Part shown: positions 1 to 64,000 of the stretch, piece after piece
How positions within the stretch are numbered: the first letter of the stretch is position 1
Layout: each line of letters starts with the position of its first letter
NCBI GenBank assembly: GCA_021809925.1
Contig: JAJZJV010000002.1
Span: forward strand, 7,666-71,665
Origin: Candidatus Micrarchaeota archaeon
GTDB taxonomy: Archaea; Micrarchaeota; Micrarchaeia; Micrarchaeales; CABMGC01
Reading direction: 5' to 3'
DNA: 64,000 nt
Program-made: the position numbers and the translations under genes
The notes under the pieces: model-generated
Databases searched by the model: none
Told to the model about the DNA's origin: nothing
What the model saw: the letters and a program-made list of their open reading frames with translations, nothing else

Positions 1-87
1 AAGACAACAGCAGTGAAAGTGCTGTTAGCAGTCATAATAGGTGGGATAATTTTAGATTTGGTATTCTTTGTTATCGCACACCTATAA
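1..87 (+). CDS. 3' end of an unidentified membrane-protein gene (5' part lies outside the window)
   Basis: Frame 1 is open from base 1 to TAA at 85-87 and reads KTTAVKVLLAVIIGGIILDLVFFVIAHL. This is a single hydrophobic helix, so no family can be assigned. Confidence 0.3.
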   Translation, partial: KTTAVKVLLAVIIGGIILDLVFFVIAHL

Positions 88-104
88 TCAATGCCTGCCC
101 GTGA

Positions 105-407
105 TTAAATAGCTCCTTCTTTTCTTAGGAGCTTCTCCTTCTTTTTCTTTCCTCCAGGCGCAGAATAATTCCCTAGATCTCCATCTGACCGTATCACCCT
201 GTGACATGGAATTGTTATGGTGAGAGGGTTATTTCTCAGTGTACTGCCAACAGCTCTGTATGCCACTGGATTCCCTGCGGCTTTGGCAATTTCCTTGTAT
301 GTTCTTACTTCCCCAAGAGGAATCTTCATCGTCTCGATTAAGACTCTTTTCTGAAATTCAGTAAGGCCGTAGGTGTTAAGTTTTTTTATTGCCTCTGTTT
401 TCTCCAT
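105..407 (-). CDS. ogt: Methylated-DNA-protein-cysteine methyltransferase, DNA-binding/active-site domain only (Ogt/MGMT family, 100 aa)
   Basis: Carries the canonical active-site motif IPCHRVI plus the upstream helix-turn-helix (TYKEIAKAAGNPVAYRAVGSTLRNNP). It lacks the usual N-terminal domain. Confidence 0.85.
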   Translation of the reverse strand: MEKTEAIKKLNTYGLTEFQKRVLIETMKIPLGEVRTYKEIAKAAGNPVAYRAVGSTLRNNPLTITIPCHRVIRSDGDLGNYSAPGGKKKKEKLLRKEGAI

Positions 408-411
408 AGGA

Positions 412-3400
412 TCACATGAACTTGCTAAGGTTGAACTGTCCAGTCTTGTTGTCTATAGCATCTGTCTGGAAAACGTTGTCTATCTCATCTTTCAGCAGGA
501 TGAGCCTCTGCCGTATATACATGTCGATCTCATATCTTTCAGCCAGGTTCATTGCCATTGAGAGGTATTTCTCAACACCGCCTTTTGAGATTGTGAGGAG
601 AAGCTTGCCGCCATCTTTTGTGCACTTCCCAGAAAGAGGCACTCTCCTGTACTTTGAATTGCAATCAGAGCACCTGAATATCTGCTTTGAGAATGAGTGG
701 AGATTTCCTATAAGATCCGGTATGAAGTGACTCAGAATCAGCCTCTTCGCTGCATCCCTCTTGTCTATGGCAAGGATGGTATCCATCAGCTTGAACTCTG
801 CGTCGACCTTGTCTTGCATAGTCTTCAATTGCGTGTATGAACTCTTCTTTGGAGCGTATGTTATCGAGTCTGCAGAGGAGAGATGTGTGAAGAGAAGATT
901 ATTGAAAGCAGTATTGCTCTTAAGCCTGTCTTCCACAAGTTCTATTTTCACATCTGAAGGATACGGATAGTCCTTCGTCTTCTCATAGAAGGAAAGAGGA
1001 TATTCTGATACCACTTCCATTGCATGCGCTTCGTCATCCACCTCTTCTGGCATCACATTCAGAGTAAGTATGAGGGGAGTGTCCATAGTTCCACCTACGC
1101 TGGTTGGAAGATATTCCTTTGAGAAATTTATCAGTAGATCAAGTAGCAATATTGTAGTGTCTTCGTCGCCATCACAGTTCCTTCTTCTTGCAGAGATCAC
1201 GTAAGGATGCGCGAAACCAACATTTGCAGAAGTGAATCCTATCACTCTATTGAGCACTCCGCAGGAAGTGTGAGGTGATAGCGTCACAACTAATTTTCCC
1301 ACGAGATCACCTGTTGATGCAGCACTGTAGAAAGGAGGCAGATGATAGAATGACTGAAGGAGCTCATCCATGAACTTTGAGACTTTCAGTATGTAGTCTG
1401 CGCCTCTTCGATTGAGTATTACATCCTGGTGCTTAAGCTCCAGCAATTGATCATCAGAGACCAGATCGTTTCCAATATAATCCTTCTTGTAGCCTAGTGA
1501 ACGCAGGGTTTCAACAGAGGTGCCTACCTCCTTGGGGTAGAAATGTGTTATAGGTACATCAGTAGCATCGAAGCGGGAAGTGCCGTCCTTGAAGATGTAG
1601 ACGCCATGAAGAGCACGCAAGATCCCTTTATCTATTGGCTCTATAACCTTGTCCCTGTTCATCATTCCCTTGACCCCTTTTATTGTCTGTGGAAGCGTGC
1701 TTACATGCACACGTTTCATTGATTCGGAAACTGCCTTGACAAGATCCATCTTACGCCTTGTGTATGCCAAGGCATCTATATTACATGTGGGACACTTGAC
1801 TCCATCAACGAGAGATTTGCAATTAGGGCACTCCCTCTGTAGAACTGCCCTTGACCCGCATTCGTAGCAAAATTGGGTAGATATAGTTCTCTTGCAGCTT
1901 CTGCAATAATAAACTGCCATCTCGGCTTCTAACTCTGACTTGAATCTTTTTGAATCGAGCAAGTATGCCCTGGTTAGATTTCTTTCCTTTCCACCATAAC
2001 TGCCTATCGGGAAGAGAACATTTGGAGCAGGCTTCATGAGGCGCTCCTTTGCTTTTTCAGGCCTGCCAATTCTTGTGCCTATGACTGTTGATCTCTTTGG
2101 TATCTTGAATGGAGCTATGCAATTCAGCATAGCCAGCTGATTTTCATAAGCACCTTCATACTTTCTCATAACGTCTCCGAAATTCTCTACAATCCCTTCT
2201 TTTGATACGAATCCGAGTGAGGAAACAATGCTCTGCGCATCCTCTTCCAAGATAATGATTTTTCCATCGATAGGCTTGTGTGGTACATTGATCAGCTCAA
2301 GAGTCCTCTTTTCGGAGGGATTGTTCTCCAGGAGGAGGTCTTTGAGATCAAATATGCTTGTTCCTTCCCTGATATTTCCGCTTGCCGCCATATGCATTGC
2401 AAGTGATTTGATTGCATCAGTTTTTATATACTGAAACTCGTAAAGGAACCTTGGATGTATCGGCACACTATACTTGACTGATAGATCGAATGCTTCTTTG
2501 AAGCATATCCCCTTTTTAGGGAGAGCGCCAGCAAACCCAGCATTCTTCAGCTCTGCCTCCCAGTACTCCTCAACGTAACTTGTAGGCTGTAGAGGGCTGT
2601 TTGATTTTTTGAAATCGCCATATGTCACAAGCATATCTCCAAGAGAGAGGATCTCAACAATATCATCCTTTAGTGAGAGCGCGAGCTCTGCATCGTTTAC
2701 ACGCAGAGCCTCTCCTGAACGAAGCTTTATGAAAGGGCCTTCTATGCTGTCTACAGGAACGGCGACGCAGCCTTTTCCTGGGAACTCTATCTTAACCTGA
2801 GTGCCCACTGCAATAAATCCAGTAGTAAGAATCATCGAAGCAGGGCTGAATCCCTTTGCAGCGATGCCGGTGAACCGCGACCTGCCATACCTTAATCTAA
2901 AACCACCCTGGAATCCGGGATAGGATAGGATAGGCCTGCCAGCTACAAGCTCATCAAGAAACTTTGATGTGTCCTTTTTCTCTTCGGATTTCTTCACTTC
3001 CACGCGTATTATCTTGTTAAGCCATTCCCAATCCAGGCCTGCATTCTTTGTTTCTTTAATTACCTTTTTGGCCTTCTGCGCTATGCCCTCGCATAGAACC
3101 AATGGGACGCCTCCGCGGACTCTGTTTGTTATTGGTACCTCCTTCCCATCGTACCCTATTCGTTTAAGGTTGGCATGGGCTCCGATATCTATCGGATCGG
3201 TAGGTACGCCATCAACACAGATAGGACAATTGCTCACTATTACTCTTAAATCATCGTCGCTAGGCTTGTACTGGAGCCTTGCCGCTCTGGTGTGATAAAG
3301 TTCTGCTTCCTCAACGTATCGCTCTATCTCGTCCTGTTGCGGTTTGAATACACCTATATTGAAAAGTTTCCGTGCATAATCTGCAAGTGCAACAGACATT

Positions 3401-3861
3401 GCTGCCCCTGTTCCTCCTGCACCACGTATCGGGCCCGCATAAACCACAGCTATATAGTCAGTATTGTCATAATTCTTATATCGTTTAACACTTTGTATGC
3501 CTTCGGTTGGTGCAACCAGTATCCCTTCAGTGAATATTGCTACCCCAACCCTAACCGCGACCTCTATCCTTTGTATGGTCTCGTACTTGTCAAATGCACT
3601 GTTTGTGCATATTTCCTTCACTACGGCAAATGCGAGAGAGCTCCTTGATTGGCCAGTGTATGCTTTTCTAATTATTGCTTCAATTCCATCAACTTCTGTA
3701 AGTCCCTCTACTCTGCTTGCAAGGTCCGGGGCTGGCCTTACCTCAACATAAGGCCTTGGATCGTAACCTTTAGATCTTGCATCCTTTGCTACCGAGAACG
3801 CCTTCTCGAATTCTTCTGACAAGCTCTTGAAATATTCTTCAGTATCCAAACATACACCCAA
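412..3861 (-). CDS. polC: DNA polymerase II (PolD) large subunit DP2
   Basis: 1149-aa ORF with the catalytic NCDGDED motif. Cys4 zinc modules are CRSCKRTISTQFCYECG, CPNCKSLVDGVKCPTCN and CSDCNSKYRRVPLSGKC. The length fits an intein-free DP2. It abuts the DP1 gene with a 0-nt spacer. Confidence 0.95.
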   Translation of the reverse strand: MGVCLDTEEYFKSLSEEFEKAFSVAKDARSKGYDPRPYVEVRPAPDLASRVEGLTEVDGIEAIIRKAYTGQSRSSLAFAVVKEICTNSAFDKYETIQRIEVAVRVGVAIFTEGILVAPTEGIQSVKRYKNYDNTDYIAVVYAGPIRGAGGTGAAMSVALADYARKLFNIGVFKPQQDEIERYVEEAELYHTRAARLQYKPSDDDLRVIVSNCPICVDGVPTDPIDIGAHANLKRIGYDGKEVPITNRVRGGVPLVLCEGIAQKAKKVIKETKNAGLDWEWLNKIIRVEVKKSEEKKDTSKFLDELVAGRPILSYPGFQGGFRLRYGRSRFTGIAAKGFSPASMILTTGFIAVGTQVKIEFPGKGCVAVPVDSIEGPFIKLRSGEALRVNDAELALSLKDDIVEILSLGDMLVTYGDFKKSNSPLQPTSYVEEYWEAELKNAGFAGALPKKGICFKEAFDLSVKYSVPIHPRFLYEFQYIKTDAIKSLAMHMAASGNIREGTSIFDLKDLLLENNPSEKRTLELINVPHKPIDGKIIILEEDAQSIVSSLGFVSKEGIVENFGDVMRKYEGAYENQLAMLNCIAPFKIPKRSTVIGTRIGRPEKAKERLMKPAPNVLFPIGSYGGKERNLTRAYLLDSKRFKSELEAEMAVYYCRSCKRTISTQFCYECGSRAVLQRECPNCKSLVDGVKCPTCNIDALAYTRRKMDLVKAVSESMKRVHVSTLPQTIKGVKGMMNRDKVIEPIDKGILRALHGVYIFKDGTSRFDATDVPITHFYPKEVGTSVETLRSLGYKKDYIGNDLVSDDQLLELKHQDVILNRRGADYILKVSKFMDELLQSFYHLPPFYSAASTGDLVGKLVVTLSPHTSCGVLNRVIGFTSANVGFAHPYVISARRRNCDGDEDTTILLLDLLINFSKEYLPTSVGGTMDTPLILTLNVMPEEVDDEAHAMEVVSEYPLSFYEKTKDYPYPSDVKIELVEDRLKSNTAFNNLLFTHLSSADSITYAPKKSSYTQLKTMQDKVDAEFKLMDTILAIDKRDAAKRLILSHFIPDLIGNLHSFSKQIFRCSDCNSKYRRVPLSGKCTKDGGKLLLTISKGGVEKYLSMAMNLAERYEIDMYIRQRLILLKDEIDNVFQTDAIDNKTGQFNLSKFM

Positions 3862-5373
3862 TTATACATTATTGAAATCAACAACAGACATGTCTGCCGT
3901 CTTGTGCTCATACACAGGGACTACCGCAGGAGTAGGTATATGCCCAAGCTTGAGCTGGTACCCGGTTCTTGATTGCCATGTTCCGCTATTTATTATCAGA
4001 GTTCCATGGTAATCAGAATAGCCATTTTTGTGGACGTGTCCCATATGTAGAACGTCTGGAATCTCATCTATAACAAGCGCATCCTTTTTTGAAGGTATTA
4101 TAGGATTGTTACCATAGATAGGGGATAAATGCCTTCTACGCAGTATCTCAAGCATCGCAACTTCAGGCTTGGAATAGGTGCAGCCAGGAATTCCCTGTAT
4201 AACAGAGTCAAGAGATGTGCCGTGATATGAGAGGATCTTTGTACCATGCAAAGTCAGGTATCCAGGATTAGAGATGTAATGCACATTCCTCTGCACAAAA
4301 TCACCTATCAGATCCTTCGACAGTATTGGCTGTGGCTCGGCCCTCTGGACAGCATCATGGTTTCCAGTGAGTATGAATACCTCGATGTAATCAGGAATGT
4401 TTGACATGAAATCAAAGAAAACAGAATATTGCTTGTATATGTCGGTTATGTTAAGTTCCTTGTCCTGATTTGGGTAGATTCCGATTCCGTCGACCAGATC
4501 CCCACCCACAACTACGTATTTTATCTTCCTCGCAAGATCCTTGCGATAATTCACCCCACCATTGAGCCATTCCAGAAACTTGCTGAAGTGGTTCTCCATA
4601 AACATCTTGCTGCCAACATGAGCATCAGAAATAAGTGCAGTTGCTACATCCTCTTCTGATTTCTTTCTTGAATGAACTGCTATGTCTGGAAACACTATAG
4701 AGCTAGCCATGACAAAAGGGCTTGAGAGCTTTCCCCTCACAGCTATAACCTCATCGGGAACGATCCTCGATGCCAGATCAAAGAGGCTCTCTCCCTTTAC
4801 ACTATATTGCGACTTCAGAAAGAGGACTTTCGCATTTCCAGTCTCATCTTCCAATGTGATAAGGACATGACCATTCTTTGTTATTATCTTATCGTAAACC
4901 ATGCCAACTATCGCTACCTCCCTTCCTTGGGTGTACTGCTTTAGACTCTCGATATTATTGATCATGCCAAGAAGAGTTGAACTTCTCCCTTCCTCTATGA
5001 ATTGCCTCAGTTTCTTGAATCTGTCATTAAAATAAGATGCAAAGTCTGAGACCATCGCACCGGTCTTTTCAACTTCTACAGATCTGGCATTGAAATTAGC
5101 ATCTACATCCTTTGCTAGAGAGGCAAACGCACTAGACCTTCTGATTTCTATCTGCTTTGGAGCCTTTTCGTCGATATTTGATGAGAGTTTCAGTAGGGTC
5201 TCTTTGTTAAGGATGTTTATTGATTGTGCATCTCCGAAGAAATTAAGTATCTGCGCAGTCAGAGACTCCAGGTCTTTCCCAACCATATCCTCATCGGATA
5301 TGTCAGAACTTATCAGAACACGGCCATTTAGCCTGCTCACGAGCTCTAGTACTGTAGACTGCTGATCAGACAC
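3862..5373 (-). CDS. polB: DNA polymerase II (PolD) small subunit DP1 (Mre11-like phosphoesterase/exonuclease)
   Basis: Calcineurin-like phosphoesterase motifs DAHVGS, GGDLVDG, GNHD and HMGHVH. An OB-fold-like segment lies upstream. It sits directly upstream of DP2. Confidence 0.95.
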   Translation of the reverse strand: MSDQQSTVLELVSRLNGRVLISSDISDEDMVGKDLESLTAQILNFFGDAQSINILNKETLLKLSSNIDEKAPKQIEIRRSSAFASLAKDVDANFNARSVEVEKTGAMVSDFASYFNDRFKKLRQFIEEGRSSTLLGMINNIESLKQYTQGREVAIVGMVYDKIITKNGHVLITLEDETGNAKVLFLKSQYSVKGESLFDLASRIVPDEVIAVRGKLSSPFVMASSIVFPDIAVHSRKKSEEDVATALISDAHVGSKMFMENHFSKFLEWLNGGVNYRKDLARKIKYVVVGGDLVDGIGIYPNQDKELNITDIYKQYSVFFDFMSNIPDYIEVFILTGNHDAVQRAEPQPILSKDLIGDFVQRNVHYISNPGYLTLHGTKILSYHGTSLDSVIQGIPGCTYSKPEVAMLEILRRRHLSPIYGNNPIIPSKKDALVIDEIPDVLHMGHVHKNGYSDYHGTLIINSGTWQSRTGYQLKLGHIPTPAVVPVYEHKTADMSVVDFNNV

Positions 5374-5405
5374 TTTACCCCCGTAGGTTATTATGCAGTT
5401 TAGTA

Positions 5406-5828
5406 TTAAAATAGTTGGGTCAGTATTCCGTGGACGTCCTGAAACAGAAGACCCATATTGATTGAGAAGTATGGAAGGATGCTTAGTGACTCCGTGTTCT
5501 GGTATTTTAAGAAAAGCATCAGGGAAATTGTCATCATCCCGCTCTTCTTAAGTATGGATTCGTGCTTCTTTAGGTTTGACATCAGATCCTTCACTAGAGG
5601 CTTTACTTCCTTGTTTATGAAGTACTCATGCTCTCTGCCTATTGTCCTTTTGCCGACGAAATTATAGTCAAGAAGATACCTTAGGTTGTGGGATACGTTT
5701 GTCTGCTCAAGCCGCGTGCTCTTTACTATCTTTGACACAGAGAGGGGCCTGTCCACTATTGCTCCGAGGATCTTGAACCTTGTCTTATTTCCGATTGCAT
5801 CAGAAAAGATATCTATGGGGTCTTTCAT
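5406..5828 (-). CDS. ArsR-family winged-helix transcriptional regulator with a C-terminal hydrophobic tail
   Basis: HTH core is RFKILGAIVDRPLSVSKIVKSTRLEQTNVSHNLRYLLDYNFV. The start is taken at the internal Met (MKDPIDIF). The track ORF extends to 5918, but that extension is hydrophobic junk-like sequence. Confidence 0.7.
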   Translation of the reverse strand: MKDPIDIFSDAIGNKTRFKILGAIVDRPLSVSKIVKSTRLEQTNVSHNLRYLLDYNFVGKRTIGREHEYFINKEVKPLVKDLMSNLKKHESILKKSGMMTISLMLFLKYQNTESLSILPYFSINMGLLFQDVHGILTQLF

Positions 5829-5964
5829 AAAGATTCCAGCAGTTACTAAACTATTATTGCATTTATATATTAAAAAGCTATCTAATATATGAATTAGTGA
5901 CATATGAGATAAAATCATATAAATTTAAATACTTTCTCTTATCATGTAAAGAATAGGTGAAAAA

Positions 5965-6138
5965 ATGGCAAAATACGAATTCGCATCTAGTAGGGCAGGA
6001 AAACAGTGCAACTTCGTCGCAGAGGAAGAGAGCAGAGAAGAAGCAGTGCGAAAAGCAAATGAACATATCAAGGCATGCAGTGCATGCGCAGGACTTAGTG
6101 AAGAGCAGATCTCTGCGGCAATACAGGAGAAGCAATAA
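5965..6138 (+). CDS. Small DUF1059-like protein (57 aa), below the ORF-track length cutoff
   Basis: ATG at 5965 is preceded by AGGTGA. It translates to MAKYEFASSRAGKQCNFVAEEESREEAVRKANEHIKACSACAGLSEEQISAAIQEKQ. Size and pattern (MxxYxF..C.F.....eEE...ka.eH......l.ee....I) recall DUF1059. It is a more plausible product than the listed overlapping ORFs 5957-6166(+) and 5878-6150(-). Confidence 0.5.
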   Translation: MAKYEFASSRAGKQCNFVAEEESREEAVRKANEHIKACSACAGLSEEQISAAIQEKQ

Positions 6139-6312
6139 TCTAAAGGCCATGTTTTTTATTTTTTAATTGGTTTTTTGATTGAGCAGAGGTCTATTTAAGT
6201 ATATGCGTTGCGTGGAGGTGCAAAACCTTTTTATACTTTTATGGGATATACTATTCAAGACTTAAGTGTCTTATTTTCCCGTTATCACTGCATTTTGGCA
6301 GGAGGGGTTTAG

Positions 6313-6948
6313 ATGGCAGACGAAGAGTTAGATAAGATAATAAATTTCATAAGCGAGAATAAGGGCAAGAGGAAGTTTAAGCAGACAGTAGAGCTTGCAA
6401 TAAATTTCAAAGGGATAGATTTCTCGAAGCAGGACAATAGGCTCAACATTGATGTTATATTGCCACACGGAAAAGGCAAGGTTAAGAAGATAGCTCTTTT
6501 TGCTTCGGAAAGAAACCTTATAGAGGAAGCTAAGAAGAATGGCATCGAAGTCATAGGAAGCGAGGATATAGAAAAGATAGCTGCTGACCAAGCAAGACTT
6601 AACTCATTATTGGATTACGAACTGATCGCACAGCCAAACCTTATGCCGAGCATTGCGAAGAGCTTTGGTCAATTCCTTGGACCAAAAGGAAAGATGCCTA
6701 GACCACTCGTAGGAAGCATGAGCATGTCCAGCGTTGCTAATGAATTGAACAAGAGGATAGTTCTTAAGAGCAAGGGTAGATATCTTCCAACAGTGCACTG
6801 CGTCATTGGAAACGAGGATATGGATGCAAATAATATTTATGAAAATACCAAGGAAGTCATTGAGAGTGTTGGGAAGAAGATAGGACAGAACCACATTAAG
6901 TCAGTTTATATCAAATTGACAATGACAAAGCCTCTAAGAGTAATGTAG
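6313..6948 (+). CDS. rpl1: 50S ribosomal protein L1
   Basis: 211 aa with a typical L1 sequence (KRKFKQTVELAINFKGIDFSKQDNRLN... LGPKGKMP). GGAGGGG Shine-Dalgarno motif lies 7 nt upstream. It is the first gene of an L1-P0-P1 operon. Confidence 0.95.
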   Translation: MADEELDKIINFISENKGKRKFKQTVELAINFKGIDFSKQDNRLNIDVILPHGKGKVKKIALFASERNLIEEAKKNGIEVIGSEDIEKIAADQARLNSLLDYELIAQPNLMPSIAKSFGQFLGPKGKMPRPLVGSMSMSSVANELNKRIVLKSKGRYLPTVHCVIGNEDMDANNIYENTKEVIESVGKKIGQNHIKSVYIKLTMTKPLRVM

Positions 6949-6956
6949 GTGCCATC

Positions 6957-7793
6957 ATGATCAAATCAGAAAAGATAGAATTTGTCAAAAATCTCAAAGA
7001 GGAGGTAAAGAAATATAAGGTAGTCGGAGTTATGCCGATAAACGGCATACCTGACAGGCTTGTTCAGAAAGTCAGGAATGGACTTAAGGCAGATACCAAG
7101 ATGGTTGTCGCAAGGAAGAAGCTTATAGCCATGGTTCTGGAAGACGAGAACCATAAGAAATTGTTACCTTTTGTAGAAGGCAATGTTGTCCTTGTATTAT
7201 CAAACAAGGAGCCGATGGAACTCCACAAAAGCATAGGCTCTAGCAGATTGAAGCTTGCTGCGAAGCCAAACCAGATTGCAACAAGCGATATAGTAATAGA
7301 GGGAGGAGAGACATCAATAGCTCCAGGACAGGCAGTCACGGAACTCAAGGCTGCAGGAATTGATGTTCAAATACAGAAAGGGAAGGTAATAATAGGAAAG
7401 ACAAAGGTACTTGTTCCTAAAGGAAGCAAGATATCAGCAGCAGTCTCAAAGGCGCTTAAGACACTTGATGTCATGCCATTCGAAGCGCAGGCAGCGCTAT
7501 CTGTGGTGCTTGAAGGCACATTGCTCTTTGATAAGAGAACTCTCGGAATAAACAGAGAGTACCTGCTCTCAGAGGTCGCAAGGAACTTTGCAGAGGCATA
7601 TATGCTTAGCACCGAGATAGGGCTCGTAACTGAGTACAACGTAAGCGAGTTTATCAGGAAGGCTTATATCGGTGCGGTAGGAATAGGCTTGGAAGCGAAG
7701 ATTTATGAGCCAGAGATAGTAGATAAACTCATAGCAAGTGCAGTAAGGGCTGCACTACAGCTCGATGCAATGGAAAAACCAGATAATGCTTAA
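6957..7793 (+). CDS. rplP0: 50S ribosomal protein L10 / acidic stalk protein P0
   Basis: 278 aa lying between L1 and P1. AGGTG lies upstream of the ATG. The N-terminal L10 domain pattern is present, but the Glu/Ala-rich acidic tail is short or absent. Confidence 0.9.
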   Translation: MIKSEKIEFVKNLKEEVKKYKVVGVMPINGIPDRLVQKVRNGLKADTKMVVARKKLIAMVLEDENHKKLLPFVEGNVVLVLSNKEPMELHKSIGSSRLKLAAKPNQIATSDIVIEGGETSIAPGQAVTELKAAGIDVQIQKGKVIIGKTKVLVPKGSKISAAVSKALKTLDVMPFEAQAALSVVLEGTLLFDKRTLGINREYLLSEVARNFAEAYMLSTEIGLVTEYNVSEFIRKAYIGAVGIGLEAKIYEPEIVDKLIASAVRAALQLDAMEKPDNA

Positions 7794-7810
7794 TATATAG
7801 GTGAAGAAAG

Positions 7811-8116
7811 ATGGAATACATATACGCTGCTCTTTTACTCGATGCAGCTGGCAAGGAGATAACAGAGAAAAACCTCATGGAAGTGATTAAATCCGCAGGC
7901 ATGAATCCGGACGAAGCTATGGCAAAATCTGTTGCTAGCTCTCTGAAAGGAGTCGATATAAAGGATGTTATCAAGAATGCGCAAAACATTCAGGTAGCAC
8001 AACCCGTAGCGGCACAGCCAAGCGCAGGAGCTGCGGAGAAGAAGAAAGAGGAAAAAGCTGAGGAGAAGGTAAGCGAAGAAGAAGCTGCCGGAGGATTGGC
8101 AAGCCTCTTTGGCTGA
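7811..8116 (+). CDS. rpl12: 50S ribosomal stalk protein P1 (L12e)
   Basis: Sequence runs MEYIYAALLL...AAEKKKEEKAEEKVSEEEAAGGLASLFG. This is the hallmark Ala/Glu/Lys hinge and the conserved C-terminal GLxxLFG. Confidence 0.92.
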   Translation: MEYIYAALLLDAAGKEITEKNLMEVIKSAGMNPDEAMAKSVASSLKGVDIKDVIKNAQNIQVAQPVAAQPSAGAAEKKKEEKAEEKVSEEEAAGGLASLFG

Positions 8117-8118
8117 CC

Positions 8119-9507
8119 ATGAAAGAAATCTCGGAGATAGCAGAATATGCTCTCAAGCTTGCTGAGTCAGCAGGAGGAGAGTATGCTGAGGCATACTTCG
8201 AGAATTCTGAAGCCACTTTTTATTCTGTGGAGCAGGGCAGACTTAACGGAAGCGGACATGTGGAGAGTTCCGGGCTCAGGGTCCGCATTCTTAAGAAAGG
8301 AAGCATGCTCACATTATCTACAAACAACCTTTCGAGGAGAAATCTTGAGAGGCTGATCAGATTCAGGCCCTTCAGGGGCACATCTATTTCTCTTTCTGAC
8401 GAGAATAAAGCAAGCGTGAGGTCAGTACTTAAACCGAGAAAGGAAGCAGACCCACAGAAGCTTCTGGATGGTGTATTGCATATAGAAAGAGGGCTTGCAG
8501 AGAAAAAATATATCAAATACAGGAGCATATATGCTGGAGTTGGAAAAGCAAGCTCTTTGATGGTGAATTCCGAAGGCAGCAGAGTCGAGCTTGAGAGTCC
8601 TTCAATAACCTCGTTCATGAATTTTATAGTAAGCAAGGGAGGGGAGAGCAGGCAGAGGATGATGCAATTTGGAGGCGTTGGGGGATTTGAGGTCTTCGAT
8701 GATTCAAAGATACTTGAGCATGTTGAGGAGGAAGCAAGGAATATATACAATGTTATTGATAAGGGAATCTCGATAAGCAAGATAGAGAGCTCAAGCATAA
8801 AGTCTGTTGTGATATCTCCAGAGATAACAGGGATAGCAGTGCATGAGAGTGTTGGGCACGCAAACGAGGCGGACAGGGTCTTCGGCAGGGAAGCAGCACA
8901 GGCAGGATTGAGTTACATTGGAAAGAAGGAGTTGGGAAGCAATGTTGGAAGCAGTGAGGTAACGATTGTTGACGACCCCGGAATCGAAAATGCTTATGGA
9001 TTTTTCTTTTATGATGACGAGGGAGTCAGGGGCAGGAAGAAAATAATTGTCAAGAAGGGCTTGCAGAGCGAGCTGCTGACAAATAGGGAATATGCTGCTC
9101 GTATAGGAAAGAAGAGCACAGGCTCAGCGAGAAGCGATGATTACTCGAACGAACCCCTCATAAGAATGTCTAACACATATCTTGAGAAGGGAAGTTCAAG
9201 CCTTGATGAGCTCGTGAGCGAGGCTAGAAACGGAGTATACATAAAGAGCTATACAGAGTGGAATATAGATGATACACGTAGCTTCTCCAGATACCAGGGA
9301 AACGAGGCATACCTTATTAAGAATGGGAGAATGATGGAGCCGGTAAAGAATTATGCTCTTGAAAAGAAGACATTGGATTTCTGGAGGGCCTTGAAGATGA
9401 AAGGCAATGATCTTGAGATGTTTCCAGGAATATGCGGGAAGGGAGAGCCGATGCAAGGTATGCCAGTAAGCATGGGCGGCCCTTCGGCGCTTCTCGTTTT
9501 TGGATGA
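8119..9507 (+). CDS. tldD: TldD-family metalloprotease
   Basis: 462 aa with the HESVGHANE (HExxxH) motif and a C-terminal GxC..GKG..... motif typical of TldD/PmbA. It is followed by its PmbA partner. Confidence 0.9.
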   Translation: MKEISEIAEYALKLAESAGGEYAEAYFENSEATFYSVEQGRLNGSGHVESSGLRVRILKKGSMLTLSTNNLSRRNLERLIRFRPFRGTSISLSDENKASVRSVLKPRKEADPQKLLDGVLHIERGLAEKKYIKYRSIYAGVGKASSLMVNSEGSRVELESPSITSFMNFIVSKGGESRQRMMQFGGVGGFEVFDDSKILEHVEEEARNIYNVIDKGISISKIESSSIKSVVISPEITGIAVHESVGHANEADRVFGREAAQAGLSYIGKKELGSNVGSSEVTIVDDPGIENAYGFFFYDDEGVRGRKKIIVKKGLQSELLTNREYAARIGKKSTGSARSDDYSNEPLIRMSNTYLEKGSSSLDELVSEARNGVYIKSYTEWNIDDTRSFSRYQGNEAYLIKNGRMMEPVKNYALEKKTLDFWRALKMKGNDLEMFPGICGKGEPMQGMPVSMGGPSALLVFG

Positions 9508-9511
9508 TTGT

Positions 9512-10861
9512 ATGGATGCAGAAAAGATAGTAAGCATTGCAATGAAGGAAGGTTTTGACGAGGCGGTTGTCAACATTTCAGAAGCCTCAGAGAAATATCT
9601 CAAGATAGCTAATTCTAAAATTGACTCTGTGGTTGATAAGAGAGGGATCTCCGGCAGCCTTTTTATAACAAAGAAGAATAGAGTCTTTTTCACAAACATT
9701 GAGAAAGTAGACGAAGCCCATGTGAAGAGCAAGATTAAGCTTGCGAAAAGCATGGTAGAGAGACTTCCCCCTAAAGAAGATTATTATGGTATTGCTTATG
9801 GTCCTTTCAAGTATGGGAAGAGCTCTGGATATGATAAAGAGATTAAGGAGAGGGAAGAACTTGTCTCTGAATTTGCAGAATCCTCGATAGAGGGAGCCAT
9901 CTCGCAGAAAGGAACGGAGAGATCAAAAGTTTATGGTACTGTTTACACAGAGTATATAAAATCCGAGCTCGTGAGCAGCGGAAACGTCCATGCCAGAGAG
10001 GATAGAACAGTACTGAGAATGTCGATGAGGCAAATAAACGGTGGGACGTCTTTCCAGGATTTCGCTCTTTCCAGGGATGCAAAAGGCATCGATCCATACG
10101 AATTTGGTAAGAGGGTTGGAGAGATGACAAAGAGTGTTAGTGGGGTGGGCAGAATAAAGAGCGGAAATTACGATATTGTATACGCACAATCGCCAGGGGG
10201 AGCGTTGCTATCGAACATAAATACCATGGCCACAATTGGCAGCATAGAGACGGGGAGCCCTTTGAAAGGCAGGATGGGCAAGGCAGTTGCAGCTGCAGGA
10301 GTAAGCATATATGATGACAGAACGCGCAGGGACTCTGTCGAGCATTCAGAGTACGATGATGAGGGACATCCAACCCAGAAAACAGGCATAATAGTAAACG
10401 GAAAGCTTAGAAGTTATCTGCACAACACATCCACAGCAATAAAGTACATGGCCGAGAGCACAGGGAACGCCGGACTTGTAGAGCCATCCGCTGGGCAGAT
10501 GGTTTTAACACATAAAAAACGCAGGAAGGATCTTGAGGAGCTTATAAGAGAAGTCAAGAGAGGAATCCTCATAACCAATACATGGTATACAAGATTTAGC
10601 GATTATCTGGCAGGCAACTTCTCAACCGTGCCGAGAGACCTTGCGGTTTATATAGAGGATGGGGAGAGGAAATTCCAGATCAGGCAGGGAGATGCAGAAT
10701 CAATGGTAGGGATAAGGATAAGCGAGAATATCCTGAGAATGCTTCAGAACATGGAGCTTGCTGCAGATGATACAAAGCAATCTACATCATGGGACAGCGA
10801 GGGCGCCTCATACTTCATGCCTAGTGTACTGGTACGGGATTCGCAGGTCAGCACCGCATGA
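9512..10861 (+). CDS. pmbA: PmbA/TldE-family protein (partner of TldD)
   Basis: Paralogous to the preceding gene but lacks HExxxH. The ATG at 9512 lies 5 nt after the tldD stop. The track start at 9500 is a TTG overlapping tldD by 8 nt. Confidence 0.85.
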   Translation: MDAEKIVSIAMKEGFDEAVVNISEASEKYLKIANSKIDSVVDKRGISGSLFITKKNRVFFTNIEKVDEAHVKSKIKLAKSMVERLPPKEDYYGIAYGPFKYGKSSGYDKEIKEREELVSEFAESSIEGAISQKGTERSKVYGTVYTEYIKSELVSSGNVHAREDRTVLRMSMRQINGGTSFQDFALSRDAKGIDPYEFGKRVGEMTKSVSGVGRIKSGNYDIVYAQSPGGALLSNINTMATIGSIETGSPLKGRMGKAVAAAGVSIYDDRTRRDSVEHSEYDDEGHPTQKTGIIVNGKLRSYLHNTSTAIKYMAESTGNAGLVEPSAGQMVLTHKKRRKDLEELIREVKRGILITNTWYTRFSDYLAGNFSTVPRDLAVYIEDGERKFQIRQGDAESMVGIRISENILRMLQNMELAADDTKQSTSWDSEGASYFMPSVLVRDSQVSTA

Positions 10862-10939
10862 TAGAAATCTGACGAATCCTGCAAAAGTTATAAAAGATTT
10901 GCTGAAGAAATAAGAGAAATATTGCTTAGGTGTTAATTT

Positions 10940-11296
10940 ATGCAGGTCTATGTAGAGAAGCCGAAATGCACGGGATGCGCACACTGTTTTGATGTCTGTC
11001 CAGTGGCAGTATTTGAGATGAAGGATAGGAGCTCACCAGATGCTAACAAAGATGTCGCACCTGAGGACCAGCAATGGAAAGGAAGCACAGACCAGAACCT
11101 TGTTCAGAAATGGTCAGGCGTACAGGACGGGCATAGGCATTTCGATGAGAAATTTGAGAATGGTAGTGGAGGCCTCTCGGTTGCTGTGAGCGGAGAGGCA
11201 TGCATACTATGCCAGGCATGCCTTGTGGAGTGTGAAGGGGAGTGCATAGTCATAACAGATGATAGCTCCAATGAGTACAGATCCATATACAAATAA
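10940..11296 (+). CDS. Ferredoxin-like 4Fe-4S dicluster protein with a long insertion (118 aa), copy 1
   Basis: CTGCAHCFDVCP (CxxCxxCxxxCP) and CILCQACLVECEGEC are separated by about 60 aa. GGTG Shine-Dalgarno motif is present. A paralog lies at 11591-11947. Confidence 0.7.
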   Translation: MQVYVEKPKCTGCAHCFDVCPVAVFEMKDRSSPDANKDVAPEDQQWKGSTDQNLVQKWSGVQDGHRHFDEKFENGSGGLSVAVSGEACILCQACLVECEGECIVITDDSSNEYRSIYK

Positions 11297-11307
11297 TTCC
11301 AAGCCTA

Positions 11308-11336
11308 ATTGCCTGCCAGCTTTTACAGCAGGCAAT
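11308..11336 (+). terminator. Hairpin immediately after ferredoxin copy 1, followed by T-rich sequence
   Basis: Perfect 9-bp inverted repeat ATTGCCTGC / GCAGGCAAT with an 11-nt loop. It starts 12 nt after the stop codon and is followed by CTCTTCCTTGATCTTTACTGCTTTC. Confidence 0.3.
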
Positions 11337-11410
11337 GCTCTTCCTTGATCTTTACTGCTTTCATTGGGAATATTTTTATTTATTCTGGTAGATGTAGGTC
11401 TGGAGATAAC

Positions 11411-11581
11411 ATGAAGCATGAGGATAGAGTTAAGAAACATGCTAAATTCCATTCAGAGATGGCCGATAAACTAAAGGAACATGAGGGAATAGCTGCAAAT
11501 GTAGATAAGAAGAATCTTGAGAGTACATACCACAAACTTGAGGGATACGAACTTGTCTTCAGGAAGAAGGCGAAGAGATAA
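11411..11581 (+). CDS. Small charged helical protein (56 aa), unknown function
   Basis: ATG at 11411 gives MKHEDRVKKHAKFHSEMADKLKEHEGIAANVDKKNLESTYHKLEGYELVFRKKAKR. It sits between the two ferredoxin paralogs. The upstream part of track ORF 11309-11581 looks non-coding. Confidence 0.35.
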   Translation: MKHEDRVKKHAKFHSEMADKLKEHEGIAANVDKKNLESTYHKLEGYELVFRKKAKR

Positions 11582-11590
11582 GGTGTAAAT

Positions 11591-11947
11591 ATGCAAGTTT
11601 ATGTAGAGAAGACGAAATGCACGGGATGCGCACACTGCCATGATAACTGCCCAGTCTCAGTATTTGAGATGAAGGATAGGAGCGGAAGCGATGTGAATGC
11701 GGATTCTGCTCCTGAAGCAGAGCAGTGGAAAGGCACGACAAGTCCAGATGTCATTGCAAAATGGGGGAGCAAAGAGGATGGACATAATCACTTTGCAGAC
11801 AAGTATGATGGAAAGAGTGGAGGGATATCTGTAGCTGTAAATGGCCCTTCATGCATAATGTGCCAGGCATGTCTCATAGAATGTGAGGGGGAGTGCATAG
11901 TCATAACAGATGATTCAGGGACAGTATACCACTCTATATATGAATGA
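11591..11947 (+). CDS. Ferredoxin-like 4Fe-4S dicluster protein with a long insertion (118 aa), copy 2
   Basis: Same length and same Cys pattern as copy 1. The first ~90 nt are nearly identical at DNA level (atgca[ag]gt[ct]tatgtagagaag.cgaaatgcacgggatgcgcacactg...). Confidence 0.7.
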   Translation: MQVYVEKTKCTGCAHCHDNCPVSVFEMKDRSGSDVNADSAPEAEQWKGTTSPDVIAKWGSKEDGHNHFADKYDGKSGGISVAVNGPSCIMCQACLIECEGECIVITDDSGTVYHSIYE

Positions 11948-11949
11948 AT

Positions 11950-13260
11950 TCATTGGGAGAATACATAGGCTGATGCCGCGTATTCACCTGTTCCTGAGAG
12001 CGAACCTCTCACATAGTACTCGCCCGCATTTTGAAGACATGATGCGCCATAGACCGACTCCCTGGCATCAGAGCCGCTTGTGAGAAAAGATTCTGAGCAG
12101 CCAGAAGGAAGATTAATTCCAGAACATTCCGAACCAGAGCATGCTATCATTATATATACATACGAATTGGATGACGCTACCTTGTAATTCAGGCTTATGA
12201 AGGAACCTGAAGAAGATGTAACATAGGTTTGCGGCAGAGGGATTGCTGCTGTGCTGTAAACACCAATCTCTCCAAGAGCCATGCTAGAGAATTGTGAAGA
12301 AGCAGAGCATGAATTCCCATCCTGGTATCCTGTGGTGGCATTCCCGCCAGGAGAACCAGCGCTTGAGAACCAACTCATCTTTGATATTGGCCCTCCGCCA
12401 TCGGAGCCAACACAGAGGAATGTTTGATAAGGCATTGTAGAGCTTAGGGACGAGCTTGCGGAGCTGCCTCCGATTGCAGATGTAGATGCGCTGCTAATTG
12501 AGATTGGATTGAAGATTGCAGTAATTGTGCCATCCCCTTTAATTGAGAGGTTTGCTGCTTGGCTAACAGAGTTTGAGACCAACACATTGCTTGATGTTAA
12601 CCATGATGAGAAGTAATATCCGCTTGGAGGGAGAGCGTATACAGGATAGGTTCTGCTTCCCAAGAGGACTATCTGATTGGCACTTGGATAAGGCACTCCG
12701 GAAACCAATATGTTTCCGGTTGCTGGAGAATCATATAATGTTAGATTATCCACTATTGCATTGTATGGCGATACAAATGTGGTTGCAGTTCCAGAAGTAT
12801 TGTAAAAAGTTGTGCCACAGGCCGAGGCTCCGCAGATCTGGTACCTGAGATTGAAGTTGAGGTTGACCTGAGTTCCTATTGATGGAAGAAGGCCGATGTT
12901 GTCTATGCAATAGACTGTTGATCCGACAGGAGCGATACTTGGGTAGCATGATCCGGTGTATATCGAAGTGGAGAATTCAGGAGTTATCTCAAGAGGATTG
13001 CTGGAGAAGCTTATTGGAATCCCCAAATTGTTTGTGAATATGAGAACTGCCTCTGAAGAGAATTGCCTTGACATAACTACAAGGTCGGTGCAGGGAAGCT
13101 CTGGTTCTATGTAACATGATGCAGGAGTGTAGGTGTATGTATTCTTAGATAATATTAGGGAGGCTGCAACAGCGAGGAATATTGTCAGTATGAGGAAAGC
13201 CCAAGAGTATGTGGTTATGAACTCAAGCGCGCTCTGTCCCTTTTTATTAGGTAAATGCAT
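11950..13260 (-). CDS. Large secreted type IV pilin-like protein / adhesin with a class III (prepilin-type) signal peptide
   Basis: N-terminus is MHLPNKKGQSALEFITTYSWAFLILTIFLAVAASLIL. This matches the archaeal QxSxExxxL class III signal motif after a K-G cleavage site. There is a Ser-rich linker (SISSASTSAIGGSSASSSLSST) and Cys/Gly/Ser-rich domains. The start is taken at Met16 of the track ORF. Confidence 0.7.
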   Translation of the reverse strand: MHLPNKKGQSALEFITTYSWAFLILTIFLAVAASLILSKNTYTYTPASCYIEPELPCTDLVVMSRQFSSEAVLIFTNNLGIPISFSSNPLEITPEFSTSIYTGSCYPSIAPVGSTVYCIDNIGLLPSIGTQVNLNFNLRYQICGASACGTTFYNTSGTATTFVSPYNAIVDNLTLYDSPATGNILVSGVPYPSANQIVLLGSRTYPVYALPPSGYYFSSWLTSSNVLVSNSVSQAANLSIKGDGTITAIFNPISISSASTSAIGGSSASSSLSSTMPYQTFLCVGSDGGGPISKMSWFSSAGSPGGNATTGYQDGNSCSASSQFSSMALGEIGVYSTAAIPLPQTYVTSSSGSFISLNYKVASSNSYVYIMIACSGSECSGINLPSGCSESFLTSGSDARESVYGASCLQNAGEYYVRGSLSGTGEYAASAYVFSQ

Positions 13261-13316
13261 GTTTACTAAACTCAAATAAAAGCTATAAATGGTCGCATCT
13301 TGCATCTTGTAAGGAA

Positions 13317-13589
13317 ATGGAGAGCACAGAAAGCAATTTAACCTTGAGCATGGCAGATTATAAGAGTGATTGCTTGATAAACGCTGGCGAAAATATGAGA
13401 CCGATCATGATCGCTCTCGGGGTCATAATACTCAGCATCTTGGCGATAATCGCTTTTGTTCTCAGTGGAGCTGGAATCGCCTTTTATGTTCTCGCAGTTA
13501 TAGCAATTTGCCTTGGATTCTATATGTCCTATATTCTTAGGGAAGAGGAGAGAGGAGGCAAGCAAAAGCAGAGAAAAGCAAGCAGATAA
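13317..13589 (+). CDS. Small two-TM membrane protein with a basic tail
   Basis: Sequence includes MRPIMIALGVIILSILAIIAFVLSGAGIAFYVLAVIAICLGFYMSYILREEERGGKQKQRKASR. The true start may be the Met at 13395. No family was recognised. Confidence 0.4.
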   Translation: MESTESNLTLSMADYKSDCLINAGENMRPIMIALGVIILSILAIIAFVLSGAGIAFYVLAVIAICLGFYMSYILREEERGGKQKQRKASR

Positions 13590-13611
13590 GCTGATTGGAG
13601 GGTGTCACTTG

Positions 13612-15789
13612 ATGAGCAGACTGATAATAGCTGAGAAGCCAAGCGTAGCGTTAAGAATAGCCATGGCTCTTGGAGACTCCCACCCATTCAGCCTTTACAT
13701 GAACGGAGTGCGATATTACGAGATCAGCAACGGCTCTTCATCAACATACGTAGTTTCTGCGGCAGGACATCTCTTCACAATAAAGCAGAAGTCAGATAAG
13801 AGGACCATACCTGTATTCGATGTCGAGTGGGTGGCTTCTTATAAGGTGAACAAGAAAGCATACTTTACCAAGAAATATCTTGATGTTGTGAGTGAGATTG
13901 GGAAGAAGTGTGACTTCTTCATAAATGCGTGCGACTATGACATAGAAGGTACAGTGATAGGCACAAACATAATAAAACAGATAATAAACAGCGATCCGAA
14001 CTCGAGGCTAAGCAAGGGAAATGTTGGGAGGATGAGATTCTCAACCACAACAAACAGGGACCTTATCGAAGCGTATGAGAAGATCAACGAATTCGATTTC
14101 AATAATTTCTATGCTGGAGAAGCCAGACATATGCTTGATTGGATGTGGGGTATAAACCTCAGCAGGGCATTGATGAGGGCGATATCATCCAGTGGAGTAA
14201 AGAAAATAATGAGCATAGGCAGAGTCCAGGGGCCTACGCTTGCCATACTCGCATCTAGGGAAAATGAGATAAAGAATTTTGTCTCAAAGCCATACTGGAA
14301 GATATTTGCAACGATAAGCGGAGTTCTGTTTGAGAACTCGGTTGGCGGAATATTTGAAAAGGAAGATGCAGAGAATCACCTCAGAAAGGTCGAGAATGGC
14401 GAGTTCGTTGTGAGAGAGACGAAGAAAGAGACTAAGAAGATGAGCCCATTCCCCCCATTCGACCTTACGTCCATACAAATAGAGGCAAGCAAGGTCTTTG
14501 GGATAGATCCTTCAAAGACTCTTGCAATTGCACAATCTCTTTATGAAAAATCGTACATCTCCTATCCCAGGACATCCTCGCAGAAATTGCCATACTCGCT
14601 CAACCTTCCCAGGATAATAAAGGAGCTTGCGAAGAATGATAAATACAAGGATTTTGCGGATTATCTTGCATCTAACTCAAGATTCAAACCTGTCGAGGGT
14701 GCCAAGGAAGACGAAGCGCACCCAGCAATATACCCTACTGGCGAGCTGCCGAAGAAGCTCACAGATGAAGAAGGTAAGATCTATGATCTTGTAGTCAGGA
14801 GATTCCTCTCCTGCTTCGGAGAGTTCGCATCGATTGAGAACGCGCTTGTTAGTATGGAGTGCGAAGGAGAAATATATGAAGCCAAGGGGAGCAGGGTTCT
14901 TGAGAGAGGTTGGATCGATTTTTATACATACTTTAAGCCAAAGGAAAGCATCCTTCCGGAATTCGAAGATAAAAGCAGACATAGGCCTGAAAAGGTGAAC
15001 ATGAAGGAGTTCAAGACTGAACCGCCAAGCAGATTCAACAAATCGAGTCTCATAGCTCTTTTGGAGAAGAAGGATCTTGGAACAAAGGCAACGAGGACAG
15101 AAATAATAGACACGCTCTTCAGGAGAGAGTACATAAAAAATTCAAGGATAGAAGTTACCGAGCTTGGGATGAGTGTTTACAATGCGCTAAGCAAGTATTG
15201 CGGAGCCATACTGAACGAGGAACTTACCCGAAAGCTTGAGAAGGATATGGAGAATATAATGCGTGGAACAGAGAATGAGGAAAGAGTGATCGGCGAGGGG
15301 AAAGGCATCATAGACGATATAATCAAGGAATTTATCAAGAATGAGAAGGAAATAAGCAATGAGCTTGGGGAAGGCATGAAGGGAAACGAGAGATCAAAGA
15401 TAATAGGCGTATGCAATAAATGCGGAGGCAACCTTATAATAAAGAGATCGAATGCAGGGAAGCTCTTTGTTGGATGCAGCAATTGGCCAAACTGCAATAA
15501 TGCTTATCCATTGCCTGGCGGTGCAGCGGTAGTGCCTACAGGCAAGGTATGCGAGCTATGCAAGACACCCATAGTAAAGGTTTTTAGGAGGGGAAGAAGG
15601 CCATTCCAGATGGATCTCGACCCTAATTGCGAGACTAAGAAGAATTGGGGAGTAGCGAAAGATGCTGGAAAACAGGTAGAGAAAAAAGAAGTTAAGAAAG
15701 TGGTCAGGGAAAGAAAGAAAAAAGCCGGGAGTCGGAAAGAAAGCAAGAATAATAAGCATAGTGCAAGAAAAGGCAAAGCACCAATTTGA
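13612..15789 (+). CDS. topA: DNA topoisomerase, type IA (archaeal TopA/Topo III-like)
   Basis: Toprim N-terminus MSRLIIAEKPSVA, an acidic DYDIEG motif and the catalytic-Tyr region SYISYPRTSSQKL. Two C-terminal zinc ribbons are CNKCGGN..GCSNWPNC and CELCKTP...DPNC. There is a Lys-rich tail. GGAGGGTG lies upstream of the ATG at 13612. Confidence 0.92.
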   Translation: MSRLIIAEKPSVALRIAMALGDSHPFSLYMNGVRYYEISNGSSSTYVVSAAGHLFTIKQKSDKRTIPVFDVEWVASYKVNKKAYFTKKYLDVVSEIGKKCDFFINACDYDIEGTVIGTNIIKQIINSDPNSRLSKGNVGRMRFSTTTNRDLIEAYEKINEFDFNNFYAGEARHMLDWMWGINLSRALMRAISSSGVKKIMSIGRVQGPTLAILASRENEIKNFVSKPYWKIFATISGVLFENSVGGIFEKEDAENHLRKVENGEFVVRETKKETKKMSPFPPFDLTSIQIEASKVFGIDPSKTLAIAQSLYEKSYISYPRTSSQKLPYSLNLPRIIKELAKNDKYKDFADYLASNSRFKPVEGAKEDEAHPAIYPTGELPKKLTDEEGKIYDLVVRRFLSCFGEFASIENALVSMECEGEIYEAKGSRVLERGWIDFYTYFKPKESILPEFEDKSRHRPEKVNMKEFKTEPPSRFNKSSLIALLEKKDLGTKATRTEIIDTLFRREYIKNSRIEVTELGMSVYNALSKYCGAILNEELTRKLEKDMENIMRGTENEERVIGEGKGIIDDIIKEFIKNEKEISNELGEGMKGNERSKIIGVCNKCGGNLIIKRSNAGKLFVGCSNWPNCNNAYPLPGGAAVVPTGKVCELCKTPIVKVFRRGRRPFQMDLDPNCETKKNWGVAKDAGKQVEKKEVKKVVRERKKKAGSRKESKNNKHSARKGKAPI

Positions 15790-16083
15790 TTGCTATTGGC
15801 ACAATTATTAGGAATAGCGGGTGTTGTCCAAGAAAGCAGCAATGCTGCATATAAAGAGGTTATAATGCAACTAATCATAGATGGCTATGGTAGCTATATA
15901 CACCGCAAAGAGAATCTATTTGAGGTAGAGACTAAATACCAAGAGGTTCTGCTTATCTTTATAAACCACATAGCAAAAATACGGTCTGCTGCTTTTTGAC
16001 ATCTTTTGAATAATTATTAGAGGTTAGATTTATTAAAAATCAGCTGTTGCAGAGCCTGAATTTGGCTAGCTAGGAATGCAACA

Positions 16084-17037
16084 TTATATCACTATGCCAA
16101 AGTATGCCTTCATCACAGATCCCAGAAATATGGTGGCTATCGCAGCGCTTACAGATATTAGCACCATCTCAAAAATTCTCTTCCTTATGCTGGTCCCGCT
16201 TATCACAGCTACTATTACTGATGCGGTGGACAGAGCAAGACAGACTAAGACAAGCGATGCAAAGATACCATCGTAGCCTTTAGCACCGAATACAAAAGGT
16301 ATCACTGGAACAGCTGCTCCCAGAAAATAATAGATGCCAGTATAGAATGCATCCTTTCTTGGAAGAGTGGCCTTTGCCTTGCTCTCGAGAGCTTTCTCGA
16401 CAAGCCCATGGGACTTTGAAGATAGGTATGTGCCGCCAGCCATTGAGAGTGTTCCTGAGACTCCAACTATTATGCCCCCTGCAACAACGATTATTGAGGT
16501 GCTTGCTATGACTGCAAGGCCTGCAACGACGGCAAATACTTCAACAAGGCCATCGTTGAGTCCAAGGATTATTGATCGTGTGTAATCAAGATCACCCTCA
16601 TAAAGCTGTATCTCCTTTGCAAGCTTTGCTTCGTGGGCCTCCTCTTCTTTTATCATTCTTGAGAGTTCTATCCTCTCAGCCTTTCCGAAGTGGAAGTCCT
16701 CGACGAATGAGGAATATTCGTTTAGCGTCTCTGCCTCTGACCTCTCCAGAAGCTTTATCAGAAATGCTATCCCTAGGACCTTTCCAATCATTGCTAGAAA
16801 TATTACCTTTGTTCTGAGGAGGAGAGATGGCTTCGCGTTCTCAGTCTCTTTAAGTATATTTCCCCAGAGATCTGCATGCCTATCCTCTTTCTCTGAAAGA
16901 GCCTTTAGCATGCTCCTTAGCTTCTCCTTCTTCTCAAACAGGGATAGGAGGAGGTAAACATCCCTATTTGAGCTCTCTCTCTTGAAGAACTTCTTTTCCA
17001 TGCTGCGGAGCTTTGTAGCCTTTTCTTCTTTTGTCAT
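16084..17037 (-). CDS. Ferritin-like domain fused to a VIT1/CCC1 iron-manganese transporter (MbfA-like)
   Basis: The N-terminal helical ferritin/erythrin-like part has ExxH-type pairs (EKEDRHADLW, EEEAHEAKL). The C-terminal VIT1 signature is ILGLNDGLVEVFAVVAGLA, followed by further TM helices. Confidence 0.85.
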   Translation of the reverse strand: MTKEEKATKLRSMEKKFFKRESSNRDVYLLLSLFEKKEKLRSMLKALSEKEDRHADLWGNILKETENAKPSLLLRTKVIFLAMIGKVLGIAFLIKLLERSEAETLNEYSSFVEDFHFGKAERIELSRMIKEEEAHEAKLAKEIQLYEGDLDYTRSIILGLNDGLVEVFAVVAGLAVIASTSIIVVAGGIIVGVSGTLSMAGGTYLSSKSHGLVEKALESKAKATLPRKDAFYTGIYYFLGAAVPVIPFVFGAKGYDGIFASLVLVCLALSTASVIVAVISGTSIRKRIFEMVLISVSAAIATIFLGSVMKAYFGIVI

Positions 17038-17076
17038 ATGTAGACCTTTTATTAGCTTTAATGATAATTATGAATT

Positions 17077-17646
17077 ATGCTGCCTTTTGGACGCAAAGAA
17101 CGTTATTATAATGGGAATGATGCTTATAAATATATTGAAAGGCTGCTTAAGAATGGGAAGAATATTTACATTGTCTCTCCATATATAGATAAATATTATG
17201 CTTCAAGGATAAAGGCTTACTCTTCACGAAGAAGATTCCATATAATATCATCTTCTGGTGAAAAAGAAGCCATGGATATGCTTAGAAAGGGAAGAAGCCC
17301 AATTGACCTTGCAATGGCACTGATGACTGTCTTTGGGGTAGACTCTATTTTGTATTACATAAACGCCTTCTCATCATACCTTGTTGCAATCTCGGTGATT
17401 ATTGTTGCAGTCGCACTTGTGAGCTTTAGCCAGAGCAGGAAGAAGAATATATTTGTGATGAAGCCAAGAGGCTTCGTCCATGCAAAGATGTACATATCTG
17501 AGAAGATGGCAATAGAAGGATCAGCAAACCTCACATACAAGGGAACACATAGCAACATAGAGCATATTTTGGTAACTGAGGATCAAAAAAAGATTGGCGA
17601 GCTGAGAAGAGAGTTCTGGAAGATGTGGGATTCGCTCTCAGAGTAG
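17077..17646 (+). CDS. PLD/HKD-superfamily (Nuc-like) protein with an inserted TM hairpin
   Basis: N-terminal NIYIVSPYI and C-terminal HAKMYISEKMAIEGSANLT (HxK....E......GSxN) flank the hydrophobic stretch LAMALMTVFGVDSILYYINAFSSYLVAISVIIVAVALVSF. Confidence 0.6.
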   Translation: MLPFGRKERYYNGNDAYKYIERLLKNGKNIYIVSPYIDKYYASRIKAYSSRRRFHIISSSGEKEAMDMLRKGRSPIDLAMALMTVFGVDSILYYINAFSSYLVAISVIIVAVALVSFSQSRKKNIFVMKPRGFVHAKMYISEKMAIEGSANLTYKGTHSNIEHILVTEDQKKIGELRREFWKMWDSLSE

Positions 17647-18537
17647 GGCCTCTACTGCGCCTGATGCGAAGATGCGGGGAGGTGAATTTCGTATAAGGAA
17701 GAATTTATCCCCTTCGAAGACTGGAAGCGTCTTCTCAAGGGATATCTCGTAAAGGCCATCCTTTTCATGTACCCTTGCATTCGAGTGTGAGAAATTCATC
17801 ACGACGAGATAAGATTTCTGAGATGAGATATCTTCTTTTGCAAAGCTGCTTTTGTTGAGCTTTGCAAGGAACTTCTGGATCTGGACGGGCTTTTTCGAAG
17901 ATAGTATGCTTCCTTTTTCTATTTCATCGTGCTCTATTCCCTTAAGGCCCAATCCGACACGCGCGCCTTCTCCGGCTTCCCTGAGGTCTATGTCCTGGCT
18001 CTGTATAGACTTTATCTCGATTTCCTTGCCCGAGCTGTGGAAGAGCTTATCATGTTGCAATATTGTGCCTTCAGTCACCACTCCCAGAACAACTGTGCCT
18101 ATGCCCTTGACAGGGAATGCCTTGTCTATATCGACACGCTTCTTAGAAATATTCTTGCCTTGAGTGTGAGATATGATCTTTTCAAGAACCTCTTCCCTGT
18201 TTGCTATCTCAAAATCCTTCAGGATATTTCCAGTTAGAAGGGTGCTTATATCGTTCTCTCTTGTTATTATTACATGCTTTTCTGAGAGTGAAGATGCTAT
18301 CAGAACTTCTCCGAATTCCTTATCTATGTTCTTTGTGCTTAGCAGGATCTGATCTGAGACAAGAATTGACTCTGCTACCGAATAGAACTTCTCTGAGGGG
18401 TTTGTAGGAACCAAGACCGTTATTGCGGAACCGTCTGGAGCTTTCCTATTATAGAAGGTTATGCCATTCTCAGAGCTCTTTTTGCCAATGAACTCTGCAA
18501 GGCTCTTGTCTATAGGCACGGATATTATATAATTCAT
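17638..18537 (-). CDS. EF-Tu/SelB domain-II-like protein without a recognisable GTPase P-loop
   Basis: Beta-barrel domain II pattern is FPVKGIGTVVLGVVTEGTILQHDKL....IEIKSIQ....L.EAGEGARVGLGLKGI. The N-terminal 150 aa lack GxxxxGK[ST]. The start is taken at MNYIISVP, 4 nt after the upstream stop. Confidence 0.6.
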   Translation of the reverse strand: MNYIISVPIDKSLAEFIGKKSSENGITFYNRKAPDGSAITVLVPTNPSEKFYSVAESILVSDQILLSTKNIDKEFGEVLIASSLSEKHVIITRENDISTLLTGNILKDFEIANREEVLEKIISHTQGKNISKKRVDIDKAFPVKGIGTVVLGVVTEGTILQHDKLFHSSGKEIEIKSIQSQDIDLREAGEGARVGLGLKGIEHDEIEKGSILSSKKPVQIQKFLAKLNKSSFAKEDISSQKSYLVVMNFSHSNARVHEKDGLYEISLEKTLPVFEGDKFFLIRNSPPRIFASGAVEALL

Positions 18538-18541
18538 CACA

Positions 18542-19216
18542 TCACTTCGCAAACACGATCTCAAGGGGGCCGCTGTAGTCGAAGGCAGGGGCCTTAACGA
18601 ATATCTTAATCCTAAAACTGTCTTTCTTGTCGACATTGAAAGGCGGCTTCGGATCTGAGGATAGCATAGTAAATGGCTTGTTTACGGAGATTGAGCCAAT
18701 ATGCTCATTGTAACCCAGAACCCTATAGAGCTGTATCTCTTTCATGAGGACCTGGGATTTCTGGACTTTCAGTATAGAGGATGTCTCTTCGAGGTCTGTT
18801 CGGTTGCTACCACATACCAATGAGATCTTGCTTATGCCGAGATTGATGGTGTCGCTAGGGTCATTGCCAAAATCGATCAGTATTGGACCGCTATAACTTA
18901 GGTCTGCATTGAACTTTAGTCTAAACATCTTCCTTTCCATGTAAGGGATCTCTTGCGGGAGCTCTGGGGAAATGCTCACCAAAGAGAATGGCTTCGAGAC
19001 AGTGATTTTGTTAATCTTTATTGGAGGGCCTTTGATGCTGTCTGGAAGCAGGTCACTCCCTATCTTGTTCTGGAAAGGAAGCTCCAGTTCAAAATCGCCT
19101 CGTGGAACCTCCCGTCCGGGAAGACCGTGGGTCTCTCCCATGAACTTAAGATTTATTGAGGTTAAGTTTATTCTCTCCTCTCCTTTCTTGAAAAACCTGC
19201 CAAATGGGGAAACCAT
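18542..19216 (-). CDS. Hypothetical protein with an internal two-fold domain duplication
   Basis: The two halves share ITVSKPFSLVSISPELP...RKMFRLKFNADLSYSGPILIDFG versus ISVNKPFTMLSSDPKPP...KDSFRIKIFVKAPAFDYSGPLEIVFA. It is apparently in an operon with the EF-Tu-like gene. Confidence 0.5.
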   Translation of the reverse strand: MVSPFGRFFKKGEERINLTSINLKFMGETHGLPGREVPRGDFELELPFQNKIGSDLLPDSIKGPPIKINKITVSKPFSLVSISPELPQEIPYMERKMFRLKFNADLSYSGPILIDFGNDPSDTINLGISKISLVCGSNRTDLEETSSILKVQKSQVLMKEIQLYRVLGYNEHIGSISVNKPFTMLSSDPKPPFNVDKKDSFRIKIFVKAPAFDYSGPLEIVFAK

Positions 19217-19298
19217 CCACTCACATGTAATAATCTAATATAGCATTTGATGCGCTTAATATTTTATAGTCTCTGTTTATTATCAATATGGTGGAATT

Positions 19299-19754
19299 AT
19301 GGTTGCGGAAGGTTCTAAGGCTGCGGATTTTCTTCTGGAAGGGTCTGATGGAAAGAAACATAAGCTTGCCGAATTCAGGGGAAGGTATCTTGTGTTATAT
19401 TTTTATCCAAAAGATGATACTCCCGGATGCACTAAGGAAGCATGCTCTTTCAATGAGAACATTAAGAAGATAAAAGATCTCGGTGCCGAGATCGTTGGCG
19501 TGAGCAAAGATGATCTAAAGTCGCACGAGAAATTCAGGTCGAAGTATGGGCTTGAGTTCCTCCTCCTCTCAGATCCGGAAAGTAAGGCAATAAAGGAATA
19601 TGGGGCTTTTGGAGATAGAGGCATCTTTGGGAAGGGAACATTGAGAAAAACTTTTGTAATAGACAAGGAAGGTAAAATTGCAAAGATATTCGAAAAGGTT
19701 AATCCATCTGAGCATAGTGATGAGATCATAGAGTTTCTGGAGAGCAAGAAATAG
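19299..19754 (+). CDS. bcp: Peroxiredoxin, Bcp type (AhpC/TSA family)
   Basis: Motif YFYPKDDTPGCTKEAC contains the peroxidatic Cys. It is 151 aa with GGTGG upstream. Confidence 0.9.
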   Translation: MVAEGSKAADFLLEGSDGKKHKLAEFRGRYLVLYFYPKDDTPGCTKEACSFNENIKKIKDLGAEIVGVSKDDLKSHEKFRSKYGLEFLLLSDPESKAIKEYGAFGDRGIFGKGTLRKTFVIDKEGKIAKIFEKVNPSEHSDEIIEFLESKK

Positions 19755-19762
19755 ATGGTATA

Positions 19763-22288
19763 ATGAGAGAAGAACATGTTACATTGGGGAAGAATATCAG
19801 ACCGACGCATTACAAGCTCGAGATAGAGCCGGATCTTGGAAAGTTTGTTTATAGGTGCAATGAAGAAATAGATCTGCAGATAGAGAAGGAAACAGAAGAG
19901 ATAGTACTTAATGTTGCTGAGCTTGATATTCTTCAGGCAGAAGTTCTCTTCGGAGGCAAGCGCCAAAAAGCAAAGGTTTCCATTGACAAAAAGAATGAGC
20001 GTGTTGTGTTCAAGCTAGAAGAGGGAGTCAAAGGAGGCGTTAAACTTATTGTTCAGTTCACAGGCAAGAACAATGACAAGCTGTATGGATTCTGCAGGAG
20101 CAGGTATCTCGATGGAAAAAAGGAGGAGTTCATGTTGACCTCGCAATTTGAGGCGACTGATGCAAGGAAGGCATTTCCATGCTTCGATGAACCTGAATTT
20201 AAGGCAAAGTTTGATATAGCAATGATAATACCAAAGAGCCTTTATGCGGTATCTAACATGCCTATAAAAAGAGTGGAGAAGAAGGATAATAAGAAGAAGG
20301 TCATCTTTGAGACGACCCCGAAGATGTCCACATACCTCCTGTATCTTGGGGTAGGCAACTTTGAATTTACTGAGAGCAAGCATGATGGCACATCGATAAG
20401 AGTTATTACAACCCCGGGAAAGAAGAGATTTGCAAAGCTCCCGTTGGACTACGCGAAGAGATTCTTAAGCTTTTATGAGGAATATTTCGGGATGAAGTTC
20501 CCATTACCAAAGCTCGATCTGCTCGCTATACCAGACTTTGCTGTTGGTGGCATGGAAAATTGGGGAGCCATAACATTTAGGGAAACTGCGCTTCTTGGAG
20601 AAGATAAGAGCGCGGTATCAACAAAACAAAGGATAGCAGAGGTTGTAGCTCATGAGATTGCACACCAGTGGTTTGGAGATCTTGTTACAATGAGATGGTG
20701 GGATGACCTCTGGCTCAATGAAAGCTTCGCAACGTTCATGGAGGCCAAAGCCGTAGATGAGCTCTTCCCGGAGTGGAAGATACGGGAACAGTATTTACTA
20801 AGTGATGTCGCATATGCTTTCACAATGGATCAGCTCGAAGCTACGCATCCAATAAAGGCAAGGGTCAATACCCCTGATGAGATAAGCTCGGCATTTGATT
20901 CGGCAATAACCTATAGCAAGGGAGGAGCTGTCCTGCGGATAATCGAAGATTATGCTGGCGAGGAATTGTTCAGGGAGGGGCTGAGGAATTATGTTAGACG
21001 ATATGCATATAGTAATGCCACCGAAGACGACCTTTGGAAGAGTATAGAAGAGAAAGCCAAGAAGAACAATAAGAAATCGAGGATACTTGATGTTGCGAGA
21101 TCATGGATTAACACACCAGGTTATCCTGCCCTCTATACAAACTTTTATGATGGAAGGCTGGCTGTAAAGCAAAGAAGGTTTACCCTATCCAACAAAAAGA
21201 AGAATGAGGAATGGATAATACCGATTAATTACATCAGCGATAGAAGCAAGAGATCGAAGACGATCCTGATGGGCAAGGGCTCTCTTACAGTAAATCTCGG
21301 CAATGTCAGCTGGATAAAACTGAATCACGAGCAAGGAGGGCTTTACAGGACATTTTATGATCCAGTGATACAGGAGAGGTTAGGTCTTCTTATTAATAAT
21401 GGGGAATTGTCTGGAGCTGATTCATGGGGCATAGAGAATGACCTCTTTGCGCTTGCAAGATCTGGAAGAATCATGCTTGATACGTACTTAGAGTTCATAG
21501 AGAAGTATGCGCTAGATCATGTTTATCCGCTGAATGCAAGCATAATGGATCACCTCGTCTGGCTTAGGAGCCTCTTTTACAAGAAGAAAAAGAAGGAGAG
21601 GATTGATGCCATGATCTCCTCATATTCTTCCAAGATATTAAGTAGGCTTGGTTGGGAGAGGAAGAAATACGAATCTGCTATAGATACCATGCTGAGAAGT
21701 TCTGCTATAAGCGCGCTTGGGATAATAGGCGACAGGGAAGTTGTCGAGAAATCACGAAAGATCTTCTGGGATTTTGTAGAAAGAGGGAAGGATATTGACC
21801 AGAACCTAAGAGGGGCCATTTATGGGGTTGTTGCCACACATGGAGATGAAAAAACGTTCAATGTCATTGCAAGTAGGTATGGGAGAGAGATGGTAGTAGA
21901 TGAAAAGATGAGGCTCCTTGGAGCTCTTGGAAGGTTCACAGATGAAAAACTTGTCAGGAAAGCATTGAAGTTCAATATGAGCGCAAGTGTGAGATTCCAA
22001 GACGCATTCAGGATACCGGCAATACTATCGTTTAACCATCCTGGGAATGAGATTGTATGGTCATGGACCAAGAAAAATTGGAAGAAACTGATGAGAACTT
22101 ATTCAAGCGGAACATTGATCATTGATAAGTTTATAGGATTGGGAATTTCTGGTGAAGTAAACGAGAGGAGAGATTTTGCCGCTTTCTTTGCCAAAAAGGA
22201 GAATGTGCGTGAGGATATTAAAAGAACTGTTAAGCAAAGGCTTGAGTTCATAGATGCGAACATAAAGATGCTGGAGAAGAATTCTTGA
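19763..22288 (+). CDS. M1-family zinc aminopeptidase (tricorn-interacting factor F2/F3-like)
   Basis: GGMENWG exopeptidase motif and HEIAHQWFGDLVTMRWWDDLWLNESFA (HExxH-18-E). It is 841 aa with a C-terminal ERAP1-like helical domain. Confidence 0.92.
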   Translation: MREEHVTLGKNIRPTHYKLEIEPDLGKFVYRCNEEIDLQIEKETEEIVLNVAELDILQAEVLFGGKRQKAKVSIDKKNERVVFKLEEGVKGGVKLIVQFTGKNNDKLYGFCRSRYLDGKKEEFMLTSQFEATDARKAFPCFDEPEFKAKFDIAMIIPKSLYAVSNMPIKRVEKKDNKKKVIFETTPKMSTYLLYLGVGNFEFTESKHDGTSIRVITTPGKKRFAKLPLDYAKRFLSFYEEYFGMKFPLPKLDLLAIPDFAVGGMENWGAITFRETALLGEDKSAVSTKQRIAEVVAHEIAHQWFGDLVTMRWWDDLWLNESFATFMEAKAVDELFPEWKIREQYLLSDVAYAFTMDQLEATHPIKARVNTPDEISSAFDSAITYSKGGAVLRIIEDYAGEELFREGLRNYVRRYAYSNATEDDLWKSIEEKAKKNNKKSRILDVARSWINTPGYPALYTNFYDGRLAVKQRRFTLSNKKKNEEWIIPINYISDRSKRSKTILMGKGSLTVNLGNVSWIKLNHEQGGLYRTFYDPVIQERLGLLINNGELSGADSWGIENDLFALARSGRIMLDTYLEFIEKYALDHVYPLNASIMDHLVWLRSLFYKKKKKERIDAMISSYSSKILSRLGWERKKYESAIDTMLRSSAISALGIIGDREVVEKSRKIFWDFVERGKDIDQNLRGAIYGVVATHGDEKTFNVIASRYGREMVVDEKMRLLGALGRFTDEKLVRKALKFNMSASVRFQDAFRIPAILSFNHPGNEIVWSWTKKNWKKLMRTYSSGTLIIDKFIGLGISGEVNERRDFAAFFAKKENVREDIKRTVKQRLEFIDANIKMLEKNS

Positions 22289-22666
22289 TTATCTGGAGCT
22301 CTTCCTTTTTTTTATCTTCTTTGCTTTTTCCAGATCGAGCTTTGGCATGTAGTTCATCAACGACAAAATGTAAAGAAAAGCGATCACAACCAGTCCTGCA
22401 ATGAATGCGGCTATTGTATGGGATATGAATACCATCAATATGAAGAATATTAGGCCCAGTGCAATGTAGAGTCTCTCTCTTAACTCGAATTTGTCCCTGC
22501 TCTTTTTGTATAGAGAATAACATGACGAACATACGACTAGAACATTGTTCTTCTCATTCTTTGTCACATTTCTCTTGAACCACCTTATACCCTTTATGAC
22601 GATATCGTACTCTATTTCTATTCCCTTCTTCTCTTTTCCGCAGACTATGCAATAACTCTTTGACAT
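22289..22666 (-). CDS. Membrane-anchored zinc-ribbon protein (last gene of the cluster)
   Basis: CIVCGKE ... CSSCYSLY (CxxC-x36-CxxC) is followed by two hydrophobic helices and a Lys-rich tail. Its stop codon directly abuts the convergent aminopeptidase stop. Confidence 0.55.
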   Translation of the reverse strand: MSKSYCIVCGKEKKGIEIEYDIVIKGIRWFKRNVTKNEKNNVLVVCSSCYSLYKKSRDKFELRERLYIALGLIFFILMVFISHTIAAFIAGLVVIAFLYILSLMNYMPKLDLEKAKKIKKRKSSR

Positions 22667-22676
22667 TCGATACCAC

Positions 22677-22973
22677 CTATTCTATATCGAGATCAACTAC
22701 CCTTCCCAGAGTACCCCTTATTTTCTCCTCGTCAAGTATGTTCAGCACGCTTGTTATCGCGATATCTTCTATCCCCATACGCCTCAAGACATTGGTTATA
22801 TCTTGCTGCTTGAGCCCCAGCTTTTGAAGCATGCTGGCGAATGATACAACATTCACATGGCGGTGCATCTTATTCATGGAGCTCAAGAGCTCTTCTATGC
22901 TCTTATCGCTTATTCCAAGCTTTGTGAGTATCTTTTTTATATCAATTCTGCTTATTATGAAGGTTTCTCCCAA
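22677..22973 (-). CDS. Small soluble helical-repeat protein
   Basis: Repeated LGISDKSIEELL / LGLKQQDITNVL / MGIEDIAITSVL modules. Related modules occur in the C-terminal tail of the upstream ATPase. Confidence 0.5.
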   Translation of the reverse strand: MGETFIISRIDIKKILTKLGISDKSIEELLSSMNKMHRHVNVVSFASMLQKLGLKQQDITNVLRRMGIEDIAITSVLNILDEEKIRGTLGRVVDLDIE

Positions 22974-22983
22974 TTATAACGCC

Positions 22984-24489
22984 TCATGTTATGAAGGTGA
23001 ATATCCTGGTGATTAGTATATCTGAAATACCTATGCTTCTCAGAAACTCCAGTATGAGATCCTTGTTGACATTATCCCTTATCAGTGCCTGAACCAAAAG
23101 CCGGATATCAACAAGGCCGCTCTTTGCGTCCATCTCCTTAAATACCTTCTCAATTATTCCTGAGCCAAGGTTTATTTCTACCAATTTGGAGTTCATCTCC
23201 ATCTTGCTAAACGTGTATTCCTTTTGTATAGCCGTGTTGTTCAGCTCGTCCTGATTGAGTATCTCTGCAACAGTTATTGTATACATATCCAAAGGTATCT
23301 CTCCTACAACCTTGTCAAGTATGAAAATATCTGGGAATTGAACGCTGGTGTGGAAAGACATGTCTATTGCTGCTTGTCCGACCCCGAACTTGCTTATCTC
23401 TGACCTTATAAACTGCGAGAAGTTAAGCGATCCTTGAAGGTAATTCATGAACTTTTCAAACCTGACCCTAAGCATTATTGTAGTTCCGACATTTGAGAAG
23501 ATCGCTTCGTTTATATCAGTAGGGTTTTGCGATGCTACTATTAGCCCAAACTGGTATTTTCTTCCTTCCCTTACAATCATTACCGCGTCGCTTCTATCAT
23601 CCCCTGCAATCTTCCACGCCTCGTCAAGCACTATTATAGCTTTGAGCCCTTTGGATGCACTCCAACCCTCGGCCCTCATCTTTTCCTTTAAGGTTTGCAA
23701 TATGAACAATGCTGCCATGGCCCTAAACTGTTCATCAGGAAGACCTGAAAGATCTATTGATACAAGGCCAGATGTGGAAAGCTTTCCCAGATCTATTGTG
23801 CTCTTCTTAGCAAAGAAGTCTTCGCCCTCCCTTGAGAATTGCCTTAGCCTATAAATTGCATTTTCTAGCTCTGCTGGATATTGATAGGTGTTTTCCTCAA
23901 GCTTTTCTTCCAGCAACGCAACGACATCTTTTATTGTGGGTGCATCTTTCTTAGGGTCAGGAGGGTTGGCAATGTCGAATCCGGCATTAAGATAGGATTG
24001 CTCTATAGCTTCTGCAGTTAATCTGCGCTGCTCTGGATAATTTGAGATGTCAGTCAATATGTCAAATGAATTCATGATCTGCTTCGTTCTGTCAAGAGGC
24101 TTCATTCCCGAAAGATCCATTATATTTATGAAATCTCCCTTCGCGAGTGATACAACTGTGCCTCCGCTCTGCCTCACCCATGCCTTATACTCACCAGCCC
24201 AATCAATTATTATGGCGTTTGTGTTCCAGATATAGCTTGCGCGTATCAGGAAGGTCTTAATCAGGAAGGACTTTCCAGCACCAGTTATCCCAACTATCGC
24301 AAGATGTGGATTTGTCAGAGATGCAAAAGTCCAAGTGAACGGAACCTTGAATAGTTTTGTTATGCCTATGAATATAGAATCTGTAGGATCGTTTAGCAGG
24401 AACTCGAAAGGAGGCTCTGGGGGCCTGCTGAAGAATGCTCTTTTTGCGAGCTCATTACTCATAACATTTTGGATCCTAAGAAGTGTCAT
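22984..24489 (-). CDS. P-loop ATPase of the VirB4/TrbE/CedB (AAA_10/DUF87-like) type, short form (501 aa)
   Basis: Walker A is NPHLAIVGITGAGKSF and is followed by NAIIIDWAGEY. Walker B is KAIIVLDEAWKI and is followed by REGRKYQFGLIVASQNPTDI. It lacks the long N-terminal domain of the ~800-aa bacterial VirB4. Confidence 0.75.
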   Translation of the reverse strand: MTLLRIQNVMSNELAKRAFFSRPPEPPFEFLLNDPTDSIFIGITKLFKVPFTWTFASLTNPHLAIVGITGAGKSFLIKTFLIRASYIWNTNAIIIDWAGEYKAWVRQSGGTVVSLAKGDFINIMDLSGMKPLDRTKQIMNSFDILTDISNYPEQRRLTAEAIEQSYLNAGFDIANPPDPKKDAPTIKDVVALLEEKLEENTYQYPAELENAIYRLRQFSREGEDFFAKKSTIDLGKLSTSGLVSIDLSGLPDEQFRAMAALFILQTLKEKMRAEGWSASKGLKAIIVLDEAWKIAGDDRSDAVMIVREGRKYQFGLIVASQNPTDINEAIFSNVGTTIMLRVRFEKFMNYLQGSLNFSQFIRSEISKFGVGQAAIDMSFHTSVQFPDIFILDKVVGEIPLDMYTITVAEILNQDELNNTAIQKEYTFSKMEMNSKLVEINLGSGIIEKVFKEMDAKSGLVDIRLLVQALIRDNVNKDLILEFLRSIGISDILITRIFTFIT

Positions 24490-24525
24490 ACTCTCATATA
24501 TCTTATTAGATATTACATATTAATA

Positions 24526-25350
24526 TTATTTCTGTGTCTGGAATATTTTGCTTAACTCTTTCTTTCCTAGCAGCGCATAATTAAATTTATACATATAGTA
24601 AAGCTCCCTCCCAACTATACGCATTATATTGAGGTCAAATGAATTGAAGACTGTCTGGAGTTCGTTTATTTGGTTCTCCATTGAGTCTACAGCTTCCTTC
24701 TCGCTTACGCCTACTGCTGTAGTTTCTATGTACATAAGGCTGTTAACTGGGCGCTCCCCTGCAGATATTCTCTCAATCCTTGTCTGAACTATGCTTATCC
24801 TCCTTTGAAGATCTTCAATTGTCATCTGGTTTGCATTCTGGCTCTTCATCTCTTTTGAGAGCTGGAATTCCAGGAAACCTCTCTGTCCCTCAAGATCGCT
24901 CCTGTAGCTCTGTATGTCCTGCGCCGCAGTTATCACATTGAACCTGAATGGAAAGTCTATGCTCATCAATAGTCTTTCCCATTTCTCAGACGAAGATGCG
25001 AGATTCGCTTCTTCGTTTGCTTCAGGATTTTCTGCGGCAAATATATAGTTGTAGATGTTGGCTGTGAGGTAACCAGTGGCATAATATAGCCCGTTTGTGT
25101 ATTTAATCACAGACTTTTGGTCCTTAGGTATTATGAAGTTCCTGCCAGGAATTATTGTGATCCTTAGCACCGAGGTAAAAAGGGGAAATAGTATGAAGTC
25201 TGCATAGTTTATTGCGAGGTTTATTATTATCGTTAGTATAGCTAGTATTATAACTATTATAGAGAATTCTCCATAGCTGGAAGCAGTGGTCACAAGTGCC
25301 AATGCGAGTAAGGCAGTCACACCCAAGTATACCACATCTTCTATGTCCAT
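24526..25350 (-). CDS. 2-TM anchor plus soluble alpha/beta domain protein (274 aa), paralog A. Candidate VirB3/VirB4-N-terminal-like.
   Basis: Two N-terminal hydrophobic helices, then ...VIKYTNGLYYATGYLTANIY.., a helical segment and ..LMYIETTAVGVSEKEAVDSMENQINELQTVF. It has the same architecture and length as the next gene. Confidence 0.55.
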   Translation of the reverse strand: MDIEDVVYLGVTALLALALVTTASSYGEFSIIVIILAILTIIINLAINYADFILFPLFTSVLRITIIPGRNFIIPKDQKSVIKYTNGLYYATGYLTANIYNYIFAAENPEANEEANLASSSEKWERLLMSIDFPFRFNVITAAQDIQSYRSDLEGQRGFLEFQLSKEMKSQNANQMTIEDLQRRISIVQTRIERISAGERPVNSLMYIETTAVGVSEKEAVDSMENQINELQTVFNSFDLNIMRIVGRELYYMYKFNYALLGKKELSKIFQTQK

Positions 25351-25354
25351 AGTA

Positions 25355-26182
25355 TCACATCCCTTCAGTTCTTGTCTTCATCCTCTCACTTATCGTGCTA
25401 AGTGGTATCCTTGCATCTGGCTCAACGAATAATGCAAGCTCTTCGCCTTTGATTAAGTATGCGGTCACGCCCAATATCGAGCTTATTCCTGAAGCCAACT
25501 CCTCTGCTTGCTGATTAGATAAGCTTACTGCTTCCTCCTCGTTTCCACCAATAGCTGTCACCATTCCAAATGAGACGAGCGTCTGTGACTTGGTCTCGCT
25601 GATGCTGTCGGAAAGGTTCCGCCACATTGTGACCTCGCCTTTTGCTCGGTCCAGTGCTGTTGGATTCTCTACTCTTTTCGCTAGCGCATCGTTATATCTT
25701 CCCTCTGCTTCGTTGAGCTTGGTCTTAATTTTATTAATGTACTCATCTTTGTTTACCATGTACATCTGAGTAGCTATCTTTATAGGAGTCTTTGATAGAG
25801 TTAGTACACGGCCAAAAAGCCTTGAGAAATCTAGCTTCTCCTGGTCGTTCATCTCTGTAGACGATCTGTAGATTGGAATCTTTACAAATGTACTTGCGTA
25901 AACGTCGTCTTCGCTCCTTGTTATTATGGAGGTTCCTGAAGATGCCATTGTAAAAGGATCATCGTTATCCAGTACTATTGCGCCCCCCTTCATCCTGAAT
26001 AATGGACCTAGGAGATATAGGTAATATCTTGTCGAAAATGCCAAGATGTCTATCATAAGTATGATTATCGCAATTATGAACTTAATCGCTGTGCTGATCT
26101 GGAGAGTGCTAGTTATAAGGATGAGAAAGGCGGCAACGCCTACCAAGATTATGAAGATTATGCTTCTAAAGTTGAATGCCAA
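25355..26182 (-). CDS. 2-TM anchor plus soluble alpha/beta domain protein (275 aa), paralog B
   Basis: Two N-terminal helices, then ..IITRSEDDVYASTFVKIPIY.., a helical segment and ..LVSFGMVTAIGGNEEEAVSLSNQQAEELASGI. It is collinear with paralog A. Confidence 0.55.
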   Translation of the reverse strand: MAFNFRSIIFIILVGVAAFLILITSTLQISTAIKFIIAIIILMIDILAFSTRYYLYLLGPLFRMKGGAIVLDNDDPFTMASSGTSIITRSEDDVYASTFVKIPIYRSSTEMNDQEKLDFSRLFGRVLTLSKTPIKIATQMYMVNKDEYINKIKTKLNEAEGRYNDALAKRVENPTALDRAKGEVTMWRNLSDSISETKSQTLVSFGMVTAIGGNEEEAVSLSNQQAEELASGISSILGVTAYLIKGEELALFVEPDARIPLSTISERMKTRTEGM

Positions 26183-26223
26183 GCAAAACGCCCTCTCTTA
26201 CAGATACTGCATTTATAAACTAT

Positions 26224-27330
26224 TTATATGTTTGCTGTCAGCCTTCTTGAGGTCTGTGCCATCCCTCCTATCAGATTTGATATTGTTAGTATAGAAAAGT
26301 ATGTTATTGCAAGGTTCAATGCCGGGAAGAAGAGCACCGATATCCAGAAAGAGCTCATCGCTGTTTTGACATCTGCTATTTGAGTCACTAGAGGGGAGCT
26401 TGGTGAGACAGTCCCTGGGGGGAAGTTGCAGACCAAGCTACCCGTTGTTGGATTCTGTGAGCAATCGCTAAACTTGTTAAGGTTAACTGCAGCATTGTTA
26501 AGGCTCGTTATTGAGCTCTGGCTCGTAAAGTAAAAAGAGATAGAAAAGAGCATTGGCATTATTAGGTAGAACCCTATAGCAACTGCAACCATCATCCCAC
26601 CCATGCTTCTTGTCGGCAATAACGCACGAAATATTATTCCAGGTATGAGAAATACAGGTATTGCAGCGTACATCAAGAACAATATCAGATAATATTCTAT
26701 ATAGAGCACCATCAGCCCGTCTATTAGCAGTATTGCTATGGTTACAGAGGGATTGACCAAAAAAAACAATAGAGGATATTGGAGTGGCTTTGGTATATGC
26801 CATTCATGCTGATTTGGAAAATAAATAAGTATGTCAAGTTTCAATGTAGAAACATAATATGCATCGTTCTCTATATAAAAGAGATTTGAGAGTACATTGT
26901 CAGTAGAATTGATAGTCTGGCTGATATAGCTTAGAGAGGTGTTATACGGGTTTATCGGGCCTGTGACAATGCTTGGAAGGATGCCGAACATGGTGGAAGA
27001 GATGTAAAGGAAAAATGTCACTATGAGCGTTGTTGCTATAGCCTCATAGAATTCCCCAATGCCATAAGTTCTTACCCTATCGCTATTGAATATTACCCCA
27101 ACCAGGAATATTAGTGTGGCTATAGTAAATGAGAATAATATTGCAACAACTGCGATAGGAGCCCAGTTGTTCCAACTTTTCACTACTGACTGATTTATCT
27201 GACTGCAATACCACGGTGCCAGGGCGTTGACAGTGCCGGCTGTGCTGCAGTAGCTAAACAAGTCTGCGTGCACATTGTTTAGCAGCATTGTTGTAAAGAG
27301 AATTGCAGCAATAATCATGCTTTTCTTCAT
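26224..27330 (-). CDS. Polytopic membrane protein, member 6 of a six-gene tandem paralog family (VirB6-like topology)
   Basis: Sec-type signal peptide MKKSMIIAAILFTTMLLNNVHA. Topology is TM1-TM2, a large Cys/Asn-rich loop, then 4-5 more TMs. The family motif is degenerate here: FRALLPTRSMGGMMVAVAIGFYLIMP. Confidence 0.65.
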   Translation of the reverse strand: MKKSMIIAAILFTTMLLNNVHADLFSYCSTAGTVNALAPWYCSQINQSVVKSWNNWAPIAVVAILFSFTIATLIFLVGVIFNSDRVRTYGIGEFYEAIATTLIVTFFLYISSTMFGILPSIVTGPINPYNTSLSYISQTINSTDNVLSNLFYIENDAYYVSTLKLDILIYFPNQHEWHIPKPLQYPLLFFLVNPSVTIAILLIDGLMVLYIEYYLILFLMYAAIPVFLIPGIIFRALLPTRSMGGMMVAVAIGFYLIMPMLFSISFYFTSQSSITSLNNAAVNLNKFSDCSQNPTTGSLVCNFPPGTVSPSSPLVTQIADVKTAMSSFWISVLFFPALNLAITYFSILTISNLIGGMAQTSRRLTANI

Positions 27331-27338
27331 TTTTGCAC

Positions 27339-28430
27339 CTAAACCAAAGTTGTTAATATTGATAAGAAATCAAGCCTTTCGCCTATTGCTTGCGAGAAAT
27401 CCAATACGAATGTATCTATTATTACAAAATTAAGTAAGGGTATAAATGTTAGCCCAACACCTATGAACCCAGCATATATTAGAATCCCTTCCTTAAACGA
27501 TTCATATAGTATGATTAGCAGAGCTACAAGAGATGGAGACACTATGTAGGATGTTGCCCAAGAAGGCAAAATGCTTGATATGGTAGAGCTTGCTATTATA
27601 CTAGCATAAGATGCGAAGACTGTTCCTAGGAGTACAGGTATGTTAATGCCGCTGTGTGCTATTCCATAATCAATAACACCATATGTTATTCCTGCTAGAA
27701 TTGGGTATATTATTCCAATTCCGAATGCCAGCGCGATCATCGCTCCACCAAATGTCCTGGTTATCCCAAACGATCGTGATATGAGCCCAATAGCCATAAG
27801 TATTGAGAATATGAGTACGGATGAACTAAGTATGAGGAGTTGCACCTGATTTAGGATTATGGTCAAAAATACAAGTCCATATAAAGGGCCGTAGAATGTT
27901 ACTACTGGATTTAGATTCTCAGGAGACAATGATATAGTATATTGTATGCTTACGCTTCCAGGGTGAATGGAGATAACTCTTTGTGGACTTATGGAGGCCA
28001 ATATTGATACATAGTATACCAGAAGATTAAGTTCCCCAACATTATGGTTGAATTGTTTAAGGTTGCATATGCTTATCACATAGAAGTTATTAACTGCAGG
28101 ATTATCGCAACTTCCAGTGACCATCCCGAAATTTGAGAAGATCTGGTGCGGATCTGCTATTATTATTGAGGTGGAAAATGCGGCAAAGATTAATATTAAA
28201 ACTATTGACAGGAGCAATTCGTATATCTTTATTCGTATCCAGTTGCGTATATCACTTCTTCCCATCAGTGGGCTTAATGCATAGACTATTCCAAAGATTG
28301 AGATTATTGCAATAACCGCAGATATAACCACCGGAAACCAGGAAGTATATGGAGACGTCAGGAAATTGCATATGCTACCGAGAGGACTGATGCCTCCCGT
28401 GCATCCACTTACTAAAAGACTTGGAATCAT
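27339..28430 (-). CDS. Polytopic membrane protein, family member 5
   Basis: Family motif ISRSFGITRTFGGAMIALAFGIGIIYP with the same topology. There is a 1-nt overlap with the upstream gene. Confidence 0.65.
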   Translation of the reverse strand: MIPSLLVSGCTGGISPLGSICNFLTSPYTSWFPVVISAVIAIISIFGIVYALSPLMGRSDIRNWIRIKIYELLLSIVLILIFAAFSTSIIIADPHQIFSNFGMVTGSCDNPAVNNFYVISICNLKQFNHNVGELNLLVYYVSILASISPQRVISIHPGSVSIQYTISLSPENLNPVVTFYGPLYGLVFLTIILNQVQLLILSSSVLIFSILMAIGLISRSFGITRTFGGAMIALAFGIGIIYPILAGITYGVIDYGIAHSGINIPVLLGTVFASYASIIASSTISSILPSWATSYIVSPSLVALLIILYESFKEGILIYAGFIGVGLTFIPLLNFVIIDTFVLDFSQAIGERLDFLSILTTLV

Positions 28431-29644
28431 TATATCAGCTTGTTGAAGAGCGTCTTGCTCTTGAGGGATGGCGACCCTAATATATCTCCTAATTGCTCCA
28501 TCAGATCAAAAGATATTATAAACGCTATTATTATGCCTAACAGTTGCAATCCAATAAAAGTTATGTTATTTACAAACTGGTCAGCGTTGGCACTAAGCGC
28601 ACCGCCGAAATTCAATGGAATAAACGTTTTTATAAGAGTGTAAAGTGCATTCGCCCCAATTTTAGAATTGGTAGTGAAACTTGATAGCAAATTATTAGAA
28701 TTGCATAAGGTCGTTAATGCTGAGCTCGGCGAGGTGCCCGCGCAGAGTATATTGGTGCTTGATTGAAGCGTTGAAGAGAGTGAGATAAACGGATAAAGCA
28801 CTGCAGGAAATATTATATAGAACGAGATAAATAATGCAATCATAGACCCGCCTGCTGCTCTTGTCCATGGAAATGATCTCAGGAGAAGACCAAGATATAG
28901 GAATAAGGGAAATAAGAAGTAAATAAGCAGCAGGAGTATGATAACTGCAAAACTCAGTGTTACTACAAGGGAAAATGAGCTGCTTTCTAGTATTATCATC
29001 TTTTGTATTACGTCTGTTCCTTCTAAAGGCCTGAAGCTGAAGCCAGGATTAATATATGCAGGTAAATAAGATACTCCGCCGCCATTTGCAGTCAGGTCTA
29101 TCTGAATGCTCTGCATAAGCTGGAGCGGCAATATAAATAATGAAAGACCAATAATGTTCTGCAATGAGTTGTCTATCGTGCCATAATAGCCATTGCATAT
29201 GCTTACATACATGGCATTCGTGCTTGTCACGGGGGCGACGTTGTAAGATTGAAGACCAACGGAAGTAATTGATGACAAGAATGTCATTATGGTGTCAGTC
29301 CCACTTATCCCCCCCACTATGAGAATCACTATAAGAAGATTCGCAAAACTCTCCATGTATTCAGACTTTACGAAAGCTTTCAATTTCTCTATACCAAAAG
29401 CCATCCCCACCATATAAATAATTCCTAAGACAGTTAGGACGGTAAGTATGACAAGCATTGTAATGCTGATCATCTCTGAGTAGGTTGAGCCCCTTGACAA
29501 AGAGGTATTAATAAAAGTATTAGAGCTGCTAAAGAGGTTGTTGCATGACGGAAAGAGCGCAGTGCTTATGAAGCCGGCCGCATGGGATAGGTTAGGGATT
29601 AATGCAAGGCATATGAGAAGCACAAGATAAAAATATTTTTTCAT
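28430..29644 (-). CDS. Polytopic membrane protein, family member 4
   Basis: Signal peptide MKKYFYLVLLICLALIPNLSHA. Family motif LLLRSFPWTRAAGGSMIALFISFYIIFP. Confidence 0.65.
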   Translation of the reverse strand: MKKYFYLVLLICLALIPNLSHAAGFISTALFPSCNNLFSSSNTFINTSLSRGSTYSEMISITMLVILTVLTVLGIIYMVGMAFGIEKLKAFVKSEYMESFANLLIVILIVGGISGTDTIMTFLSSITSVGLQSYNVAPVTSTNAMYVSICNGYYGTIDNSLQNIIGLSLFILPLQLMQSIQIDLTANGGGVSYLPAYINPGFSFRPLEGTDVIQKMIILESSSFSLVVTLSFAVIILLLLIYFLFPLFLYLGLLLRSFPWTRAAGGSMIALFISFYIIFPAVLYPFISLSSTLQSSTNILCAGTSPSSALTTLCNSNNLLSSFTTNSKIGANALYTLIKTFIPLNFGGALSANADQFVNNITFIGLQLLGIIIAFIISFDLMEQLGDILGSPSLKSKTLFNKLI

Positions 29645-29648
29645 GTTA

Positions 29649-31127
29649 TCACAATAGCCTGCTTAATCCGAGCAGAGATGTATTACCGCCAAACAATGAG
29701 GACAGACCCATTATTGACGTTATTATTATAAGTAAGTTCAATATTGGAAGTATAAATCCGATTACAGAATCTATTCCATAAACATGTAGTATTGCAAGTA
29801 GCGAGTTTAGGGCTTCTGTGGGGTGACAATTAAAGTAACCATATGGAGGCATTGCTGGAGAGATCCCTCCAAGATGGGATGAGCCGAATGAAGAAATGAC
29901 TGCGAGCACCGCTCCGCCGCCAGTAACTGCGCCAGATAGAGGGAAGGTGTAGTAAGCAACTAATTTCAGCTCTGCTGAGAGGAGTCCTGTTGAGCCGGGA
30001 AGGCCCGATGGCCAGCATCCATTATAATTTATGGCTTCTGCAAGGTTTGGTATTACAAAGAAATTTGGAGTATAATGAGGACAGGTCTTTGGATCCCCGA
30101 TAATGCAGGTATTATCATTGAATGGTTTATAGTACAGGGACATTGAAGGAATTAAACTCGCACCCACAGGTTTGATAGATGGACTTGTAAGGGAGGTATA
30201 TTCAAAAATAAAGAATATTGGATATATTATAACCATTACTATGCTTATGGCCATTAATAAGCCGCCAACCTTTCTTGTCAAGAAAGATGAGTGCAGTATT
30301 ATGCCACCTGCCAAGAGATATGGCCAGATATATATGAACAGAATAATAAACAGGAGAATGAATGAGGAGAGATAAAATAATAAGTATGCCTGTGCTTCTA
30401 TCATCTTCGTGCCTCTCAGCATCATATAATAACCTACAAATGGTTCATAGGTATATACACTCTCAAATGCAAATCCCTCTCTTGGGATTATGCAGCTCAA
30501 TGGCACTAGTGGTTCGCATATGCCTACTCTGGCATCGAGCTCTCGCAGGAATGCCATATAGTTCTCAAATATATAAAGGGAGTTAAGATTTGCAGCAGTT
30601 TGATTAGTTATGTTTGCATTAAGTATGTATGCAGCCGATAATCCATAATCTATATTAGTTGCTATGTGGGGGTTTGGAGAAGCAGCTGCCGCTTGTGCAT
30701 TAGGTATCTCGATGTTGCAGATAGTATTTGTTGGATATCCGCTTAAAATGTCGAGTGGGGAGCCTTTGAAATTATTAATCGAGGATGGTACAAGATAAGT
30801 ATTACATATGTTTGCTAATGAGCTCGGAGGGATTGAATAAAATGTCGATAGAGAGGATGTTCCGAATGTATATAAAATGCCTACAAGTATTACAACGATT
30901 ACTGTCAGGCCTATTATCTGGCCGAATTCAGTTATTGCATTTGCTTTTATCCGCTTATTTCCCAACACTGCGCCGAGTAGGTAGTACATGCTGACCAGAG
31001 AGGCACTTGCCATTATTGCGGCCATTATAACAGGGAGCCAATTCTGGAATTCAGAGTATGGGGTGAATATGCTTTGGGCTAACACCACAGAAGGAATGAA
31101 TGCGGATAGGAGTAGTATGCTTTTCAT
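29649..31127 (-). CDS. Polytopic membrane protein, family member 3 (largest, 492 aa)
   Basis: Signal peptide MKSILLLSAFIPSVVLA. Family motif ILHSSFLTRKVGGLLMAISIVMVIIYP. The extracytoplasmic loop is expanded. Confidence 0.65.
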   Translation of the reverse strand: MKSILLLSAFIPSVVLAQSIFTPYSEFQNWLPVIMAAIMASASLVSMYYLLGAVLGNKRIKANAITEFGQIIGLTVIVVILVGILYTFGTSSLSTFYSIPPSSLANICNTYLVPSSINNFKGSPLDILSGYPTNTICNIEIPNAQAAAASPNPHIATNIDYGLSAAYILNANITNQTAANLNSLYIFENYMAFLRELDARVGICEPLVPLSCIIPREGFAFESVYTYEPFVGYYMMLRGTKMIEAQAYLLFYLSSFILLFIILFIYIWPYLLAGGIILHSSFLTRKVGGLLMAISIVMVIIYPIFFIFEYTSLTSPSIKPVGASLIPSMSLYYKPFNDNTCIIGDPKTCPHYTPNFFVIPNLAEAINYNGCWPSGLPGSTGLLSAELKLVAYYTFPLSGAVTGGGAVLAVISSFGSSHLGGISPAMPPYGYFNCHPTEALNSLLAILHVYGIDSVIGFILPILNLLIIITSIMGLSSLFGGNTSLLGLSRLL

Positions 31128-31132
31128 TTCTA

Positions 31133-32281
31133 TTAACCCCAGAAAGGACCTATCCCCATTATTCTGGATACTGAGCTGAGGCCTCCTGCAAGGCCTTGGA
31201 CAAAACCCAACGTTATTGCAAAGTCCAATCCAAGAAGCACAATTCCCTGGAATAAGTATTCTGCAACGCTGAAACTTGCTTGCTGCATTGCTATTGGCAT
31301 TGTGAATAGAGAAAGTATGCTAAGTGGCGAACTCGCTCCGAAAATGTTGGCGAAGAAGGATATAGAACCGCTATAACCTGTTGTTTGCCAACCCCCGTTG
31401 GTCGAGAACAAGAAACTTGTAGGGAGAGATGTAAGAGTATCTGTCTTAATGTATGTTGAGTAGTATGGATTACATATTGTCGTATTTTGACAATACATCC
31501 AATTTATTATCGCACTGTTCAAGACTATTGTCAATGGAAATACAAAATAGAGGCCTATGCTTATTGCTAAAAGAATGTTTGCTGATTCCCTCAACCTTGG
31601 ACCTGTGAAAGAGAGTGATCTCAGTATTATAGAGATTGGGATCAATACGGCTAATGCTGCTGAAGCGATGAGCGGAAGTAGGATATATATTAAAAGAAGC
31701 ATGCCGAAGGTTGCAGTTACAAGGCTCATCATTGAACCAACATATATGTCTGCGTATGAGTAGAAAAGATTTGGCAGATTAGCAGAGAAAGAAAGTTTGC
31801 TGCCTCGGCTTGACATTGCCGCGAGGTTCTGAATTAAGAAATCCTGGGTAAGAATATCAGTAGCAGTACCTGCCAATAACACATTTATTGTATCTGCAAA
31901 TAATGTTGTTGTTAGTTTCTGACCCTGCACGAAGAGAAGAGAAGAGATATAATTCTCTGAAAATTGTATAGGATCATAGGTCTTGGTTGAGCTGTAGGTT
32001 AATGATGATACAACAGTGCAGGAAAATGTTGAGAAAGTTATCAATAGTATTATTATGAGTATGCTTACTATACCTTCAACTGCCTCGTATCTGACAATTC
32101 CTCTTAATTTTTCCCTGTTTATGAATGGAAGGATACCGCTCAGAGAATAAAGAAGAGATCCAATCATCATCGTTGCCATTACTACGAGAATGCTGATGCT
32201 TATCCAATCATTCCTGTTTATCGTGCCAAAATTGCAGCTTTGCTGAAAAATGTTCGGTGTCAGTAAGGCCAAGAGCATCAT
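31133..32281 (-). CDS. Polytopic membrane protein, family member 2
   Basis: Family motif variant IILRSLSFTGPRLRESANILLAISIGLYFVFP. There is a 4-nt start/stop overlap with the upstream gene. Confidence 0.6.
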   Translation of the reverse strand: MMLLALLTPNIFQQSCNFGTINRNDWISISILVVMATMMIGSLLYSLSGILPFINREKLRGIVRYEAVEGIVSILIIILLITFSTFSCTVVSSLTYSSTKTYDPIQFSENYISSLLFVQGQKLTTTLFADTINVLLAGTATDILTQDFLIQNLAAMSSRGSKLSFSANLPNLFYSYADIYVGSMMSLVTATFGMLLLIYILLPLIASAALAVLIPISIILRSLSFTGPRLRESANILLAISIGLYFVFPLTIVLNSAIINWMYCQNTTICNPYYSTYIKTDTLTSLPTSFLFSTNGGWQTTGYSGSISFFANIFGASSPLSILSLFTMPIAMQQASFSVAEYLFQGIVLLGLDFAITLGFVQGLAGGLSSVSRIMGIGPFWG

Positions 32282-33492
32282 ACCAACCTCAGCTTTGATC
32301 CTAAGCTTGTAACGACACCGGTTGAGCTGCCGAGCATTCTGGCTATTGTATCCATTAGAGGTATTGCTATGGCTAGATCAAGTATAAATAACACAAATTG
32401 GGCTACCAGATTAACCGTATGGTAAACTAGATCATTTATTGTTGGATATATGGAGTAGAGTGCAGATAAGCCAATAACTATTGAGGTGGTTGATATGCCC
32501 ATATTGGTTAAAACAGTTGTATATCCATTCACAACTGAACATAGGATGCCTGAGGTGCATGATGGGGAGGATGGCGTGGTTGGACCATGGAAAGCGGTGT
32601 TGAGTACATTTGTCACAGGGGCATTAAGAATCACGAGAAGAGAGGGATAGATTATTGAGATGCCTATGCCTATTGCGATTAGCACGCCCCCAACGCCTCG
32701 AACGAATGGAAATGATCTTAGTATTAAGCCTATTGGGATTACTAAAAGCAGACCAATTTTCACAATATATGGCAATAGTGCCATCTCGCTCCCTATTATC
32801 ACAGATATTGGAAATAGAACGATTACTATAGTATCAGATAATATTGATTCGTAATTCCTTACAGTAATGCTATATGGTGTAAGCATCTCGTTTGTTAGAC
32901 CAGCCGGTGTGAATGCGACACCAGTTATCAAATATGGTAGTGGAATGCCATCAGGATAAGGAATTGGCGGAGTCGGGTCATAGTATTGTATAGTTAAAGA
33001 AGTTAATGCACCTATGCCGATACTCAACCCACCTACAGCATCGTAAGCGCAGGCTAGGTTGTTGTCGACCCCAGTTAAGTATATCTCGCCAGAATTTACC
33101 AACCCTGCCAAGTTTGATGAATACGAGCTTGAAGGCGTTTGTCCACTTATTATCACAGCCATGCTGCTCATGAATAGCAATATAGAAAATATGCTTGCTA
33201 TCAAGATCATTGTTTTCGCTATCTCGTAGTATTCTCTTTCTATCCATCCCCTAAGCCCAGCGCCGGAAAAGATCTTGCTTATTATGTAGCCTATGGCAAC
33301 TACATCTATTGAGAGAGTTAGTGCTATCAGTGATACAGCTATTGCTTCATTATATACAGATCCAGGTATTGTGATTGTTGTTTTAATAGGTGATCTTAAT
33401 GAGCAAGAAGTAGCAGCAGATACCAGACTTGGCAGTAAGGCGATTAGCACCATAAAAATGCAGGCTTTGTTAAGAGCCATCTCATCATACAA
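32278..33492 (-). CDS. Polytopic membrane protein, family member 1
   Basis: Signal peptide MALNKACIFMVLIALLPSLVSA, so the start may be the Met at 33480. Family motif LILRSFPFVRGVGGVLIAIGIGISIIYP. Confidence 0.65.
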   Translation of the reverse strand: MYDEMALNKACIFMVLIALLPSLVSAATSCSLRSPIKTTITIPGSVYNEAIAVSLIALTLSIDVVAIGYIISKIFSGAGLRGWIEREYYEIAKTMILIASIFSILLFMSSMAVIISGQTPSSSYSSNLAGLVNSGEIYLTGVDNNLACAYDAVGGLSIGIGALTSLTIQYYDPTPPIPYPDGIPLPYLITGVAFTPAGLTNEMLTPYSITVRNYESILSDTIVIVLFPISVIIGSEMALLPYIVKIGLLLVIPIGLILRSFPFVRGVGGVLIAIGIGISIIYPSLLVILNAPVTNVLNTAFHGPTTPSSPSCTSGILCSVVNGYTTVLTNMGISTTSIVIGLSALYSIYPTINDLVYHTVNLVAQFVLFILDLAIAIPLMDTIARMLGSSTGVVTSLGSKLRLV

Positions 33493-33537
33493 TATTGGTA
33501 ATGGAAACTTATAATACTTCTCTTTTCTGGCAGCATA

Positions 33538-34320
33538 TCAATGTCTTAGCAGAGGGAATCTTTTCATATACGCTTCTGCCTGAAGTATCACAAAATAAGG
33601 CATTATCAGCAAAGAAGTTATTATAAGAACAACATATCTTGATAGGAGAGTACCTGTTATGCCTATAGCAAGTACGTCAAGTATCGATATAGATAGGGTA
33701 GATAATAGAAGCCAGCCGACAAAGTATACTGGCTCCCGGTATATTAGCTTTGTGCTGTCCTTTATCGAACGGAAGACTCGCTTATCGTCAACAACTATTG
33801 CGCTTGGAACGTAGAATATGATTAGGAATGCAATAAATCCTACAATGGAAGTTAAAACTCCGCCAAGCGAAGGAAGGTAGTAGCTTGCTATGATATTGGT
33901 AGCTACCACCACCAAAGCATATGCCAGCAGAACCACAAATACCCTTGAGATGTACTTTTCTATATCTCTAAGCACACTTCCAGCTATTTTTGTGTGTGTA
34001 CGCTTAGATTTGACTATTAGACTTATTGCAACGAAAGCAAAACTCAAGAAGAGAAGAGAGAAGAACACTGAGAATATTATAACGGATATGCTTATTGGGT
34101 TCGTGTTAATGAATATGCTTGCGCTTCTTAGGAATATGCCACCAGCAGTCATGTAGGTAGGAAGTGGGGCAAATAAAGGTATCGCCACAGCAATTATGAA
34201 GGGTATAGAAAACAGGAGCACTAGCTTTAAATTCTGAAAGTATGTCTCTAGGGAATCAGTGAGGACATTTCCCATTATTGCACCATTTGATATACTGCGT
34301 CTCAATAAATAAAAAGCCAT
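33538..34320 (-). CDS. Polytopic membrane protein (260 aa), unknown function
   Basis: At least 6 hydrophobic segments. There is a 1-nt spacer to the upstream gene. No motif was recognised. Confidence 0.5.
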   Translation of the reverse strand: MAFYLLRRSISNGAIMGNVLTDSLETYFQNLKLVLLFSIPFIIAVAIPLFAPLPTYMTAGGIFLRSASIFINTNPISISVIIFSVFFSLLFLSFAFVAISLIVKSKRTHTKIAGSVLRDIEKYISRVFVVLLAYALVVVATNIIASYYLPSLGGVLTSIVGFIAFLIIFYVPSAIVVDDKRVFRSIKDSTKLIYREPVYFVGWLLLSTLSISILDVLAIGITGTLLSRYVVLIITSLLIMPYFVILQAEAYMKRFPLLRH

Positions 34321-34321
34321 A

Positions 34322-36223
34322 CTATTGGCTGCTTTTGTTGTAGACAGGATTGCTTACATAATAATAATCATTGTTGTATAAGATTGCAGAAAATGGCCCA
34401 GTTGTGTATGGTCCAACCATGTATTTAATCCTAAGAGGATACGTGTCGCTGCTCTTATTTAAAATTATTTTATTAATATTTATAGTGCATTCTAAAGAGA
34501 CGCATGTGTTGCTTTTGTTTATGATACTCTCATTTATAAACCCGTAAAAACCAAATGTGCTGTTGCTGACCCCAATAGTAGAAACATAAATAGTATTGTT
34601 TGTCAGATTATTGTAACTAATTGTGGCATTGTAGTAAATGTAATTTCCATTTATTGCCAGATCTTGGTTCTTTAGTGATATATTGAAGTTGTGAGTATAT
34701 TGGTTGTGTGATCTGATTATAATTGCAGTTGACGCTAGGATAATAAATAACATAGTAATAGCCAAAGCAGGCGTTGCATATCTTCCGATTCTCTCTTTTA
34801 CTATCCCAGGTCCTTTGTTTACGTTCTTTGAGTATAAGGCAAAGACAAAGAAGAAGGAGAACATGCTAAAGTAGGAGATTAGTGCGTGAGATAGAAGTAA
34901 GAAAGGAACCATGCTAAATAGAGGTATTAGCTCTTTCTTATTTATATAAATTAAGAGTATTGCTAAGGCAATTATAGACAAATAGAAGAGTTTTGAGAAT
35001 ACAAGCATGGTGATATGGTAACTGGTCAGTAACGAGAATCCAAGGATTGCTGCGCCGCTTGGCATAATTAATGAACTTACCGGAGCGAATACAGAACTCC
35101 AGTATATTCCCGGATTTATTATTATAACATAGGAGTTTATCAGGAAGAAGACTGCCAAGGCCCCAAGTATATTAAACGCTCCTCTCTTTAATCCCTGATT
35201 ATTAATCATGTATATTATAAAGAATATCACGGGAATCCATAATTCCTCTTGTATCGCGAGTGCTATGCCTAGAAGGATAAATGCATATTTTTTGTCCAGC
35301 TTTGAGTAGGTGATAAGCAAAAGCGTGAGCATTATATATACGGGCAAGGATGCTACAAACGCTATTGAAATTATAAAAAATAATATTAGTGAATATCTGG
35401 GGGAGAGATTCTTCTCATCATGCAGAAGGATTGTTGCTGTAATTATAAGCAGGAATAAGAATATTGCAGCTTCGAGACTCATGTCAATATGGGAAAGGTT
35501 GTGAAGAGTCATGCTAGAGATTAGATAAAATGGCGCTGAGATCAAAGGATACAGCGCAGGATATTCCAGAGAACCCATTATTTTATTGTTTGTTGTGATT
35601 GTCACTCCTATAGTACTGACATTGCCTAGTAGAAAATTTGAGAAGGAAAGGGCATATGGATTAGTGCTATTCAGCAAGGACTTTATGCTTAAGAAGGATA
35701 TCACGGTCTCGTCGTCTACAGAGTACCTTGTAAAGACATGGCCAGATAAGAAATAGAATAGCAATATAACCAATATTAATGCATAAAGAATTAAGGCAAT
35801 TTTGTAGCTTCTTTTGTGAAGGAAATACGCAGCAAATGTAGCAATGAAAAGCAATGGGAGCAATATAACTAGATATGTGCCTATGTTCTCTAAGAGATAA
35901 AGTAGGGTTTGTATAAGACCGGAAGAAATGCTGTTGCCTAGAACATATAGGTAATATATGAAAAGTAGGATTAATATAAGGAATAAGATATTTAGTATAA
36001 GCTTGGTTGCTTTCTTACTTATGCTTCTTCCTTTTGTGTTCCCTTGTTTATTATCACGTAATGAGATAAGAGATGCAACTAAGTAGATCAATGAAATGGA
36101 TATGTATAGCGAGGCTACAAACCTTGCAATTGGCACTAGGAATAGTGAATAATAAGATAAAGCAATTGTGATGAGGAAGAAGAATAATATTATAAATATT
36201 TGAGATTTAGAATTAAGTCGCAT
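34322..36223 (-). CDS. Large polytopic membrane protein with a sequon-rich C-terminal ectodomain. Possible GT-C-fold glycosyltransferase.
   Basis: About 480 aa of TM helices including LEYPALYPLISAPFY. A ~120-aa tail follows with many N-x-S/T sequons (NISL, NATI, NLTN, NNTI, NSTF, NESI, NKSN, NKSS). The GT-C call is weak and pattern-level only. Confidence 0.45.
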   Translation of the reverse strand: MRLNSKSQIFIILFFFLITIALSYYSLFLVPIARFVASLYISISLIYLVASLISLRDNKQGNTKGRSISKKATKLILNILFLILILLFIYYLYVLGNSISSGLIQTLLYLLENIGTYLVILLPLLFIATFAAYFLHKRSYKIALILYALILVILLFYFLSGHVFTRYSVDDETVISFLSIKSLLNSTNPYALSFSNFLLGNVSTIGVTITTNNKIMGSLEYPALYPLISAPFYLISSMTLHNLSHIDMSLEAAIFLFLLIITATILLHDEKNLSPRYSLILFFIISIAFVASLPVYIMLTLLLITYSKLDKKYAFILLGIALAIQEELWIPVIFFIIYMINNQGLKRGAFNILGALAVFFLINSYVIIINPGIYWSSVFAPVSSLIMPSGAAILGFSLLTSYHITMLVFSKLFYLSIIALAILLIYINKKELIPLFSMVPFLLLSHALISYFSMFSFFFVFALYSKNVNKGPGIVKERIGRYATPALAITMLFIILASTAIIIRSHNQYTHNFNISLKNQDLAINGNYIYYNATISYNNLTNNTIYVSTIGVSNSTFGFYGFINESIINKSNTCVSLECTININKIILNKSSDTYPLRIKYMVGPYTTGPFSAILYNNDYYYVSNPVYNKSSQ

Positions 36224-36257
36224 GCTTATTACTACTCAACAAAATTTAAGTAGAATA

Positions 36258-36280
36258 TAAAAGAAAAAAAAGAAAAAAAG
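36258..36280 (-). terminator. Oligo-T transcription terminator downstream of the pilin-like gene
   Basis: The minus strand reads TTTTTTTCTTTTTTTTCTTTT. It begins 17 nt after the TGA at 36297-36299. Runs of at least 5 T are the known archaeal termination signal. Confidence 0.6.
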
Positions 36281-36296
36281 AATATCTCAGTGCTAA

Positions 36297-36671
36297 TCAG
36301 CAACCTGAGATACTGCTTATTGAGCTTCCGAAGCCGGCAACCGTTGTTACGATCCATGGTGCTGCCAATACGAGTATTAACCCTATTATGCCACCCATAA
36401 TCATACCAAGAGACCATCCTTGTAGACCGCTTCTCAAATTACCTGCAGCAGGCAGGAAGTGAGCCGCAGCATAAAGAACGCCGCCTACTACGAACAATAC
36501 TAGCGCGAATATGCCTACGACAGTTCTTACAGTATTTACTATATTACATAGATTGCTAGTGAGAAGATTTACTGAACTCTGTGCAGACAGTGACAGGCCT
36601 AGTAAATTCGCTACTACGCCACCTATGAAGACTAGATATATTGCTAGTCTTATTTTTTTGCTTATCTCCAT
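36297..36671 (-). CDS. VirB2/TrbC-like pilin candidate (124-aa precursor)
   Basis: Signal peptide is MEISKKIRLAIYLVFIGGVVANLLGLSLSA. It is followed by QSSVNLLTSNLCNIVNTVRTVVGIFALVLFVVGGVLYAAA (helix 1). Next come the short loop HFLPAAGNLRSGLQGWS and LGMIMGGIIGLILVLAAPWIVTTVAGF (helix 2), with a Ser-rich C-terminus ending in Cys. This is the two-helix hairpin layout of VirB2-type pilins. Confidence 0.55.
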   Translation of the reverse strand: MEISKKIRLAIYLVFIGGVVANLLGLSLSAQSSVNLLTSNLCNIVNTVRTVVGIFALVLFVVGGVLYAAAHFLPAAGNLRSGLQGWSLGMIMGGIIGLILVLAAPWIVTTVAGFGSSISSISGC

Positions 36672-36680
36672 CTAAATCAA

Positions 36681-36743
36681 CTTATATGTGTAAATCTTAT
36701 GAAAAAGTAACCTTAAATAACTTGGGTTTTGGGGGTTTAAATA
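36681..36743 (-). promoter_or_regulatory. Promoter region of the pilin-like gene with several TATA-like boxes
   Basis: The minus strand contains TATTTAAACC (36733-36743), TTATTTAAGG (36711-36720) and ATAAGATTTA (36691-36700), upstream of the ATG at 36671. The 92-nt spacer is the largest inside the cluster. Confidence 0.3.
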
Positions 36744-36763
36744 CTTTGTTGTGCGCAGTATGG

Positions 36764-38950
36764 CTAATTTTGGCTTAATTTGAAGAAAGTAATGTTCCTA
36801 AAGGCAAGTGTGAACGAATCCTGATTGCTATTATTAATTATGATAGTCAGATTATTATATCCGGATCTTACTGGGATTCTAGCAGTGTATTTGGTAGATA
36901 GGACATTTACTTTTTGATTGGAGGTTAGGATACCGTTGTTGTATATTGATATTGTGGAGTTATCCAGGGAAAGGATATCGGAGTTCATGGTTATCAGGCC
37001 ATTTGTAGGAGAGTATAGGGATATTGAGCTTCCGTTTGCCACCCACCAAAATCCAGACTCGTTAAGACAATTGCTGCAGACAGCGAATTCCGGAGCCCAT
37101 TCTCCGGATATGAATGCAGTGATGTTTGAGGGTAGTTGTTGAGTGTGTATATTGTCTGGAACCTTGAATAGAATTGTAGAGTTGCCTGTGTATATTGGGC
37201 TGCCTAACATATTTGAGAGCGTCGATGTCAGGTTCTTAAGTACCGTTGCATCATATAAATTACTGAGGACTGAGATATAACTGATGTTGTATTTTGAGAG
37301 AAGGATAATTGTTGGTTTTGTAAGATTCTCTCTTATTGGATAGGAACCATAGTCAGATAAGTTTTCGAGAGAGTATGTGGAAACGAGCGGGATGGAATAT
37401 ATATAAAGGTCTTGGAGAGGTGTGCTTCTGGTAGTGTATCCACCAATTATTGGCATATTAAAGCCTGTTTGATAGTACATACCAATAGCTGACGGGTAAG
37501 ATTGATCCGGAGCGGATGGTAAGAATAAGACAGATGAGTTGATAGTGTGATTTATTAGAGAATATGCCTTCGGTATTGCTGTATTCGTATAAAAAGTATT
37601 TGTAAAAGATGAAGCTAACGGGATTCCTGCACATTCGAGCAAGATTATTGAGGAGATAATTGCAGTATATATTATCTTTTTTTTCACGGAATTGACTTTT
37701 GATAAAAGACTTTTGAAACCAAATGCTGCAAGGATTGCTAGGCAAAGAGAAAACATTATATCGAATCTGCCAGGCTCTCTTATGAGATTAAATATAGGCA
37801 TGATTCGATAAAGGATATATGGGCCAGGTATCATGGTTACATTGCCATTTATATGTATTAGTGGGCCTAGAGAGAGCATTGCAAATATAATTCCGATAGA
37901 TGCCCATACCATAGTATTTTTGAACTTCTTTGATTTAATATCGGAGTATATGCCAAATATAGATAAGAGCATAACAGAGTATCCAATATAAGAAACACCT
38001 TCCCAATAGAAACCATATGGCATGAGTGTATGGTAATATTTACTAGCCAGCTGATTGAAGATTCCATTAAAATAACTTGGAAGGAAAAAAGAAAGCAAAT
38101 CATTGCTCCATGCTTCATTATCACCAAGGCTTGAGGAAGTTGCTGCAAGAGAAAGTGAATTGCTATGTATTATGCCGTTTATTAAGGGAAAGAGGAATGG
38201 GAGCCCGATTAAAAAGGTCAGGATTAGTATTTCAAAGATTATAGATATTGTTTTGAGGTTAATTTGCTTTCTTGAAGAGCTGAAGTATGTAAAGTAGCAG
38301 AATAGCAGCACGAAAAGGAATAGCATTATGCCTTGTTCTATGTCACCCATAAAAGATGCTAGAACTAGAGAAAATGCTGCCAGCACGATGTATCGCGGCT
38401 TTCGTCTCTTTATTGAGAGAAGGAAAGATAGGATAAATAACGGGATCCATTCTGTTGAAGTAAAATTCAAGAATATGAATGAGTGGGCTATGTTAACTGC
38501 GCTAAAGGAGAAGATTACGCCTGCGATGAAGGATGCGTATGTATTTTCAGTCAGATACATGGCAAGCAGATACATAAAGAATGCGGAGAGGAGAAAGCCC
38601 AAGATAAATATTACATTATATGAGAAAGTAAGGCTTATTTGCTGGAATGGAAAAGAAATTAGGCTTGCTATTGGTGAGTCTAAATAATTATAAGAAAAAT
38701 TTGCTCCGTATGGATAATACAAGAGATTTGTTGTATATGGAGAGTTGTGAAGAGTGAATATGGAATAACCAGGCCACCAAAGAAACCATAAGAACTGATA
38801 CGGATCTCCAGTGCCGTTTATGTGGGCAAATACATGCATTATATTTGCAAATATGGGCCATGACACGAGCATCGTTAGCAATAAGTAAAGAGTTAGTACG
38901 AGCACTTCTTTCTTTGTAATCTTAGGAAATATGTATTGCATCGTCTTCAC
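36764..38950 (-). CDS. Very large polytopic membrane protein (728 aa). Putative GT-C-fold glycosyltransferase (YfhO/PMT-like), not AglB.
   Basis: About 13 TM helices with an acidic first-loop motif NGTGDPYQFLWFLWWPG and REPGRFD. The ~260-aa C-terminal ectodomain is full of N-x-S/T sequons. No WWDYG motif is present. Confidence 0.5.
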   Translation of the reverse strand: MKTMQYIFPKITKKEVLVLTLYLLLTMLVSWPIFANIMHVFAHINGTGDPYQFLWFLWWPGYSIFTLHNSPYTTNLLYYPYGANFSYNYLDSPIASLISFPFQQISLTFSYNVIFILGFLLSAFFMYLLAMYLTENTYASFIAGVIFSFSAVNIAHSFIFLNFTSTEWIPLFILSFLLSIKRRKPRYIVLAAFSLVLASFMGDIEQGIMLFLFVLLFCYFTYFSSSRKQINLKTISIIFEILILTFLIGLPFLFPLINGIIHSNSLSLAATSSSLGDNEAWSNDLLSFFLPSYFNGIFNQLASKYYHTLMPYGFYWEGVSYIGYSVMLLSIFGIYSDIKSKKFKNTMVWASIGIIFAMLSLGPLIHINGNVTMIPGPYILYRIMPIFNLIREPGRFDIMFSLCLAILAAFGFKSLLSKVNSVKKKIIYTAIISSIILLECAGIPLASSFTNTFYTNTAIPKAYSLINHTINSSVLFLPSAPDQSYPSAIGMYYQTGFNMPIIGGYTTRSTPLQDLYIYSIPLVSTYSLENLSDYGSYPIRENLTKPTIILLSKYNISYISVLSNLYDATVLKNLTSTLSNMLGSPIYTGNSTILFKVPDNIHTQQLPSNITAFISGEWAPEFAVCSNCLNESGFWWVANGSSISLYSPTNGLITMNSDILSLDNSTISIYNNGILTSNQKVNVLSTKYTARIPVRSGYNNLTIIINNSNQDSFTLAFRNITFFKLSQN

Positions 38951-38976
38951 TGTGGAAGTGTTCTGTGAAGTTGTTA

Positions 38977-39669
38977 TTAGTCATTCTTCATACGTAATCT
39001 TAATCTTAATGCTGCATTTATGAAATAGATCACATCTGAGATATGAACGTTGCTTTGTGGCTGCTCATCCCAAGAAATTGGAAACTCTCTAACTTTAATA
39101 CCGTCTCTCTGAGCCATTATTATTAGCTCTGTGTCAAAAAACCAATGGTCATCTTTTACCTTTTTTATATATGTTTTTATAAATCTTGAGGACCAGAACT
39201 TGAAGCCGCACTGATGGTCTTTAACTTTAGATTGAAAGAGAAGTGCAATTAACCAGTTGTATGATAAGCTAGCAAATAATCTCAGAATACTCCTATTAGC
39301 ATCTGATCCTTTAATATAACGTGATCCTGTTACAAAAACCTCCCCATTATCAACCAAGGTAACGGCTTTGTTAAGATATCTTGCAGGAACTGCCATGTCA
39401 ATATCCAAGCATCCTATGATGTTGCCTTTAGCAAGCGTTATGGCTTCTTTTATTGCTTTCCCTTTCCCAAGCCTATGATTTGATGTCATTAACCGTACGT
39501 GAAGCATCTTGGACTTTTCCCTGCAGATAGTGGGGGAATTGTCTGTGGAGCCATCCTCTGCTAGTATTATCTCGAAATTGCCGAGTTTTTTGGTTTCTTT
39601 GTAAATAAGATCGAAATTCTTCTTAAGGTTGCCTTCTTCATTATGTATTGGAAGGATTAAAGAAAGCAT
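38977..39669 (-). CDS. GT2-family glycosyltransferase (dolichyl-phosphate sugar synthase-like)
   Basis: LSLILPIHNEEGNL, EIILAEDGSTDNS and LDIDMA (DxD) motifs. The ATG at 39669 is preferred over the GTG at 39687. Confidence 0.85.
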   Translation of the reverse strand: MLSLILPIHNEEGNLKKNFDLIYKETKKLGNFEIILAEDGSTDNSPTICREKSKMLHVRLMTSNHRLGKGKAIKEAITLAKGNIIGCLDIDMAVPARYLNKAVTLVDNGEVFVTGSRYIKGSDANRSILRLFASLSYNWLIALLFQSKVKDHQCGFKFWSSRFIKTYIKKVKDDHWFFDTELIIMAQRDGIKVREFPISWDEQPQSNVHISDVIYFINAALRLRLRMKND

Positions 39670-39691
39670 AGTACCATCAACATGCACTGAA

Positions 39692-40600
39692 TCATTTAAC
39701 TGAGGCGATTATACCATCGATTATGCCGTTAACGCCTATGCCGCCTGTAGACCTTACGGCTATCCTGTGGCTGAGAACAGGCCTTGCAAGGAACTTTATA
39801 TCATCGATGCTCACTTCCTTTCTGTCTTCTATCAGTGCTTTGGCTTTGGCTGCCTGCATGAAAGATATGTCGGCCCTTGGGCTTGCACCCATTGTTGTAT
39901 GGATCTCTTTTCGCGTTGCTCCGACTATCTTTGTTATGTATTGTACAACATTGTCAGGCATAACAATGCCTTTGGCTGCCTGCTGCATTGATAGGATATC
40001 GTTTGTAGAGATGACCTTCTTGGCCTCAACGTTCTCCTCGCGTTCCTTTATCCTCAGCATCTCTTGCTCCTCTTCCATGCTTGGATAATCCACATCTATC
40101 TTCAAGAGAAATCTGTCACTAAGCACCTTTGGCAGTGGCTCTGTCCCTTCTATCTTCAGGGGATTCTGTGTTGCAAATGCTGTAAAAGGAGATGGAAGCC
40201 TGATATCCTCTCCGCCAACAGTGACCTGGCGCTCCTCAAGCGTCTCAAGCAAACCACTCATCGTCTTCGGGGAAGACCTGTTGAGCTCATCTATCAATAG
40301 GATATTTGTAAAGATCGGGCCTTTGTTGAATTTGAGATTTCCGGAAGGATCTTCAGAGACATATCCGACAATATCCTTTGTTTGCAGATCGGATGTTCCT
40401 TGGATTCTCTTGAAGTCTCCCTGTATAGTCTCTGCGAGGGTCTTTGTCATTGTTGTCTTAGCGACCCCAGGAACCCCTTCGAGCAAGGCATGCCCATTTG
40501 CCACCATGGTTATGAAAAGAAGCTCTATGGTGTCTTTTTTGCCAGCTATGTGCTTCTTGACTTCTTCGGAAACTGCGAGATAAGCCTGATGCGCATCCAA
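39692..40600 (-). CDS. MoxR-family AAA+ ATPase
   Basis: HALLEGVPGVAKTTMTKTLA (Walker A), ILLIDELNRSSPKTMSGLLETLEERQVTV (Walker B/sensor), FATQNP. It is 302 aa. Confidence 0.9.
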   Translation of the reverse strand: MDAHQAYLAVSEEVKKHIAGKKDTIELLFITMVANGHALLEGVPGVAKTTMTKTLAETIQGDFKRIQGTSDLQTKDIVGYVSEDPSGNLKFNKGPIFTNILLIDELNRSSPKTMSGLLETLEERQVTVGGEDIRLPSPFTAFATQNPLKIEGTEPLPKVLSDRFLLKIDVDYPSMEEEQEMLRIKEREENVEAKKVISTNDILSMQQAAKGIVMPDNVVQYITKIVGATRKEIHTTMGASPRADISFMQAAKAKALIEDRKEVSIDDIKFLARPVLSHRIAVRSTGGIGVNGIIDGIIASVK

Positions 40601-40709
40601 TAAAACACCATATCTGATTAAAGAACTTTAATCGTACCTATTTAATAATATTATCATGATGAATATATTAATATTAGATTAAATATTCAGTTTATACTTA
40701 GGTGCAGAA

Positions 40710-41048
40710 ATGATAGGCAAAGGAACATCCGAAAAGAGGCTCGTCTCAATACCAGAGGCTCTCGAGATACTTGAAGGCAGGAAGAAGGAGGGAGAGCTTG
40801 GCTATGAGCAGGAGCTTGCTTATGAGTATGCAAAGAAGCTCTCCAAGATAGATGTGAAGGATTCAGTTAAGATGAGGAAAGATCTTGAAGAGCTTGGATT
40901 TACGGAAAAGGCAGCCATAAAGATAGTAGATATCATGCCTTTGGACATTATGCAGCTCAAGCAGACATTGATAATAGAAAGGAAGACATTCGCAGATGAC
41001 TTATTGGAAAAGGCGATGGAGATCGTCGAGAAGCACAGAGGTAAATAG
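40710..41048 (+). CDS. rpoF: DNA-directed RNA polymerase subunit F (Rpo4)
   Basis: 112 aa reading VSIPEALEILEGRKKEGELGYEQELAYEYAKKLSKIDVKDSVKMRKDLEELGFTEKAAIKIVDIMP. AGGTG Shine-Dalgarno motif is present. Confidence 0.85.
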   Translation: MIGKGTSEKRLVSIPEALEILEGRKKEGELGYEQELAYEYAKKLSKIDVKDSVKMRKDLEELGFTEKAAIKIVDIMPLDIMQLKQTLIIERKTFADDLLEKAMEIVEKHRGK

Positions 41049-41070
41049 ATGTTTAAGCAGTGGAGGAATT

Positions 41071-41655
41071 ATGCAGGAAAGAACGCAAAGAAGAGAAGAA
41101 TTGGAAGAATATGCAATAGTTCTTGATTACTTGCCTACTGGAAAGTCTTATTCTGTAAAACCAGAGCCACTTGTTCAGCTCATTGGAGAGAACAAATTCA
41201 CACTTTTAGAAGCTGTTGCAAAGGATGTTGAGATAAAGGTTGGAGAGAGAGTTTATATAGGCAGGGAAGAGCGAGATAAGATACTGCTCATAAAAGGAAG
41301 GCTCTCTTACAACGACCTCACTGAAGGTGCGAAGAAGGAGTTGCAGGATGCGATTTACAAGATAATAAAGTCAAATGAGAAGAAGTTTGTTGAATTATTC
41401 AATAATGCATCATCATTGAATATTAGGATGCATTCGCTTGAGCTTCTTCCAGGGATCGGAAAAAGGCACTTAACAGCGATACTTGATGCAAGAGAGGAGA
41501 AGAAGTTCGAATCCTTTGAGGATATCACAAACAGGGTGCAACTACTTCAGGACCCTATAAAACTGCTTGTGGACAGAGTCATAATGGAGTTAAAGGGAGA
41601 TAGCAGATTCTTCATGCTCACAAAACCGCTGTCACAACAGCCATACAGACAATAA
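41071..41655 (+). CDS. DUF655-family putative RNA-binding protein (OB fold plus helix-hairpin-helix)
   Basis: EEYAIVLDYLPTGKS...FTLLEAVAK.. and LELLPGIGKRHLTAILDAREEKKFESFEDI. It holds the conserved position after rpoF. GGAGG lies upstream of the ATG at 41071. Confidence 0.8.
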   Translation: MQERTQRREELEEYAIVLDYLPTGKSYSVKPEPLVQLIGENKFTLLEAVAKDVEIKVGERVYIGREERDKILLIKGRLSYNDLTEGAKKELQDAIYKIIKSNEKKFVELFNNASSLNIRMHSLELLPGIGKRHLTAILDAREEKKFESFEDITNRVQLLQDPIKLLVDRVIMELKGDSRFFMLTKPLSQQPYRQ

Positions 41656-41727
41656 GCTCTTTTGTGGCATCCTCCTGCTAGCTAACATTCTGAGCTTCTG
41701 CATTCAGTTAAGAATTAGAATGGGGTT

Positions 41728-42030
41728 TCACTTGCCTGCTCTTTCAAGATGAAGCTGCGGCACTATCAGTTTTCTCTTCATTGATTTTGATACATAGAGC
41801 TCGACAACATAAGAATCTCCTCTTTTCTCGATGACTACGGCAGTCTTGCCTCTGTATCTTGGATGTGGTATATTCTTGAAGTTGCTTTTTGGTACTATTA
41901 TAACCTTCTCCCCTATCTCAAAATTCTTTATTATCTTGCTTATGCTAAGCTTTGAAGGCTTGTGATGTCTGGCGAGATGCCTTGTCCTGCCCACAAATAA
42001 ACCATGAGATCTCCCTGTCATTCTAACCAC
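41728..42030 (-). CDS. rpl21e: 50S ribosomal protein L21e
   Basis: Sequence runs MVRMTGRSHGLFVGRTRHLARHHKP...GEKVIIVPKSNFKNIPHPRYRGKTAVVIEKRGDSYVV. It is 100 aa. Confidence 0.9.
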   Translation of the reverse strand: MVRMTGRSHGLFVGRTRHLARHHKPSKLSISKIIKNFEIGEKVIIVPKSNFKNIPHPRYRGKTAVVIEKRGDSYVVELYVSKSMKRKLIVPQLHLERAGK

Positions 42031-42101
42031 TAGATGTTATAAATTTATAATATTCTTGTTCTAAATGAATATAAGCTTTTCGCACCGCAACGGCTCCGGG
42101 T

Positions 42102-42782
42102 ATGGTGTATAAAATTACCGAATTTAAGATATCTGACATGTATAAAGAGCTTAGGGTCAGCTTTGGCTATATGAATTGGTGGCCTGGGGAGAGCAATGAT
42201 GAGATAGTCATAGGTGCGATATTAACCCAGCAGACCTCGTGGAAGAATGTTGAAAAGGCAATGAGAATGCTCAAGAAAAGGAAGATGCTTGGGCTCAGAG
42301 AACTTTCAGAGAGTGGTATAGAAGAGATAGAGGATGCGATAAAGGCATCGGGATTTTACAGAAAGAAAGCAGCTAGGCTCAAGAGGATTTCCACATATGT
42401 TATTAATAGATATGGCAGCCTTGGCGCGTTTTTTGATAATGGCAGGGATGAGCTGAGAAAGGAGCTTCTGGCCATGGAAGGCATAGGCATGGAGACTGCC
42501 GATGCGATACTTCTTTACGCTGCTAGCAAGAGGATCTTTGTTGTAGATGCATATACAAGGAGAATAATGAGCAGAGTGTATGGAATAGATCCAAAGATAG
42601 GGTATGAAGAACTTAGGAAGATTATGGAAAGGGGAGCTAAGAGAGATATAAGAGTATATAAAGATTTCCATGCCCAGATTGTCGAATTAGGCAAAAGGAA
42701 TTGCAGGAGGCGCCCATTATGCAGTGGGTGCCCATTAAAAAATAGATGCAATCTTGCACGTTCTGTCGAAGGCACAAGATAA
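42102..42782 (+). CDS. HhH-GPD superfamily DNA glycosylase (endonuclease III-related) with a C-terminal Fe-S cluster loop
   Basis: ILTQQTSW, LLAMEGIGMETADAILLY (HhH-GPD), VVDAYTRR and CRRRPLCSGCPLKNRC. Confidence 0.8.
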   Translation: MVYKITEFKISDMYKELRVSFGYMNWWPGESNDEIVIGAILTQQTSWKNVEKAMRMLKKRKMLGLRELSESGIEEIEDAIKASGFYRKKAARLKRISTYVINRYGSLGAFFDNGRDELRKELLAMEGIGMETADAILLYAASKRIFVVDAYTRRIMSRVYGIDPKIGYEELRKIMERGAKRDIRVYKDFHAQIVELGKRNCRRRPLCSGCPLKNRCNLARSVEGTR

Positions 42783-42819
42783 GATTAAATATTAACACGA
42801 GAATGTTAATCTGGTATTT

Positions 42820-43842
42820 ATGAACTTCAAAGAGTACATAGAGCTTCATAGGAATGAAGTTTATTCAAAGATCTGCGAATATGTTAAGATAAAGGATCCT
42901 GTTGAACATTATAAGATGGTGAGGGATTACATAGACAGGCAGGGAAGCTATAGACGTCCTGGGCTTCTTATGCTGAGCGGAGAGGTTTTCGGGGCAAATA
43001 AGGAAGATCTTATCACTCCGGCAGCTGCCATGCAGCTATCCGAGGATTGGATACTGGTGCATGATGATGCAGAGGATGATTCTGAGCTGAGAAGGGGGAA
43101 GCCTGCGCTGCATAGAATGTATGGTATAGAGCAGGCGATAAATGTTGGGGATGCTGGCCATGCTGCGATGTGGAGGATGGTCAAAGACCACCTTCTAAGC
43201 GCCGGCACAGAGAAAGGCAATAGATTCTATGAAAAGTTCTATGATATGATAGAGTATACAGTGGAAGGCCAGTACATAGACACTAATTTCTTTGTCAACG
43301 TACGCGACCTGAAGAAAGCATCCGAAGATCTTTATTTCAGGATAGTGGAAAGCAAGACATGCTATTACTCTGTTTATGGGCCTCTGCAACTCGGCGCAAT
43401 AGTTGCGAATGCTGACCAGAAGACTATTGGTATGCTAAAAGATATAGGAGTGCCAGCAGGGAGGGCATTCCAAATAATAGACGACGTCCTGGATATGACT
43501 GCAGACGAGAAGCTCTTCGGCAAGAAGAATTATGGCGATCTTTATGAAGGCAAGCTAACACTTATCATTCTCAATACATACAAGAAGGCTACAGAGGCAG
43601 AAAAGACAAGAATAGACAAGATATACAAGAAGAGAAGGAAAGAGAGGACAGATGAGGAAGTGAACTTCCTGATTGAGGTTATAGACAAATATGATAGCAT
43701 TGAGTATGCGAAGAGCAGGGCTAAGGCATATGGAGAAGAAGCCAAGGGCATAATAGAGAAATACAAAAACGCACTTCCGAACAATGAGTACACAGAAGCC
43801 ATGCTCTCCGCTGTAGAAGAACTTTATATGAGAAAGAAATAA
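42820..43842 (+). CDS. idsA: Polyprenyl diphosphate synthase (geranylgeranyl-PP synthase type)
   Basis: First Asp-rich motif is LVHDDAEDDSELRRGKP. The second is FQIIDDVLD. It is 340 aa. Confidence 0.88.
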   Translation: MNFKEYIELHRNEVYSKICEYVKIKDPVEHYKMVRDYIDRQGSYRRPGLLMLSGEVFGANKEDLITPAAAMQLSEDWILVHDDAEDDSELRRGKPALHRMYGIEQAINVGDAGHAAMWRMVKDHLLSAGTEKGNRFYEKFYDMIEYTVEGQYIDTNFFVNVRDLKKASEDLYFRIVESKTCYYSVYGPLQLGAIVANADQKTIGMLKDIGVPAGRAFQIIDDVLDMTADEKLFGKKNYGDLYEGKLTLIILNTYKKATEAEKTRIDKIYKKRRKERTDEEVNFLIEVIDKYDSIEYAKSRAKAYGEEAKGIIEKYKNALPNNEYTEAMLSAVEELYMRKK

Positions 43843-43843
43843 G

Positions 43844-43958
43844 TGCCAAACAACAATATGCGTTCCCACCCTAAGGCAGTATTTCATATCGTGAACAGGC
43901 TTAGCTTCCGAGTTCGGAATGGGTTCGGGCGTTTCCCTGCTCCTGTGGTCGTTTGACA
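43844..43958 (-). rRNA. rrf: 5S ribosomal RNA (orphan, not linked to 16S/23S in this window)
   Basis: The minus strand reads UGUCAAACGACC...GAACCCAUUCCGAACUCGGAAGCUAAGCC...GUUGUUUGGCA. The conserved loop/helix core CCGAAC.CGGAAG.UAAGC is present. The termini pair over 11 bp including two G-U pairs. Ends are accurate to about 3 nt. Confidence 0.9.
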
Positions 43959-43980
43959 GGTATATATTGTCAGGAAAAGC

Positions 43981-43988
43981 TTAAATAA
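43981..43988 (-). promoter_or_regulatory. TATA box of the 5S rRNA gene
   Basis: The minus strand reads TTATTTAA, centred about 26 nt upstream of the inferred 5S 5' end. This is the canonical archaeal spacing. Confidence 0.6.
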
Positions 43989-44072
43989 CTTTCAGCAAAA
44001 GAAGTGTATATAGCAAATCCTTTTTAATGTGAGTAACATATTGCGCTCTTCAGACAATGTTCTGGTATTCCT

Positions 44073-44468
44073 ATGACTTTCAGAGATAGAAAGAGCAGGG
44101 AGGGCTATTCCATCCCGGATTTAAGAGAAGCTATGCGGAGAAGGGAGAGAATAGAGGAAGGGCGTGTGGAGTGGGAGTACAACAAATCGAGGCTTGATGG
44201 GGAGGCAAAGGAGCTGAAACGGAAGAAAGGAGAGATAGCAAAGGGGGCCTTCAAGGCAGCTGGAGTCATGCTCTTCGCAGGATATATAGCGCATGTTACA
44301 GTGGAATCATACAATGTATTTAACAAAACGAACCCTCTGCCAACAAGCATACTGAATAGAGAGTGGAATACGATAGCAAATGTTGTCCATGCAACAATGA
44401 TAGTGCTAGACAGTATATTCGTTGCTGTGGTAGTGTTTTTATATAAAGAGATAAGAAGAAAGCCCTGA
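44073..44468 (+). CDS. Hypothetical membrane protein with a charged N-terminal helix and two TM segments
   Basis: 131 aa with hydrophobic segments GAFKAAGVMLFAGYIAHV and IANVVHATMIVLDSIFVAVVVFLY. No family was recognised. Confidence 0.45.
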   Translation: MTFRDRKSREGYSIPDLREAMRRRERIEEGRVEWEYNKSRLDGEAKELKRKKGEIAKGAFKAAGVMLFAGYIAHVTVESYNVFNKTNPLPTSILNREWNTIANVVHATMIVLDSIFVAVVVFLYKEIRRKP

Positions 44469-44469
44469 T

Positions 44470-45195
44470 TCAGCCCCACATCTCAGCCTTTATGTGCTTC
44501 TGGTCAACGCCCAGTGAGAGCAGAGCTTGCTTTAATGCATTGACAAATGCAGGAGGGCCACAGATGTAGCTTATCCTGTCTACAACGTCTGGAGCATACT
44601 TTTTTATCATCTCGGCATTGACATGCCCGGTATTTCCTTTCCATGTATCGTTCTCTTTCGGACGCGTGACAGTTACCGCAAGTTTTACGCCCAACTCAGA
44701 AGTTATCTGGTTGAGCTCTTCGTGCTCTATTATATCATCAGAGTACTTCGTGCTGTATATCAGAACTCCATCAATCTGCTGGCTTCTGGCCTTTGATAGG
44801 CGAAGCATAGAAAAGAATGGGGCTAATCCAGTTCCACCAGCAAGGAAAAGAAATTTTGTTCCGGGATTTAGGTCGAACTTGAATTGCCCATATGGGGCAG
44901 AAATATAGTAAACATCGCCTATCTTTGCTGTGTCAAGCTTTGAAGTGAACTTTCCGTGGACAAGAGATATGAGAAACTCAAGGCTTCCGGAAGGAGGTGC
45001 ATTTGCTATGGAAAATGCTCTCCCTATAGATTCGCCAGTTTCCTGATTCTTGTAATAGAGCATGGCAAACATTCCAGGAACAAAGTCTATGCTTGTTCCA
45101 TCCTGTGCTTCGAAGGTAAATGCAGTCACTTCTGGGGTTGACTTTTTAATCGTCTTTAGTACATAGGGTCGGTTAAGTATCATGAAGTCTACCAT
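44470..45195 (-). CDS. FNR-like oxidoreductase with FAD- and NAD(P)-binding domains
   Basis: RAFSIAN (RxYS-type FAD motif), FLAGGTGLAPFFSML (NAD(P) binding) and ICGPPAF. No Fe-S domain is present. Confidence 0.8.
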   Translation of the reverse strand: MVDFMILNRPYVLKTIKKSTPEVTAFTFEAQDGTSIDFVPGMFAMLYYKNQETGESIGRAFSIANAPPSGSLEFLISLVHGKFTSKLDTAKIGDVYYISAPYGQFKFDLNPGTKFLFLAGGTGLAPFFSMLRLSKARSQQIDGVLIYSTKYSDDIIEHEELNQITSELGVKLAVTVTRPKENDTWKGNTGHVNAEMIKKYAPDVVDRISYICGPPAFVNALKQALLSLGVDQKHIKAEMWG

Positions 45196-45241
45196 TTCAT
45201 ATATGCAAGTGCCTTATTAAAATGCTTTAGATCAAGCAGGC

Positions 45242-45586
45242 CTAATTAGATTTGGCATTTGTTATGCCTTCGACTGTCTTCTCAAACTTCTCGATTGACT
45301 TTATCACTTCTTTCAGTTTGGGGTTAATGTTATAACCGAGATCGTAGCCTCTTTCAGTTCGCATATGGGTAGGCTGTAGAACATTTAGATTCATTGAAAG
45401 ATTTCTTAATGTTATTATTAGGGTCTTCCGTGTGAAACTCTTTCCAAGTACAGAATATAGTTCTCGTGTGGTCCTTGGAGACTTAAGCATTAATAATTTA
45501 AGAACTGCGTAATTGGGCTTGCTTAGAAGCTTCCTTATTACCCATATATCATCATCGCCCTCCCTTTGAATTGATGCTCTTGCCAT
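45242..45586 (-). CDS. Putative winged-helix DNA-binding protein
   Basis: YAVLKLLMLKSPRTTRELYSVLGKSFTRKTLIITLRNLS...RGYDLGYNI resembles an ArsR/MarR-like wHTH. This is a pattern-level call only. Confidence 0.45.
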   Translation of the reverse strand: MARASIQREGDDDIWVIRKLLSKPNYAVLKLLMLKSPRTTRELYSVLGKSFTRKTLIITLRNLSMNLNVLQPTHMRTERGYDLGYNINPKLKEVIKSIEKFEKTVEGITNAKSN

Positions 45587-45768
45587 TTTTATACCTTCTG
45601 AATTGACATTTATAATTAAACATCAAGTTTTATAAACATATACTTGTTGTAAACCGCATATCCAAAATATATTTGAATATATCTTGATTGTTGCTCCTTC
45701 TCGGCCTTTTTTTCTTTTATAAAAGTAAATGTTTATATATTATAATAAAGATATTGTATTTTGGTATT

Positions 45769-47091
45769 ATGCTTTCCATCAAGGATTCAGAGAGTATGCT
45801 GCTTATTGAGAGAAAGCATATCGTGGGGAAGCGCATTGCAGAAAGTGAATTTTCTGAAGTGGTCTTGCTAGGCAAGGAACAAGTATACCTTGTTGGGAAG
45901 TATCTCTCTTCAAGGGAGTTCTCCCTTCTCTCTTCAGCAATTGAGAGGATAAGGTTAGCTGGAGAAGGTACAGAAAGTGATGAGGCCGCATCCATTGCTC
46001 ATGAATATTTATCCAGAAATCTCGATACTGTGGCTGCAAGGCGTTTGGCAGGCTTTTCCGCAAAGCTCTCGGAGCGTGTGGGAGTTATGAAAGTGATATT
46101 CACGGATCCAGATGTTGAGAGGGTTTTGGTTCCGCAACATGGGGATACTTTGATTGTTATAACGAAAAGCTGCGGTGCGTGCTCCTCAAACATTAAGGTT
46201 GTTGAAAAGAACATTAAGAAGCTCTCGTTTGTTGTGCGGGAATGCAGGATGCATGATAAAATAGAATTTTTGGACAGCCCTAAGAAGATGGTGCTCAGAT
46301 CCATCCTTAGATCTTATGCCAATGATTTCTTTGAGGGGAGAACCGCAAACAGGAAGTTTATATGCCCTGAATTGATGGTGTATCTGCACATGGCGATGGA
46401 GACAGGAAATAATATTATTGTTGCTGGGGCTCATGAGAGGATAACACTTCTTAATCTGATGGCACACCTAGTTCCGCAGGATACAAAGACCCTGGTGTCA
46501 GGGATCTCTTTGGAGGATTCCAATAAGAGAAACAGAAAGTACATCCTTTGTGAAGATAAGCCAATAAACAGAGCGCGATCGCTCTGCATGCTTGCAGATT
46601 CTATTGCTCCAGACTTGCTTATTATTGAAGATGCAGGCAGGGAATTAGGAAAGCTCCTGAAAAGAATAGATTCTAGGATGAACATTATCGCTTCTATAGA
46701 GAACAACTCCCTTGATATACTTTGGATCCTGAGGTCTTTGAGATTCGGCCTTGCGCCAGCAATAATGGGCATTTTGGATATCCTTATATTTGTTGATGTA
46801 AATGGGAATTACACAGTTTCTGAGCTCAAATGGCTGAGTAGAGGGGAGACATTTGAGGGGAAGGGCTTTGGGGAAGACCTGCTGGAAGAAGCCACTCTCT
46901 TCTGCTCTTCAGTATTCATAGAGAAGAATCTGAGCACATCAAAGGTAATAATAGAGTATGCAAAGATAAATGGTCTCTCAACAAAGAGAGCAGTAGCTGC
47001 ATTTAATGATAGAGTGCATGCTTTGAGCGGGGGAGATATTTATAGTGAGCTTGAATCTGCAAGGTTATCTCCGAGTTTTGTTTATGCATAA
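45769..47091 (+). CDS. Degenerate FlaI/ArlI/VirB11-type secretion-ATPase homolog (predicted catalytically inactive)
   Basis: It is collinear with secretion ATPases. FTDPDVERVLV matches L.Dp.veEI.vN. NIIVAGAHERITLLNLMAHLVPQDTK sits where ilv.G.TGSGKTTlLnaL..fip would be. PDLLIIEDAGRE sits where PDyIivGEvRG.E would be. NIIASIENNSLDILWILRS sits where g.sTiHA.s....i.RL would be. The Walker A Lys/Thr, the Walker B/Asp-box Glu context and the His-box His are all replaced. Confidence 0.55.
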   Translation: MLSIKDSESMLLIERKHIVGKRIAESEFSEVVLLGKEQVYLVGKYLSSREFSLLSSAIERIRLAGEGTESDEAASIAHEYLSRNLDTVAARRLAGFSAKLSERVGVMKVIFTDPDVERVLVPQHGDTLIVITKSCGACSSNIKVVEKNIKKLSFVVRECRMHDKIEFLDSPKKMVLRSILRSYANDFFEGRTANRKFICPELMVYLHMAMETGNNIIVAGAHERITLLNLMAHLVPQDTKTLVSGISLEDSNKRNRKYILCEDKPINRARSLCMLADSIAPDLLIIEDAGRELGKLLKRIDSRMNIIASIENNSLDILWILRSLRFGLAPAIMGILDILIFVDVNGNYTVSELKWLSRGETFEGKGFGEDLLEEATLFCSSVFIEKNLSTSKVIIEYAKINGLSTKRAVAAFNDRVHALSGGDIYSELESARLSPSFVYA

Positions 47092-47127
47092 AAAGAAATA
47101 TGTTTGCGTTTATCTTACTCTGATGCA

Positions 47128-48042
47128 ATGACAAAACCAGAGTGGCTTACCATAAAGCCAGCATCAACTGAAAGATATGCTGAGATAAAGGAGAGTATAC
47201 GCTCTGAGGGGCTGCATACGGTTTGTGTTGAAGCGCATTGCCCAAATATAACAGAGTGTTGGAGTGGAGGCACAGCTACATTCATGGTTCTGGGAGATGT
47301 TTGCACAAGAGGATGCAGGTTCTGTGCGGTTGCGAAGAAGGCCTCAGGTAATGAGCCGGATAAGAATGAGCCAGAGAAGCTCGGAAGAATAATCAAGCTA
47401 TGGGGGCTCGATTATGTAGTGATAACATCAGTATGCAGGGATGACCTCAAAGATCATGGTGCAGAACACATCTCAAGATGCGTTGAGGAAATAAGAAAAG
47501 AGAATCCAGATACGATAATAGAAGTACTTTCACCAGATTTTAGGGGAGATTATGAGTGTATTGAGAGGCTTGTCAGCTCGAGGCCAGATGTTATAGGAAA
47601 TAACATAGAGACTGTCAAGAGGCTTAGCCCGTTTGTGAGGGACAGGCGCGCAGATTACATGCAGACTCTTGAGTTTCTTAAGGGAATAAAGAAGATTAAT
47701 CCTGAGATATACACAAAATCAGCGATAATGCTCGGCATGGGTGAGAGCCCGGGAGAGGTTATCGAAGCTTTTAATGATCTTAGGAATGCGGGGGTTGACT
47801 TTCTTGCTGTAGGGCAATATCTAAGGCCAAGCTTAACTCAGATAGAAGTTAAGGAGTATGTCAGCCCGGAGAGGTTTGCAGAATTGAAAAAGTTTGGGGA
47901 AGGCATAGGGTTTGAGTATGTTGCTTCTGGGCCGTTTGTGAGAAGCTCTTACAGGGCCGGTGAGTTCTTCGTCAAAAGAGCCTTAGATCAGAAAAGAGGA
48001 TCTGATCATAAAAGCTTTGACCTCGCTTCTCCCACAAGGTAG
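47128..48042 (+). CDS. lipA: Lipoyl synthase
   Basis: CVEAHCPNITECW (auxiliary cluster) and CTRGCRFCAV (radical-SAM CxxxCxxC). The ATG at 47128 is preferred over the TTG at 47104. Confidence 0.92.
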   Translation: MTKPEWLTIKPASTERYAEIKESIRSEGLHTVCVEAHCPNITECWSGGTATFMVLGDVCTRGCRFCAVAKKASGNEPDKNEPEKLGRIIKLWGLDYVVITSVCRDDLKDHGAEHISRCVEEIRKENPDTIIEVLSPDFRGDYECIERLVSSRPDVIGNNIETVKRLSPFVRDRRADYMQTLEFLKGIKKINPEIYTKSAIMLGMGESPGEVIEAFNDLRNAGVDFLAVGQYLRPSLTQIEVKEYVSPERFAELKKFGEGIGFEYVASGPFVRSSYRAGEFFVKRALDQKRGSDHKSFDLASPTR

Positions 48043-49325
48043 AGCGATCCTGTTATACATATAACATCATCAGTTGATGATTCGCTGAGAGCTTTCTTCC
48101 ACGCCTGCCCAAAATTATCGAATGGCTCAGAGCCGGCAGAGAGGGAAGAGAGATATGTTGGATTATAAGACATCCTTCTCCCAAAGTCTGTGTTTGACTC
48201 GAATGCGGTGAAGTAAAACTTTGAGGAGAGCATGGCAAGCTCCTTAATCATCTCGTTTACATTCTTGTCCTTCTTCGCAGCAAATATTACCCTGAGGCTG
48301 CGACCCCTAAGACGAGCCTTTAGGGTCTTTACAAGAGCTTCAATCTTCATTGGATTGTGCGCCCCGTCGAGTATCACTTCTGGATTTTTCATGATAATCT
48401 CGAACCTTCCAGGAATATTAAGATGTAGAAGGCCTTCGCGCACAGACTTTTCGGAAACCTTAAAACCGTGAGATTTTAACGCAAGAACCGCGCTTATTGC
48501 AAGTGCAGCATTGGCCACCTGATGCTCACCGAGAATGCTCATTGTCAAGTCAGTATACCGCTTATTCTCTGTTATGAGATCAAATCTGGTTCCTTCGTCG
48601 ATTGTTTTGATATGGCATAGTATATCCTTTCCTAATAACTTCAGATCTGCTCTTTCTTCTTTTGCCTTCTTTTCCAGTATCTTCACTACTGAAGGCTGCA
48701 ACGCCCCCGAGATTACAGATATTCCGGGTTTTATTATACCAGATTTATCAGTTGCAATCTCTTCTACAGTATCGCCAAGAATCTCTGTGTGATCAAGGCC
48801 TACGTTTGTTATTATTGCAACTTTAGGAAGGATTACGTTTGTACCATCGTATCTGCCCCCAAGGCCTACTTCTATTACACCTATCTCAACTCCAGCCTCC
48901 TTGAAGTGTTGGAAAGATAGGGCTAGGAGGGCTTCAAAGTAGGTAGGCAGCCCCCACTCACTTCCTCTGGAAAGGCATTCCGAGTATGCTGAAAGATTGT
49001 TTACGAGGCGTACAAAGGCAGGCTTAGACATGATGCGCATGTTGACCTGCGCCCGTTCGCGCATGTCTTCTAGATGCGGAGAGATGTGCAAGCCAACTTT
49101 GTATCCAGATCGCATAAGCATGCTTGCAATCATTGTAGAAGTTGAACCCTTTCCTGCAGTACCACCGATGTGGACAGTGGGGTATGCGTTCTGTGGATTT
49201 CCCATCAGCTGGAGGAGTGCACTCATTCTTCCAAGTTCCTCGCCTTCATTCCTCTTTTTATTGAATGGGAGAGATTCCAGATATGCTTTTGCCTCTGAAA
49301 ATGTTTTGATCTCCATGGAGCTCAC
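48006..49325 (-). CDS. folC: Folylpolyglutamate synthase / dihydrofolate synthase (Mur-ligase family)
   Basis: VHIGGTAGKGSTSTMIASML P-loop. It is 439 aa. Its 3' end overlaps the lipA 3' end by 37 nt, convergently. Confidence 0.88.
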   Translation of the reverse strand: MSSMEIKTFSEAKAYLESLPFNKKRNEGEELGRMSALLQLMGNPQNAYPTVHIGGTAGKGSTSTMIASMLMRSGYKVGLHISPHLEDMRERAQVNMRIMSKPAFVRLVNNLSAYSECLSRGSEWGLPTYFEALLALSFQHFKEAGVEIGVIEVGLGGRYDGTNVILPKVAIITNVGLDHTEILGDTVEEIATDKSGIIKPGISVISGALQPSVVKILEKKAKEERADLKLLGKDILCHIKTIDEGTRFDLITENKRYTDLTMSILGEHQVANAALAISAVLALKSHGFKVSEKSVREGLLHLNIPGRFEIIMKNPEVILDGAHNPMKIEALVKTLKARLRGRSLRVIFAAKKDKNVNEMIKELAMLSSKFYFTAFESNTDFGRRMSYNPTYLSSLSAGSEPFDNFGQAWKKALSESSTDDVICITGSLYLVGEARSKLL

Positions 49326-49414
49326 AAAAAGCTACTCATATTTATCAAGGAACAGTTGCCTGAACAAGTGTATTAAACTAAATAAATATTAATATCCATG
49401 CGCCAATCTCTACC

Positions 49415-49927
49415 ATGAAGACAATAATGTATCTTGCGATGACACTGAACGGGAAGATAGCGGATGGCAAGGGCTCAATAGGCTTCTTCTCAGATAACGA
49501 GTGGAATTTATTCCAAAAGGAGATGAGGAAGTGGGGAAATATCATGATGGGAAGAAGGGCTTTTGAGGTAAGTTTGAAGGCAGAGGTCTTTCCATATCAT
49601 GGCTTGAATATAGTAATGACTAAAGAGAAGATCAAAAATAGATGGGGCGAGAGTGTGATATTTTTTGGCGGGTCGCCGGCAGAAGCGCTAAGGCTCCTTG
49701 ACGATCGCGGATTTGAGATAGCATACATTGGTGGAGGAGGCATGTTGAATTACTCTTTTCTTAAAGAAGGGTTAATAGATGAGATAATGGTTGATGTAGA
49801 GCCTACAGTAATTGGAGTTGGGGTTGGGCTTCTTGCAGAGGAGGAGATAAGAAGCAAACTTAAGCTTATTGATGTAAAAAAGATATCAGAGGATGAGGTT
49901 CGGCTAAGATATTCTGTGATAAGGTAA
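49415..49927 (+). CDS. RibD C-terminal / dihydrofolate reductase-like reductase domain protein
   Basis: MYLAMTLNGKIADGKGS...MMGRRAFE...IGGGGMLNYSFLKEGLIDEIMVDVEPTVIG is the typical RibD_C/DHFR-like fold pattern. Whether the substrate is folate or a riboflavin intermediate is undecided. Confidence 0.7.
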   Translation: MKTIMYLAMTLNGKIADGKGSIGFFSDNEWNLFQKEMRKWGNIMMGRRAFEVSLKAEVFPYHGLNIVMTKEKIKNRWGESVIFFGGSPAEALRLLDDRGFEIAYIGGGGMLNYSFLKEGLIDEIMVDVEPTVIGVGVGLLAEEEIRSKLKLIDVKKISEDEVRLRYSVIR

Positions 49928-49931
49928 GATC

Positions 49932-50372
49932 ATGAAGAGAGTTATGGCATTCGGTTCTTTTGACATTTTGCACTTGGGGCATCTTCTCTATTTGAAAAAG
50001 GCCAGGATGCTTGGCGATTTTTTGATAGTGGTTGTTGCAAGGGATAAGAGCATTGAAGGTATGAAAGGAAAGGCACCGATCATGAATGAAAAGGCGAGGC
50101 TGGCTCTGGTCTCGTCATTGAGGCCCGTTGATCTGGCAGTGCTTGGAGAGAAGCTTCCTGGACAGGCATCGAGATATGAGATCTTGAGAAAGTATAAGCC
50201 AGACGTGATAGCTCTTGGCTACGACCAGAAGGTTGATATTGGCGAGCTGAAAAAATGGCTCTTTTCTAACGGAATCAAGGCAAGAGTTGTTAGGATACGT
50301 GGAAAAGCTGATGAAAAAGTATTCAAGAGTTCTCTGATTAAGCGAAAGCTTGCCATCTATCTAAAGAGATAG
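49932..50372 (+). CDS. ribL: Archaeal FAD synthetase (FMN adenylyltransferase), cytidylyltransferase fold
   Basis: VMAFGSFDILHLGHLLYLKKARMLGDFLIVVVARD (HxGH nucleotidyltransferase motif). It is 146 aa and collinear with RibL proteins. Confidence 0.8.
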   Translation: MKRVMAFGSFDILHLGHLLYLKKARMLGDFLIVVVARDKSIEGMKGKAPIMNEKARLALVSSLRPVDLAVLGEKLPGQASRYEILRKYKPDVIALGYDQKVDIGELKKWLFSNGIKARVVRIRGKADEKVFKSSLIKRKLAIYLKR

Positions 50373-50374
50373 CG

Positions 50375-51691
50375 TCAGACCATCTTCTTGTCTTTCGTCT
50401 CTTTTATGAAAGATATAAATATTATTGATAGGATGCAGATGCCAATCGAGACAAACACTATCTTGGGCCATGCTGCAGTCAGCGTTCCTGAGCTTATTAT
50501 GATTGCAGGCAGGACGAATGTTGTTAGCACGCCTGCAAGTACTCCGCCGGATTGATTTGATAGGCCGATTCCGGAGTACCTATACTTTGTAACAAATTGC
50601 TCGGCAAGAAGGATGGGAATAACTCCAGCAGCTATGAATATTGAGCCTATGAGAAGCAACTGCGCCAATATTATGAGAGCATAGCTCCCAGTATTGATAA
50701 GCATGAAATAAGGATACGTAAATACCATAGTCAATAGTGCAGATAAGTATAATGTCTTCTTTCTGCCGATCTTATCGCTGATAAGTGCGCCGCATATTGC
50801 AGTGAATATTGCGAATATTCCTCCAAGAATGACAGATACCGTTGCAAAAGCTATATCGCCATTAAGGATGATGTGAGATATGTATGTTTCTGAGAAAGGC
50901 ACTACTTCAAGGCTGATCACACTGGCAGCGAATTCTGGAGCTATTGCAAGCGTGAGTATGAGGCGCCAGTTAGATTTAATTATTGTTAGAGCGGGGGTCT
51001 TGTCGACCTTCTTGCTTCCCAGCTTCTTAAATAGAGGGCTCTCGCCAAGGAAGTACCTTATCGCCACACCTATAACTATCAGCACAGCGCCGAAGAAGAA
51101 AGGTATTCGCCATCCGTTGTTTATGAAAGCAACCTTCCCAGATGAGGAGGCAGCTATGAATAGAAAGAAGACTACTGCGCTGCTTATCACGAGGCCTATC
51201 GCAGTAGCTATCTGCACCCAACTAGTCCAGAAAGCCCGGTTCTTTGATTTTGAGACGAATTCGGAGGTCCATGCTATTGCTCCTCCATACTCGCCTCCGG
51301 CACCAATTCCGAAAAGAATCCTGAAAAATATAACTATTATTGGTGCTGCAATTCCTATTGCTGCGTATGATGGAACCAATGCAATACCGAGCGTGCTTAT
51401 CCCCATCGTGGAGAGCGTCCACATTAACATTTTCTTGCGACCAAGGCGGTCGCCTAGATGTCCGAAGATGAATGCGCCTATGGGCCTGAATAAGAGTGTA
51501 ACTGCAGCGCTTGATATAGATAGTGCAAGTCCCACATCAGCAGAGACTGATGGGAAAAAGACAGTTGGCCATGCAATTGAAGCTACAAGAAGGGCTATGA
51601 AATAATCATAATAGTCAATGGTTGTTCCTATCGCTGCAGCAAAAGTCACTTTGGGTATCTCCTTATTATAATCCTGCACACGGAAACTCAT
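50375..51691 (-). CDS. MFS transporter (metabolite:H+ symporter-like)
   Basis: FGHLGDRLGRKKML loop motif between TM2 and TM3, a second DKIGRKKT motif, and about 12 TM segments. The start is taken at MSFRVQDY (51691). Confidence 0.85.
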   Translation of the reverse strand: MSFRVQDYNKEIPKVTFAAAIGTTIDYYDYFIALLVASIAWPTVFFPSVSADVGLALSISSAAVTLLFRPIGAFIFGHLGDRLGRKKMLMWTLSTMGISTLGIALVPSYAAIGIAAPIIVIFFRILFGIGAGGEYGGAIAWTSEFVSKSKNRAFWTSWVQIATAIGLVISSAVVFFLFIAASSSGKVAFINNGWRIPFFFGAVLIVIGVAIRYFLGESPLFKKLGSKKVDKTPALTIIKSNWRLILTLAIAPEFAASVISLEVVPFSETYISHIILNGDIAFATVSVILGGIFAIFTAICGALISDKIGRKKTLYLSALLTMVFTYPYFMLINTGSYALIILAQLLLIGSIFIAAGVIPILLAEQFVTKYRYSGIGLSNQSGGVLAGVLTTFVLPAIIISSGTLTAAWPKIVFVSIGICILSIIFISFIKETKDKKMV

Positions 51692-51829
51692 TAAAATACA
51701 CCAACACAAGCATCTTAAGAAGACAATAAAAAGATTTAAACATTTGCCTGTTTTGTCGATTGCTTTGAAGAGATGTGGCATAGCATAGCAAGGTTATTAG
51801 AATCTTTTATCGATACTCTATAAAAAGAA

Positions 51830-52561
51830 ATGCTGCGGTGTTTGGGATTGGTATATGATTACAATTACCAGGACAGCAAGATCAGCACAGGGATAGTGGG
51901 TCTTGATGCTATACTATTTGGAGGAATCCCTAAGAATAATCAGGTCCTTCTTACCGGACCGGCGGGGACTGGAAAGACCTTGCTCTCATTCGAGATACTT
52001 TATAGGAATGCGAAAGAGAAGAGACCGTGCACATTCATAACGTTTGACGAGCATAGAGCCTCGCTGCTTGAGAATGTCAAGGGCGCTTTCTCGGATTTCG
52101 ATGACATAGAAGAGCTAATAGCAAAGAATATAATGACGGTGTCGGAGCACAGGCTTCTCGAGGCTTATGGAACAAGAGAGAACTTTGAGGCGTTCATATC
52201 TGGGCTAAACAAGACGATACGATTAAATAATTCCCAGATTGTTGTCATAGACTCAATATCACCAATAAGGCCATTGTTCGATGATGATAGAATAGTCACA
52301 AGGGCGATAAATTTTCTTGCAGAGAACTTCAAGAACCTTGGAGTCACCGCCTTCTTTACGCATGAAGTTTATAATGCAAGTAATATAATAGACGACCTTC
52401 TCGGAACATATATGTTTGACGGTCTCATAAAGCTTAACACGCTTGGAGAAGAAGGCAGCTTTCAGTTCCTTACAAGAGTTGTGAAGATGAGAGGCACGGA
52501 CCATAGCAATGTTTCCATGCCTTATGAAATTACGCCGAATGGCATAAATATCTTCAGATAG
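51830..52561 (+). CDS. KaiC/RecA-superfamily single-domain ATPase
   Basis: ISTGIVGLDAILFGGIPKNNQVLLTGPAGTGKTLLSFE (Walker A) and IVVIDSISP (Walker B). It is 243 aa. Confidence 0.8.
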   Translation: MLRCLGLVYDYNYQDSKISTGIVGLDAILFGGIPKNNQVLLTGPAGTGKTLLSFEILYRNAKEKRPCTFITFDEHRASLLENVKGAFSDFDDIEELIAKNIMTVSEHRLLEAYGTRENFEAFISGLNKTIRLNNSQIVVIDSISPIRPLFDDDRIVTRAINFLAENFKNLGVTAFFTHEVYNASNIIDDLLGTYMFDGLIKLNTLGEEGSFQFLTRVVKMRGTDHSNVSMPYEITPNGINIFR

Positions 52562-52577
52562 GCGTTAAGTGAGATTT

Positions 52578-53069
52578 ATGAAGAAGGAAAAGGATCAGTT
52601 CCTTAAGAAGATTGTAATCCCTGCATTCTTTACTGCGTTTGCCGCAGCGGTGCTGGTACTCGCACTTAAGTATTTTAATTTTAATATAAAGTATGGGATT
52701 GGTTCTTCGGGGATAATATTTGCTTCTTTTGGATCCAGTCTCTTCCTTCTATTTATGGCGCCGAAGTCAAAGACCGCATCTGTAAGAAAATTTGTCAAAA
52801 GCTATCTGATTGGCGGCGTGATAGGGGTTGCAGGAAGCACAATGCTTTCGTATCTTCCACTCTTCCTGGTTGCCTTCATAATAATATTTGTTGCGTCTAT
52901 TGTGCTCTTTGTTGCAGACAGCGTGCATCCCCCAGCAATAGCCATAGCCTTTGCATTCGTGCTGTTCAGGATAGATGTATATGGAATGGTGATAGTCGCT
53001 TCTACAGCTTTCCTGATAGTGCTTCTTAAGTTATTTTTTGACAGGTTTGTGTATCCTTTTGAGAAGTGA
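52578..53069 (+). CDS. HPP-family membrane protein
   Basis: Four or five TM helices and the eponymous motif DSVHPPAIAIAF. The ATG at 52578 is preferred over the GTG at 52569. Confidence 0.7.
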   Translation: MKKEKDQFLKKIVIPAFFTAFAAAVLVLALKYFNFNIKYGIGSSGIIFASFGSSLFLLFMAPKSKTASVRKFVKSYLIGGVIGVAGSTMLSYLPLFLVAFIIIFVASIVLFVADSVHPPAIAIAFAFVLFRIDVYGMVIVASTAFLIVLLKLFFDRFVYPFEK

Positions 53070-53144
53070 CATTCCCCATCCTTAAAGAGGATAAATATAA
53101 GTATAGTGGAAGATTTTTAAGGCCTTGCCAATAGGAACAACGCG

Positions 53145-53492
53145 TTGGACATGGCAATAGCAGTGATAATGGGTGTCGCACTTAACAGCGTTGTTAATGG
53201 CCTCGTTACTAACATAATCACTCCGCTTATGAGTATACCCGGACATATAGACTTCTCTAGCATGAAATTTGCCATTAACGGAAGTACCTTCACATATGGG
53301 GACTTCATCAACGCTGTGATAAACTTCATTGTAGTGTCTCTTGTTGTTTTCTTCGTTATAGTCAAGCCTGTGGCGAAGCTTCAGAAGAAGGCAGATGAAA
53401 AACCCGCTACAAAGTCCGGTCCTGAATGTTTCTCAGCAATACCTGTAAACGCAAGAAAGTGCGCCTGCTGCACATCTCTCCTTGAAAAATAG
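53145..53492 (+). CDS. mscL: Large-conductance mechanosensitive channel MscL, with a shortened N-terminus
   Basis: LDMAIAVIMGVALNSVVNGLVTNIITPLMS matches the MscL TM1 core (vDLAvgViiG.af..iv.slv.diimP). TM2 is NFIVVSLVVFFVIV. An in-frame TAA at 53118-53120 leaves no room for the usual N-terminal S1 helix. The start is the TTG at 53145 or the ATG at 53151. Confidence 0.8.
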   Translation: MDMAIAVIMGVALNSVVNGLVTNIITPLMSIPGHIDFSSMKFAINGSTFTYGDFINAVINFIVVSLVVFFVIVKPVAKLQKKADEKPATKSGPECFSAIPVNARKCACCTSLLEK

Positions 53493-53495
53493 GTG

Positions 53496-53601
53496 TGGAC
53501 TCTGCGGGATTCTCGAGCCTTTGCAGCAAAGCCACAAAGCTTATTCGAACCCGCGGCTTCCTGCATGCCATGCAGGCGCGCTACCACTGCGCCAAGAGCC
53601 C
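53496..53601 (-). tRNA. tRNA-Ala (anticodon GGC) with a 34-nt insertion (putative non-canonical intron) in the T-loop
   Basis: The minus strand reads GGGCUCU UG GCGC AGUGGUA GCGC G CCUGC AUGGCAU GCAGG AAGCC GCGGG UUCGAAU [AAGCUUUGUGGCUUUGCUGCAAAGGCUCGAGAAU] CCCGC AGAGUCC A. All four stems pair and the G3:U70 alanine identity pair is present. Without the bracketed 34 nt the molecule is a standard 72-nt tRNA. Confidence 0.8.
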
Positions 53602-53624
53602 ACGAGTAGATATCTGCAGATAAG

Positions 53625-53634
53625 AATTTATATT
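53625..53634 (-). promoter_or_regulatory. TATA box of the tRNA-Ala gene
   Basis: The minus strand reads AATATAAATT, centred about 29 nt upstream of tRNA position 1. Confidence 0.5.
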
Positions 53635-53657
53635 GTGCAGCAGAATGGCATCGGGGA

Positions 53658-53882
53658 TTATGCTGGCGAGATAAATAGTATATTGCCCCCTCTTAAAAGG
53701 ATGGTGCCTAATTTCGTCTTCAGATCTCCATCGTCAAGTTCCTCTGCGCTGTCAAGAACTATGTTCATGTGAGCATCGAAGGAAGTCACTTTTCCCCTTA
53801 TGTCAGTACCGTTTTTCAACCTGATCAGGACCTGTTGGCCTATTGCCTTGTTAAGTAAATCGAAAGGCCTCTCTTGTGTCAT
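53658..53882 (-). CDS. Sm-like archaeal protein (SmAP/LSm)
   Basis: Sm1 motif is LIRLKNGTDIRGKVTSFDAHMNIVLDSAEE. Sm2 motif is LGTILLRGGNILFISP. It is 74 aa. Confidence 0.92.
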   Translation of the reverse strand: MTQERPFDLLNKAIGQQVLIRLKNGTDIRGKVTSFDAHMNIVLDSAEELDDGDLKTKLGTILLRGGNILFISPA

Positions 53883-53933
53883 CTCTTCACCAATTAAACC
53901 TAAAAGTTAATATTTGAATAAGTCTTAAAACGT

Positions 53934-54974
53934 TTATTTATTTTTCTTTACCTTTGAAGTATCCCCACTCTTCATTGCGAGCTTCACGGATCCTGTTCCA
54001 AGCGGAATGAGTTTCCCGACAAGAATGTTCTCAGTAACCCCGCTCATCGGATCTATTTCGCCGAACGCAGCAGCGTTTATCAGGTGCTTGACGGTCTCTT
54101 CATAAGCAGCTCGTGCCAGTACCGAATTCTTCTGTCCTGAGAGGCCATGCCTGCCTATGCCTTTTATCGTGCCGCTTGACGTCATCGCATCAGCTATGAG
54201 CAGAAGATGCCTATGGTCTACTGTTATAGACTGCTCAGATAGAGTATGCATCAATTCCTTTGCAAGGGTATATCTTGCGGATTCTATTCCAAATTGCTTG
54301 TACATGGCAAATACGTCGTTAGTGTATAGCCGGTATTTGTCAACTCCTGCCACATCCATTATTGCGCCAAGATTATTCCCTGTAGCTATTATGAAGTATT
54401 CGCCGGTTTTTTTATCCTGCTGTATTATTGCTTTCCCGACCCCTTCTATCCCGCTTATCACTGACCTCATCATCCTTACTCCGGTGTTCCTTATTATTTT
54501 CATGTTTGTTGTCTGAAGTCTGACTGTGACTGCGTCTTCATCGGCTTCCGCCTCGACTTCGAAGAGTTTCTCAATCTTTGAGGCGATCTGTTTTGAGGTT
54601 AGGCCAGCGGCTTCGAGCTCCTGGCTGTTCAGGAAAAACTTGATGCGCTTCTTAGGAAAGTTCTCGACGAACCTCCTCACTATGTTCTGCATCTTTACCT
54701 CGTTTATCTTCTTGGCTATAGCTTCCACTTTCTCGAAATCTTTTTTAGCCCCGTCTTCGATGTAAACATAAGTTATTGGAGTTGTAGGCCTTTTCTTGGC
54801 ATCGACAAGCTCTGCAAGCCTTGGAAGCCCAGAGGTAGTGACTGTTGCTTCTATTCCTGCAAAGTGGAAGAGCCTCAGAATCATCTGTGTTCCTGGTTCA
54901 CCCACAGATTGGGCCGCGATCATTCCAACAGGTTCTCCATATTGGACATTATAATTATTTGATTTTTTTGCCAT
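53934..54974 (-). CDS. rpoA2: DNA-directed RNA polymerase subunit A'' (Rpo1C)
   Basis: GEPVGMIAAQSVGEPGTQM motif. The ATG at 54974 lies 4 nt after the A' stop. The track ORF extends to 55010. Confidence 0.93.
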   Translation of the reverse strand: MAKKSNNYNVQYGEPVGMIAAQSVGEPGTQMILRLFHFAGIEATVTTSGLPRLAELVDAKKRPTTPITYVYIEDGAKKDFEKVEAIAKKINEVKMQNIVRRFVENFPKKRIKFFLNSQELEAAGLTSKQIASKIEKLFEVEAEADEDAVTVRLQTTNMKIIRNTGVRMMRSVISGIEGVGKAIIQQDKKTGEYFIIATGNNLGAIMDVAGVDKYRLYTNDVFAMYKQFGIESARYTLAKELMHTLSEQSITVDHRHLLLIADAMTSSGTIKGIGRHGLSGQKNSVLARAAYEETVKHLINAAAFGEIDPMSGVTENILVGKLIPLGTGSVKLAMKSGDTSKVKKNK

Positions 54975-54978
54975 TTTA

Positions 54979-57534
54979 TCACTTGCTCTCTTTCTCTTCC
55001 AACTCAGCAAATTGGGAGTTTACAGGATTTATAAGGTCTCCGCCATAAATAGTCTGAATCAGGTTGTTGTTCGCATCCCTTACGCTCTCGTCAGATGTTA
55101 CATAAAAGTCCTGAAGTGCATTTGAGAGTCTTCTGTAAAGATAACCGCTTCTTGTGATTAGGAGATATTTGTACACCTCAGAGACCCTAGAACCGACGCC
55201 GTGCATGAATAGATCTATGGGAGATAAACCCATGTAAAAGTTCGTTGTTACGAATCCATGTGCTGTAGGCCCTATGTCGTTTGGAGCTATGTGCGGGAGC
55301 ACTCTTCCAGTATAGTATCCTCTCTTTATCCTGCCTCCGCTTAGCGTTGCCTGCTGTCCGAGAAACATCGTCATCTGCTCAAGGTTTAGCATGTTTCCTC
55401 TTGATCCTGCGAATGTCATCTGCATGGCACTGTTTGTAGGATCCTCGTTCTTTGAAAGAGAGACTTCTGCCTTGCTTCTTGCAACATTGAGCTCTGCGAT
55501 GATCATCCTCTCCAATGAGTCACGCATTGTATATCCAAGAAGGGGTTCGAGCTTCTTGATCTTGTACTGGTCCACCATTGATGAAGCATTATCGAGTGTC
55601 TCCCGTATTATCCTCCCCCTGTCTTCCTGCAGCTTTGAATTTGGCGCATACTCCTTGACTCCTACTGTTACTCCTGCAAGAGTGACATATGCATCAGCAA
55701 CCTTTGATGAGACGAATATGAAGGTCTTCAAGACATCTTCGCCGTAATCCATGGCTATCTTGACAAAGAGCCTGTTTCCGCCGCCATATGTGGCTTTGGT
55801 AACAACCCCTTTCTGAAGGATTCCGTTCTTTATAACAAAGTCGCCTCTCTTTGTCTTCTCCTCGAAGTTCAGCCCTTTTGGAAGAAGCATTGAGAAGACA
55901 TCTTTTCCCTTGTATTTTCCATTCTTATCCGGCTTTGGTAATTCATATATGCCAGCTATGCCAAGCAGATATGCTGCCTCGTCGTTTGTAAGGTATGTAT
56001 CATCTTTTGTAAGGAAGTACATCCCAGTGATTCCGTCCTCAGAATTCGTTATTATTGCGTCGCCGTCTCTTGGCGAGAATATATGATGCTTCACTTCCAT
56101 CAGGTAGAAAGCCTCTGCCTGGGCTTCGAGGCTTTGGGGAACGTGCAGGTTCATTTCATCTCCGTCGAAGTCTGCATTGTAAGGCTTTGTAACACAGAAA
56201 TTAATCCTGAAGGTTTTATCTGGAAGAACCTTAACTCTGTGAGCTAGTATCGATAGCCTGTGAAGTGATGGCTGCCTGTTGAATAGCACTATATCTCCAT
56301 CCATCAGTTGCCTCTCCAATATGTGGCCAGGCTGGACCTCTTTGAGAAGGTCTTCCCTGTTGATATCGAGAATCCTCTTCCTCTTTCCATCTTTTGATAC
56401 CATATTAAGTATTGTAGGATACTCTGTCCTTGAAAGGAGCTCCTTTGCCTTTTCTATATTCCAATTCGTAACATAGAATGGAACTGTGAGCTTTGATGCA
56501 ATCTCCAAAGGCACTCCAACTTCATCTATATTTATGTAAGGGTCTACGCTTATAACCGTTCTTGCAGAATAATTGACCCTCTTTCCGCTCAGGTTGTATC
56601 TGAATCTTCCTTCCTTGCCCTTTAGCCTTTGGGCCAATGTCTTAAGTGATCTGCCGCTCCTATGCCTTGCTGGAGGAATTCCTGATGTCTCGTTGTTGAA
56701 ATAGGAAGTTACGTGATACTGCAGAAGTTCCCAGAGGTCATCTATTATTATCTGGGGAGCTCCAGCATTTATGTTCTGGTCAAGCCTCTGGTTTATTCGT
56801 ATTATGTCTACAAGCTTGTGCGTTAGATCATCTTCGCTCCTCTCTCCAGATTCAAGAGTTATCGAGGGCCTGACGTTGACTGGAGGCACGAGCAGAAGGC
56901 TTAGCACCAGCCAGGAGGGCTTGCTTGCTTCAGGATCTATTCCTAGAATTCTTAGGTCACTATCGTCTATCTTCTCAAGCATGTCACGTATCTCATCTGG
57001 CCTTAGCCTTCTCTCGTCTATATAGAAATATGTGGGAGATGAAAATCTGAGCTTGCCCTGGACCTCGCCGCAATGCGGACATTTCTTGAGGTTCTTGAGC
57101 TTTTTTATTGATGATGTTTGCTCCTCTGACTGCTCATCGTGGATATGCCCAGAATCAAATCCTTCATCCAAGATCTCCTTGTTCTTTGCTTTGAATATCT
57201 CTATCTGTTCGTCATTGAGAAGTATCCTTCCGCAGCGCTTGCATGTTGTCTGGAGAAGCATGTATATTATCTTTGAGAATTCGGAGTGTATTACTGGCCT
57301 GACAAGCTCGATGTGCCCGAAGTGTCCAGGGCAGGTCTTTGCCCTAGCCCCACAAGTCTTACATATCAATCCTGGATCTATAACTCCAAGGCGCTGGTCC
57401 AAAAGGCCCCCGTCTATAGGATATCCATCCTCGTTGTAGGTGTCAGGTATGTTGAGCTTCACAACGCTTAGCTTCTTTATTTGCTCTGGGGCAATTGTTC
57501 CAAATTTTATATCGTTTATTATTTCAGCTTGCAT
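54979..57534 (-). CDS. rpoA1: DNA-directed RNA polymerase subunit A' (Rpo1N)
   Basis: Zinc site CKTCGARAKTCPGHFGHIEL and catalytic NADFDGDEMNLH. The ATG at 57534 is preceded by AGGTGG. The track start at 57543 is a GTG. Confidence 0.95.
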   Translation of the reverse strand: MQAEIINDIKFGTIAPEQIKKLSVVKLNIPDTYNEDGYPIDGGLLDQRLGVIDPGLICKTCGARAKTCPGHFGHIELVRPVIHSEFSKIIYMLLQTTCKRCGRILLNDEQIEIFKAKNKEILDEGFDSGHIHDEQSEEQTSSIKKLKNLKKCPHCGEVQGKLRFSSPTYFYIDERRLRPDEIRDMLEKIDDSDLRILGIDPEASKPSWLVLSLLLVPPVNVRPSITLESGERSEDDLTHKLVDIIRINQRLDQNINAGAPQIIIDDLWELLQYHVTSYFNNETSGIPPARHRSGRSLKTLAQRLKGKEGRFRYNLSGKRVNYSARTVISVDPYINIDEVGVPLEIASKLTVPFYVTNWNIEKAKELLSRTEYPTILNMVSKDGKRKRILDINREDLLKEVQPGHILERQLMDGDIVLFNRQPSLHRLSILAHRVKVLPDKTFRINFCVTKPYNADFDGDEMNLHVPQSLEAQAEAFYLMEVKHHIFSPRDGDAIITNSEDGITGMYFLTKDDTYLTNDEAAYLLGIAGIYELPKPDKNGKYKGKDVFSMLLPKGLNFEEKTKRGDFVIKNGILQKGVVTKATYGGGNRLFVKIAMDYGEDVLKTFIFVSSKVADAYVTLAGVTVGVKEYAPNSKLQEDRGRIIRETLDNASSMVDQYKIKKLEPLLGYTMRDSLERMIIAELNVARSKAEVSLSKNEDPTNSAMQMTFAGSRGNMLNLEQMTMFLGQQATLSGGRIKRGYYTGRVLPHIAPNDIGPTAHGFVTTNFYMGLSPIDLFMHGVGSRVSEVYKYLLITRSGYLYRRLSNALQDFYVTSDESVRDANNNLIQTIYGGDLINPVNSQFAELEEKESK

Positions 57535-57543
57535 AAATACCAC

Positions 57544-59400
57544 CTACTCTTTCAACCTTACCTTTGGAAGTATGTGCAGGGACTTGATCTCGTCAAGCAG
57601 AACCTTGAATGCGTAGCTTAGCTCGACTCCGACAAGATCGCCATTCGTGCATATAGGACAGACTGGCATTCTCTTTATGTAGTCGTAGTAGCCCATGCTT
57701 CCGCAGGACTTGCATACTAGCACCTCTGTCTTATCGCTCTGATCTAGGAGACGCTCCTTAAGAAGAAGCGTTGCTCCATGGCCTATAAGCGCATCCCTTT
57801 CCATTTCTCCGAATCTGAGGGCTCCCTGCCTGGCTTTGCCTTCCGTAGGCTGATGTGTTAATATCTGAACCTTTCCTCTCCCTCTAACTTGCATCTTATT
57901 GCTTACCATGTGATATAATCTATTGTAATAAACAACGCCTGTGAATATCTTTGCCTTGAACTCTCTGCCAGTTATTCCGTCATATAATGTCTCGTCTCCG
58001 AACTCATCGAATCCATATCTCTTAAGCACATCCCCATACTCTTTCATTCTTGCCTTGCCTTCCGTTATGAAGCCTGTGCCGTCGATCTTCTTACCGTTAA
58101 GTGAGCCTGCTTTGCCTGCAAGCATCTCCAGCAGATGTCCGAATGTAAGTCTTGTGGGTATGCTGTGTGGATTTAGAAGAAGGTCTGGAACTATTCCACT
58201 CTCTGTGAAAGGCATATCTGCCTGATTTGCTATAAGCGCAACTACTCCTTTCTGTCCGTGCCTGCTGGCAAACTTGTCCCCTTTCTCAGGAACCCTTAAG
58301 CTCCTTACACGGATCTTTACAATCCTTGTTGCTCCTGTGGACTCAGTTACTATTATGCTATCAACTACCCCCTCCTCTCCTGTCTTAAGCATTGTGGAGT
58401 CTTCTCTTGTCTTCTCTTCAAGGCCTCCGGCACCTATATTTTCTTCCAGGAATCTTGGAGGAGCGACCTTTCCTATCAGCACATCGCCTTCCTTTACCTC
58501 CATCTCTGGCTCTATGATCCCATCTTCGCTGAGTTTTGAGTAGACATGCTCACCCATATATCCTTCGGCTGTTGGTGGGGGTATCCTGAATCTGTCCTTT
58601 TGCCCTCCAGGATATCTTCTCTCCTCGTCGGAATAGGATTTGTAGAACATGCTTCTTCCCATGCCCCTGTCTACTGACGCCTTGTTTATGACAACTGCAT
58701 CTGACATATTATATCCATAGTATGTTGACAATGCGACTACGAGATTCTGGCCACTGGGGTGGGATTTGATTCCTGCTGCCCTGTACGCAGAGGTTGAGAC
58801 TATTGGAACCTGTGGATAGTAAAGTATGTAAGATCTTGAATCGAATCTAATGTTAAAGTTGGATGAGTATAGCCCCTCAGATTGCTTTATGAAGTTTGCA
58901 AGCATTGTGTGCCTTGCAAGGCTGTTGTGCTCTGGGAAAGGAGACGTACTTACAGTAAAACCGAAGACAGAAACAAGATCCATCTCTAGATGGGTAACAT
59001 CTTTTGTTATGTCTTTCTCGCTGAGAGCTATAAGCGCATTCTCTTCCTCTTCTGCATCGAGATATTCTATTATGCCATTCCTTATTAGATAGGTAAAATT
59101 GATTTCCTTGCTCTTTATTTTTGCAAGCATATCCTCTGTTAGTTTTGAGCTTCCATTCTCAACTATTATATAAGGCTTCCTTATCCTTCCCCGGTCTGTG
59201 TTTATATTGATGGTGTTTAGCTTTTCCATGAAGGCGACATTGACCTCTCCTGAGATCAAGCCCTTTCGTCTCGTCTTTCTTACTTCGTTAACAAAGGATA
59301 TAGGATCCTCAACGAAGCCGATAACTTTTCCGTTGAGATACACATATGATTTTTCTTGTGCTTTCAAACAATCACCAATCACGCTTCTTTTATGCTGCAT
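57544..59400 (-). CDS. rpoB1: DNA-directed RNA polymerase subunit B' (C-terminal part of split Rpo2)
   Basis: GDKFASRHGQKGV, the LTHQPTEGKARQGALRFGEMERD region and the C-terminal zinc ribbon CKSCGS...CPIC. An alternative GTG start at 59382 forms a GTGA overlap with the B'' stop. Confidence 0.95.
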   Translation of the reverse strand: MQHKRSVIGDCLKAQEKSYVYLNGKVIGFVEDPISFVNEVRKTRRKGLISGEVNVAFMEKLNTININTDRGRIRKPYIIVENGSSKLTEDMLAKIKSKEINFTYLIRNGIIEYLDAEEEENALIALSEKDITKDVTHLEMDLVSVFGFTVSTSPFPEHNSLARHTMLANFIKQSEGLYSSNFNIRFDSRSYILYYPQVPIVSTSAYRAAGIKSHPSGQNLVVALSTYYGYNMSDAVVINKASVDRGMGRSMFYKSYSDEERRYPGGQKDRFRIPPPTAEGYMGEHVYSKLSEDGIIEPEMEVKEGDVLIGKVAPPRFLEENIGAGGLEEKTREDSTMLKTGEEGVVDSIIVTESTGATRIVKIRVRSLRVPEKGDKFASRHGQKGVVALIANQADMPFTESGIVPDLLLNPHSIPTRLTFGHLLEMLAGKAGSLNGKKIDGTGFITEGKARMKEYGDVLKRYGFDEFGDETLYDGITGREFKAKIFTGVVYYNRLYHMVSNKMQVRGRGKVQILTHQPTEGKARQGALRFGEMERDALIGHGATLLLKERLLDQSDKTEVLVCKSCGSMGYYDYIKRMPVCPICTNGDLVGVELSYAFKVLLDEIKSLHILPKVRLKE

Positions 59401-60848
59401 ATCTTCTTGAGCTCGTCAGCAGTGAGCTTCTCGTCAGCTCCTACGCTGACCTTTGCCATTACCGCAAGATACTTTGTGAGTCCGACCTCCTGTCCTTCAG
59501 GGGTCTCTGATGGGCAGATCTTACCCCACTGAGTCCCATGAACATCTCTGGCCTTGAAGTGAGGATGCTTCTTTGTCAATGGAGATTTTACCCTCCTGAG
59601 ATGAGTATAAGTACTTATCAAGTTTGTTCTCTCTAGAACCTGCGAGACGCCAGTCTGCCCTGCGACCCATGTTCCAGTCCCCATTGCATAGGCCATCTTC
59701 TCTGTGAGCGTGTCTGGGCTTATTATTGACTGTATGCTGAGCCTTCTGCCTCTAGCACTTGACCTTTCTACTTGGTATTTGACTTCCTTGACGAAGAATC
59801 TGAACGCATATGCAAATAAGTCTTCCATCAGCTCTCCGGCAAACTTTACTCTCTTATTTGCGAAATGGTCCTTGTCGTCTTGTTTTGCCATCCTGTTAGC
59901 TATTATTGTGGATTTCCTTGCCATCTGCATAAGATACTTTGCCTTAGCCAGCCTATCCTCTGAACCATTGCCCATGTGTGGCAGTAGATATGTATCGAGC
60001 TGCATTTCTGCTCTCTTCTGCTGATATTCCTTTGCCTGGGCAGGAGCTGCAAGCTTGCCGACCTCTATGAGCGCCTCGCTCGGAGGAAGTTCCTTGGCGT
60101 CGCTTAGCTCCAGATTTAGAAGTACATCGTTCTTGAAAGCATTGAACTCGCTTGCATATTCTATTATATCTTTTGCCTGGAGACCGAGAGACCTAAGCAT
60201 CAGTATCATATTTATGGGTTTTGAAGTTGTTGGAAAATCAACTTCAAACAATCCACTTTGGTTCCTTGAGACAGCACATTTTGCCCTGAATCCAGGAGTT
60301 GTTGAGAAGACCTGACTCCTAACCTTTGTGCCCTTCTTCTCCCTGGTTGTTATTATCCTATTTGACGCAACATCTTCGAGGCCTATGAGGACTCTCTCGA
60401 CTCCTTTTATTATGAAGTATCCTCCAGGGTCTTCCGGGTCCTCGCCATTTTCTACTACCTGACTCTTCGCCATGGTTTTGAGGTGGCAGAGTGAGCTTCT
60501 CACCATTATTGGAAGCTCCCCGACAAAGACCTCTCCATAAGAGGCTGCTTTCTCAATGCCCCTTATCACAGGCACTACTTCTATGAATATTGGTGCAGAA
60601 TAAGATAAATTTCTCAGGCGGGACTCGTTTGGAGTTATGCTTCGCCTTGAGCTGTCCGCTTCTATTACAGACGGTTTATCCAGCCTTACGCTTCCGAGCT
60701 TCAGTGCAAAGCCCTCGACACCAGGCTCGATTATGTTCTGTGTGCTTACTACTTTCTGCAATCCACCGTCGATAAACCTGTTAAAACTCTCAACCTGGTG
60801 CTGTACCAAGGAAGCAGGGTTAAGATAAGATTCTAGCAAACCATCCAT
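59379..60848 (-). CDS. rpoB2: DNA-directed RNA polymerase subunit B'' (N-terminal part of split Rpo2)
   Basis: 489 aa. The N-terminal Rpo2 protrusion/lobe sequence is LVQHQVESFNRFIDGGLQKVV.... It ends just where B' begins. Confidence 0.95.
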   Translation of the reverse strand: MDGLLESYLNPASLVQHQVESFNRFIDGGLQKVVSTQNIIEPGVEGFALKLGSVRLDKPSVIEADSSRRSITPNESRLRNLSYSAPIFIEVVPVIRGIEKAASYGEVFVGELPIMVRSSLCHLKTMAKSQVVENGEDPEDPGGYFIIKGVERVLIGLEDVASNRIITTREKKGTKVRSQVFSTTPGFRAKCAVSRNQSGLFEVDFPTTSKPINMILMLRSLGLQAKDIIEYASEFNAFKNDVLLNLELSDAKELPPSEALIEVGKLAAPAQAKEYQQKRAEMQLDTYLLPHMGNGSEDRLAKAKYLMQMARKSTIIANRMAKQDDKDHFANKRVKFAGELMEDLFAYAFRFFVKEVKYQVERSSARGRRLSIQSIISPDTLTEKMAYAMGTGTWVAGQTGVSQVLERTNLISTYTHLRRVKSPLTKKHPHFKARDVHGTQWGKICPSETPEGQEVGLTKYLAVMAKVSVGADEKLTADELKKICSIKEA

Positions 60849-60887
60849 ACTATCACAGATACCGCTTAAATATTAGGGCAGAGGCAC

Positions 60888-61124
60888 TTAACCCTCCACT
60901 ACGAGCCTGTAATAAAGATACTCGTTTCCGAAGTCCGTCCTGTGAACTTTTATTATCTGTCCTGGCTTAGCACTCAGCTTTTTCGCCTGAGGGTCACTCG
61001 TGAAAATTTTTGGCAGATTATTCTGCGTTATGTTCATTTTTTCAAAGAGGGACCTAACCTCCTTCTCATCCATGATCTCGTGTACTGGAACTAATTCGTG
61101 GTCGCTCTTCAAAGCTACACCCAA
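60888..61124 (-). CDS. rpoH: DNA-directed RNA polymerase subunit H (Rpo5)
   Basis: HELVPVHEIMDEKEVRSLFEKMNITQNNLPKIFTSDPQAKKLSAKPGQIIKVHR...YYRLVV. There is no ATG upstream of the conserved HxLVP, so the start must be a TTG (61124 or 61112). Confidence 0.9.
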   Translation of the reverse strand: MGVALKSDHELVPVHEIMDEKEVRSLFEKMNITQNNLPKIFTSDPQAKKLSAKPGQIIKVHRTDFGNEYLYYRLVVEG

Positions 61125-61235
61125 AACAAGCGCTAAGACTAAGTATGCAACGCAGACGTTATTAAGTATTATATGAAAACATTTATATATCTTCTTGTAG
61201 TAAGAAAGTTTCTTTACTTTGCAGGGCGTGTTGCA

Positions 61236-61577
61236 TTACTGCCTTAGTTCTCTAGAAAGCTCTTCGAGATGTCCTTTGCCAACTTTCCTTACCACGCCTT
61301 CAGAGCACTTTTCCATTATGTCAGAGATTAGCGCTGGCCCTTGTCCAAGGAAGAGGGCAGGAGCAATTATGGATCCGTAACTCGAGGATATTCCAGCAGC
61401 AGAAGGCTCAGCAGCCAAGAAAACATTTGAAGGAAGGATTACTGAGATATCATATCTCTTGATTATGGCAGATGCCAACTTAGGAACCTCTGCTTGAAAT
61501 GAGAATGCAGATAATGGTACGCTGGGAGAGGACATCTCAATCGTATTGAGAACATCTGCGATATTGCAGGAGAGCAC
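61236..61577 (-). CDS. Hypothetical protein (113-aa ORF with GTG start), possibly the C-terminal remnant of a decayed larger gene
   Basis: The open frame contains SVILPSNVFLAAEPSAAGISSSYGSIIAPALFLGQGPALISDIMEKCSEGVVRKVGKGHLEELSREL. No family was recognised. See the finding on 61578-62051. Confidence 0.35.
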   Translation of the reverse strand: MLSCNIADVLNTIEMSSPSVPLSAFSFQAEVPKLASAIIKRYDISVILPSNVFLAAEPSAAGISSSYGSIIAPALFLGQGPALISDIMEKCSEGVVRKVGKGHLEELSRELRQ

Positions 61578-62051
61578 CCTTTGGATAGTATTTGGATTTT
61601 GGCAGAGCTAAAGAACTGTCAGGATATTCCCCAGATGCGCCATTTTGTTGCATTGCATATTCAATCAGTATTCTCGACATTAGGAAAGAAAGTGTGCAGT
61701 TTCGTATCAACAAGCTCTTCGAAAATATGGCTTGATCTCTGCATATTGAATGTGATTTCTTGATGTTGTGAAAGAATAAGCAGATTTTCGAGTGAGATGT
61801 GGATCTTGCCGTCCTGATAAGTCACTATTACATTTTATGATTCTGCTGAAGTTATGGTAATCTCTGGCCCAATTAAAGCATATTTAGAGTCTTAAGGCGA
61901 TCATGCGTCAGTGTGTTGCTGTGAACTCCGTTGAGTTTCTAACCTAGCCCATATTCCTATTTGCCAGAATTTTTGCATTTGGATCGTCTTGTAGGTAGTG
62001 GCAAGAACCAGAACAATCATATTATAAAGTGTTTTTCAGATATTTGATGGT

Positions 62052-62972
62052 ATGTTGACTGGTAGGGATATCATATCTATATCAGATCTCTCGATTGAAG
62101 AGATATTTGAGATCTTCGGAGCTGCTGAGAGGTTATCTAAGGCAGTTACTGGTAGAGGCATTGATCTTCTAAAAGGGAGGGTGCTTGCCTCATTATTCTT
62201 TGAACCGAGTACAAGAACAAGGCTCTCCTTTGAGAGTGCCATGGCGAAGCTCGGAGGCACATCAATAAGCATCTCGGATCCCGCCAGCTCGTCTTTGTCA
62301 AAGGGAGAGACACTTGCAGATACCATCAAGATAATAGATTCGTACAGCGATGTGATTGTTATAAGGCACCCGAAGGACGGTGCAGCCAAACTGGCTTCAA
62401 GATTTGCTGAGCATCCAGTTATTAATGCTGGAGATGGAGCAGGACAGCACCCAACGCAAACCCTGCTTGACCTTTTCACAATGTGGAAGGAAAAGAAGGA
62501 GATATCAGGATTGAATGTTGGCATAGTCGGCGACCTTCGGTATGGAAGGACTGTGCACTCGCTTGCAATAGCCCTTGTAAGGATGGGCGCAAACCTCTTT
62601 CTTATATCCCCAGAAGAGTTGGCAATGCCATCTCATCTCCTAAGGGCTATCTCTGTTGAGTCCTCTCCGAAGATATCCAACAGCCTGGAAAGGATAATTC
62701 CGAATCTTGATGTCGTTTATGCGACAAGGATACAGAAGGAAAGGTTCCCGGATGAGGCGGAATACCTTAAGGTTGCAGATTCCTATAAGATAAACGCAAA
62801 ACTGCTTAGTAAAGGAAAAGAGGATGTGATCGTGATGCACCCTCTGCCAAGGGTGAATGAGATAGACTCAGAAGTAGACTCGACAAAATACGCCAAATAT
62901 TTTGACCAGGCAAAGAATGGGGTTCCGGTAAGGATGGCCATTCTCAGCAAGATTCTTGGTGAGGAGTATTGA
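62052..62972 (+). CDS. pyrB: Aspartate carbamoyltransferase catalytic subunit
   Basis: FFEPSTRTRLSFESA, GQHPTQ and MHPLPR motifs. It is 306 aa. Confidence 0.95.
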   Translation: MLTGRDIISISDLSIEEIFEIFGAAERLSKAVTGRGIDLLKGRVLASLFFEPSTRTRLSFESAMAKLGGTSISISDPASSSLSKGETLADTIKIIDSYSDVIVIRHPKDGAAKLASRFAEHPVINAGDGAGQHPTQTLLDLFTMWKEKKEISGLNVGIVGDLRYGRTVHSLAIALVRMGANLFLISPEELAMPSHLLRAISVESSPKISNSLERIIPNLDVVYATRIQKERFPDEAEYLKVADSYKINAKLLSKGKEDVIVMHPLPRVNEIDSEVDSTKYAKYFDQAKNGVPVRMAILSKILGEEY

Positions 62973-63427
62973 TGGAAGAGCTTAAAATAGAAAAGATAAA
63001 GGAGGGTACGGTCATAGACCACATACCAAAAGGCAATGCAATCAATGTGATTAAAATATTAGGAATATGCAGCGATTCAAGCGCCAGCATAGGCATAAAT
63101 GTACCGAGCAGTAGGATGGGAAGCAAAGACATAATCAAGATAGAGGGAAGATCATTAAGCGCCACAGAAATTGCCAAACTCTCCATGGTAGCACCAAAAG
63201 CTACAATCAATCAGATAAGGAATTATAAAGTAGAGATTAAGAGCAATGTTGATCTTCCTGAAAGAGTTATTGGAATAGTGAGATGCATCAACACGCGATG
63301 TATAACAAGAGCCATGGAACCAATAAAAAGCGAGTTTTATATAGTTGCATCTGAGCCGATGACGATCAGATGTATCTATTGCGAGATAGAGATGAATGGC
63401 AATATGATACACGACAATATTATCTGA
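62969..63427 (+). CDS. pyrI: Aspartate carbamoyltransferase regulatory subunit
   Basis: LKIEKIKEGTVIDHIP and the zinc domain CINTRCIT...CIYCE. There is a 4-nt ATGA overlap with pyrB. Confidence 0.93.
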   Translation: MMEELKIEKIKEGTVIDHIPKGNAINVIKILGICSDSSASIGINVPSSRMGSKDIIKIEGRSLSATEIAKLSMVAPKATINQIRNYKVEIKSNVDLPERVIGIVRCINTRCITRAMEPIKSEFYIVASEPMTIRCIYCEIEMNGNMIHDNII

Positions 63428-64000
63428 GCTTGCGCATCGACTCTTTTTTTATCGAATTTTCGAGGATATTGAGACCTTCGTTAAGTGCGCCATCTGACAC
63501 TGTCAGCGGAGGTATTATCCTTATGGATGACAGTCCTGCAGGAAGTAGAACCAACCCACTATAGAATGCGTCTTCTAGTATGCGCGATCTCTCCTCTCCT
63601 GCTGGCTCTTTTCCTTTCTTGCTTTTTACAAGTTCTATCGCTATCATTAATCCGATTCCGCGTACATCCCCTATTATCTCATATCTATCCTGCATCTCAA
63701 GAAGCCTTGATATCATATGCTTTCCCTTTCTTTCCACATTCAGCTCAAGACTTCTCTTGTTTTTAGAGATATAATCGATAGATGCATCGGCTGCGGCTAT
63801 GGCCAAGAGGTTTCCCCCAAAAGTATTGGCATGCTCGCCTTTCTCGACATTTCCTAGAGAGAGTTTTGAGATTGTTGCCCCTATTGGAACTCCGCCCCCC
63901 AATGACTTTGCCATAGTGTATATGTCTGCGCTCACCCTGAAGTGATCTAGCGCAAGGAACTTTCCTGTCCGCATATAGCCGGTCTGGATCTCATCTGCGA
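63420..64000 (-). CDS. Class III PLP-dependent aminotransferase (acetylornithine/ornithine/GABA type), 3' part only
   Basis: The frame stays open to the window edge (ADEIQTGYMRTGKFLALDHF...). The PLP-lysine motif is DIYTMAKSLGGGVPIGA. Its 3' end overlaps the pyrI 3' end by 8 nt. Confidence 0.85.
   Translation of the reverse strand, partial: ADEIQTGYMRTGKFLALDHFRVSADIYTMAKSLGGGVPIGATISKLSLGNVEKGEHANTFGGNLLAIAAADASIDYISKNKRSLELNVERKGKHMISRLLEMQDRYEIIGDVRGIGLMIAIELVKSKKGKEPAGEERSRILEDAFYSGLVLLPAGLSSIRIIPPLTVSDGALNEGLNILENSIKKESMRKLR

Follow-up and report, generated by a model that had tools for sequence, protein, structure and literature searches.

A chromosomal gene train of Micrarchaeota probably encodes a Ced/Ted-like, type IV secretion-derived membrane machine with a split motor and six paralogous membrane proteins

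In a member of the Micrarchaeota (DPANN), fourteen open reading frames, all on the minus strand, form a single train within the window (the whole stretch of DNA analysed, 64,000 nucleotides), and all of them lie where an earlier sequence-only reading had placed them. They encode proteins of 124, 633, 260, 404/382/492/404/363/368, 275/274, 501, 98 and 125 aa. The tight spacing that had been described is also found (−4 to +73 nt within the train), whereas the 92-nt spacer counted with it separates the train from the neighbouring upstream gene (728 aa, 36764-38950). The features are as follows.

36297..36671, minus strand: candidate pilin of VirB2/TrbC type, 124 aa (signal peptide, hairpin, sub-threshold Pfam matches)
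36224..36296, minus strand: spacer 3′ of the pilin gene, with long oligo-T runs and then a TATA-like TTTATATT
34322..36223, minus strand: 633-aa polytopic protein, ~12 predicted TM segments and a C-terminal extracellular N-x-S/T-rich domain (from sequence)
33538..34320, minus strand: 260-aa polytopic protein joining the pilin module to the paralog train (conserved at 50-59% identity)
32278..33492, minus strand: polytopic paralog 1 of 6, 404 aa (paralogy; 1:1 orthologs of its own, which head the conserved order)
31133..32281, minus strand: polytopic paralog 2 of 6, 382 aa (paralogy, 1:1 orthologs)
29649..31127, minus strand: polytopic paralog 3 of 6, 492 aa, extracellular insert enlarged (paralogy, 1:1 orthologs)
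28430..29644, minus strand: polytopic paralog 4 of 6, 404 aa, the member modelled (paralogy, AF2 model)
27339..28430, minus strand: polytopic paralog 5 of 6, 363 aa (paralogy, 1:1 orthologs)
26224..27330, minus strand: polytopic paralog 6 of 6, 368 aa (paralogy, 1:1 orthologs)
25355..26182, minus strand: detached VirB4/CedB-type N-terminal domain, copy 1, 275 aa, 2 TM segments plus a soluble domain (hhalign)
24526..25350, minus strand: detached VirB4/CedB-type N-terminal domain, copy 2, 274 aa, 2 TM segments plus a soluble domain (paralog of copy 1)
22984..24489, minus strand: VirB4/CedB-type P-loop ATPase without an N-domain of its own, 501 aa (motifs, Pfam, NCBIfam, PDB)
22677..22973, minus strand: stand-alone copy of the ATPase C-terminal domain, 98 aa, soluble (hhalign)
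22289..22666, minus strand: 125-aa protein, zinc ribbon (CxxC...CxxC) at the N-terminus and TM hairpin at the C-terminus (from sequence)

Gene content confirms the housekeeping character claimed for both flanks, with topoisomerase IA, VIT1, peroxiredoxin and M1 aminopeptidase on one side and GT2, MoxR, DUF655, HhH-GPD and polyprenyl synthase on the other. The flanks are syntenic with those of many divergent Micrarchaeota (MoxR, DUF655, Rpb4, L21e, TBP), and because they are conserved, we read the block as chromosomal and non-mobile, as had been proposed. In agreement with that proposal, a scan of the block and the 13 largest flanking ORFs (within ~9 kb) detected no relaxase, coupling protein, integrase or replication gene, and neither a tRNA nor bounding direct or att-like repeats were found at the train. 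A decayed integrated conjugative element or provirus, fixed by chance in this genome, would fit with the presence of a VirB4-type ATPase, which is the signature of conjugative elements, with a block GC (0.35-0.40) slightly below that of the flanks (0.42-0.45), and with the speculation of Golyshina et al. on conjugative islands in Mia14 (PMC5498576). However, the low GC is consistent with the T-rich codons of membrane proteins, phage matches to the ATPase are negligible (three, marginal, by tblastn), the ATPase is 70-76% identical over >120 Micrarchaeota clusters, and the same block recurs in the same order between the same housekeeping flanks in many divergent Micrarchaeota. We consider such a relic most improbable.

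The 501-aa ATPase carries all three motifs that had been singled out as VirB4/TrbE-style, GITGAGKSF (Walker A being GITGAGKS), IIVLDEAW (Walker B) and REGRKYQFGLIVASQNPTD, followed by a C-terminal extension of ~95 aa. It exceeds the respective cut-offs of Pfam DUF87 (3e-17), AAA_10 (4e-14) and P-loop_TraG (1e-9), and its best NCBIfam model is CedB (2e-18), ahead of CedD (5e-18), VirB4 CD1110 (5e-18), TraC (3e-17) and HerA (2e-15, covering the domain in part only); no protein of the window reaches the curated cut-off for VirB4, CedB, CedA, CedA1 or TrbC. The CedB, VirB4 and TraC models span the whole P-loop domain, and the PDB alignment with VirB4 (4ag5) spans residues 57-328, whereas similarity to HerA, in NCBIfam as in the PDB, is confined to the C-terminal part of the domain (residues ~240-400, the Walker B/sensor part), at E-values for the HerA-like structures 8wiv and 4d2i comparable with that for the VirB4 structure. 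At least 5000 plasmid records match the ATPase by tblastn under genes annotated as TraC/VirB4 (23-26% identity, residues 39-410), and 4694 of the matches listed are conjugative. Furthermore, the nearest long relatives (~900 aa; 31-34% identity, E 1e-43 to 1e-49) have CedB as top family (3e-34 and 7e-42), with VirB4 and HerA behind it. In ~15 of the 26 loci of this class that were fetched, and in every one with enough upstream sequence, CedA1-like and CedA-like genes lie immediately before the ATPase gene. A HerA-NurA/FtsK identity was tried and rejected on the whole-domain coverage, the plasmid matches and the CedB-like nearest relatives. By these comparisons the ATPase is of VirB4/CedB type, not HerA-NurA, the affinity that the sequence-only reading had anticipated.

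That reading had also pointed to separate N-domain-like proteins. Indeed, the 275-aa protein aligns with the N-terminal 300 aa of the ~900-aa CedB-like ATPases (hhalign Prob 96.9%, E 1.9e-10, 229 columns) and has orthologs in 11 of 11 relatives. The 274-aa protein is its paralog, as had been suggested, at the profile level only (hhalign Prob 95.3%, E 2e-8; BLAST E 0.38), and the lone N-domain protein that relatives L019 and L016 have in their minimal systems matches this second copy most closely (Prob 99%, E 1e-17 to 1e-18). The 98-aa protein aligns with ATPase residues 405-501 (hhalign Prob 95.7%, E 1e-8, 72 columns) and has tblastn orthologs in all 10 relatives whose locus extends beyond the ATPase (L003, L007-L015), including L008 and L015, where it is easily overlooked when nested ORFs are listed. 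The same number of relatives with a locus reaching beyond the ATPase carry the 125-aa protein (45-57% identity), which gives weak zinc-ribbon profile matches. As judged from these alignments, the motor is a VirB4/CedB-family polypeptide split into two membrane-anchored N-domain proteins, a soluble P-loop protein and a small C-domain duplicate, and its N-domain is of CedB type, not the HAS-barrel of HerA.

At the opposite end of the train, the 124-aa protein combines a signal peptide and a conserved Cys with two hydrophobic helices, between which lies a short loop that is itself conserved (LPAAGNLR); a Ser/Gly tail follows, and the C-terminal Cys is invariant (C42 and C124 being the invariant Cys residues of the family). 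AF2 predicts a hairpin (pLDDT 77; helices 3-72 and 77-113), a fold that is not diagnostic for pilins. Matches to Pfam T4SS_pilin (1.7e-3) and TrbC (5.5e-3) cover nearly the full profile in both cases. Among 14 homologs, TrbC is matched by seven (best 1.1e-4), T4SS_pilin by three and other Pfam families by none, and a second pilin-like copy in L001 scores 1.6e-5 against TrbC (25.4 bits vs a cut-off of 27.9). The two-helix hairpin with signal peptide expected of a pilin-like protein is thus predicted, whereas the TrbC/VirB2-type matches are all below curated thresholds; the family profile gave no match to solved pilins. The oligo-T runs of the following spacer, read from sequence, resemble archaeal terminators, and the spacer suggests that the pilin may be made from a separate, strongly expressed transcript.

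The pilin gene is contiguous with the remainder of the block in L021, L022 and L023, and orthologs of the 633-aa protein (29-35% identity) always lie 3′ of it (L001, L021, L022, L023, L006). The 633-aa protein has no match in Pfam or the PDB, its sole match being a weak one to the Wzy-like TIGR04370 (9e-4). The 260-aa gene comes after the pilin and 633-aa genes in L001 and before the six paralogs in L018, L021, L022 and L023, and its product matches no family. For neither the 633-aa nor the 260-aa protein could a counterpart be recognised in type IV secretion systems (T4SS), to whose inner-membrane core the gene list had been likened. The pilin module of L001 and L022 has LamG surface proteins and a locus for type IV pili as neighbours.

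The six polytopic proteins between these modules are, by their sequences, true ancient paralogs: BLAST links them at E 1e-9 to 1e-3 and profile-profile comparison at Prob 82-98% for most pairs, with the genes starting at 28430 and 26224 linking all. Their 1:1 orthologs keep the same order in L003, L009, L011-L014, L018 and L021-L023, and paralog 6 is the best conserved (40-45% identity to orthologs). The AF2 model of paralog 4 (104-sequence alignment; pLDDT 82.8, pTM 0.78) predicts a signal peptide and then a bundle of 29-49-residue helices, in which helices 208-256 and 259-294 meet in a turn that holds the conserved motif LLRSFPWTRAAGG; its ~100 orthologs are exclusively from Micrarchaeota. 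The paralogy that had been claimed is upheld, whereas the VirB6-like label attached to it found little to match: Pfam TrbL/VirB6 is absent from all 104 members of the paralog 4 family, none of the six matches the PDB by sequence, and Foldseek found nothing significant among solved structures for the model (best E 0.15, TM 0.17). NCBIfam CedA is matched by 3 of the 104 members (best 2.9e-6), more than for any other family matched. Weak hhalign matches to a 15-sequence CedA-like profile appear for paralog 3 (E 1.5e-3, at the conserved motif) and paralog 6 (E 8e-4, 127 columns); against this profile the paralogs reach Prob ≤24%, compared with 96.4% for a CedA1-vs-CedA control. Homology to VirB6/CedA is at most hinted at.

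Across Micrarchaeota the genes of the block are conserved together amid chromosomal housekeeping genes, as the proposal required. In every relative the ATPase block is followed by genes for a ~240-aa coiled-coil and winged-helix protein and a ~790-aa membrane protein, both absent from the 64-kb window; the latter, like the 633-aa protein, has large extracellular domains with abundant glycosylation sequons. In the distant archaeon L019 a minimal operon consists of a pilin-like gene, one polytopic homolog, one N-domain gene and then the ATPase gene (matches at Prob 63%, 95.9% and 99% for the first three), the polytopic homolog occupying the position of the six paralogs.

This arrangement bears on whether the block is one machine at all. 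The ATPase, N-domain and small proteins could instead form a membrane-tethered HerA/FtsK-like DNA pump for the cell's own chromosome segregation, division or repair, lying beside unrelated envelope proteins (the six paralogs, the 633-aa and 260-aa proteins and the small hairpin protein). The ATPase shares the P-loop core of the FtsK-HerA superfamily, including with HerA-NurA and HerA-like defence ATPases; HerA models and structures score about as well by E-value as VirB4, homologs in JGI are labelled 'DNA helicase HerA-like ATPase', and the 70-76% identity resembles that of a housekeeping gene. Modules are also unlinked or inverted in some genomes: one lineage (L001/L002) has the pilin/633/260 module unlinked from the paralogs, the paralog train and ATPase block are separated and inverted in L018, and in L007, L008, L010 and L015 the ATPase block lacks paralogs immediately upstream. 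Yet modules that have come apart remain on one contig, within a few kb, and in L019 the paralog homolog and pilin-like gene immediately precede the N-domain and ATPase genes. The partial HerA coverage counts against a pump as well, as do the predicted tethering through CedB-type N-domain proteins in place of a HAS-barrel and the lack of NurA, Mre11, Rad50, Sir2 or another nuclease partner in the block and scanned flanks. We regard the pump as improbable.

With a probability of roughly 0.65, we favour a chromosomal, vertically inherited Micrarchaeota membrane machine, derived from T4SS/conjugation and of Ced/Ted-like kind, with a new architecture of split motor and six membrane-subunit copies; the interpretation first offered is in this sense supported. 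The split-motor genes are co-conserved with the six paralogs in fixed order, the secreted two-helix VirB2/TrbC-like protein and three further membrane proteins. In such a machine the two N-domain proteins would tether a hexameric motor to the membrane, and the paralogs would form the membrane channel in the role of VirB6/CedA, perhaps as a hetero-oligomer below the motor. The 124-aa protein would be polymerised into a conjugative-type pilus or conduit, and ATP hydrolysis would drive pilus assembly and macromolecule passage at the contact with a partner cell.

The system is not Ced in the strict sense. Like Ced (Sulfolobales/Desulfurococcales; CedA, CedA1, CedA2, CedB, CedD, CedE), it is chromosomal, T4SS-derived and without relaxase or coupling protein, its ATPase has CedB as top NCBIfam model and long relatives in CedA1-CedA-CedB-like loci, and the motor N-domain is membrane-anchored. 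Channel and motor parts are multiplied by paralogy in both, as CedB/CedD and CedA/CedE pairs there (PMC11868833) and as six paralogs and two N-domain proteins here. However, all window proteins score below the Ced cut-offs, the pilin has a predicted cleavable signal peptide and is TrbC/VirB2-like rather than CedA1-like, and the pilin-like segment with which CedA starts is not detectable by profile comparison in the paralogs. Separate genes encode the N-domain, ATPase and C-domain of the motor, the channel candidates number six instead of one or two, the 633-aa, 260-aa and zinc-ribbon proteins are extra conserved partners, and the host lineage is DPANN rather than Thermoproteota. Ted (Thermoproteales; TedA, TedB, TedC) is by description likewise a domesticated chromosomal T4SS derivative with a VirB2-like signal-peptide pilin (cleaved in TedC; PMC9905601), a VirB4-like ATPase and a polytopic protein as channel candidate, the components being too divergent between systems to recognise at BLAST level. 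In Ted, however, the components are single-copy and the ATPase is unsplit, and the HerA, ParA/MinD and Rad50 genes common in Ted loci (PMC9905601) are absent here.

The bacterial conjugative core (VirB2, VirB3, VirB4, VirB6; R388, F plasmid) is resembled in the alignment of the ATPase with TraC/VirB4, the end-to-end though sub-threshold TrbC/VirB2 matches of the pilin candidate, and a small membrane anchor before the motor domain, as in VirB3-VirB4. It differs in being mobile, in having a relaxase, VirD4, VirB11 and an outer-membrane complex, and in TrbL/VirB6, of which the 104 members gave no Pfam signal. A close ecological and functional analogy is the chromosomal T4SS of Patescibacteria/Saccharibacteria, which is lineage-wide in these ultrasmall host-dependent episymbionts, essential for epibiotic growth, usually without relaxase, equipped with six sequence-divergent paralogous small components, and proposed as a host conduit (PMC12102498, PMC12857230). 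That system is bacterial and of MPF-FATA class, with VirB1-, VirB3-, VirB6-, VirB8- and VirD4-like parts and an unsplit VirB4, and its six paralogs are VirB2-like pilins, whereas those here are polytopic proteins of 360-490 aa; the two probably arose independently. The machine is a candidate for the apparatus with which these tiny symbiotic Micrarchaeota exchange material with their hosts.

As to the cargo, our leading guess, by analogy, is DNA taken up from a Thermoplasmatales host, because of the likeness to Ced/Ted, the lack of a relaxase or coupling protein, and a cultured Micrarchaeon, Mia14, that lacks purine and pyrimidine synthesis (PMC5498576). The same T4SS-derived machine might instead serve as an adhesive or contact pilus, or export or exchange protein, lipid or other molecules, a role that has been put forward for the T4SS of Patescibacteria. 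The block holds no recognisable DNA-binding or processing function, with no relaxase, nuclease, ParA or Rad50 of the kind found near Ted (PMC9905601), the essentiality of the Patescibacteria T4SS does not depend on DNA uptake through ComEC (PMC12857230), and both the neighbourhood of the pilin module in L001 and L022 and the sequon-rich extracellular domains of the 633-aa and ~790-aa partners would suit a role in cell contact. We nevertheless hold a machine that does not import DNA to be rather unlikely: the motor's nearest relatives sit in Ced-like loci, Ced being a DNA importer, the zinc-ribbon protein and the winged-helix partner of the relatives could both bind nucleic acid, and cultured Micrarchaeota require external nucleotides (PMC5498576).

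All 14 minus-strand open reading frames that the sequence-only reading had assigned to 22289-36671 are present at these coordinates. In order they encode a pilin candidate (124 aa), proteins of 633 aa and 260 aa, six polytopic paralogs, two proteins with N-terminal transmembrane (TM) segments (g25355 and g24526, named after their start coordinates), a 501-aa ATPase, and small proteins of 98 aa and 125 aa. Within this train, spacers range from −4 to +73 nt; the lower limit of the range claimed earlier (−4 to 92 nt) thus stands, but 92 nt is the gap to the next upstream gene. The block most probably derives from the same type IV secretion system (T4SS) stock as the archaeal DNA-import systems Ced and Ted, and is predicted to work alike.

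The 501-aa ATPase contains the motifs that had been quoted for it, and its FtsK-HerA-class P-loop domain combines Walker A with a Walker B of the DEAW type and, downstream, an Arg/Gln sensor motif. It scores above the Pfam cut-offs for DUF87, AAA_10 (53 bits against 27.5), and P-loop_TraG (37.7 against 25.8). The best NCBIfam E-values are those to CedB (2e-18), CedD (5e-18), VirB4 CD1110 (5e-18), Mycoplasma-type VirB4 (1e-17), TraC (3e-17), and HerA (2e-15), with scores far below the cut-offs for CedB (66 against 700), CD1110 (65 against 325), TraC (62 against 567), and VirB4_CagE (46 against 643). The CedB, VirB4, and TraC alignments span the entire P-loop domain (residues ~36-370), whereas those to HerA cover residues ~236-397 only; among PDB chains, the alignment to the VirB4 C-terminal domain (4ag5) covers 57-328 and those to HerA-type chains ~240-390. 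A HerA-NurA repair complex, toward which the HerA matches would point, is rejected because this similarity covers only part of the domain and because family scans and the neighboring genes examined revealed no HAS-barrel N-domain and no adjacent NurA or Mre11-Rad50. A clean HerA-NurA/FtsK identity, which would have spoken against the VirB4-style motor proposed earlier, is not what the ATPase shows. A tblastn search of 72,556 plasmids gave at least 5000 matching records, and 4694 of the best 5000 are predicted to be conjugative; the plasmid genes under the matches (23-26% identity, residues 39-410) are TraC, VirB4-like CD1110 family, VirB4 component-like, or DUF87. In phage genomes, only three marginal matches turned up. 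An exhaustive search of 1.84 billion representatives returned 78 relatives below 1e-30, of which the nearest after short DPANN-type forms are ~870-910 aa long and 31-34% identical. The top family of these long relatives is CedB (3e-34 and 7e-42, spanning 72-587 of the 590 profile positions), with VirB4 and HerA far behind, and upstream of their genes lie one gene like CedA1 (9e-16) and one like CedA (6e-23), an arrangement shared by ~15 metagenomic loci among those retrieved for this class. Together, the whole-domain alignments and the nearest long relatives place the ATPase, by its sequence, in the VirB4/CedB kind, with its closest outgroup in Ced-like systems.

The proteins of 274 aa and 275 aa encoded next to the ATPase have two N-terminal TM segments each and no Pfam or NCBIfam match, and an HMM search of the PDB with their family profile gave at most coiled-coil noise. 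They are paralogous (profile-profile Prob 95.3%, E 2e-8, 253 columns), in line with the earlier description, and the g25355 family profile aligns with the first 300 residues of the long CedB-like ATPases (Prob 96.9%, E 1.9e-10, 229 columns). Thus the anchor/N-domain that is fused in CedB-like ATPases is here separate and in two copies, and what had been noticed as separate N-domain-like proteins is a CedB-type N-domain encoded in trans. Furthermore, the 98-aa protein is homologous to the ATPase's last ~95 residues (Prob 95.7%, E 1e-8), and in the last gene product (125 aa) a TM hairpin comes after a CxxC...CxxC zinc ribbon. The order N-domain 1, N-domain 2, ATPase, C-domain copy, zinc ribbon is kept in the 10 relatives whose locus extends past the ATPase (L003, L007-L015). 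This split motor, made up of the ATPase gene, a pair of N-domain genes, and an additional gene for the C-domain, represents a VirB4 naturally dissected into N-domain, motor, and C-domain polypeptides, and could help explain how the VirB4 domains work.

For the pilin candidate (36297-36671), 15 homologs were found. In the alignment, a signal peptide that ends in A-Q is listed with an invariant Cys, two hydrophobic helices connected by the conserved loop LPAAGNLR, a Ser/Gly-rich tail, and a second invariant Cys at the C terminus. AF2 yields a signal peptide and a hairpin (helices 3-72 and 77-113, turn 73-76, pLDDT 77), which bears out the two-helix hairpin expected for it, a feature that is not family-specific. 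Indeed, Foldseek of the model against the PDB retrieves generic helical hairpins only (E ≥1.7), the fold being too simple to discriminate, and the pilin profile matches no solved pilin and no other PDB chain, TedC being among the chains searched. In a Pfam scan of 14 members, the only families matched are TrbC (7 of 14) and T4SS_pilin (3 of 14), with a best E of 1.1e-4 and nearly whole profiles aligned. The window pilin itself stays below the gathering scores (17.3 bits against 27.9 for TrbC, 18.8 against 26.6 for T4SS_pilin), and the best relative, the second pilin copy in the Micrarchaeota locus L001, scores 25.4 bits where 27.9 would be needed. The sequence evidence is therefore consistent with a VirB2/TrbC-type identity but sub-threshold. 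There is no significant match to CedA or CedA1, either in NCBIfam or with the CedA-like and CedA1-like profiles from the metagenomic loci. The spacer after the pilin gene contains long oligo-T runs and then a TATA-like box, suggesting that the pilin may be made from a separate, strongly expressed transcript.

The invariant cysteines are located just past the predicted signal-peptide cleavage site (C42) and at the final residue (C124). TrbC and VirB2 pilins are cyclised head to tail, and we speculate that a possible C42-C124 disulfide, joining the ends of the mature pilin, would mimic this cyclisation.

The six tandem polytopic proteins are paralogs, as previously suggested (BLAST E 1e-9 to 1e-3; hhalign Prob 82-98% for most pairs), with a common motif, LRSFxxTRxxGGxMIAxxIxxxIIYP. 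Each has 5-7 hydrophobic segments and is encoded near the VirB4-type ATPase and the pilin. In L003, L009, L011-L014, L018, and L021-L023, every paralog is represented by a separate ortholog (31-45% identity) and the order is unchanged, indicating that the six-fold duplication is older than the divergence of these lineages. The AF2 model of paralog 4 (g28430; 104-sequence alignment, pLDDT 82.8, pTM 0.78) consists of a signal peptide and then a bundle of 29-49-residue helices, which exceed the membrane thickness, with the conserved motif at the turn between two helices. Foldseek of this model against the PDB found nothing significant (best E 0.15 at TM 0.17), an HMM search of the PDB with the paralog profile gave no meaningful match, and none of the 104 paralog-4 family members matched Pfam TrbL or another relevant family. 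Among NCBIfam families, CedA is the one with the largest number of matching paralog-4 orthologs (3 of 104, best 2.9e-6), and none of the six window paralogs matches CedA or CedA1 in NCBIfam. Against a 15-sequence CedA-like profile the paralogs reach Prob ≤24%, compared with 96.4% for the same-run control of CedA1-like against the CedA-like N terminus; four independent paralog families match, weakly and in overlapping stretches, the C-terminal half of this profile (~139-272; E 8e-4 to 2e-2). The CedA-like and CedA1-like profiles come from 25 loci retrieved in a metagenome scan with a CedB-like alignment; a scan with a single CedA-like protein returned nothing. Comparing the pilin family with the paralog families gave E ≥0.006 and Prob ≤7%, with no detectable pilin-like N terminus of the kind present in CedA. 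The strongest argument for a VirB6/CedA kinship of the paralogs is the position of their relative in the minimal operon of L019, a distant archaeal contig with Hjc, MCM, and SSB whose ATPase is 35-39% identical to that of the window. This operon has six genes:

Gene 1: 80-aa two-helix protein, matched to the pilin family (Prob 63%, E 7e-5)
Gene 2: 329-aa polytopic protein, matched to the paralog family (Prob 95.9%, E 5.5e-9)
Gene 3: 259-aa N-domain protein (Prob 98-99%)
Gene 4: ATPase
Gene 5: 229-aa coiled-coil and winged-helix protein
Gene 6: 213-aa protein

The best NCBIfam matches of the 80-aa protein, which are weak, are TrwL/VirB2 and a Mycoplasma conjugal pilin-like protein. The gene order matches that of the CedA1-like, CedA-like, and CedB-like genes in the Ced-like loci, with the polytopic gene in the CedA-like position of ~15 loci. 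The L019 operon thus identifies the pilin, polytopic protein, N-domain, and ATPase as one ancestral unit, and the Micrarchaeota block is an expanded version of it.

In agreement with the co-conservation expected of a functional block, gene order is shared across the Micrarchaeota loci, with exceptions. In L021, L022, and L023, the pilin (one or two copies), a ~620-aa protein, a ~245-aa protein, and the paralogs are contiguous on one strand as in the window (six paralogs are visible, the last cut by the locus end), and the upstream flank of L021 and L023 (MoxR, DUF655, Rpb4, L21e, TBP) corresponds to the window's flank. In L003, L009, and L011-L014, the paralog train continues into the block of N-domain, ATPase, and small-protein genes. 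As exceptions, an MFS gene follows the pilin-618-245 module in L001/L002, and in L018 Exo5, AlaRS, and CarS come after a 243-aa gene and six paralogs, with an inverted ATPase block lying beyond them at a distance of a few kb. The 633-aa and 260-aa proteins and their relatives have nothing usable in Pfam or NCBIfam, though they are co-conserved with the block, and an HMM search of the PDB with the 633-aa family profile gave no meaningful match.

The relatives contain further partners. In every one of them (L003 12247-15571, L007-L015, and the minimal systems L016 and L019), the ATPase block is followed by a ~240-aa gene (coiled coil and winged helix) and a ~790-aa gene. The ~240-aa partner is homologous to that of the minimal systems (Prob 99-100%), and the ~790-aa protein has 2 TM segments and many glycosylation sequons; tblastn and HMM searches found both to be absent from the 64-kb window. 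Relatives also carry a variable 640-800-aa gene between paralog 6 and N-domain 1 (L003 6297-8216; L009, L011, L012, L014). At its N terminus the product has a conserved TM hairpin (GLNRGYSLFNFFG), after which come Pro/Gly-rich repeats and divergent helical regions; it could act in specificity or regulation. The gene is absent in the window, where 41 nt separate paralog 6 (g26224) from N-domain 1. All Pfam and NCBIfam matches of the ~240-, 640-, and 790-aa proteins of L003 are sub-threshold.

The surroundings of the block include the following features:

13513-15789: topoisomerase IA
17077-17646, plus strand: small PLD-family protein (NgoFVII-like nuclease fold), ~5 kb from the block and adjoining topoisomerase IA
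36764-38950: 728-aa polytopic protein, the next gene upstream of the pilin candidate, with no Pfam match
43845-43956, minus strand: stand-alone 5S rRNA gene (Rfam, 67 bits)

Ordinary chromosomal genes make up both flanks, which had been called housekeeping: topoisomerase IA, a VIT1 transporter, the PLD-like protein, peroxiredoxin, and M1 aminopeptidase on one side, and a GT2 glycosyltransferase, MoxR ATPase, DUF655, HhH-GPD glycosylase, and polyprenyl synthase on the other. ARAGORN and Rfam at gathering thresholds detect no tRNA in the whole 64 kb, no direct-repeat pair bounding the block was found, and the 14 genes and the 13 largest flanking ORFs (~9 kb each side) include no relaxase, VirD4-type coupling protein, integrase, or replication gene. 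The GC content of the block (0.35-0.42, against 0.42-0.45 in the flanks) is lower, as expected from T-rich membrane-protein genes. A conjugative element, in which MPF genes would be accompanied by a relaxase, is rejected since the ORFs scanned contain no mobility genes, element borders are lacking, and the flanks are syntenic with those of relatives; mobile-element and provirus readings were likewise considered and rejected. These data support the chromosomal location proposed from the sequence alone. Clusters of ATPase homologs (>120 at 70-76% identity) are nearly all labelled Candidatus Micrarchaeota, Micrarchaeia, or Micrarchaeaceae, and L005 (87% identity) and all more distant relatives are labelled Micrarchaeota, so that the window can be attributed to a DPANN archaeon of the Micrarchaeota. 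The closest public MAG (L006, FK_Sedi_A_Bin.208; 94-97% identity) carries the label Candidatus Marsarchaeota, probably a submitter mislabel.

A Ced system in the strict sense, the nearest known system by its ATPase, is rejected because the equivalog models (CedB, CedA, CedA1) are not reached and the pilin is not CedA1-like. In Ced, the N terminus of the channel protein CedA is reported to be homologous to the pilin CedA1, whereas the window paralogs have no detectable likeness to the pilin. A system of shared T4SS stock with Ced and Ted is distinguished here by its DPANN host, its split motor, six channel-candidate paralogs in fixed order, and extra conserved partners. Chromosomal, domesticated T4SS-derived systems of the Ced/Ted kind would now reach past Thermoproteota. 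Our literature search found no such system described in Micrarchaeota or DPANN, although texts outside those searched may mention one; it is absent from the Makarova 2014 'dark matter' paper, and Golyshina et al. mention type IV pili alone, along with speculation on conjugative islands (PMC5498576).

In the mechanism we propose, the paralogs would form a membrane channel, perhaps as a hetero-oligomer, and their basic motif loop, predicted to be on the cytoplasmic side, may dock onto the N-domains, which would tether the hexameric ATPase. The small hairpin protein would be pulled out of the membrane to polymerise as a conjugative-type pilus, and a macromolecule would be moved during cell contact. 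Imported DNA is our leading guess for the cargo, based on the analogy with Ced and Ted, the lack of a relaxase and coupling protein, and the nucleotide auxotrophy of a cultured Micrarchaeon (PMC5498576). Nearly as likely is a contact pilus, or a conduit that carries other cargo in the way proposed for the essential T4SS of Patescibacteria (PMC12857230, PMC12102498). Going beyond a Ced/Ted-like importer, we raise tentatively, and as less likely than not, that the block is the DPANN counterpart of the Patescibacteria system, a lineage-wide conjugation-derived conduit drawing DNA/nucleotides or other macromolecules from Thermoplasmatales hosts through a pseudo-six-fold channel of six subunits powered by a hexameric split VirB4 motor. 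If so, this channel/split-motor architecture would be unprecedented. Thermoplasmatales hosts are wall-less, and pilus-like or tubular connections between ARMAN cells and hosts have been seen, of which such a conduit could be the molecular basis. Saccharibacteria present a parallel case, with an array of six pilins there and a six-fold diversification of the polytopic subunit here. To our knowledge, no dedicated apparatus has been identified by which DPANN archaea obtain host nucleotides, lipids, and other building blocks, and the block is a concrete, lineage-wide, testable candidate for such a transfer apparatus. Stable Micrarchaeota co-cultures exist, namely Mia14 with Cuniculiplasma and A_DKE with Scheffleriplasma.

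Several further observations concern the loci and their neighbors. The 728-aa polytopic protein and a GT2 glycosyltransferase are encoded directly upstream of the pilin gene (36764-39687), and the matching position of L023 holds a GT2 and a DUF2079 membrane protein; the 728-aa protein and GT2 are a possible glycosylation module. Both the pilin tail and the 633-aa protein have a high content of Ser or N-x-S/T. In L001 (4389-9929) and L022 (1-9795), the pilin module is divergent and adjoins a type IV pilus locus (T2SSE ATPase, two T2SSF), and in L022 large Laminin_G_3 (LamG) surface proteins also adjoin; LamG proteins have reportedly been proposed as host-interaction factors in Mia14. L017 and L024-L041, the latter from soil/sediment metagenomes, form a coherent and apparently undescribed class of Ced-like loci, which encode a CedA1-like protein of 84 aa, a CedA-like protein of ~295 aa, another protein of 65 aa, and a ~900-aa CedB-like ATPase that is extended far at its C terminus, often together with 430-aa and 119-aa proteins; their CedA-like N terminus is homologous to the CedA1-like protein (Prob 96.4%). 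Finally, directly upstream of the 243-aa gene and six paralogs of L018 (GCA_049966915) is a 3.1-kb stretch without ORFs (1870-4970), probably a 23S rRNA gene.

Follow-up and report, generated by a model that had tools for sequence, protein, structure and literature searches.

What does a tandem run of six polytopic membrane proteins build in a DPANN archaeon, and could it be part of the connection between such a cell and its host? Micrarchaeota and other DPANN archaea lack lipid, nucleotide and amino-acid pathways and rely on host contact, and the intercellular route of material in these pairs is unknown (for example, PMC8975820 and PMC5498576). Our window, a stretch of 64,000 nucleotides of chromosomal DNA from a Micrarchaeota (DPANN) archaeon, holds six adjacent open reading frames between positions 26224 and 33492, whose coordinates and lengths were verified as initially annotated:

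P1 (paralog 1), 32278..33492, minus strand: 404 aa, TTG start; motif LILRSFPFVRGVGGVLIAIGIGISIIYP at residues 256–283
P2 (paralog 2), 31133..32281, minus strand: 382 aa; no obvious cleavable leader; motif variant with a 4-residue insertion
P3 (paralog 3), 29649..31127, minus strand: 492 aa; largest predicted external loops of the six, with 8 Cys
P4 (paralog 4), 28430..29644, minus strand: 404 aa; the paralog whose structure was modelled
P5 (paralog 5), 27339..28430, minus strand: 363 aa; lipobox-like N terminus (LLVSGC); additional hydrophobic segments in the C-terminal half
P6 (paralog 6), 26224..27330, minus strand: 368 aa

Two claimed overlaps, P1/P2 at 32278–32281 and P4/P5 at base 28430, were found as described, and the remaining junctions in the window are gaps of 4–8 nt. 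The order P1–P6 is fixed in at least 67 Micrarchaeota genomes, with median gaps of −4 to +4 nt. All six genes stand in this order in 50 of the 67 loci; another 15 loci keep part of the series without rearrangement, mostly where a contig end truncates it, and the two exceptions are frameshift-like. Genes called independently on a MAG contig of 727 kb follow the order as well. The tight spacing, kept in 58–65 genomes, is consistent with co-translation, in line with the translational coupling and fixed stoichiometry proposed by the initial annotation.

Profiles built from 57–65 orthologs per paralog allowed us to compare the six proteins by hhalign. All 15 pairs scored 96–99.5% probability (E 4e-9 to 4e-23), while control alignments with the neighbouring membrane proteins M260 and M633 stayed below 12%, and BLASTP between paralogs gave collinear alignments at 21–27% identity. 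P1–P6 are thus true paralogs, their likeness exceeding chance. The shared motif was found in all six and is conserved inside every orthologous group. Between TM3 and TM4 it contains the turn R-x4-5-[TV]R-xx-GG...A...P, in which P283 is invariant family-wide (P1 numbering) and R259, R265 and A273 are at least 90% conserved; the P4 version, RSFPWTRAAGG, is near-invariant among 46 orthologs. The conserved turn between TM1 and TM2 likewise keeps an acidic E-x-x-E. The family comprises 2,700 representatives at 50% identity, and a search of 151 members returned no recurring Pfam or NCBIfam match, in agreement with the suggestion that no described family carries the motif. No P protein had a match in NCBIfam, whose models include CedB and CedD, P HMMs found no match among the pNOB8 ORFs, and neither PrgH-type nor other Pfam/NCBIfam models showed detectable similarity to any P family. 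None of the 114 homologs of P4 is annotated, and those from named organisms belong to Micrarchaeota MAGs.

The topology of P1–P6 was predicted from AF2 helices (P4 model: pLDDT 79, pTM 0.74) together with hydropathy and the distribution of charge and cysteines in all six paralogs. The N terminus is placed outside and the C terminus inside, with two TM segments ahead of a large external loop and three behind it (2+3). Where 4–5 further TM segments had been counted after this loop, we usually found three hydrophobic helices, including one of unusual length (35–45 residues), giving five TM segments overall; P5, with its additional hydrophobic stretches, is the exception. All cysteines fall within predicted external segments, in an even count per paralog, and Lys and Arg are concentrated in the short loops and the tail. 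The external domains are predicted to be large, helical, variable and disulfide-rich, and appear to evolve fast relative to the ATPase of the cluster. The topology matches the published VirB6 model, which is N-out and C-in and has five TM segments with a large external loop behind TM2 (PMC6120205), as had been claimed. The VirB6 protein TrwI is described as having ‘7 long helices, 5 hydrophobic’ (PMC9259494).

The surrounding genes also place the array in a real secretion-system context. A VirB4/TraC/CedB-type ATPase is encoded three genes downstream of P6 and a VirB2/TrbC-like pilin upstream of the array, both co-linear with P1–P6 in most of the 67 loci; in a few genomes (L021, L022, L052 and L060) the ATPase module lies away from P1–P6. 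The genes flanking the array are:

pil124, 36297..36671, minus strand: VirB2/TrbC-like pilin with a signal peptide and a two-helix hairpin
M633, 34322..36223, minus strand: large polytopic membrane protein; an accessory, variable neighbour
M260, 33538..34320, minus strand: conserved 260-aa polytopic membrane protein directly upstream of P1
B275, 25355..26182, minus strand: N-terminal TM hairpin, then an alpha/beta domain (AF2 pLDDT 79); kept in 50 loci
B274, 24526..25350, minus strand: paralog of B275; kept in 49 loci
ATP501, 22984..24489, minus strand: VirB4/TraC/CedB-type ATPase, C-terminal ATPase domain only
c98, 22677..22973, minus strand: small, conserved soluble protein directly 3′ of the ATPase
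s125, 22289..22666, minus strand: small protein with a Cys-rich N terminus and a C-terminal TM; final conserved gene of the window run

ATP501 matched DUF87, AAA_10 and P-loop_TraG in Pfam. Its best NCBIfam models were CedB (2e-18), CedD, VirB4 CD1110 and TraC, of which only the C-terminal half was aligned. The PDB match was the VirB4 C-terminal domain (4ag5, E 2.7e-9), and hhalign with Clostridium VirB4 covered residues 435–690 of 797. By tblastn it matched at least 5,000 plasmids, 94% of them conjugative. B274 and B275 are related to each other (hhalign 97%, E 9e-11), and sequence-level searches with B275 for a VirB3 or VirB4 N-terminal domain gave no match. In a Foldseek search of the PDB with the B275 model, R388 TrwK/VirB4 chains took the top 8 places and 11 of the best 14, with weak scores (E 0.12–0.44, probability up to 0.93) that leave the matched VirB4 region unspecified. 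The model thereby places these bitopic, membrane-anchored proteins, weakly, nearer to VirB4 chains than to any other solved structure, and makes B275 a candidate fusion of a VirB3-like hairpin with a module resembling the VirB4 N-terminal domain.

The pilin pil124 heads the cluster in 42 loci and carries an invariant cysteine following its signal peptide and a second one at the C terminus. The window protein matched T4SS_pilin (E 1.7e-3) and TrbC (5.5e-3) below threshold; among the orthologs, TrbC was matched in 21 of 42 (best E 4e-8) and T4SS_pilin in 12 of 42. Its profile had no match among PDB sequences. M260 was found in 50 loci, always next to P1; no Pfam family was matched among 46 orthologs, and its profile showed no similarity to P1–P6.

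The resemblance to VirB6/TrbL noted by the initial annotation therefore stood for topology and secretion context and could not be shown for sequence or fold. No TrbL/VirB6 Pfam match at E ≤ 1 was found for the six window proteins or for 46 P4 orthologs, nor, among 105 P1, P2, P3, P5 and P6 orthologs, any VirB6/TrbL match in Pfam or NCBIfam at E ≤ 0.1. Searches of the family against Pfam PF04610 and the NCBIfam VirB6, TrbL and CD1112 models thus did not place it among them. Each P profile aligned with the Clostridium CD1112 VirB6-like protein at a probability below 0.5%, and the P profile matched no PDB sequence. Foldseek with the P4 model gave no significant match: the top ones, all insignificant, included ABC-exporter TM domains and TTYH, and TrwI/VirB6 ranked 12 (E 1.8, TM 0.22–0.28). 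Since no Pfam, NCBIfam, PDB-sequence or Foldseek link was found, the VirB6 reading draws on context and architecture rather than on demonstrated homology. That P1–P6 work like VirB6 is plausible; that they are members of the VirB6/TrbL family is unproven.

The N-terminal hairpin is related to the cognate pilin in the reported cases of VirB6–VirB2 and CedA–CedA1. Here, the P2 hairpin aligned with the pilin profile at 82% (E 1e-5, 47 columns), a TM-helix match of a kind prone to composition artefacts, and the merged P-family hairpin at 65% (E 6e-5, 63 columns), with the same unreliability of TM-helix alignments. In strength, these scores are comparable to the VirB2–VirB6 profile match in the literature (66.6%, E 1e-3).

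We favour, as reasonably likely, the reading that P1–P6 form the polytopic core, in the membrane, of a chromosomally encoded apparatus found across Micrarchaeota, whose ancestor was a conjugation-type (type IV) secretion machine. The six paralogs are ancient, never lost and tightly spaced. Made in equal amounts, they would assemble into a single ring or stalk base of mixed subunits with, plausibly, one copy per paralog, a number that would match a hexameric ATPase. On the cytoplasmic side would lie three elements, the E-x-x-E loop, the basic tail at the C terminus and the basic R-x4-5-[TV]R-xx-GG turn, as docking sites for the ATPase and for an adaptor module of B275 and B274. The fast-evolving external domains may serve as a platform for extracting pilin from the membrane and polymerizing it, or as the part that contacts the host cell. 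The order of VirB6-like, candidate VirB3-like and VirB4 genes parallels that of a Clostridium MPF-FATA cluster. As there is neither coupling protein nor relaxase, self-transfer of a mobile element is probably not the role of the machine; it would more likely be a pilus or conduit that leads to the Thermoplasmatales host and takes up DNA in the manner of Ced/Ted or exchanges other macromolecules.

Part of this evidence could be read differently. A VirB4/TraC-type ATPase and a VirB2-like pilin are hallmarks of conjugative elements, and the GC content of the cluster (0.40) lies slightly under that of its flanks (0.42–0.45). That the cluster is the transfer module of an integrated element of this kind rather than a host system is nevertheless very improbable. 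Lower GC is expected from genes rich in hydrophobic codons; the flanks hold core genes (PolD, RNAP and TopoI, with 5S rRNA nearby); and each of at least 67 species-level genomes carries one cluster with conserved neighbours. The ATPase orthologs are 70–76% identical, consistent with vertical inheritance. Neither a coupling protein (a second FtsK/TraG-type ATPase) nor a relaxase or integrase was found in the window cluster or the 67 loci, where ORFs were labelled by homology to window proteins and selected ORFs were run against Pfam; no tRNA was found in the window and no relative in 2.9 million viral/MGE contigs. We give equally little credence to P1–P6 being ordinary solute transporter or permease subunits that merely adjoin the ATPase and pilin genes. 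They are polytopic, and ABC-exporter domains figure among the insignificant Foldseek matches, but the 151 members have no transporter-family match in Pfam or NCBIfam and the cluster has no ABC ATPase or binding protein. In 67 genomes they are also strictly co-linear, at spacings close to zero, with the genes for the pilin, B275/B274 and the VirB4-like ATPase, which argues against a chance neighbourhood, and five TM segments, large external domains with predicted disulfide bonds and six obligate paralogs would make an atypical permease.

A less remote alternative, though still an unlikely one, keeps P1–P6 in the same T4SS-like apparatus as an unrelated, lineage-specific invention, neither homologous nor equivalent to VirB6. 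They could then be accessory subunits of the pilus base or tip, pilin chaperones or insertases, parts of a stalk penetrating the S-layer, or TM-anchored adhesins for host contact, and the channel would be another component such as M260, which is polytopic, next to P1 and equally conserved. No test showed homology of P1–P6 to VirB6/TrbL, and large, variable, disulfide-rich external domains evolving faster than the ATPase are what host-contact surfaces would look like. Against this, VirB6 has the same 2+3 topology around a central external loop, the most conserved site of P1–P6 is the predicted cytoplasm-facing turn and not an external one, and the array sits directly upstream of candidate VirB3/VirB4-like genes, mirroring VirB6 in bacterial clusters.

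Within the preferred reading of a membrane core descended from type IV secretion, P1–P6 probably assemble as a hetero-oligomer at the core of a T4SS-like pilus or conduit. More speculatively, and with doubts on our side, they might form a pseudo-sixfold hetero-hexameric transmembrane conduit and stalk, fitted to a hexameric split VirB4 motor and bridging to wall-less Thermoplasmatales hosts to draw DNA, lipids or other macromolecules from them. If so, the design would be unseen in described T4SS, the P proteins would be a new family whose kinship with VirB6, if any, is ancient, and the cluster would give a first molecular handle on cytoplasmic exchange between DPANN and host.

Comparison with known systems sharpens what is shared. 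Like VirB6/TrbL (A. tumefaciens VirB6 and R388 TrwI), P1–P6 are N-out and C-in with five hydrophobic helices around a large external loop, share a cluster with the genes for a VirB4 ATPase and a VirB2 pilin, immediately precede candidate VirB3/VirB4-like genes, and have a hairpin that may weakly resemble the cognate pilin. They differ in lacking detectable sequence or Foldseek similarity, in being six obligatory paralogs where VirB6 is one gene (a homopentamer in R388), in their disulfide-rich external domains and a R-x4-5-TR-xx-GG turn with no described counterpart, and in belonging to a single-membrane, S-layer-bearing archaeon. The rvh T4SS of Rickettsiales, with 4–5 tandem VirB6 paralogs (PMC2653234, PMC7648143), also multiplies a polytopic component in an obligately host-associated, genome-reduced organism. 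Its paralogs, however, are recognizable VirB6/TrbL proteins, often with huge extensions, in a diderm, effector-secreting system, whereas P1–P6 are similar in size, exactly six and unrecognizable as VirB6 by sequence.

The DNA import systems Ced (Sulfolobales) and Ted (Thermoproteales) consist of CedA/TedA, CedA1/TedC and CedB/TedB (Beltran et al. 2023, PMC9905601). They too are chromosomal, domesticated archaeal T4SS derivatives without relaxase or coupling protein, combining a VirB2-like pilin, of signal-peptidase-I type in TedC as here, a polytopic membrane protein and a VirB4-like ATPase; CedB is the best NCBIfam match of ATP501. The present lineage is DPANN, with six paralogs instead of a single CedA/TedA and an ATPase split into an ATPase domain alone and two separate membrane-anchored proteins; DNA import is the function of Ced/Ted and only a possible one for the Micrarchaeota cluster. 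The T4SS of Patescibacteria (CPR), related to monoderm MPF-FATA conjugation systems (PMC12102498; PMC10633639), is likewise phylum-wide and chromosomal in a one-membrane, ultrasmall episymbiont, has VirB4, a VirB2-like pilin and VirB6/VirB3-like parts with no coupling protein, relaxase or integrase nearby, and is proposed to serve a host-dependent lifestyle, not plasmid transfer. It is bacterial, with a full-length VirB4 and a single VirB6 detectable by VirB6 profiles, and its essentiality was shown experimentally, in contrast to our gene-level evidence.

Archaeal entries in a 2025 T4SS nomenclature review are the Sulfolobus and Thermococcus systems only, and our literature search found no description of a comparable DPANN or Micrarchaeota system; the cluster is apparently a hitherto undescribed, stripped-down T4SS-like machine. 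A highly conserved ATPase motor (70–76% identity) with fast-diverging surface-exposed parts (about 35%) makes it a concrete candidate for a contact or transfer apparatus. It may be a route of connection between cell and host, paralleling the T4SS essential to episymbiotic growth of Patescibacteria. Domesticated conjugation-type machines in archaea would then reach beyond Ced/Ted, with two unusual designs added: a VirB4 that is split, and a membrane core of six paralogs, which implies a hetero-oligomeric ring.

Three further genes vary more or are small. M633, with ~14 hydrophobic segments, is present in only 22 of the 67 loci and weakly matches an oligosaccharide repeat unit polymerase model (TIGR04370, E 9e-4). 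The 98-aa c98 gene was called independently in an NCBI MAG; by tblastn it shares 57% identity with a 99-aa ORF of L011, and in Pfam it has weak wHTH-like matches only. s125 is kept after ATP501 and c98 in 33 loci, with weak matches to DUF1673 and zinc ribbons.

The six minus-strand open reading frames (ORFs) that the initial annotation had described as a tandem array of polytopic membrane proteins were all recovered with the lengths it gave, and are referred to here as P1 to P6.

26224-33492, minus strand: P1-P6, six consecutive ORFs of 404, 382, 492, 404, 363 and 368 aa, numbered in transcription order

The two overlaps reported between these genes are real, with 4 nt shared by P1 and P2 (32278-32281) and 1 nt by P4 and P5 (28430); gaps of 4-8 nt separate the remaining P genes. 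BLASTP between P pairs gave weak (21-27% identity) yet collinear matches. Using profiles of 57-65 orthologs per gene, hhalign aligned 15 of 15 pairs at 96-99.5% probability (E 4e-9 to 4e-23), while the adjacent polytopic proteins M260 and M633, used as a control, gave nothing against the same profiles. P1-P6 are therefore genuine paralogs, rather than proteins of merely similar hydrophobicity. Their shared motif (R-x4-5-[TV]R-xx-GG...A...P) lies in register in the six-way alignment, as proposed, with R, A and P invariant. Its signature differs by orthologous group and is conserved within each, as in RSFPWTRAAGG (P4) and R.FG.tRtFGGaMIA (P5). Among 105-135 members of the five groups besides P4, P283 (P1 numbering) is invariant and R259, R265 and A273 are each conserved in at least 90%. 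Pfam and NCBIfam searches of the six window proteins and 151 orthologs returned no recurrent family, in agreement with the initial remark that no described archaeal family with the motif was known. The N-terminus of P5 (27339-28430, minus strand), MIPSLLVSGCTGG, contains a lipobox-like motif, L-V-S-G-C; from this sequence, P5 might be a lipoprotein.

A P4 model built on a 46-sequence alignment (pLDDT 79, pTM 0.74) contains long helices at residues 54-83, 86-130, 142-178, 208-256, 259-293 and 346-388, and a beta-hairpin at 182-204. By hydropathy, all six proteins share one layout: TM1 and TM2, preceded by an optional leader, then a large loop, a long TM3 with TM4 behind it, and lastly TM5 after a second loop. 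As a rule, three segments (TM3, TM4 and TM5) follow the large loop, giving five in total, instead of the 4-5 further segments originally counted. Lysine and arginine cluster in three places, the loop between TM1 and TM2, the turn between TM3 and TM4, and the C-tail; all cysteines, even in number in each paralog (4, 4, 8, 4, 4 and 4 in P1 to P6), fall within predicted external segments. This placement supports an N-out, C-in orientation. P1-P6 are thus predicted to span the membrane five times in a 2+3 arrangement, N-out and C-in, with disulfide-bonded external domains, and the conserved motif would form a tight cytoplasmic turn joining TM3 and TM4. The same topology (N-out, C-in, 2+3 TM, external loop) has been published for VirB6 (PMC6120205), and of the seven long helices described for TrwI, five are hydrophobic (PMC9259494); the suggested topological likeness to VirB6 agrees with both descriptions.

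Membership of the VirB6/TrbL family itself was not borne out by any Pfam, NCBIfam, PDB-sequence or significant Foldseek match. Foldseek with the P4 model returned nothing significant, with TrwI/VirB6 at rank 12 (E 1.8, TM 0.22-0.28), and the P4 profile matched one PDB sequence, AcrZ, rejected as chance. In hhalign, the P profiles gave nothing significant against the VirB6-like protein CD1112 of Clostridium. When every ORF on pNOB8, a conjugative plasmid of Sulfolobus, was searched with profiles of P, M260, the cluster pilin and the paired proteins B275 and B274, ATPases were the only matches. Against the cluster pilin, the N-terminal hairpin aligned at 82% for P2 (E 1e-5) and at 65% for the merged P family (E 6e-5), TM-helix alignments being unreliable; the published VirB2-VirB6 relation is of the same order (66.6%, E 1e-3; Beltran 2023, PMC9905601).

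A scan covering a single genome for each GTDB species, with gene order taken from ORF calling and phmmer labelling, returned 67 loci, the nearest at 95% identity. The near-invariant order is pilin - (M633) - M260 - P1 - P2 - P3 - P4 - P5 - P6 - B275 - B274 - ATPase - c98 - s125, with median intergenic distances of -4 to +4 nt. The P1-P6 run is complete and in order at 50 loci; another 15 have partial runs with the order kept (mostly truncated by contig ends), and 2 show frameshift-like disruption. Genes called independently on a MAG contig of 727 kb follow the same order. Run with HMMER over the full set of 1.84 billion representatives, the six-paralog profile found 2700 members at E<=1e-3; they brought no annotation, and ten hits looked up by cluster had no names. 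At 90% clustering, P4 has 114 homologs, none annotated, and all those with a name trace to MAGs of Candidatus Micrarchaeota/Micrarchaeaceae or to bins that are evidently mislabelled. Cluster-bearing records labelled Marsarchaeota, 'bacterium', Acidiferrales, Saccharimonadales or Baltobacteraceae (L001, L016, L017, L028, L039, L043, L052, L065; P0046, P0109) probably either bear a wrong taxonomic label or are Micrarchaeota contigs placed in the wrong bin.

Two further cluster genes connect the array to type IV secretion systems (T4SS):

22984-24489, minus strand: ATPase, 501 aa, with DUF87/HerA, AAA_10 and TraG P-loop domains
36297-36671, minus strand: pilin, 124 aa, a signal peptide followed by a two-helix hairpin

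The top NCBIfam matches of the ATPase are CedB (2e-18), CedD, VirB4 CD1110 and TraC. A match was also obtained to the crystallised C-terminal domain of VirB4 (4ag5), and the protein hits traC/virB4 genes on at least 5000 plasmids, 94% of these plasmids being conjugative. In every case it aligns solely to the C-terminal ATPase half of full-length relatives, for example residues 435-690 of the 797-aa Clostridium VirB4 (hhalign). An ORF of ~800-880 aa after P6 in L021 and L022, considered as a full-length VirB4, proved to be alanyl-tRNA synthetase. The best 120 ATPase matches listed are all Micrarchaeota-type, with no bridge to other lineages among them. Identity between orthologs differs greatly within the cluster (ATPase 70-76%, B275 45-50%, P 30-40%), and surface-exposed parts diverge fastest.

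B275 and B274 are paralogous to each other (97%, hhalign); both combine a TM hairpin at the N-terminus with an alpha/beta domain. In Foldseek searches of the PDB with the B275 AF2 model (pLDDT 79), R388 TrwK/VirB4 chains made up the top 8 and 11 of the top 14 matches, with weak scores (E 0.12-0.44). The resemblance has no sequence-level support, and hhalign gave nothing significant against PrgI, VirB4 or the ATPase. Since the N-terminal half of VirB4 is missing from the ATPase, B275/B274 are candidates for supplying a VirB3-like hairpin and a VirB4-N-domain-like module, a suggestive reading in which the cluster would have a split VirB4. The order in one bacterial MPF-FATA cluster, VirB6 > PrgI (VirB3) > x > VirB4, is mirrored here by P1-6 > B275/B274 > ATPase.

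The window pilin scores below threshold for T4SS_pilin and TrbC; among 42 orthologs, 21 match TrbC/VirB2 (best 4e-8) and 12 match T4SS_pilin. The family alignment (A3) shows an invariant cysteine right behind the signal peptide and another at or near the C-terminus, which could form an N-to-C disulfide. TrbC/VirB2 pilins undergo head-to-tail cyclisation, of which such a bond would be a possible functional analogue.

The reading with the most support is that P1-P6 make up the polytopic membrane core of a chromosomal, Micrarchaeota-wide T4SS derivative and take, in functional terms, the place of VirB6. The strongest competing explanation, though an unlikely one, is that they are an accessory family specific to this lineage, with a different role in that machine; an unrelated transporter is very improbable. 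We give equally little credence to an integrated conjugative element, since neither an integrase, a relaxase nor a second ATPase turned up in the window or in the 67 loci, whose ORFs were labelled by homology to the window's proteins and in selected cases scanned with Pfam. In having neither a coupling protein nor a relaxase, the system resembles Ced/Ted (PMC9905601) and a Patescibacteria system (PMC12102498). The window is core chromosome, encoding PolD, RNA polymerase A', topoisomerase I, 5S rRNA and polyprenyl synthase, with no tRNA, and 2.9 million viral/MGE contigs contained no relatives.

For the favoured membrane core, the six P clades go back to ancient duplication and none is ever lost, with fixed order and near-zero spacing. 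This pattern fits obligate subunits of one hetero-oligomer, in which P1-P6 would be non-redundant, perhaps as a pseudo-sixfold ring above a hexameric ATPase. The machine might assemble a pilus and provide a conduit to a Thermoplasmatales host, exchanging DNA or other macromolecules. No description of the cluster was found in the literature searched on DPANN/Micrarchaeota VirB4, VirB6, T4SS, secretion and pili, in Mia14, M. harzensis and archaeal dark-matter papers, or in a 2025 T4SS nomenclature review. New here are the six-paralog membrane family and the putative split VirB4, in an otherwise T4SS/Ced-like machine.

Other genes of the window include the following:

8119-10861, plus strand: tandem pair of TldD/PmbA-family metallopeptidases, 462 and 453 aa
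36764-38950, minus strand: X728, polytopic, no family, present in just one other locus
38977-39687, minus strand: GT2 glycosyltransferase, in a glycosylation-like neighbourhood
39692-40600, minus strand: MoxR AAA+ ATPase, after the GT2 gene
43845-43956, minus strand: 5S rRNA gene

The glycosylation-like neighbourhood spans 34322-40600 (minus strand) and includes M633, weakly similar to oligosaccharide repeat-unit polymerase. The M633, X728, GT2 and MoxR genes are not consistently linked to the cluster; for MoxR, the MoxR/vWA 'novel secretion system' of Makarova 2015 (PMC5898192) was considered and rejected as unrelated to it. Many loci carry a divergent type IV pilus assembly ATPase (T2SSE) with partner genes upstream of the VirB2-like pilin ('.400<.522<' genes; L069:1-2357), an arrangement absent from the window. 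Between P6 and B275, L004, L006, L014, L018, L030 and L069 each hold a single additional, unrelated ORF of 360-806 aa; this slot, a 41-nt gap in the window, may be a place for variable cargo or adhesins. M260, c98 and s125 are conserved, with no family assignable. Located between the ATPase and s125, c98 (22677-22973, minus strand; 98 aa, TTG start) is kept in most loci and resembles the ATPase's C-terminal tail. Beyond s125, most loci (e.g. L011:17126-20381) encode two more proteins, one coiled-coil/wHTH-like and of ~243 aa, the other a sequon-rich membrane glycoprotein of ~783-800 aa; both are absent from the window, where an M1 aminopeptidase gene (19763-22288, plus strand) abuts the cluster.

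Follow-up and report, generated by a model that had tools for sequence, protein, structure and literature searches.

The T-pilin and RP4 TrbC are pilins that are cyclized head-to-tail. To our knowledge, the mechanism by which DPANN archaea attach to hosts and take up material is not known, and for Micrarchaeota a dedicated apparatus is still to be defined. VirB2-like pilin arrays have been reported in Patescibacteria (PMC12102498). TedC carries an A-Q-type cleavage site, and a pilin-like N-terminal relation has been described for CedA1/CedA and VirB2/VirB6 (PMC9905601). The SPEARE-type giant proteins of nanohaloarchaea carry a VirB4/TraG-like ATPase domain and are proposed to act on the host (PMC10266531).

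The window analyzed here is a 64,000-nucleotide stretch of Micrarchaeota DNA in which a pilin-like gene heads a conserved chromosomal operon that ends in an ATPase of the VirB4/CedB/HerA class. A search of a paper library found no report linking Micrarchaeota to VirB2-like pilins. The preferred reading, held with moderate confidence, is that the gene encodes the main subunit, probably the major pilin, of a diverged chromosomal machine that is related to T4SS, Ced and Ted and is conserved throughout Micrarchaeota.

The pilin-like gene and its transcription signals

The open reading frame starts with ATG and ends with a TGA stop codon (36297-36299).

36297..36671, minus strand: pilin-like coding sequence, 124 aa, present in 57 loci and belonging to a family with 346 representatives

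Its translation is the same as the product quoted in an earlier sequence-only reading of this DNA, including the leader, the QSS that follows it, the loop (quoted there as HFLPAAGNLRSGLQGWS) and the SSISSISGC C terminus. Conservation in 57 genome loci shows that the reading frame did not arise by chance. The family contains at least 346 cluster representatives at a threshold of E ≤ 1e-3, and two to three pilin genes lie side by side in 13 of the 57 loci. The following signals surround the gene.

36736..36743, minus strand: distal TATA box P1, TATTTAAA after ACAAAG, which fits the phylum-wide consensus GAAAG-N-TATTTAAA before pilin genes
36712..36723, minus strand: proximal BRE/TATA promoter P2, AAGTTATTTAAG, a 12-mer identical to the 5S rRNA promoter
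36676..36681, minus strand: Shine-Dalgarno-like GTTGAT, 5-10 nt before the ATG, read from the sequence with its function inferred
36259..36279, minus strand: oligo-T terminator, T7-C-T8-C-T4, beginning 17 nt past the stop codon

The sequence-only reading described a stand-alone, strongly expressed unit with a uniquely long upstream spacer, several TATA-like boxes and a unique, strong oligo-T terminator. The spacer that separates the pilin gene from the upstream 728-aa gene is 92 nt and is, as claimed, the longest in the minus-strand cluster (22984-40600). The second-longest spacer (73 nt) is located just downstream of the pilin gene, and the remaining spacers are ≤45 nt. The several TATA-like boxes reduce to two real motif matches, P1 and P2. 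Only three TATTTAAA sites occur in the 64 kb, and the P1 box is conserved in loci L001 and L002. The P2 12-mer is found again at 43991-43980, 24 nt upstream of the 5S rRNA 5′ end, and loosening the P2 pattern gives no more than four matches across the window. Analogy with the spacing of the 5S rRNA promoter places the inferred P2 transcript start near 36689, which would give a leader of ~18 nt. A consensus BRE/TATA upstream of pilin genes is conserved across the phylum, and GGTG or GTTGA motifs occupy the same place as the Shine-Dalgarno-like element in many homologous loci. The T7-C-T8-C-T4 tract is the sole intergenic run of ≥6 T in the cluster, the four other runs being intragenic, which bears out the uniqueness of the terminator. 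A T5+ run or a hairpin is present ≤60 nt past the gene for 69-73% of pilin genes versus 6-56% for the other operon genes. The conserved BRE/TATA, the 5S-type 12-mer and the enrichment of terminators give computational support to the stand-alone, strongly expressed unit. These motif comparisons show that the pilin gene has a predicted promoter and a predicted terminator of its own, both strong-looking. A bacterial sigma-70 and intrinsic-terminator scan was set aside as not meaningful in an archaeon.

Protein architecture and relation to TrbC/VirB2 pilins

The 124-aa protein divides into a leader, two helices, the loop between them and a short tail.

36582..36671, minus strand: Sec-type signal peptide, residues 1-30, with a basic n-region (KKIR), a hydrophobic core (6-31) and predicted cleavage between LSA and QSS
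36546..36548, minus strand: Cys42, just outside helix 1, invariant in alignment A1
36456..36542, minus strand: helix 1, approximately residues 44-72, running from outside to inside (AlphaFold2 model, hydrophobicity and Pfam alignment with TrbC and T4SS_pilin)
36414..36455, minus strand: inter-helix loop, residues 73-86, LPAAGNLRSGLQGW, with R80 and W86 (conservation across 178 family domains)
36333..36413, minus strand: Gly-rich helix 2, residues 87-113 (AlphaFold2 model; aligns with helix 2 of plasmid VirB2/TrbC)
36300..36332, minus strand: variable extracellular tail, residues 114-124, ending in a nearly invariant Cys124 (codon 36300-36302)

The leader is MEISKKIRLAIYLVFIGGVVANLLGLSLSA, followed by QSS. 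Its basic n-region and hydrophobic core, together with an A/G-then-Q junction that is kept at the predicted cleavage site in the alignment of homologues, agree with the Sec-type leader proposed earlier. The site of cleavage was predicted by inspection only. A hydrophobicity scan finds three hydrophobic segments (6-31, 41-77 and 83-118), and the AlphaFold2 model (pLDDT 77) has helices at residues 3-72 and 77-113 with a turn at 73-76. The scan, the model and the conservation of the loop uphold the claim of a short loop with Arg and Trp between two hydrophobic helices. Position 80 of the loop is Arg or Lys in 177 of the 178 family domains, position 86 is Tyr or Trp in 175, and Pro74 is kept in 168. 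A leader followed by two hydrophobic helices with a short basic-residue loop is the layout of TrbC/VirB2 (PF04956). A point against the pilin reading is that a basic cytoplasmic loop is also the expectation of the positive-inside rule for any two-helix membrane protein.

Of the 178 family domains, 155 have a Cys pair that flanks the two helices on the outer side, and no unit of the tandem fusions lacks it; the Cys124 position is retained even where further domains come after it. The terminal Cys and the Ser-rich tail had both been singled out as notable sites; the Cys is conserved and the Ser-rich tail is not. The core of the protein is conserved in the homologue alignment and the termini are variable. 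The leader, the extracellular-type N- and C-terminal fusions and the tandem concatenation point to both protein ends lying outside the membrane. This topology is an inference, and surface exposure is untested.

The 124-aa protein matches two Pfam families and no others, with nearly full profile coverage in both cases. The score against TrbC/VirB2 (PF04956) is 17.3 bits (E = 5.5e-3; profile positions 14-97 of 98) and the score against T4SS_pilin (PF18895) is 18.8 bits (E = 1.7e-3; positions 10-70 of 71). The protein itself does not reach the curated Pfam cut-off of either family (27.9 and 26.6 bits, respectively). E-values this weak, along with scattered weak matches in the family to DctQ, Yip1 and Cyt_bd_oxida_II, would be compatible with an unrelated small protein of two helices (a holin, a type IV pilin or a small subunit of a transporter, for example) whose TrbC matches are noise from hydrophobic composition. 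The behavior of the family makes this explanation very improbable. Among 115 short family members scanned with Pfam, TrbC is matched by 38 (best E = 1.3e-7, or ~32-33 bits by our own conversion) and T4SS_pilin by 33 (best E = 1.3e-5), whereas each of the other Pfam families is matched weakly and sporadically by ≤6. The best T4SS_pilin score seen directly in the family is 23.9 bits, which is under the 26.6-bit cut-off. Member P0146, which shares 41% identity with the window protein (E = 4e-17), scores 29.0 bits on TrbC, over the 27.9-bit cut-off. Membership in TrbC/VirB2 by transitive homology is met through this close relative, as judged from sequence comparison. None of 197 composition-matched control membrane proteins from the same loci (114 from the six-paralogue family, 46 from the 260-aa family and 37 from the 633-aa family) matches TrbC or T4SS_pilin. 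A holin or other phage protein was rejected: a PHROGs scan of ten family members gave no holin or other annotated phage family, PADLOC returned nothing and a phage context is absent. A type IV (class III) pilin was likewise rejected, as there is no Pfam pilin/class III match and no class III leader, two transmembrane helices follow the leader, and the operon ATPase is of the DUF87 class and not of the PilB/VirB11 type.

More distant comparisons were also made. When a 3,049-sequence database was searched with the family profile, two genuine TrbC/VirB2 proteins from plasmids came out ahead of all unrelated ORFs, at positions 12 and 13 among ~2,970 non-family sequences. Alignment of the family with eight alphaproteobacterial VirB2/TrbC proteins from plasmids using hhalign covers helix 2 only, with a probability of 17-23%. 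On its own this result carries too little weight, and eight proteins make a narrow reference alignment. A likeness to the segment before helix 1 of Agrobacterium VirB2 had been suggested, and it was not recovered by this profile alignment, which spans helix 2 only. A PDB sequence search at E ≤ 10 with the single protein and with family profiles A1 and A2 found no match to any solved pilin (CedA1, TedC, VirB2 or TraA). A tblastn search of the pilin against 72,556 plasmids (E ≤ 10) and an NCBIfam search of the pilin-like protein were also without a match. A two-helix hairpin holds little fold information. AlphaFold modeling and comparison with pilus structures, which the sequence-only reading had proposed, yielded the two-helix model and no Foldseek match to a solved pilin; the PDB hits were generic helical hairpins with E > 1, and the search is uninformative. 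The profile comparisons show the 124-aa protein to be a member of a large two-helix family that connects to the TrbC/VirB2 pilins. The VirB2/TrbC-like pilin candidate is supported as a remote homologue by the family scores, P0146 and the controls, and not by its own score. Pilus formation by the 124-aa protein is inferred, with no filament or surface-exposure data.

Not all family members are short. Of the 165 proteins examined, ~120 consist of the hairpin alone, ~30 have large extracellular domains N-terminal to it and nine have C-terminal ones. Four hairpin-fusion genes occur in a row in locus L068, and tandem-fusion proteins reach 8-14 transmembrane helices. We know of no description of adhesin-fused or tandem pilin-domain proteins for VirB2-type pilins. 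The domain fusions and the L068 gene row would fit a Cys-clasped hairpin that serves as a generic membrane anchor for surface or S-layer-associated proteins, in which case the 124-aa form would be a spacer or competitor with no role in secretion or pili. This explanation is considered quite unlikely given the number of stand-alone hairpins, the strict synteny of the pilin gene with the ATPase operon, the high conservation of a loop that a passive anchor does not need, and the sequence similarity to TrbC/VirB2.

Conserved operon from the pilin-like gene to the ATPase

The operon is present in almost all of the 57 Micrarchaeota loci; its genes are syntenic in 33-51 of them, beside housekeeping genes. 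The operon site adjoins MoxR, Rpb4/RpoF and ribosomal-protein genes in 26-32 loci, and because of these conserved neighbors a mobile element was rejected in favor of a conserved chromosomal site. The genes downstream of the pilin are the following.

34322..36223, minus strand: 633-aa polytopic membrane protein, next gene downstream of the pilin, syntenic in 41 of 57 loci
33538..34320, minus strand: 260-aa polytopic protein, the membrane component with the strongest conservation, in 51 of 57 loci with 52-64% identity
26224..33492, minus strand: six paralogous polytopic proteins of 404, 382, 492, 404, 363 and 368 aa that begin with a pilin-like hairpin and keep their synteny in 33-37 of 57 loci
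24526..26182, minus strand: two ~275-aa proteins with an N-terminal hydrophobic segment and then a soluble domain (hydrophobicity; comparison loci)
22984..24489, minus strand: 501-aa DUF87/AAA_10/P-loop_TraG ATPase of the VirB4/CedB/HerA class by Pfam, last gene of the operon

The 633-aa gene has its own TATA-like TTTTATAT ~30 nt upstream of the ATG, and no Pfam match was found for the 633-aa protein and no significant one for 37 members of its family. The 260-aa protein is not pilin-like and has only weak Pfam matches to GPDPase_memb and DUF4013. The six paralogues are 17-26% identical among themselves. The pilin and six-paralogue families align in hhalign with a probability of 58% (E = 9.7e-5), and the pilin HMM matches the 382-aa family with E-values from 1e-5 to 4e-3. 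By these profile measures, the N-terminal hairpin of the paralogues is homologous to the pilin. Foldseek analysis of the AlphaFold2 model of the 368-aa paralogue (pLDDT 87.7) places TrwI/VirB6 at rank 17 (E = 0.94). No homologue of VirB6, TrbL or CedA was identified among the operon membrane proteins by Pfam, NCBIfam, PDB sequence or profile search, or by the fold search, which was uninformative. Genes of the same size as the ~275-aa pair directly precede the ATPase in L066 and L067. A Pfam search of the cluster and flanking genes, in which several operon proteins have no family match, detected no coupling protein or relaxase. The one TrwB_AAD_bind match is sub-threshold (E = 0.0072; 15.7 bits versus a 20.5-bit cut-off) and falls on the operon's own ATPase.

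The best NCBIfam match of the ATPase is CedB (2.2e-18), followed by the CedD, VirB4-like, TraC and HerA models. The CedB, VirB4-like and TraC models align over residues 36-370. The 66-bit CedB score does not reach equivalog level, which has a cut-off of 700 bits. PDB sequence matches are to HerA and the VirB4 C-terminal domain (4ag5), and the VirB4 N-terminal domain is absent. PADLOC HerA models score the protein as well as CedB does, and on sequence grounds the ATPase cannot be separated from HerA-type helicases. A defense system was rejected; PADLOC shows only the HerA-like ATPase and nothing for the pilin family. The ATPase is 70-76% identical across Micrarchaeota, and the L066 copy is on the same strand as the L012 pilin and 12.4 kb downstream of it.

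The building of the same hairpin into six polytopic paralogues is also what would be seen if the 124-aa protein were a membrane-resident subunit that forms no filament. It would then be a small stoichiometric part of an ATPase-driven complex, such as a translocon or a channel ring, and the hairpin would be the ancestral membrane form. CedA1 long counted as an integral membrane protein, and a derivation of pilins from genuine membrane proteins has been argued by Beltran et al. Tandem fusions of 8-14 transmembrane helices would be hard to polymerize, and filament evidence is nonexistent. On the other hand, a strong promoter of its own, a terminator and an arrangement in tandem arrays suit the gene of a subunit that is needed in large excess, the termini are variable around a conserved core, the adhesin-domain fusions point to a surface-displayed structure, and all characterized TrbC/VirB2-family proteins with a VirB4-class partner are known to form pili. 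A membrane-resident subunit is a live, if fairly doubtful, possibility.

Proposed machine and comparison with known systems

If the 124-aa protein is the pilin subunit, the precursor would be inserted through Sec and signal peptidase I would remove the leader at the LSA-Q junction. The mature hairpin would span the membrane, its two ends facing out and its loop facing in, and an extracellular Cys42-Cys124 disulfide would tie the two ends together as the topological equivalent of T-pilin and RP4 TrbC head-to-tail cyclization. A platform is envisaged in which the ATPase acts with the six membrane paralogues, which start with a pilin-like hairpin as VirB6 and CedA do. This platform would extract subunits and membrane lipid and polymerize a hollow filament with its lumen lined by the invariant basic R80 and the aromatic W86. 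The fused and tandem pilin-domain proteins of other genomes may decorate or cap the filament with adhesin domains. Contact with the host cell would be the role of the filament, with the import of DNA or other material as a further possibility.

A core chromosomal operon with a VirB2-like pilin first and a VirB4/CedB/HerA-class ATPase last is a concrete, testable candidate for a host-contact apparatus, and this gene cluster, kept across the phylum, may build a tube or contact structure used on hosts. It would extend archaeal domesticated conjugation-type machines beyond Thermoproteota (Ced and Ted) and would mirror the chromosomal T4SS, likewise with pilin arrays, on which the epibiotic growth of Patescibacteria depends. 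The conserved Cys clasp may replace pilin cyclization. A broader proposal is offered tentatively, as a possibility and not as the expected outcome: a phylum-wide, domesticated and highly diverged descendant of the conjugation machinery would form a tube that links Micrarchaeota parasites to Thermoplasmatales hosts for the uptake of DNA, lipid or metabolites. Its components would be a disulfide-clasped VirB2-like pilin, modular 'polypilin' variants that are tandem or fused to adhesins, and six VirB6-like paralogues. In archaea, this tube would correspond to the T4SS that is essential to epibiotic Patescibacteria.

The TrbC/VirB2 pilins (PF04956; Agrobacterium T-pilin VirB2 and RP4 TrbC) share with the Micrarchaeota pilin a long Sec-type leader with an Ala-Gln-type junction and two hydrophobic helices with a short loop that contains a basic residue. 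The Gly-rich helix 2 of the Micrarchaeota pilin aligns in register with VirB2 helix 2, some members of its family reach the Pfam cut-off, and the partner ATPase is of the VirB4/CedB/HerA class. The Micrarchaeota gene differs in being archaeal, chromosomal and phylum-wide instead of plasmid-borne. Its mature product is longer (~94 aa), the conserved Cys pair at the outer ends suggests a disulfide instead of peptide cyclization, and no VirB1, B3, B5, B6, B8-B11, coupling protein or relaxase is detectable near the gene. The Patescibacteria/CPR arrays and T4SS_pilin (PF18895) resemble the Micrarchaeota locus in the sub-threshold, near full-length matches, the chromosomal location, the tandem arrays, the lack of a relaxase and the ultra-small, host-dependent organism. 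The Micrarchaeota locus differs from them in being archaeal, in having no VirB6, PrgI or TrsD homologues that could be found, and in scoring under the curated cut-off. SPEARE also belongs to a DPANN lineage that links T4SS-type ATPases to surface adhesion proteins, but no pilin is described there and one giant fusion protein stands in place of the Micrarchaeota operon of small and medium membrane proteins.

The archaeal DNA-import systems Ced and Ted (pilins CedA1 and TedC, with CedA/TedA and CedB/TedB; PMC9905601) are found in Thermoproteota and not in DPANN. No sequence similarity between the Micrarchaeota pilin and CedA1 or TedC could be detected, and where Ced and Ted have a single CedA or TedA, the Micrarchaeota operon has six large membrane paralogues. 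The Micrarchaeota ATPase is shorter (501 aa) and far under the CedB cut-off, and there are no linked HerA, Rad50 or ParA genes. The best NCBIfam match of the ATPase is CedB, and the pilin leader is of the signal-peptidase-I type ending in A-Q, as in TedC. Ced and Ted also lack a coupling protein (VirD4) and a relaxase, neither of which was identified at the Micrarchaeota operon. The domesticated chromosomal minimal set is alike in these systems and consists of a pilin (a candidate one in Micrarchaeota), one or more polytopic proteins with a pilin-like N terminus and an ATPase that is VirB4-like in Ced and Ted and of the VirB4/CedB/HerA class in Micrarchaeota.

Predicted transcription signals of the pilin-like gene

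The minus-strand ORF at 36297-36671 (ATG start, TGA stop) translates exactly to the 124-residue pilin-like protein quoted in the sequence-only reading, and what that reading observed of the gene is confirmed. The gene belongs to a minus-strand run at 22984-40600, and its upstream spacer, singled out as long, is at 92 nt the longest within the run. The 73-nt spacer 3′ of the gene is the second longest, and the remaining spacers measure -4 to 45 nt. The oligo-T tract T7-C-T8-C-T4 lies at 36259-36279, beginning after 17 nt past the pilin stop codon; elsewhere in the cluster, the minus strand has four runs of at least six T, all intragenic.

A scan of one genome per species found 57 homologous loci, nearly all labelled Candidatus Micrarchaeota or Micrarchaeia. 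The contigs of three of them (L001, L055 and L022), labelled Candidatus Marsarchaeota or Saccharimonadales, carry a Micrarchaeota-type locus with archaeal housekeeping neighbours. Because the same archaeal neighbours are present, these labels probably arose through mistakes in the binning or labelling of public genome bins. The window is accordingly assigned to a Micrarchaeota (DPANN) chromosome. A consensus archaeal promoter, GAAAG-N-TATTTAAA, occurs upstream of the pilin genes in most loci, usually ~40 nt ahead of the start codon and often followed by a GGTG-type ribosome-binding site. Of the several TATA-like boxes described for the spacer upstream of the window's pilin gene, two are copies of the promoter motif, and the second also precedes the 5S rRNA gene.

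36743-36736, minus strand: promoter copy 1, TATTTAAA, upstream of the pilin gene
36723-36712, minus strand: promoter copy 2, the 12-mer AAGTTATTTAAG, upstream of the pilin gene
~30 nt upstream of the next gene's ATG, minus strand: TATA-like TTTTATAT, after the T-tract
43980-43991, minus strand: second AAGTTATTTAAG, 24 nt upstream of the 5S rRNA gene
43845-43956, minus strand: 5S rRNA gene

A relaxed form of the AAGTTATTTAAG pattern occurs only four times in 64 kb, and AAGTTATTTAAG probably represents this organism's consensus for a strong promoter. By analogy with the 5S gene, the pilin transcript would start near 36689.

The first 60 nt past the stop codon were compared between 70 pilin genes and the other operon genes. 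Perfect hairpins of at least 6 bp follow 39-45% of pilin genes versus 0-6% of the others, hairpins with a T-rich tail follow 24-29% versus 0-3%, and a T5+ run or a hairpin follows 69-73% versus 6-56%. GC-rich perfect hairpins, often succeeded by a T-tract, are found past the pilin stop in L007, L009, L011, L013, L024, L027, L029, L035, L038, L043, L044 and L046 and are nearly absent 3′ of other operon genes. They look like bacterial intrinsic terminators and could act as archaeal terminators or mRNA 3′-end stabilizers. The promoter, the terminator signals and TTTTATAT after the T-tract support separate and strong transcription of the pilin gene. The proposed stand-alone unit, with its own promoter motifs, T-tract and the terminator enrichment after pilin genes, is upheld by sequence signals only, without expression data.

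The hairpin family and its relation to VirB2/TrbC pilins

The hydrophobicity profile of the window protein has three hydrophobic segments (residues 6-31, 41-77 and 83-118), and an AlphaFold2 model (16 sequences, pLDDT 77) has a pair of long helices separated by a turn (residues 73-76), bearing out the two long hydrophobic helices first described. The leader junction is predicted at LSA-QSS (the hyphen marks the junction), with A/G then Q conserved among homologues, and it also matches the AAA-QS site of Agrobacterium VirB2, whose sequence was obtained from plasmid records. The TedC leader site, AVA-QA, is of the same type (PMC9905601).

A search of 1.84 billion cluster representatives with a profile built from the 16 closest sequences retrieved 346 proteins at E <= 1e-3, of which 169 reach E <= 1e-10; the nearest homologues, at 96-97% identity, come from acid-mine-drainage metagenome bins. 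Among 165 proteins inspected (the best 150 of the profile search plus 15 close homologues), ~120 stand alone at a length of 100-200 aa, in 30 the hairpin is preceded by a large N-terminal domain of extracellular type, nine have a C-terminal extension and four join 2-7 hairpin units into a tandem fusion. In 155 of the 178 hairpin domains, one Cys immediately precedes helix 1 and a second lies 5-30 residues past helix 2. Loop position 80 is Arg/Lys in 177, position 86 is Tyr/Trp in 175 and Pro74 is kept in 168. Sequence varies in the C-terminal tail and in the N-terminal segment of the mature protein, and the window protein's Ser-rich tail, suggested earlier as a possible processing or modification site, is not conserved in homologues. 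A leader is present, extracellular-type domains are fused at either end, and units can be joined head to tail; all three fit a hairpin whose loop is inside and whose two ends are outside, which would place the two Cys close together on the outer face. A disulfide clasping the hairpin ends is inferred, not shown.

In Pfam the window protein matches nothing but T4SS_pilin, at 18.8 bits (E 1.7e-3) over profile positions 10-70 of 71, and TrbC/VirB2, at 17.3 bits (E 5.5e-3) over positions 14-97 of 98; neither match reaches its curated cut-off (26.6 and 27.9 bits). TrbC is matched by 38 of the 115 short family members (best E 1.3e-7) and T4SS_pilin by 33, with any other Pfam family matched by at most six. 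One member, P0146, exceeds the TrbC cut-off at 29.0 bits and shares 41% identity with the window protein across 73 residues (E 4e-17). No TrbC or T4SS_pilin match was found among 114 + 46 + 37 other membrane proteins of the same loci used as controls. For the reverse direction, eight genuine VirB2/TrbC proteins encoded on plasmids were added to 3,041 ORFs of the loci, and the family HMM was run on this set without filters. Among the sequences outside the family, the Sphingobium and Rhizorhabdus plasmid proteins took places 12 and 13 (E 0.009 and 0.016), behind only the operon's own paralogues. Alignment of the family with the eight plasmid proteins by hhalign was weak: it was in register but confined to helix 2, with a probability of 17-23%.

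From these profile comparisons the family is likely a remote branch of the TrbC/VirB2 superfamily, and the window protein would belong to it through its relatives (transitive homology) rather than through its own score. The proposal of a VirB2/TrbC-like pilin is supported by the protein's own sub-threshold matches, by the family-wide signal and by P0146; PDB sequence searches found no match for the family, and Foldseek returned generic hairpins only. That the protein is instead an unrelated two-helix protein is very improbable: no holin (an identity that would have refuted the proposal) or other annotated phage family (PHROGs, ten family members), no defence model (PADLOC) and no type IV pilin family (Pfam) was matched.

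The downstream operon

34322-36223, minus strand: 633-aa polytopic protein, first gene downstream of the pilin
minus strand: 260-aa polytopic protein, second downstream
26224-33492, minus strand: six polytopic proteins of 363-492 aa, third to eighth, 17-26% mutual identity
minus strand: two ~275-aa proteins, each with an N-terminal hydrophobic segment, between paralogues and ATPase
22984-24489, minus strand: 501-aa ATPase, after the ~275-aa pair
36764-39687, minus strand: 728-aa polytopic protein (no Pfam match) and family-2 (GT2) glycosyltransferase, between MoxR and pilin

The gene order downstream of the pilin is kept in 33-51 of the 57 loci within 10-kb flanks only; in two genomes examined further, the ATPase follows 12.4 kb after the pilin gene as part of one array. 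Housekeeping genes, MoxR and Rpb4/RpoF among them, lie upstream of the pilin in 26-32 loci, so the operon occupies a fixed chromosomal site and a mobile-element location was rejected. The 728-aa/GT2 arrangement is found in only two of the 57 loci, which marks it as an insertion specific to this lineage; glycosylation of surface proteins is a conceivable role. The Rpb4/RpoF-like ORF at 40710-41048 (plus strand) overlaps the next ORF, 40996-41655 (plus strand), by 53 nt; the true start of the latter probably lies further downstream, because homologues align from ~residue 20-39.

Pfam, NCBIfam and PDB sequence searches gave no match of the operon membrane proteins to VirB6, TrbL, CedA or another family. 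The AlphaFold2 model of the 368-aa paralogue (pLDDT 87.7) has six helices of 34-53 residues and no significant PDB fold match; the R388 VirB5/VirB6 stalk ranked 17 (E 0.94). The pilin family profile aligns with the N-terminal hairpin of the paralogues (hhalign 58% probability, E 9.7e-5; 0.1% for the control 260-aa family), and the pilin HMM matches the 382-aa paralogue family (HMMER, E 1e-5 to 4e-3), with GG-x-h-Y-A-x-[SA]-x-h-L-P and then a basic residue as the motif common to both. Beltran et al. reported the same pilin/polytopic-protein relation for CedA1-CedA and VirB2-VirB6 (PMC9905601). Because of this pilin-like hairpin the six paralogues resemble VirB6 and CedA by architecture; homology is not shown. 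Their orthologues in locus L066 carry PKD-domain insertions, which suggests exposed loops.

The 633-aa protein has ~11 transmembrane segments and near-invariant D171-E172, N188-P-Y190 and Y221-P222 in a non-hydrophobic stretch between them. These residues recall GT-C glycosyltransferases, which no family search supports; its sole match is weak, to an oligosaccharide repeat-unit polymerase model (E 9e-4).

The ATPase has DUF87, AAA_10 and P-loop_TraG domains (Pfam). CedB ranks best in NCBIfam (2.2e-18), then CedD, VirB4-like, TraC and HerA models, all far under curated cut-offs. By sequence, HerA and the C-terminal domain of VirB4 (4ag5) are among its PDB matches, and PADLOC HerA models match equally well. 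Because CedB, VirB4-type and HerA models all match, the enzyme is assigned by homology to the VirB4/CedB/HerA class with no finer resolution. Only ~55 residues precede Walker A, leaving no HerA HAS domain and no VirB4 N-terminal domain. Its identity across Micrarchaeota is 70-76% versus 30-45% for the membrane partners.

A putative pilus machine and known systems

Two or three tandem pilin genes occur in 13 of the 57 loci. In locus L068 (9283-17375), six pilin-domain genes replace the single gene directly ahead of the 260-aa-family gene; one of them encodes 632 aa with four hairpin units, and the products of three have N-terminal domains rich in Cys. Among P0016, P0017, P0018, P0127 and the L068 proteins, tandem fusions reach 7 units in 1,071 aa with both Cys kept per unit, and others carry Cys-rich or Ig/PKD-like N-terminal domains. 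The pattern resembles one major subunit with adhesin-bearing minor subunits. A generic anchor for surface proteins is an improbable reading of the hairpin.

To the established family membership, conserved residues, operon, ATPase class and sequence signals of the pilin gene, an inferred mechanism can be added. The leader would be cleaved, the subunits would be extracted and polymerized with the conserved basic loop residue facing the lumen, and the machine may serve host contact or import. It is possible, if rather unlikely, that the hairpin is not extracted and serves as a membrane-resident subunit of a complex. The reading we lean toward, with some reserve, is a domesticated T4SS/Ced/Ted-like machine with this protein as a pilin.

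A literature search, which did not cover all journals, found no report of VirB2-like pilins in Micrarchaeota; VirB4-domain giant proteins are described in nanohaloarchaea (PMC10266531). The system is not a strict member of the Ced/Ted systems (PMC9905601), because its pilin lacks sequence similarity to CedA1 or TedC, nor does it qualify as a canonical T4SS, since searches detected no VirB6, coupling protein or relaxase at the operon. The tandem pilin genes recall the VirB2-like arrays of Patescibacteria, whose T4SS has been described (PMC12102498). The window protein is closest to TrbC/VirB2-superfamily pilins and the system is closest to Ted and the Patescibacteria T4SS.
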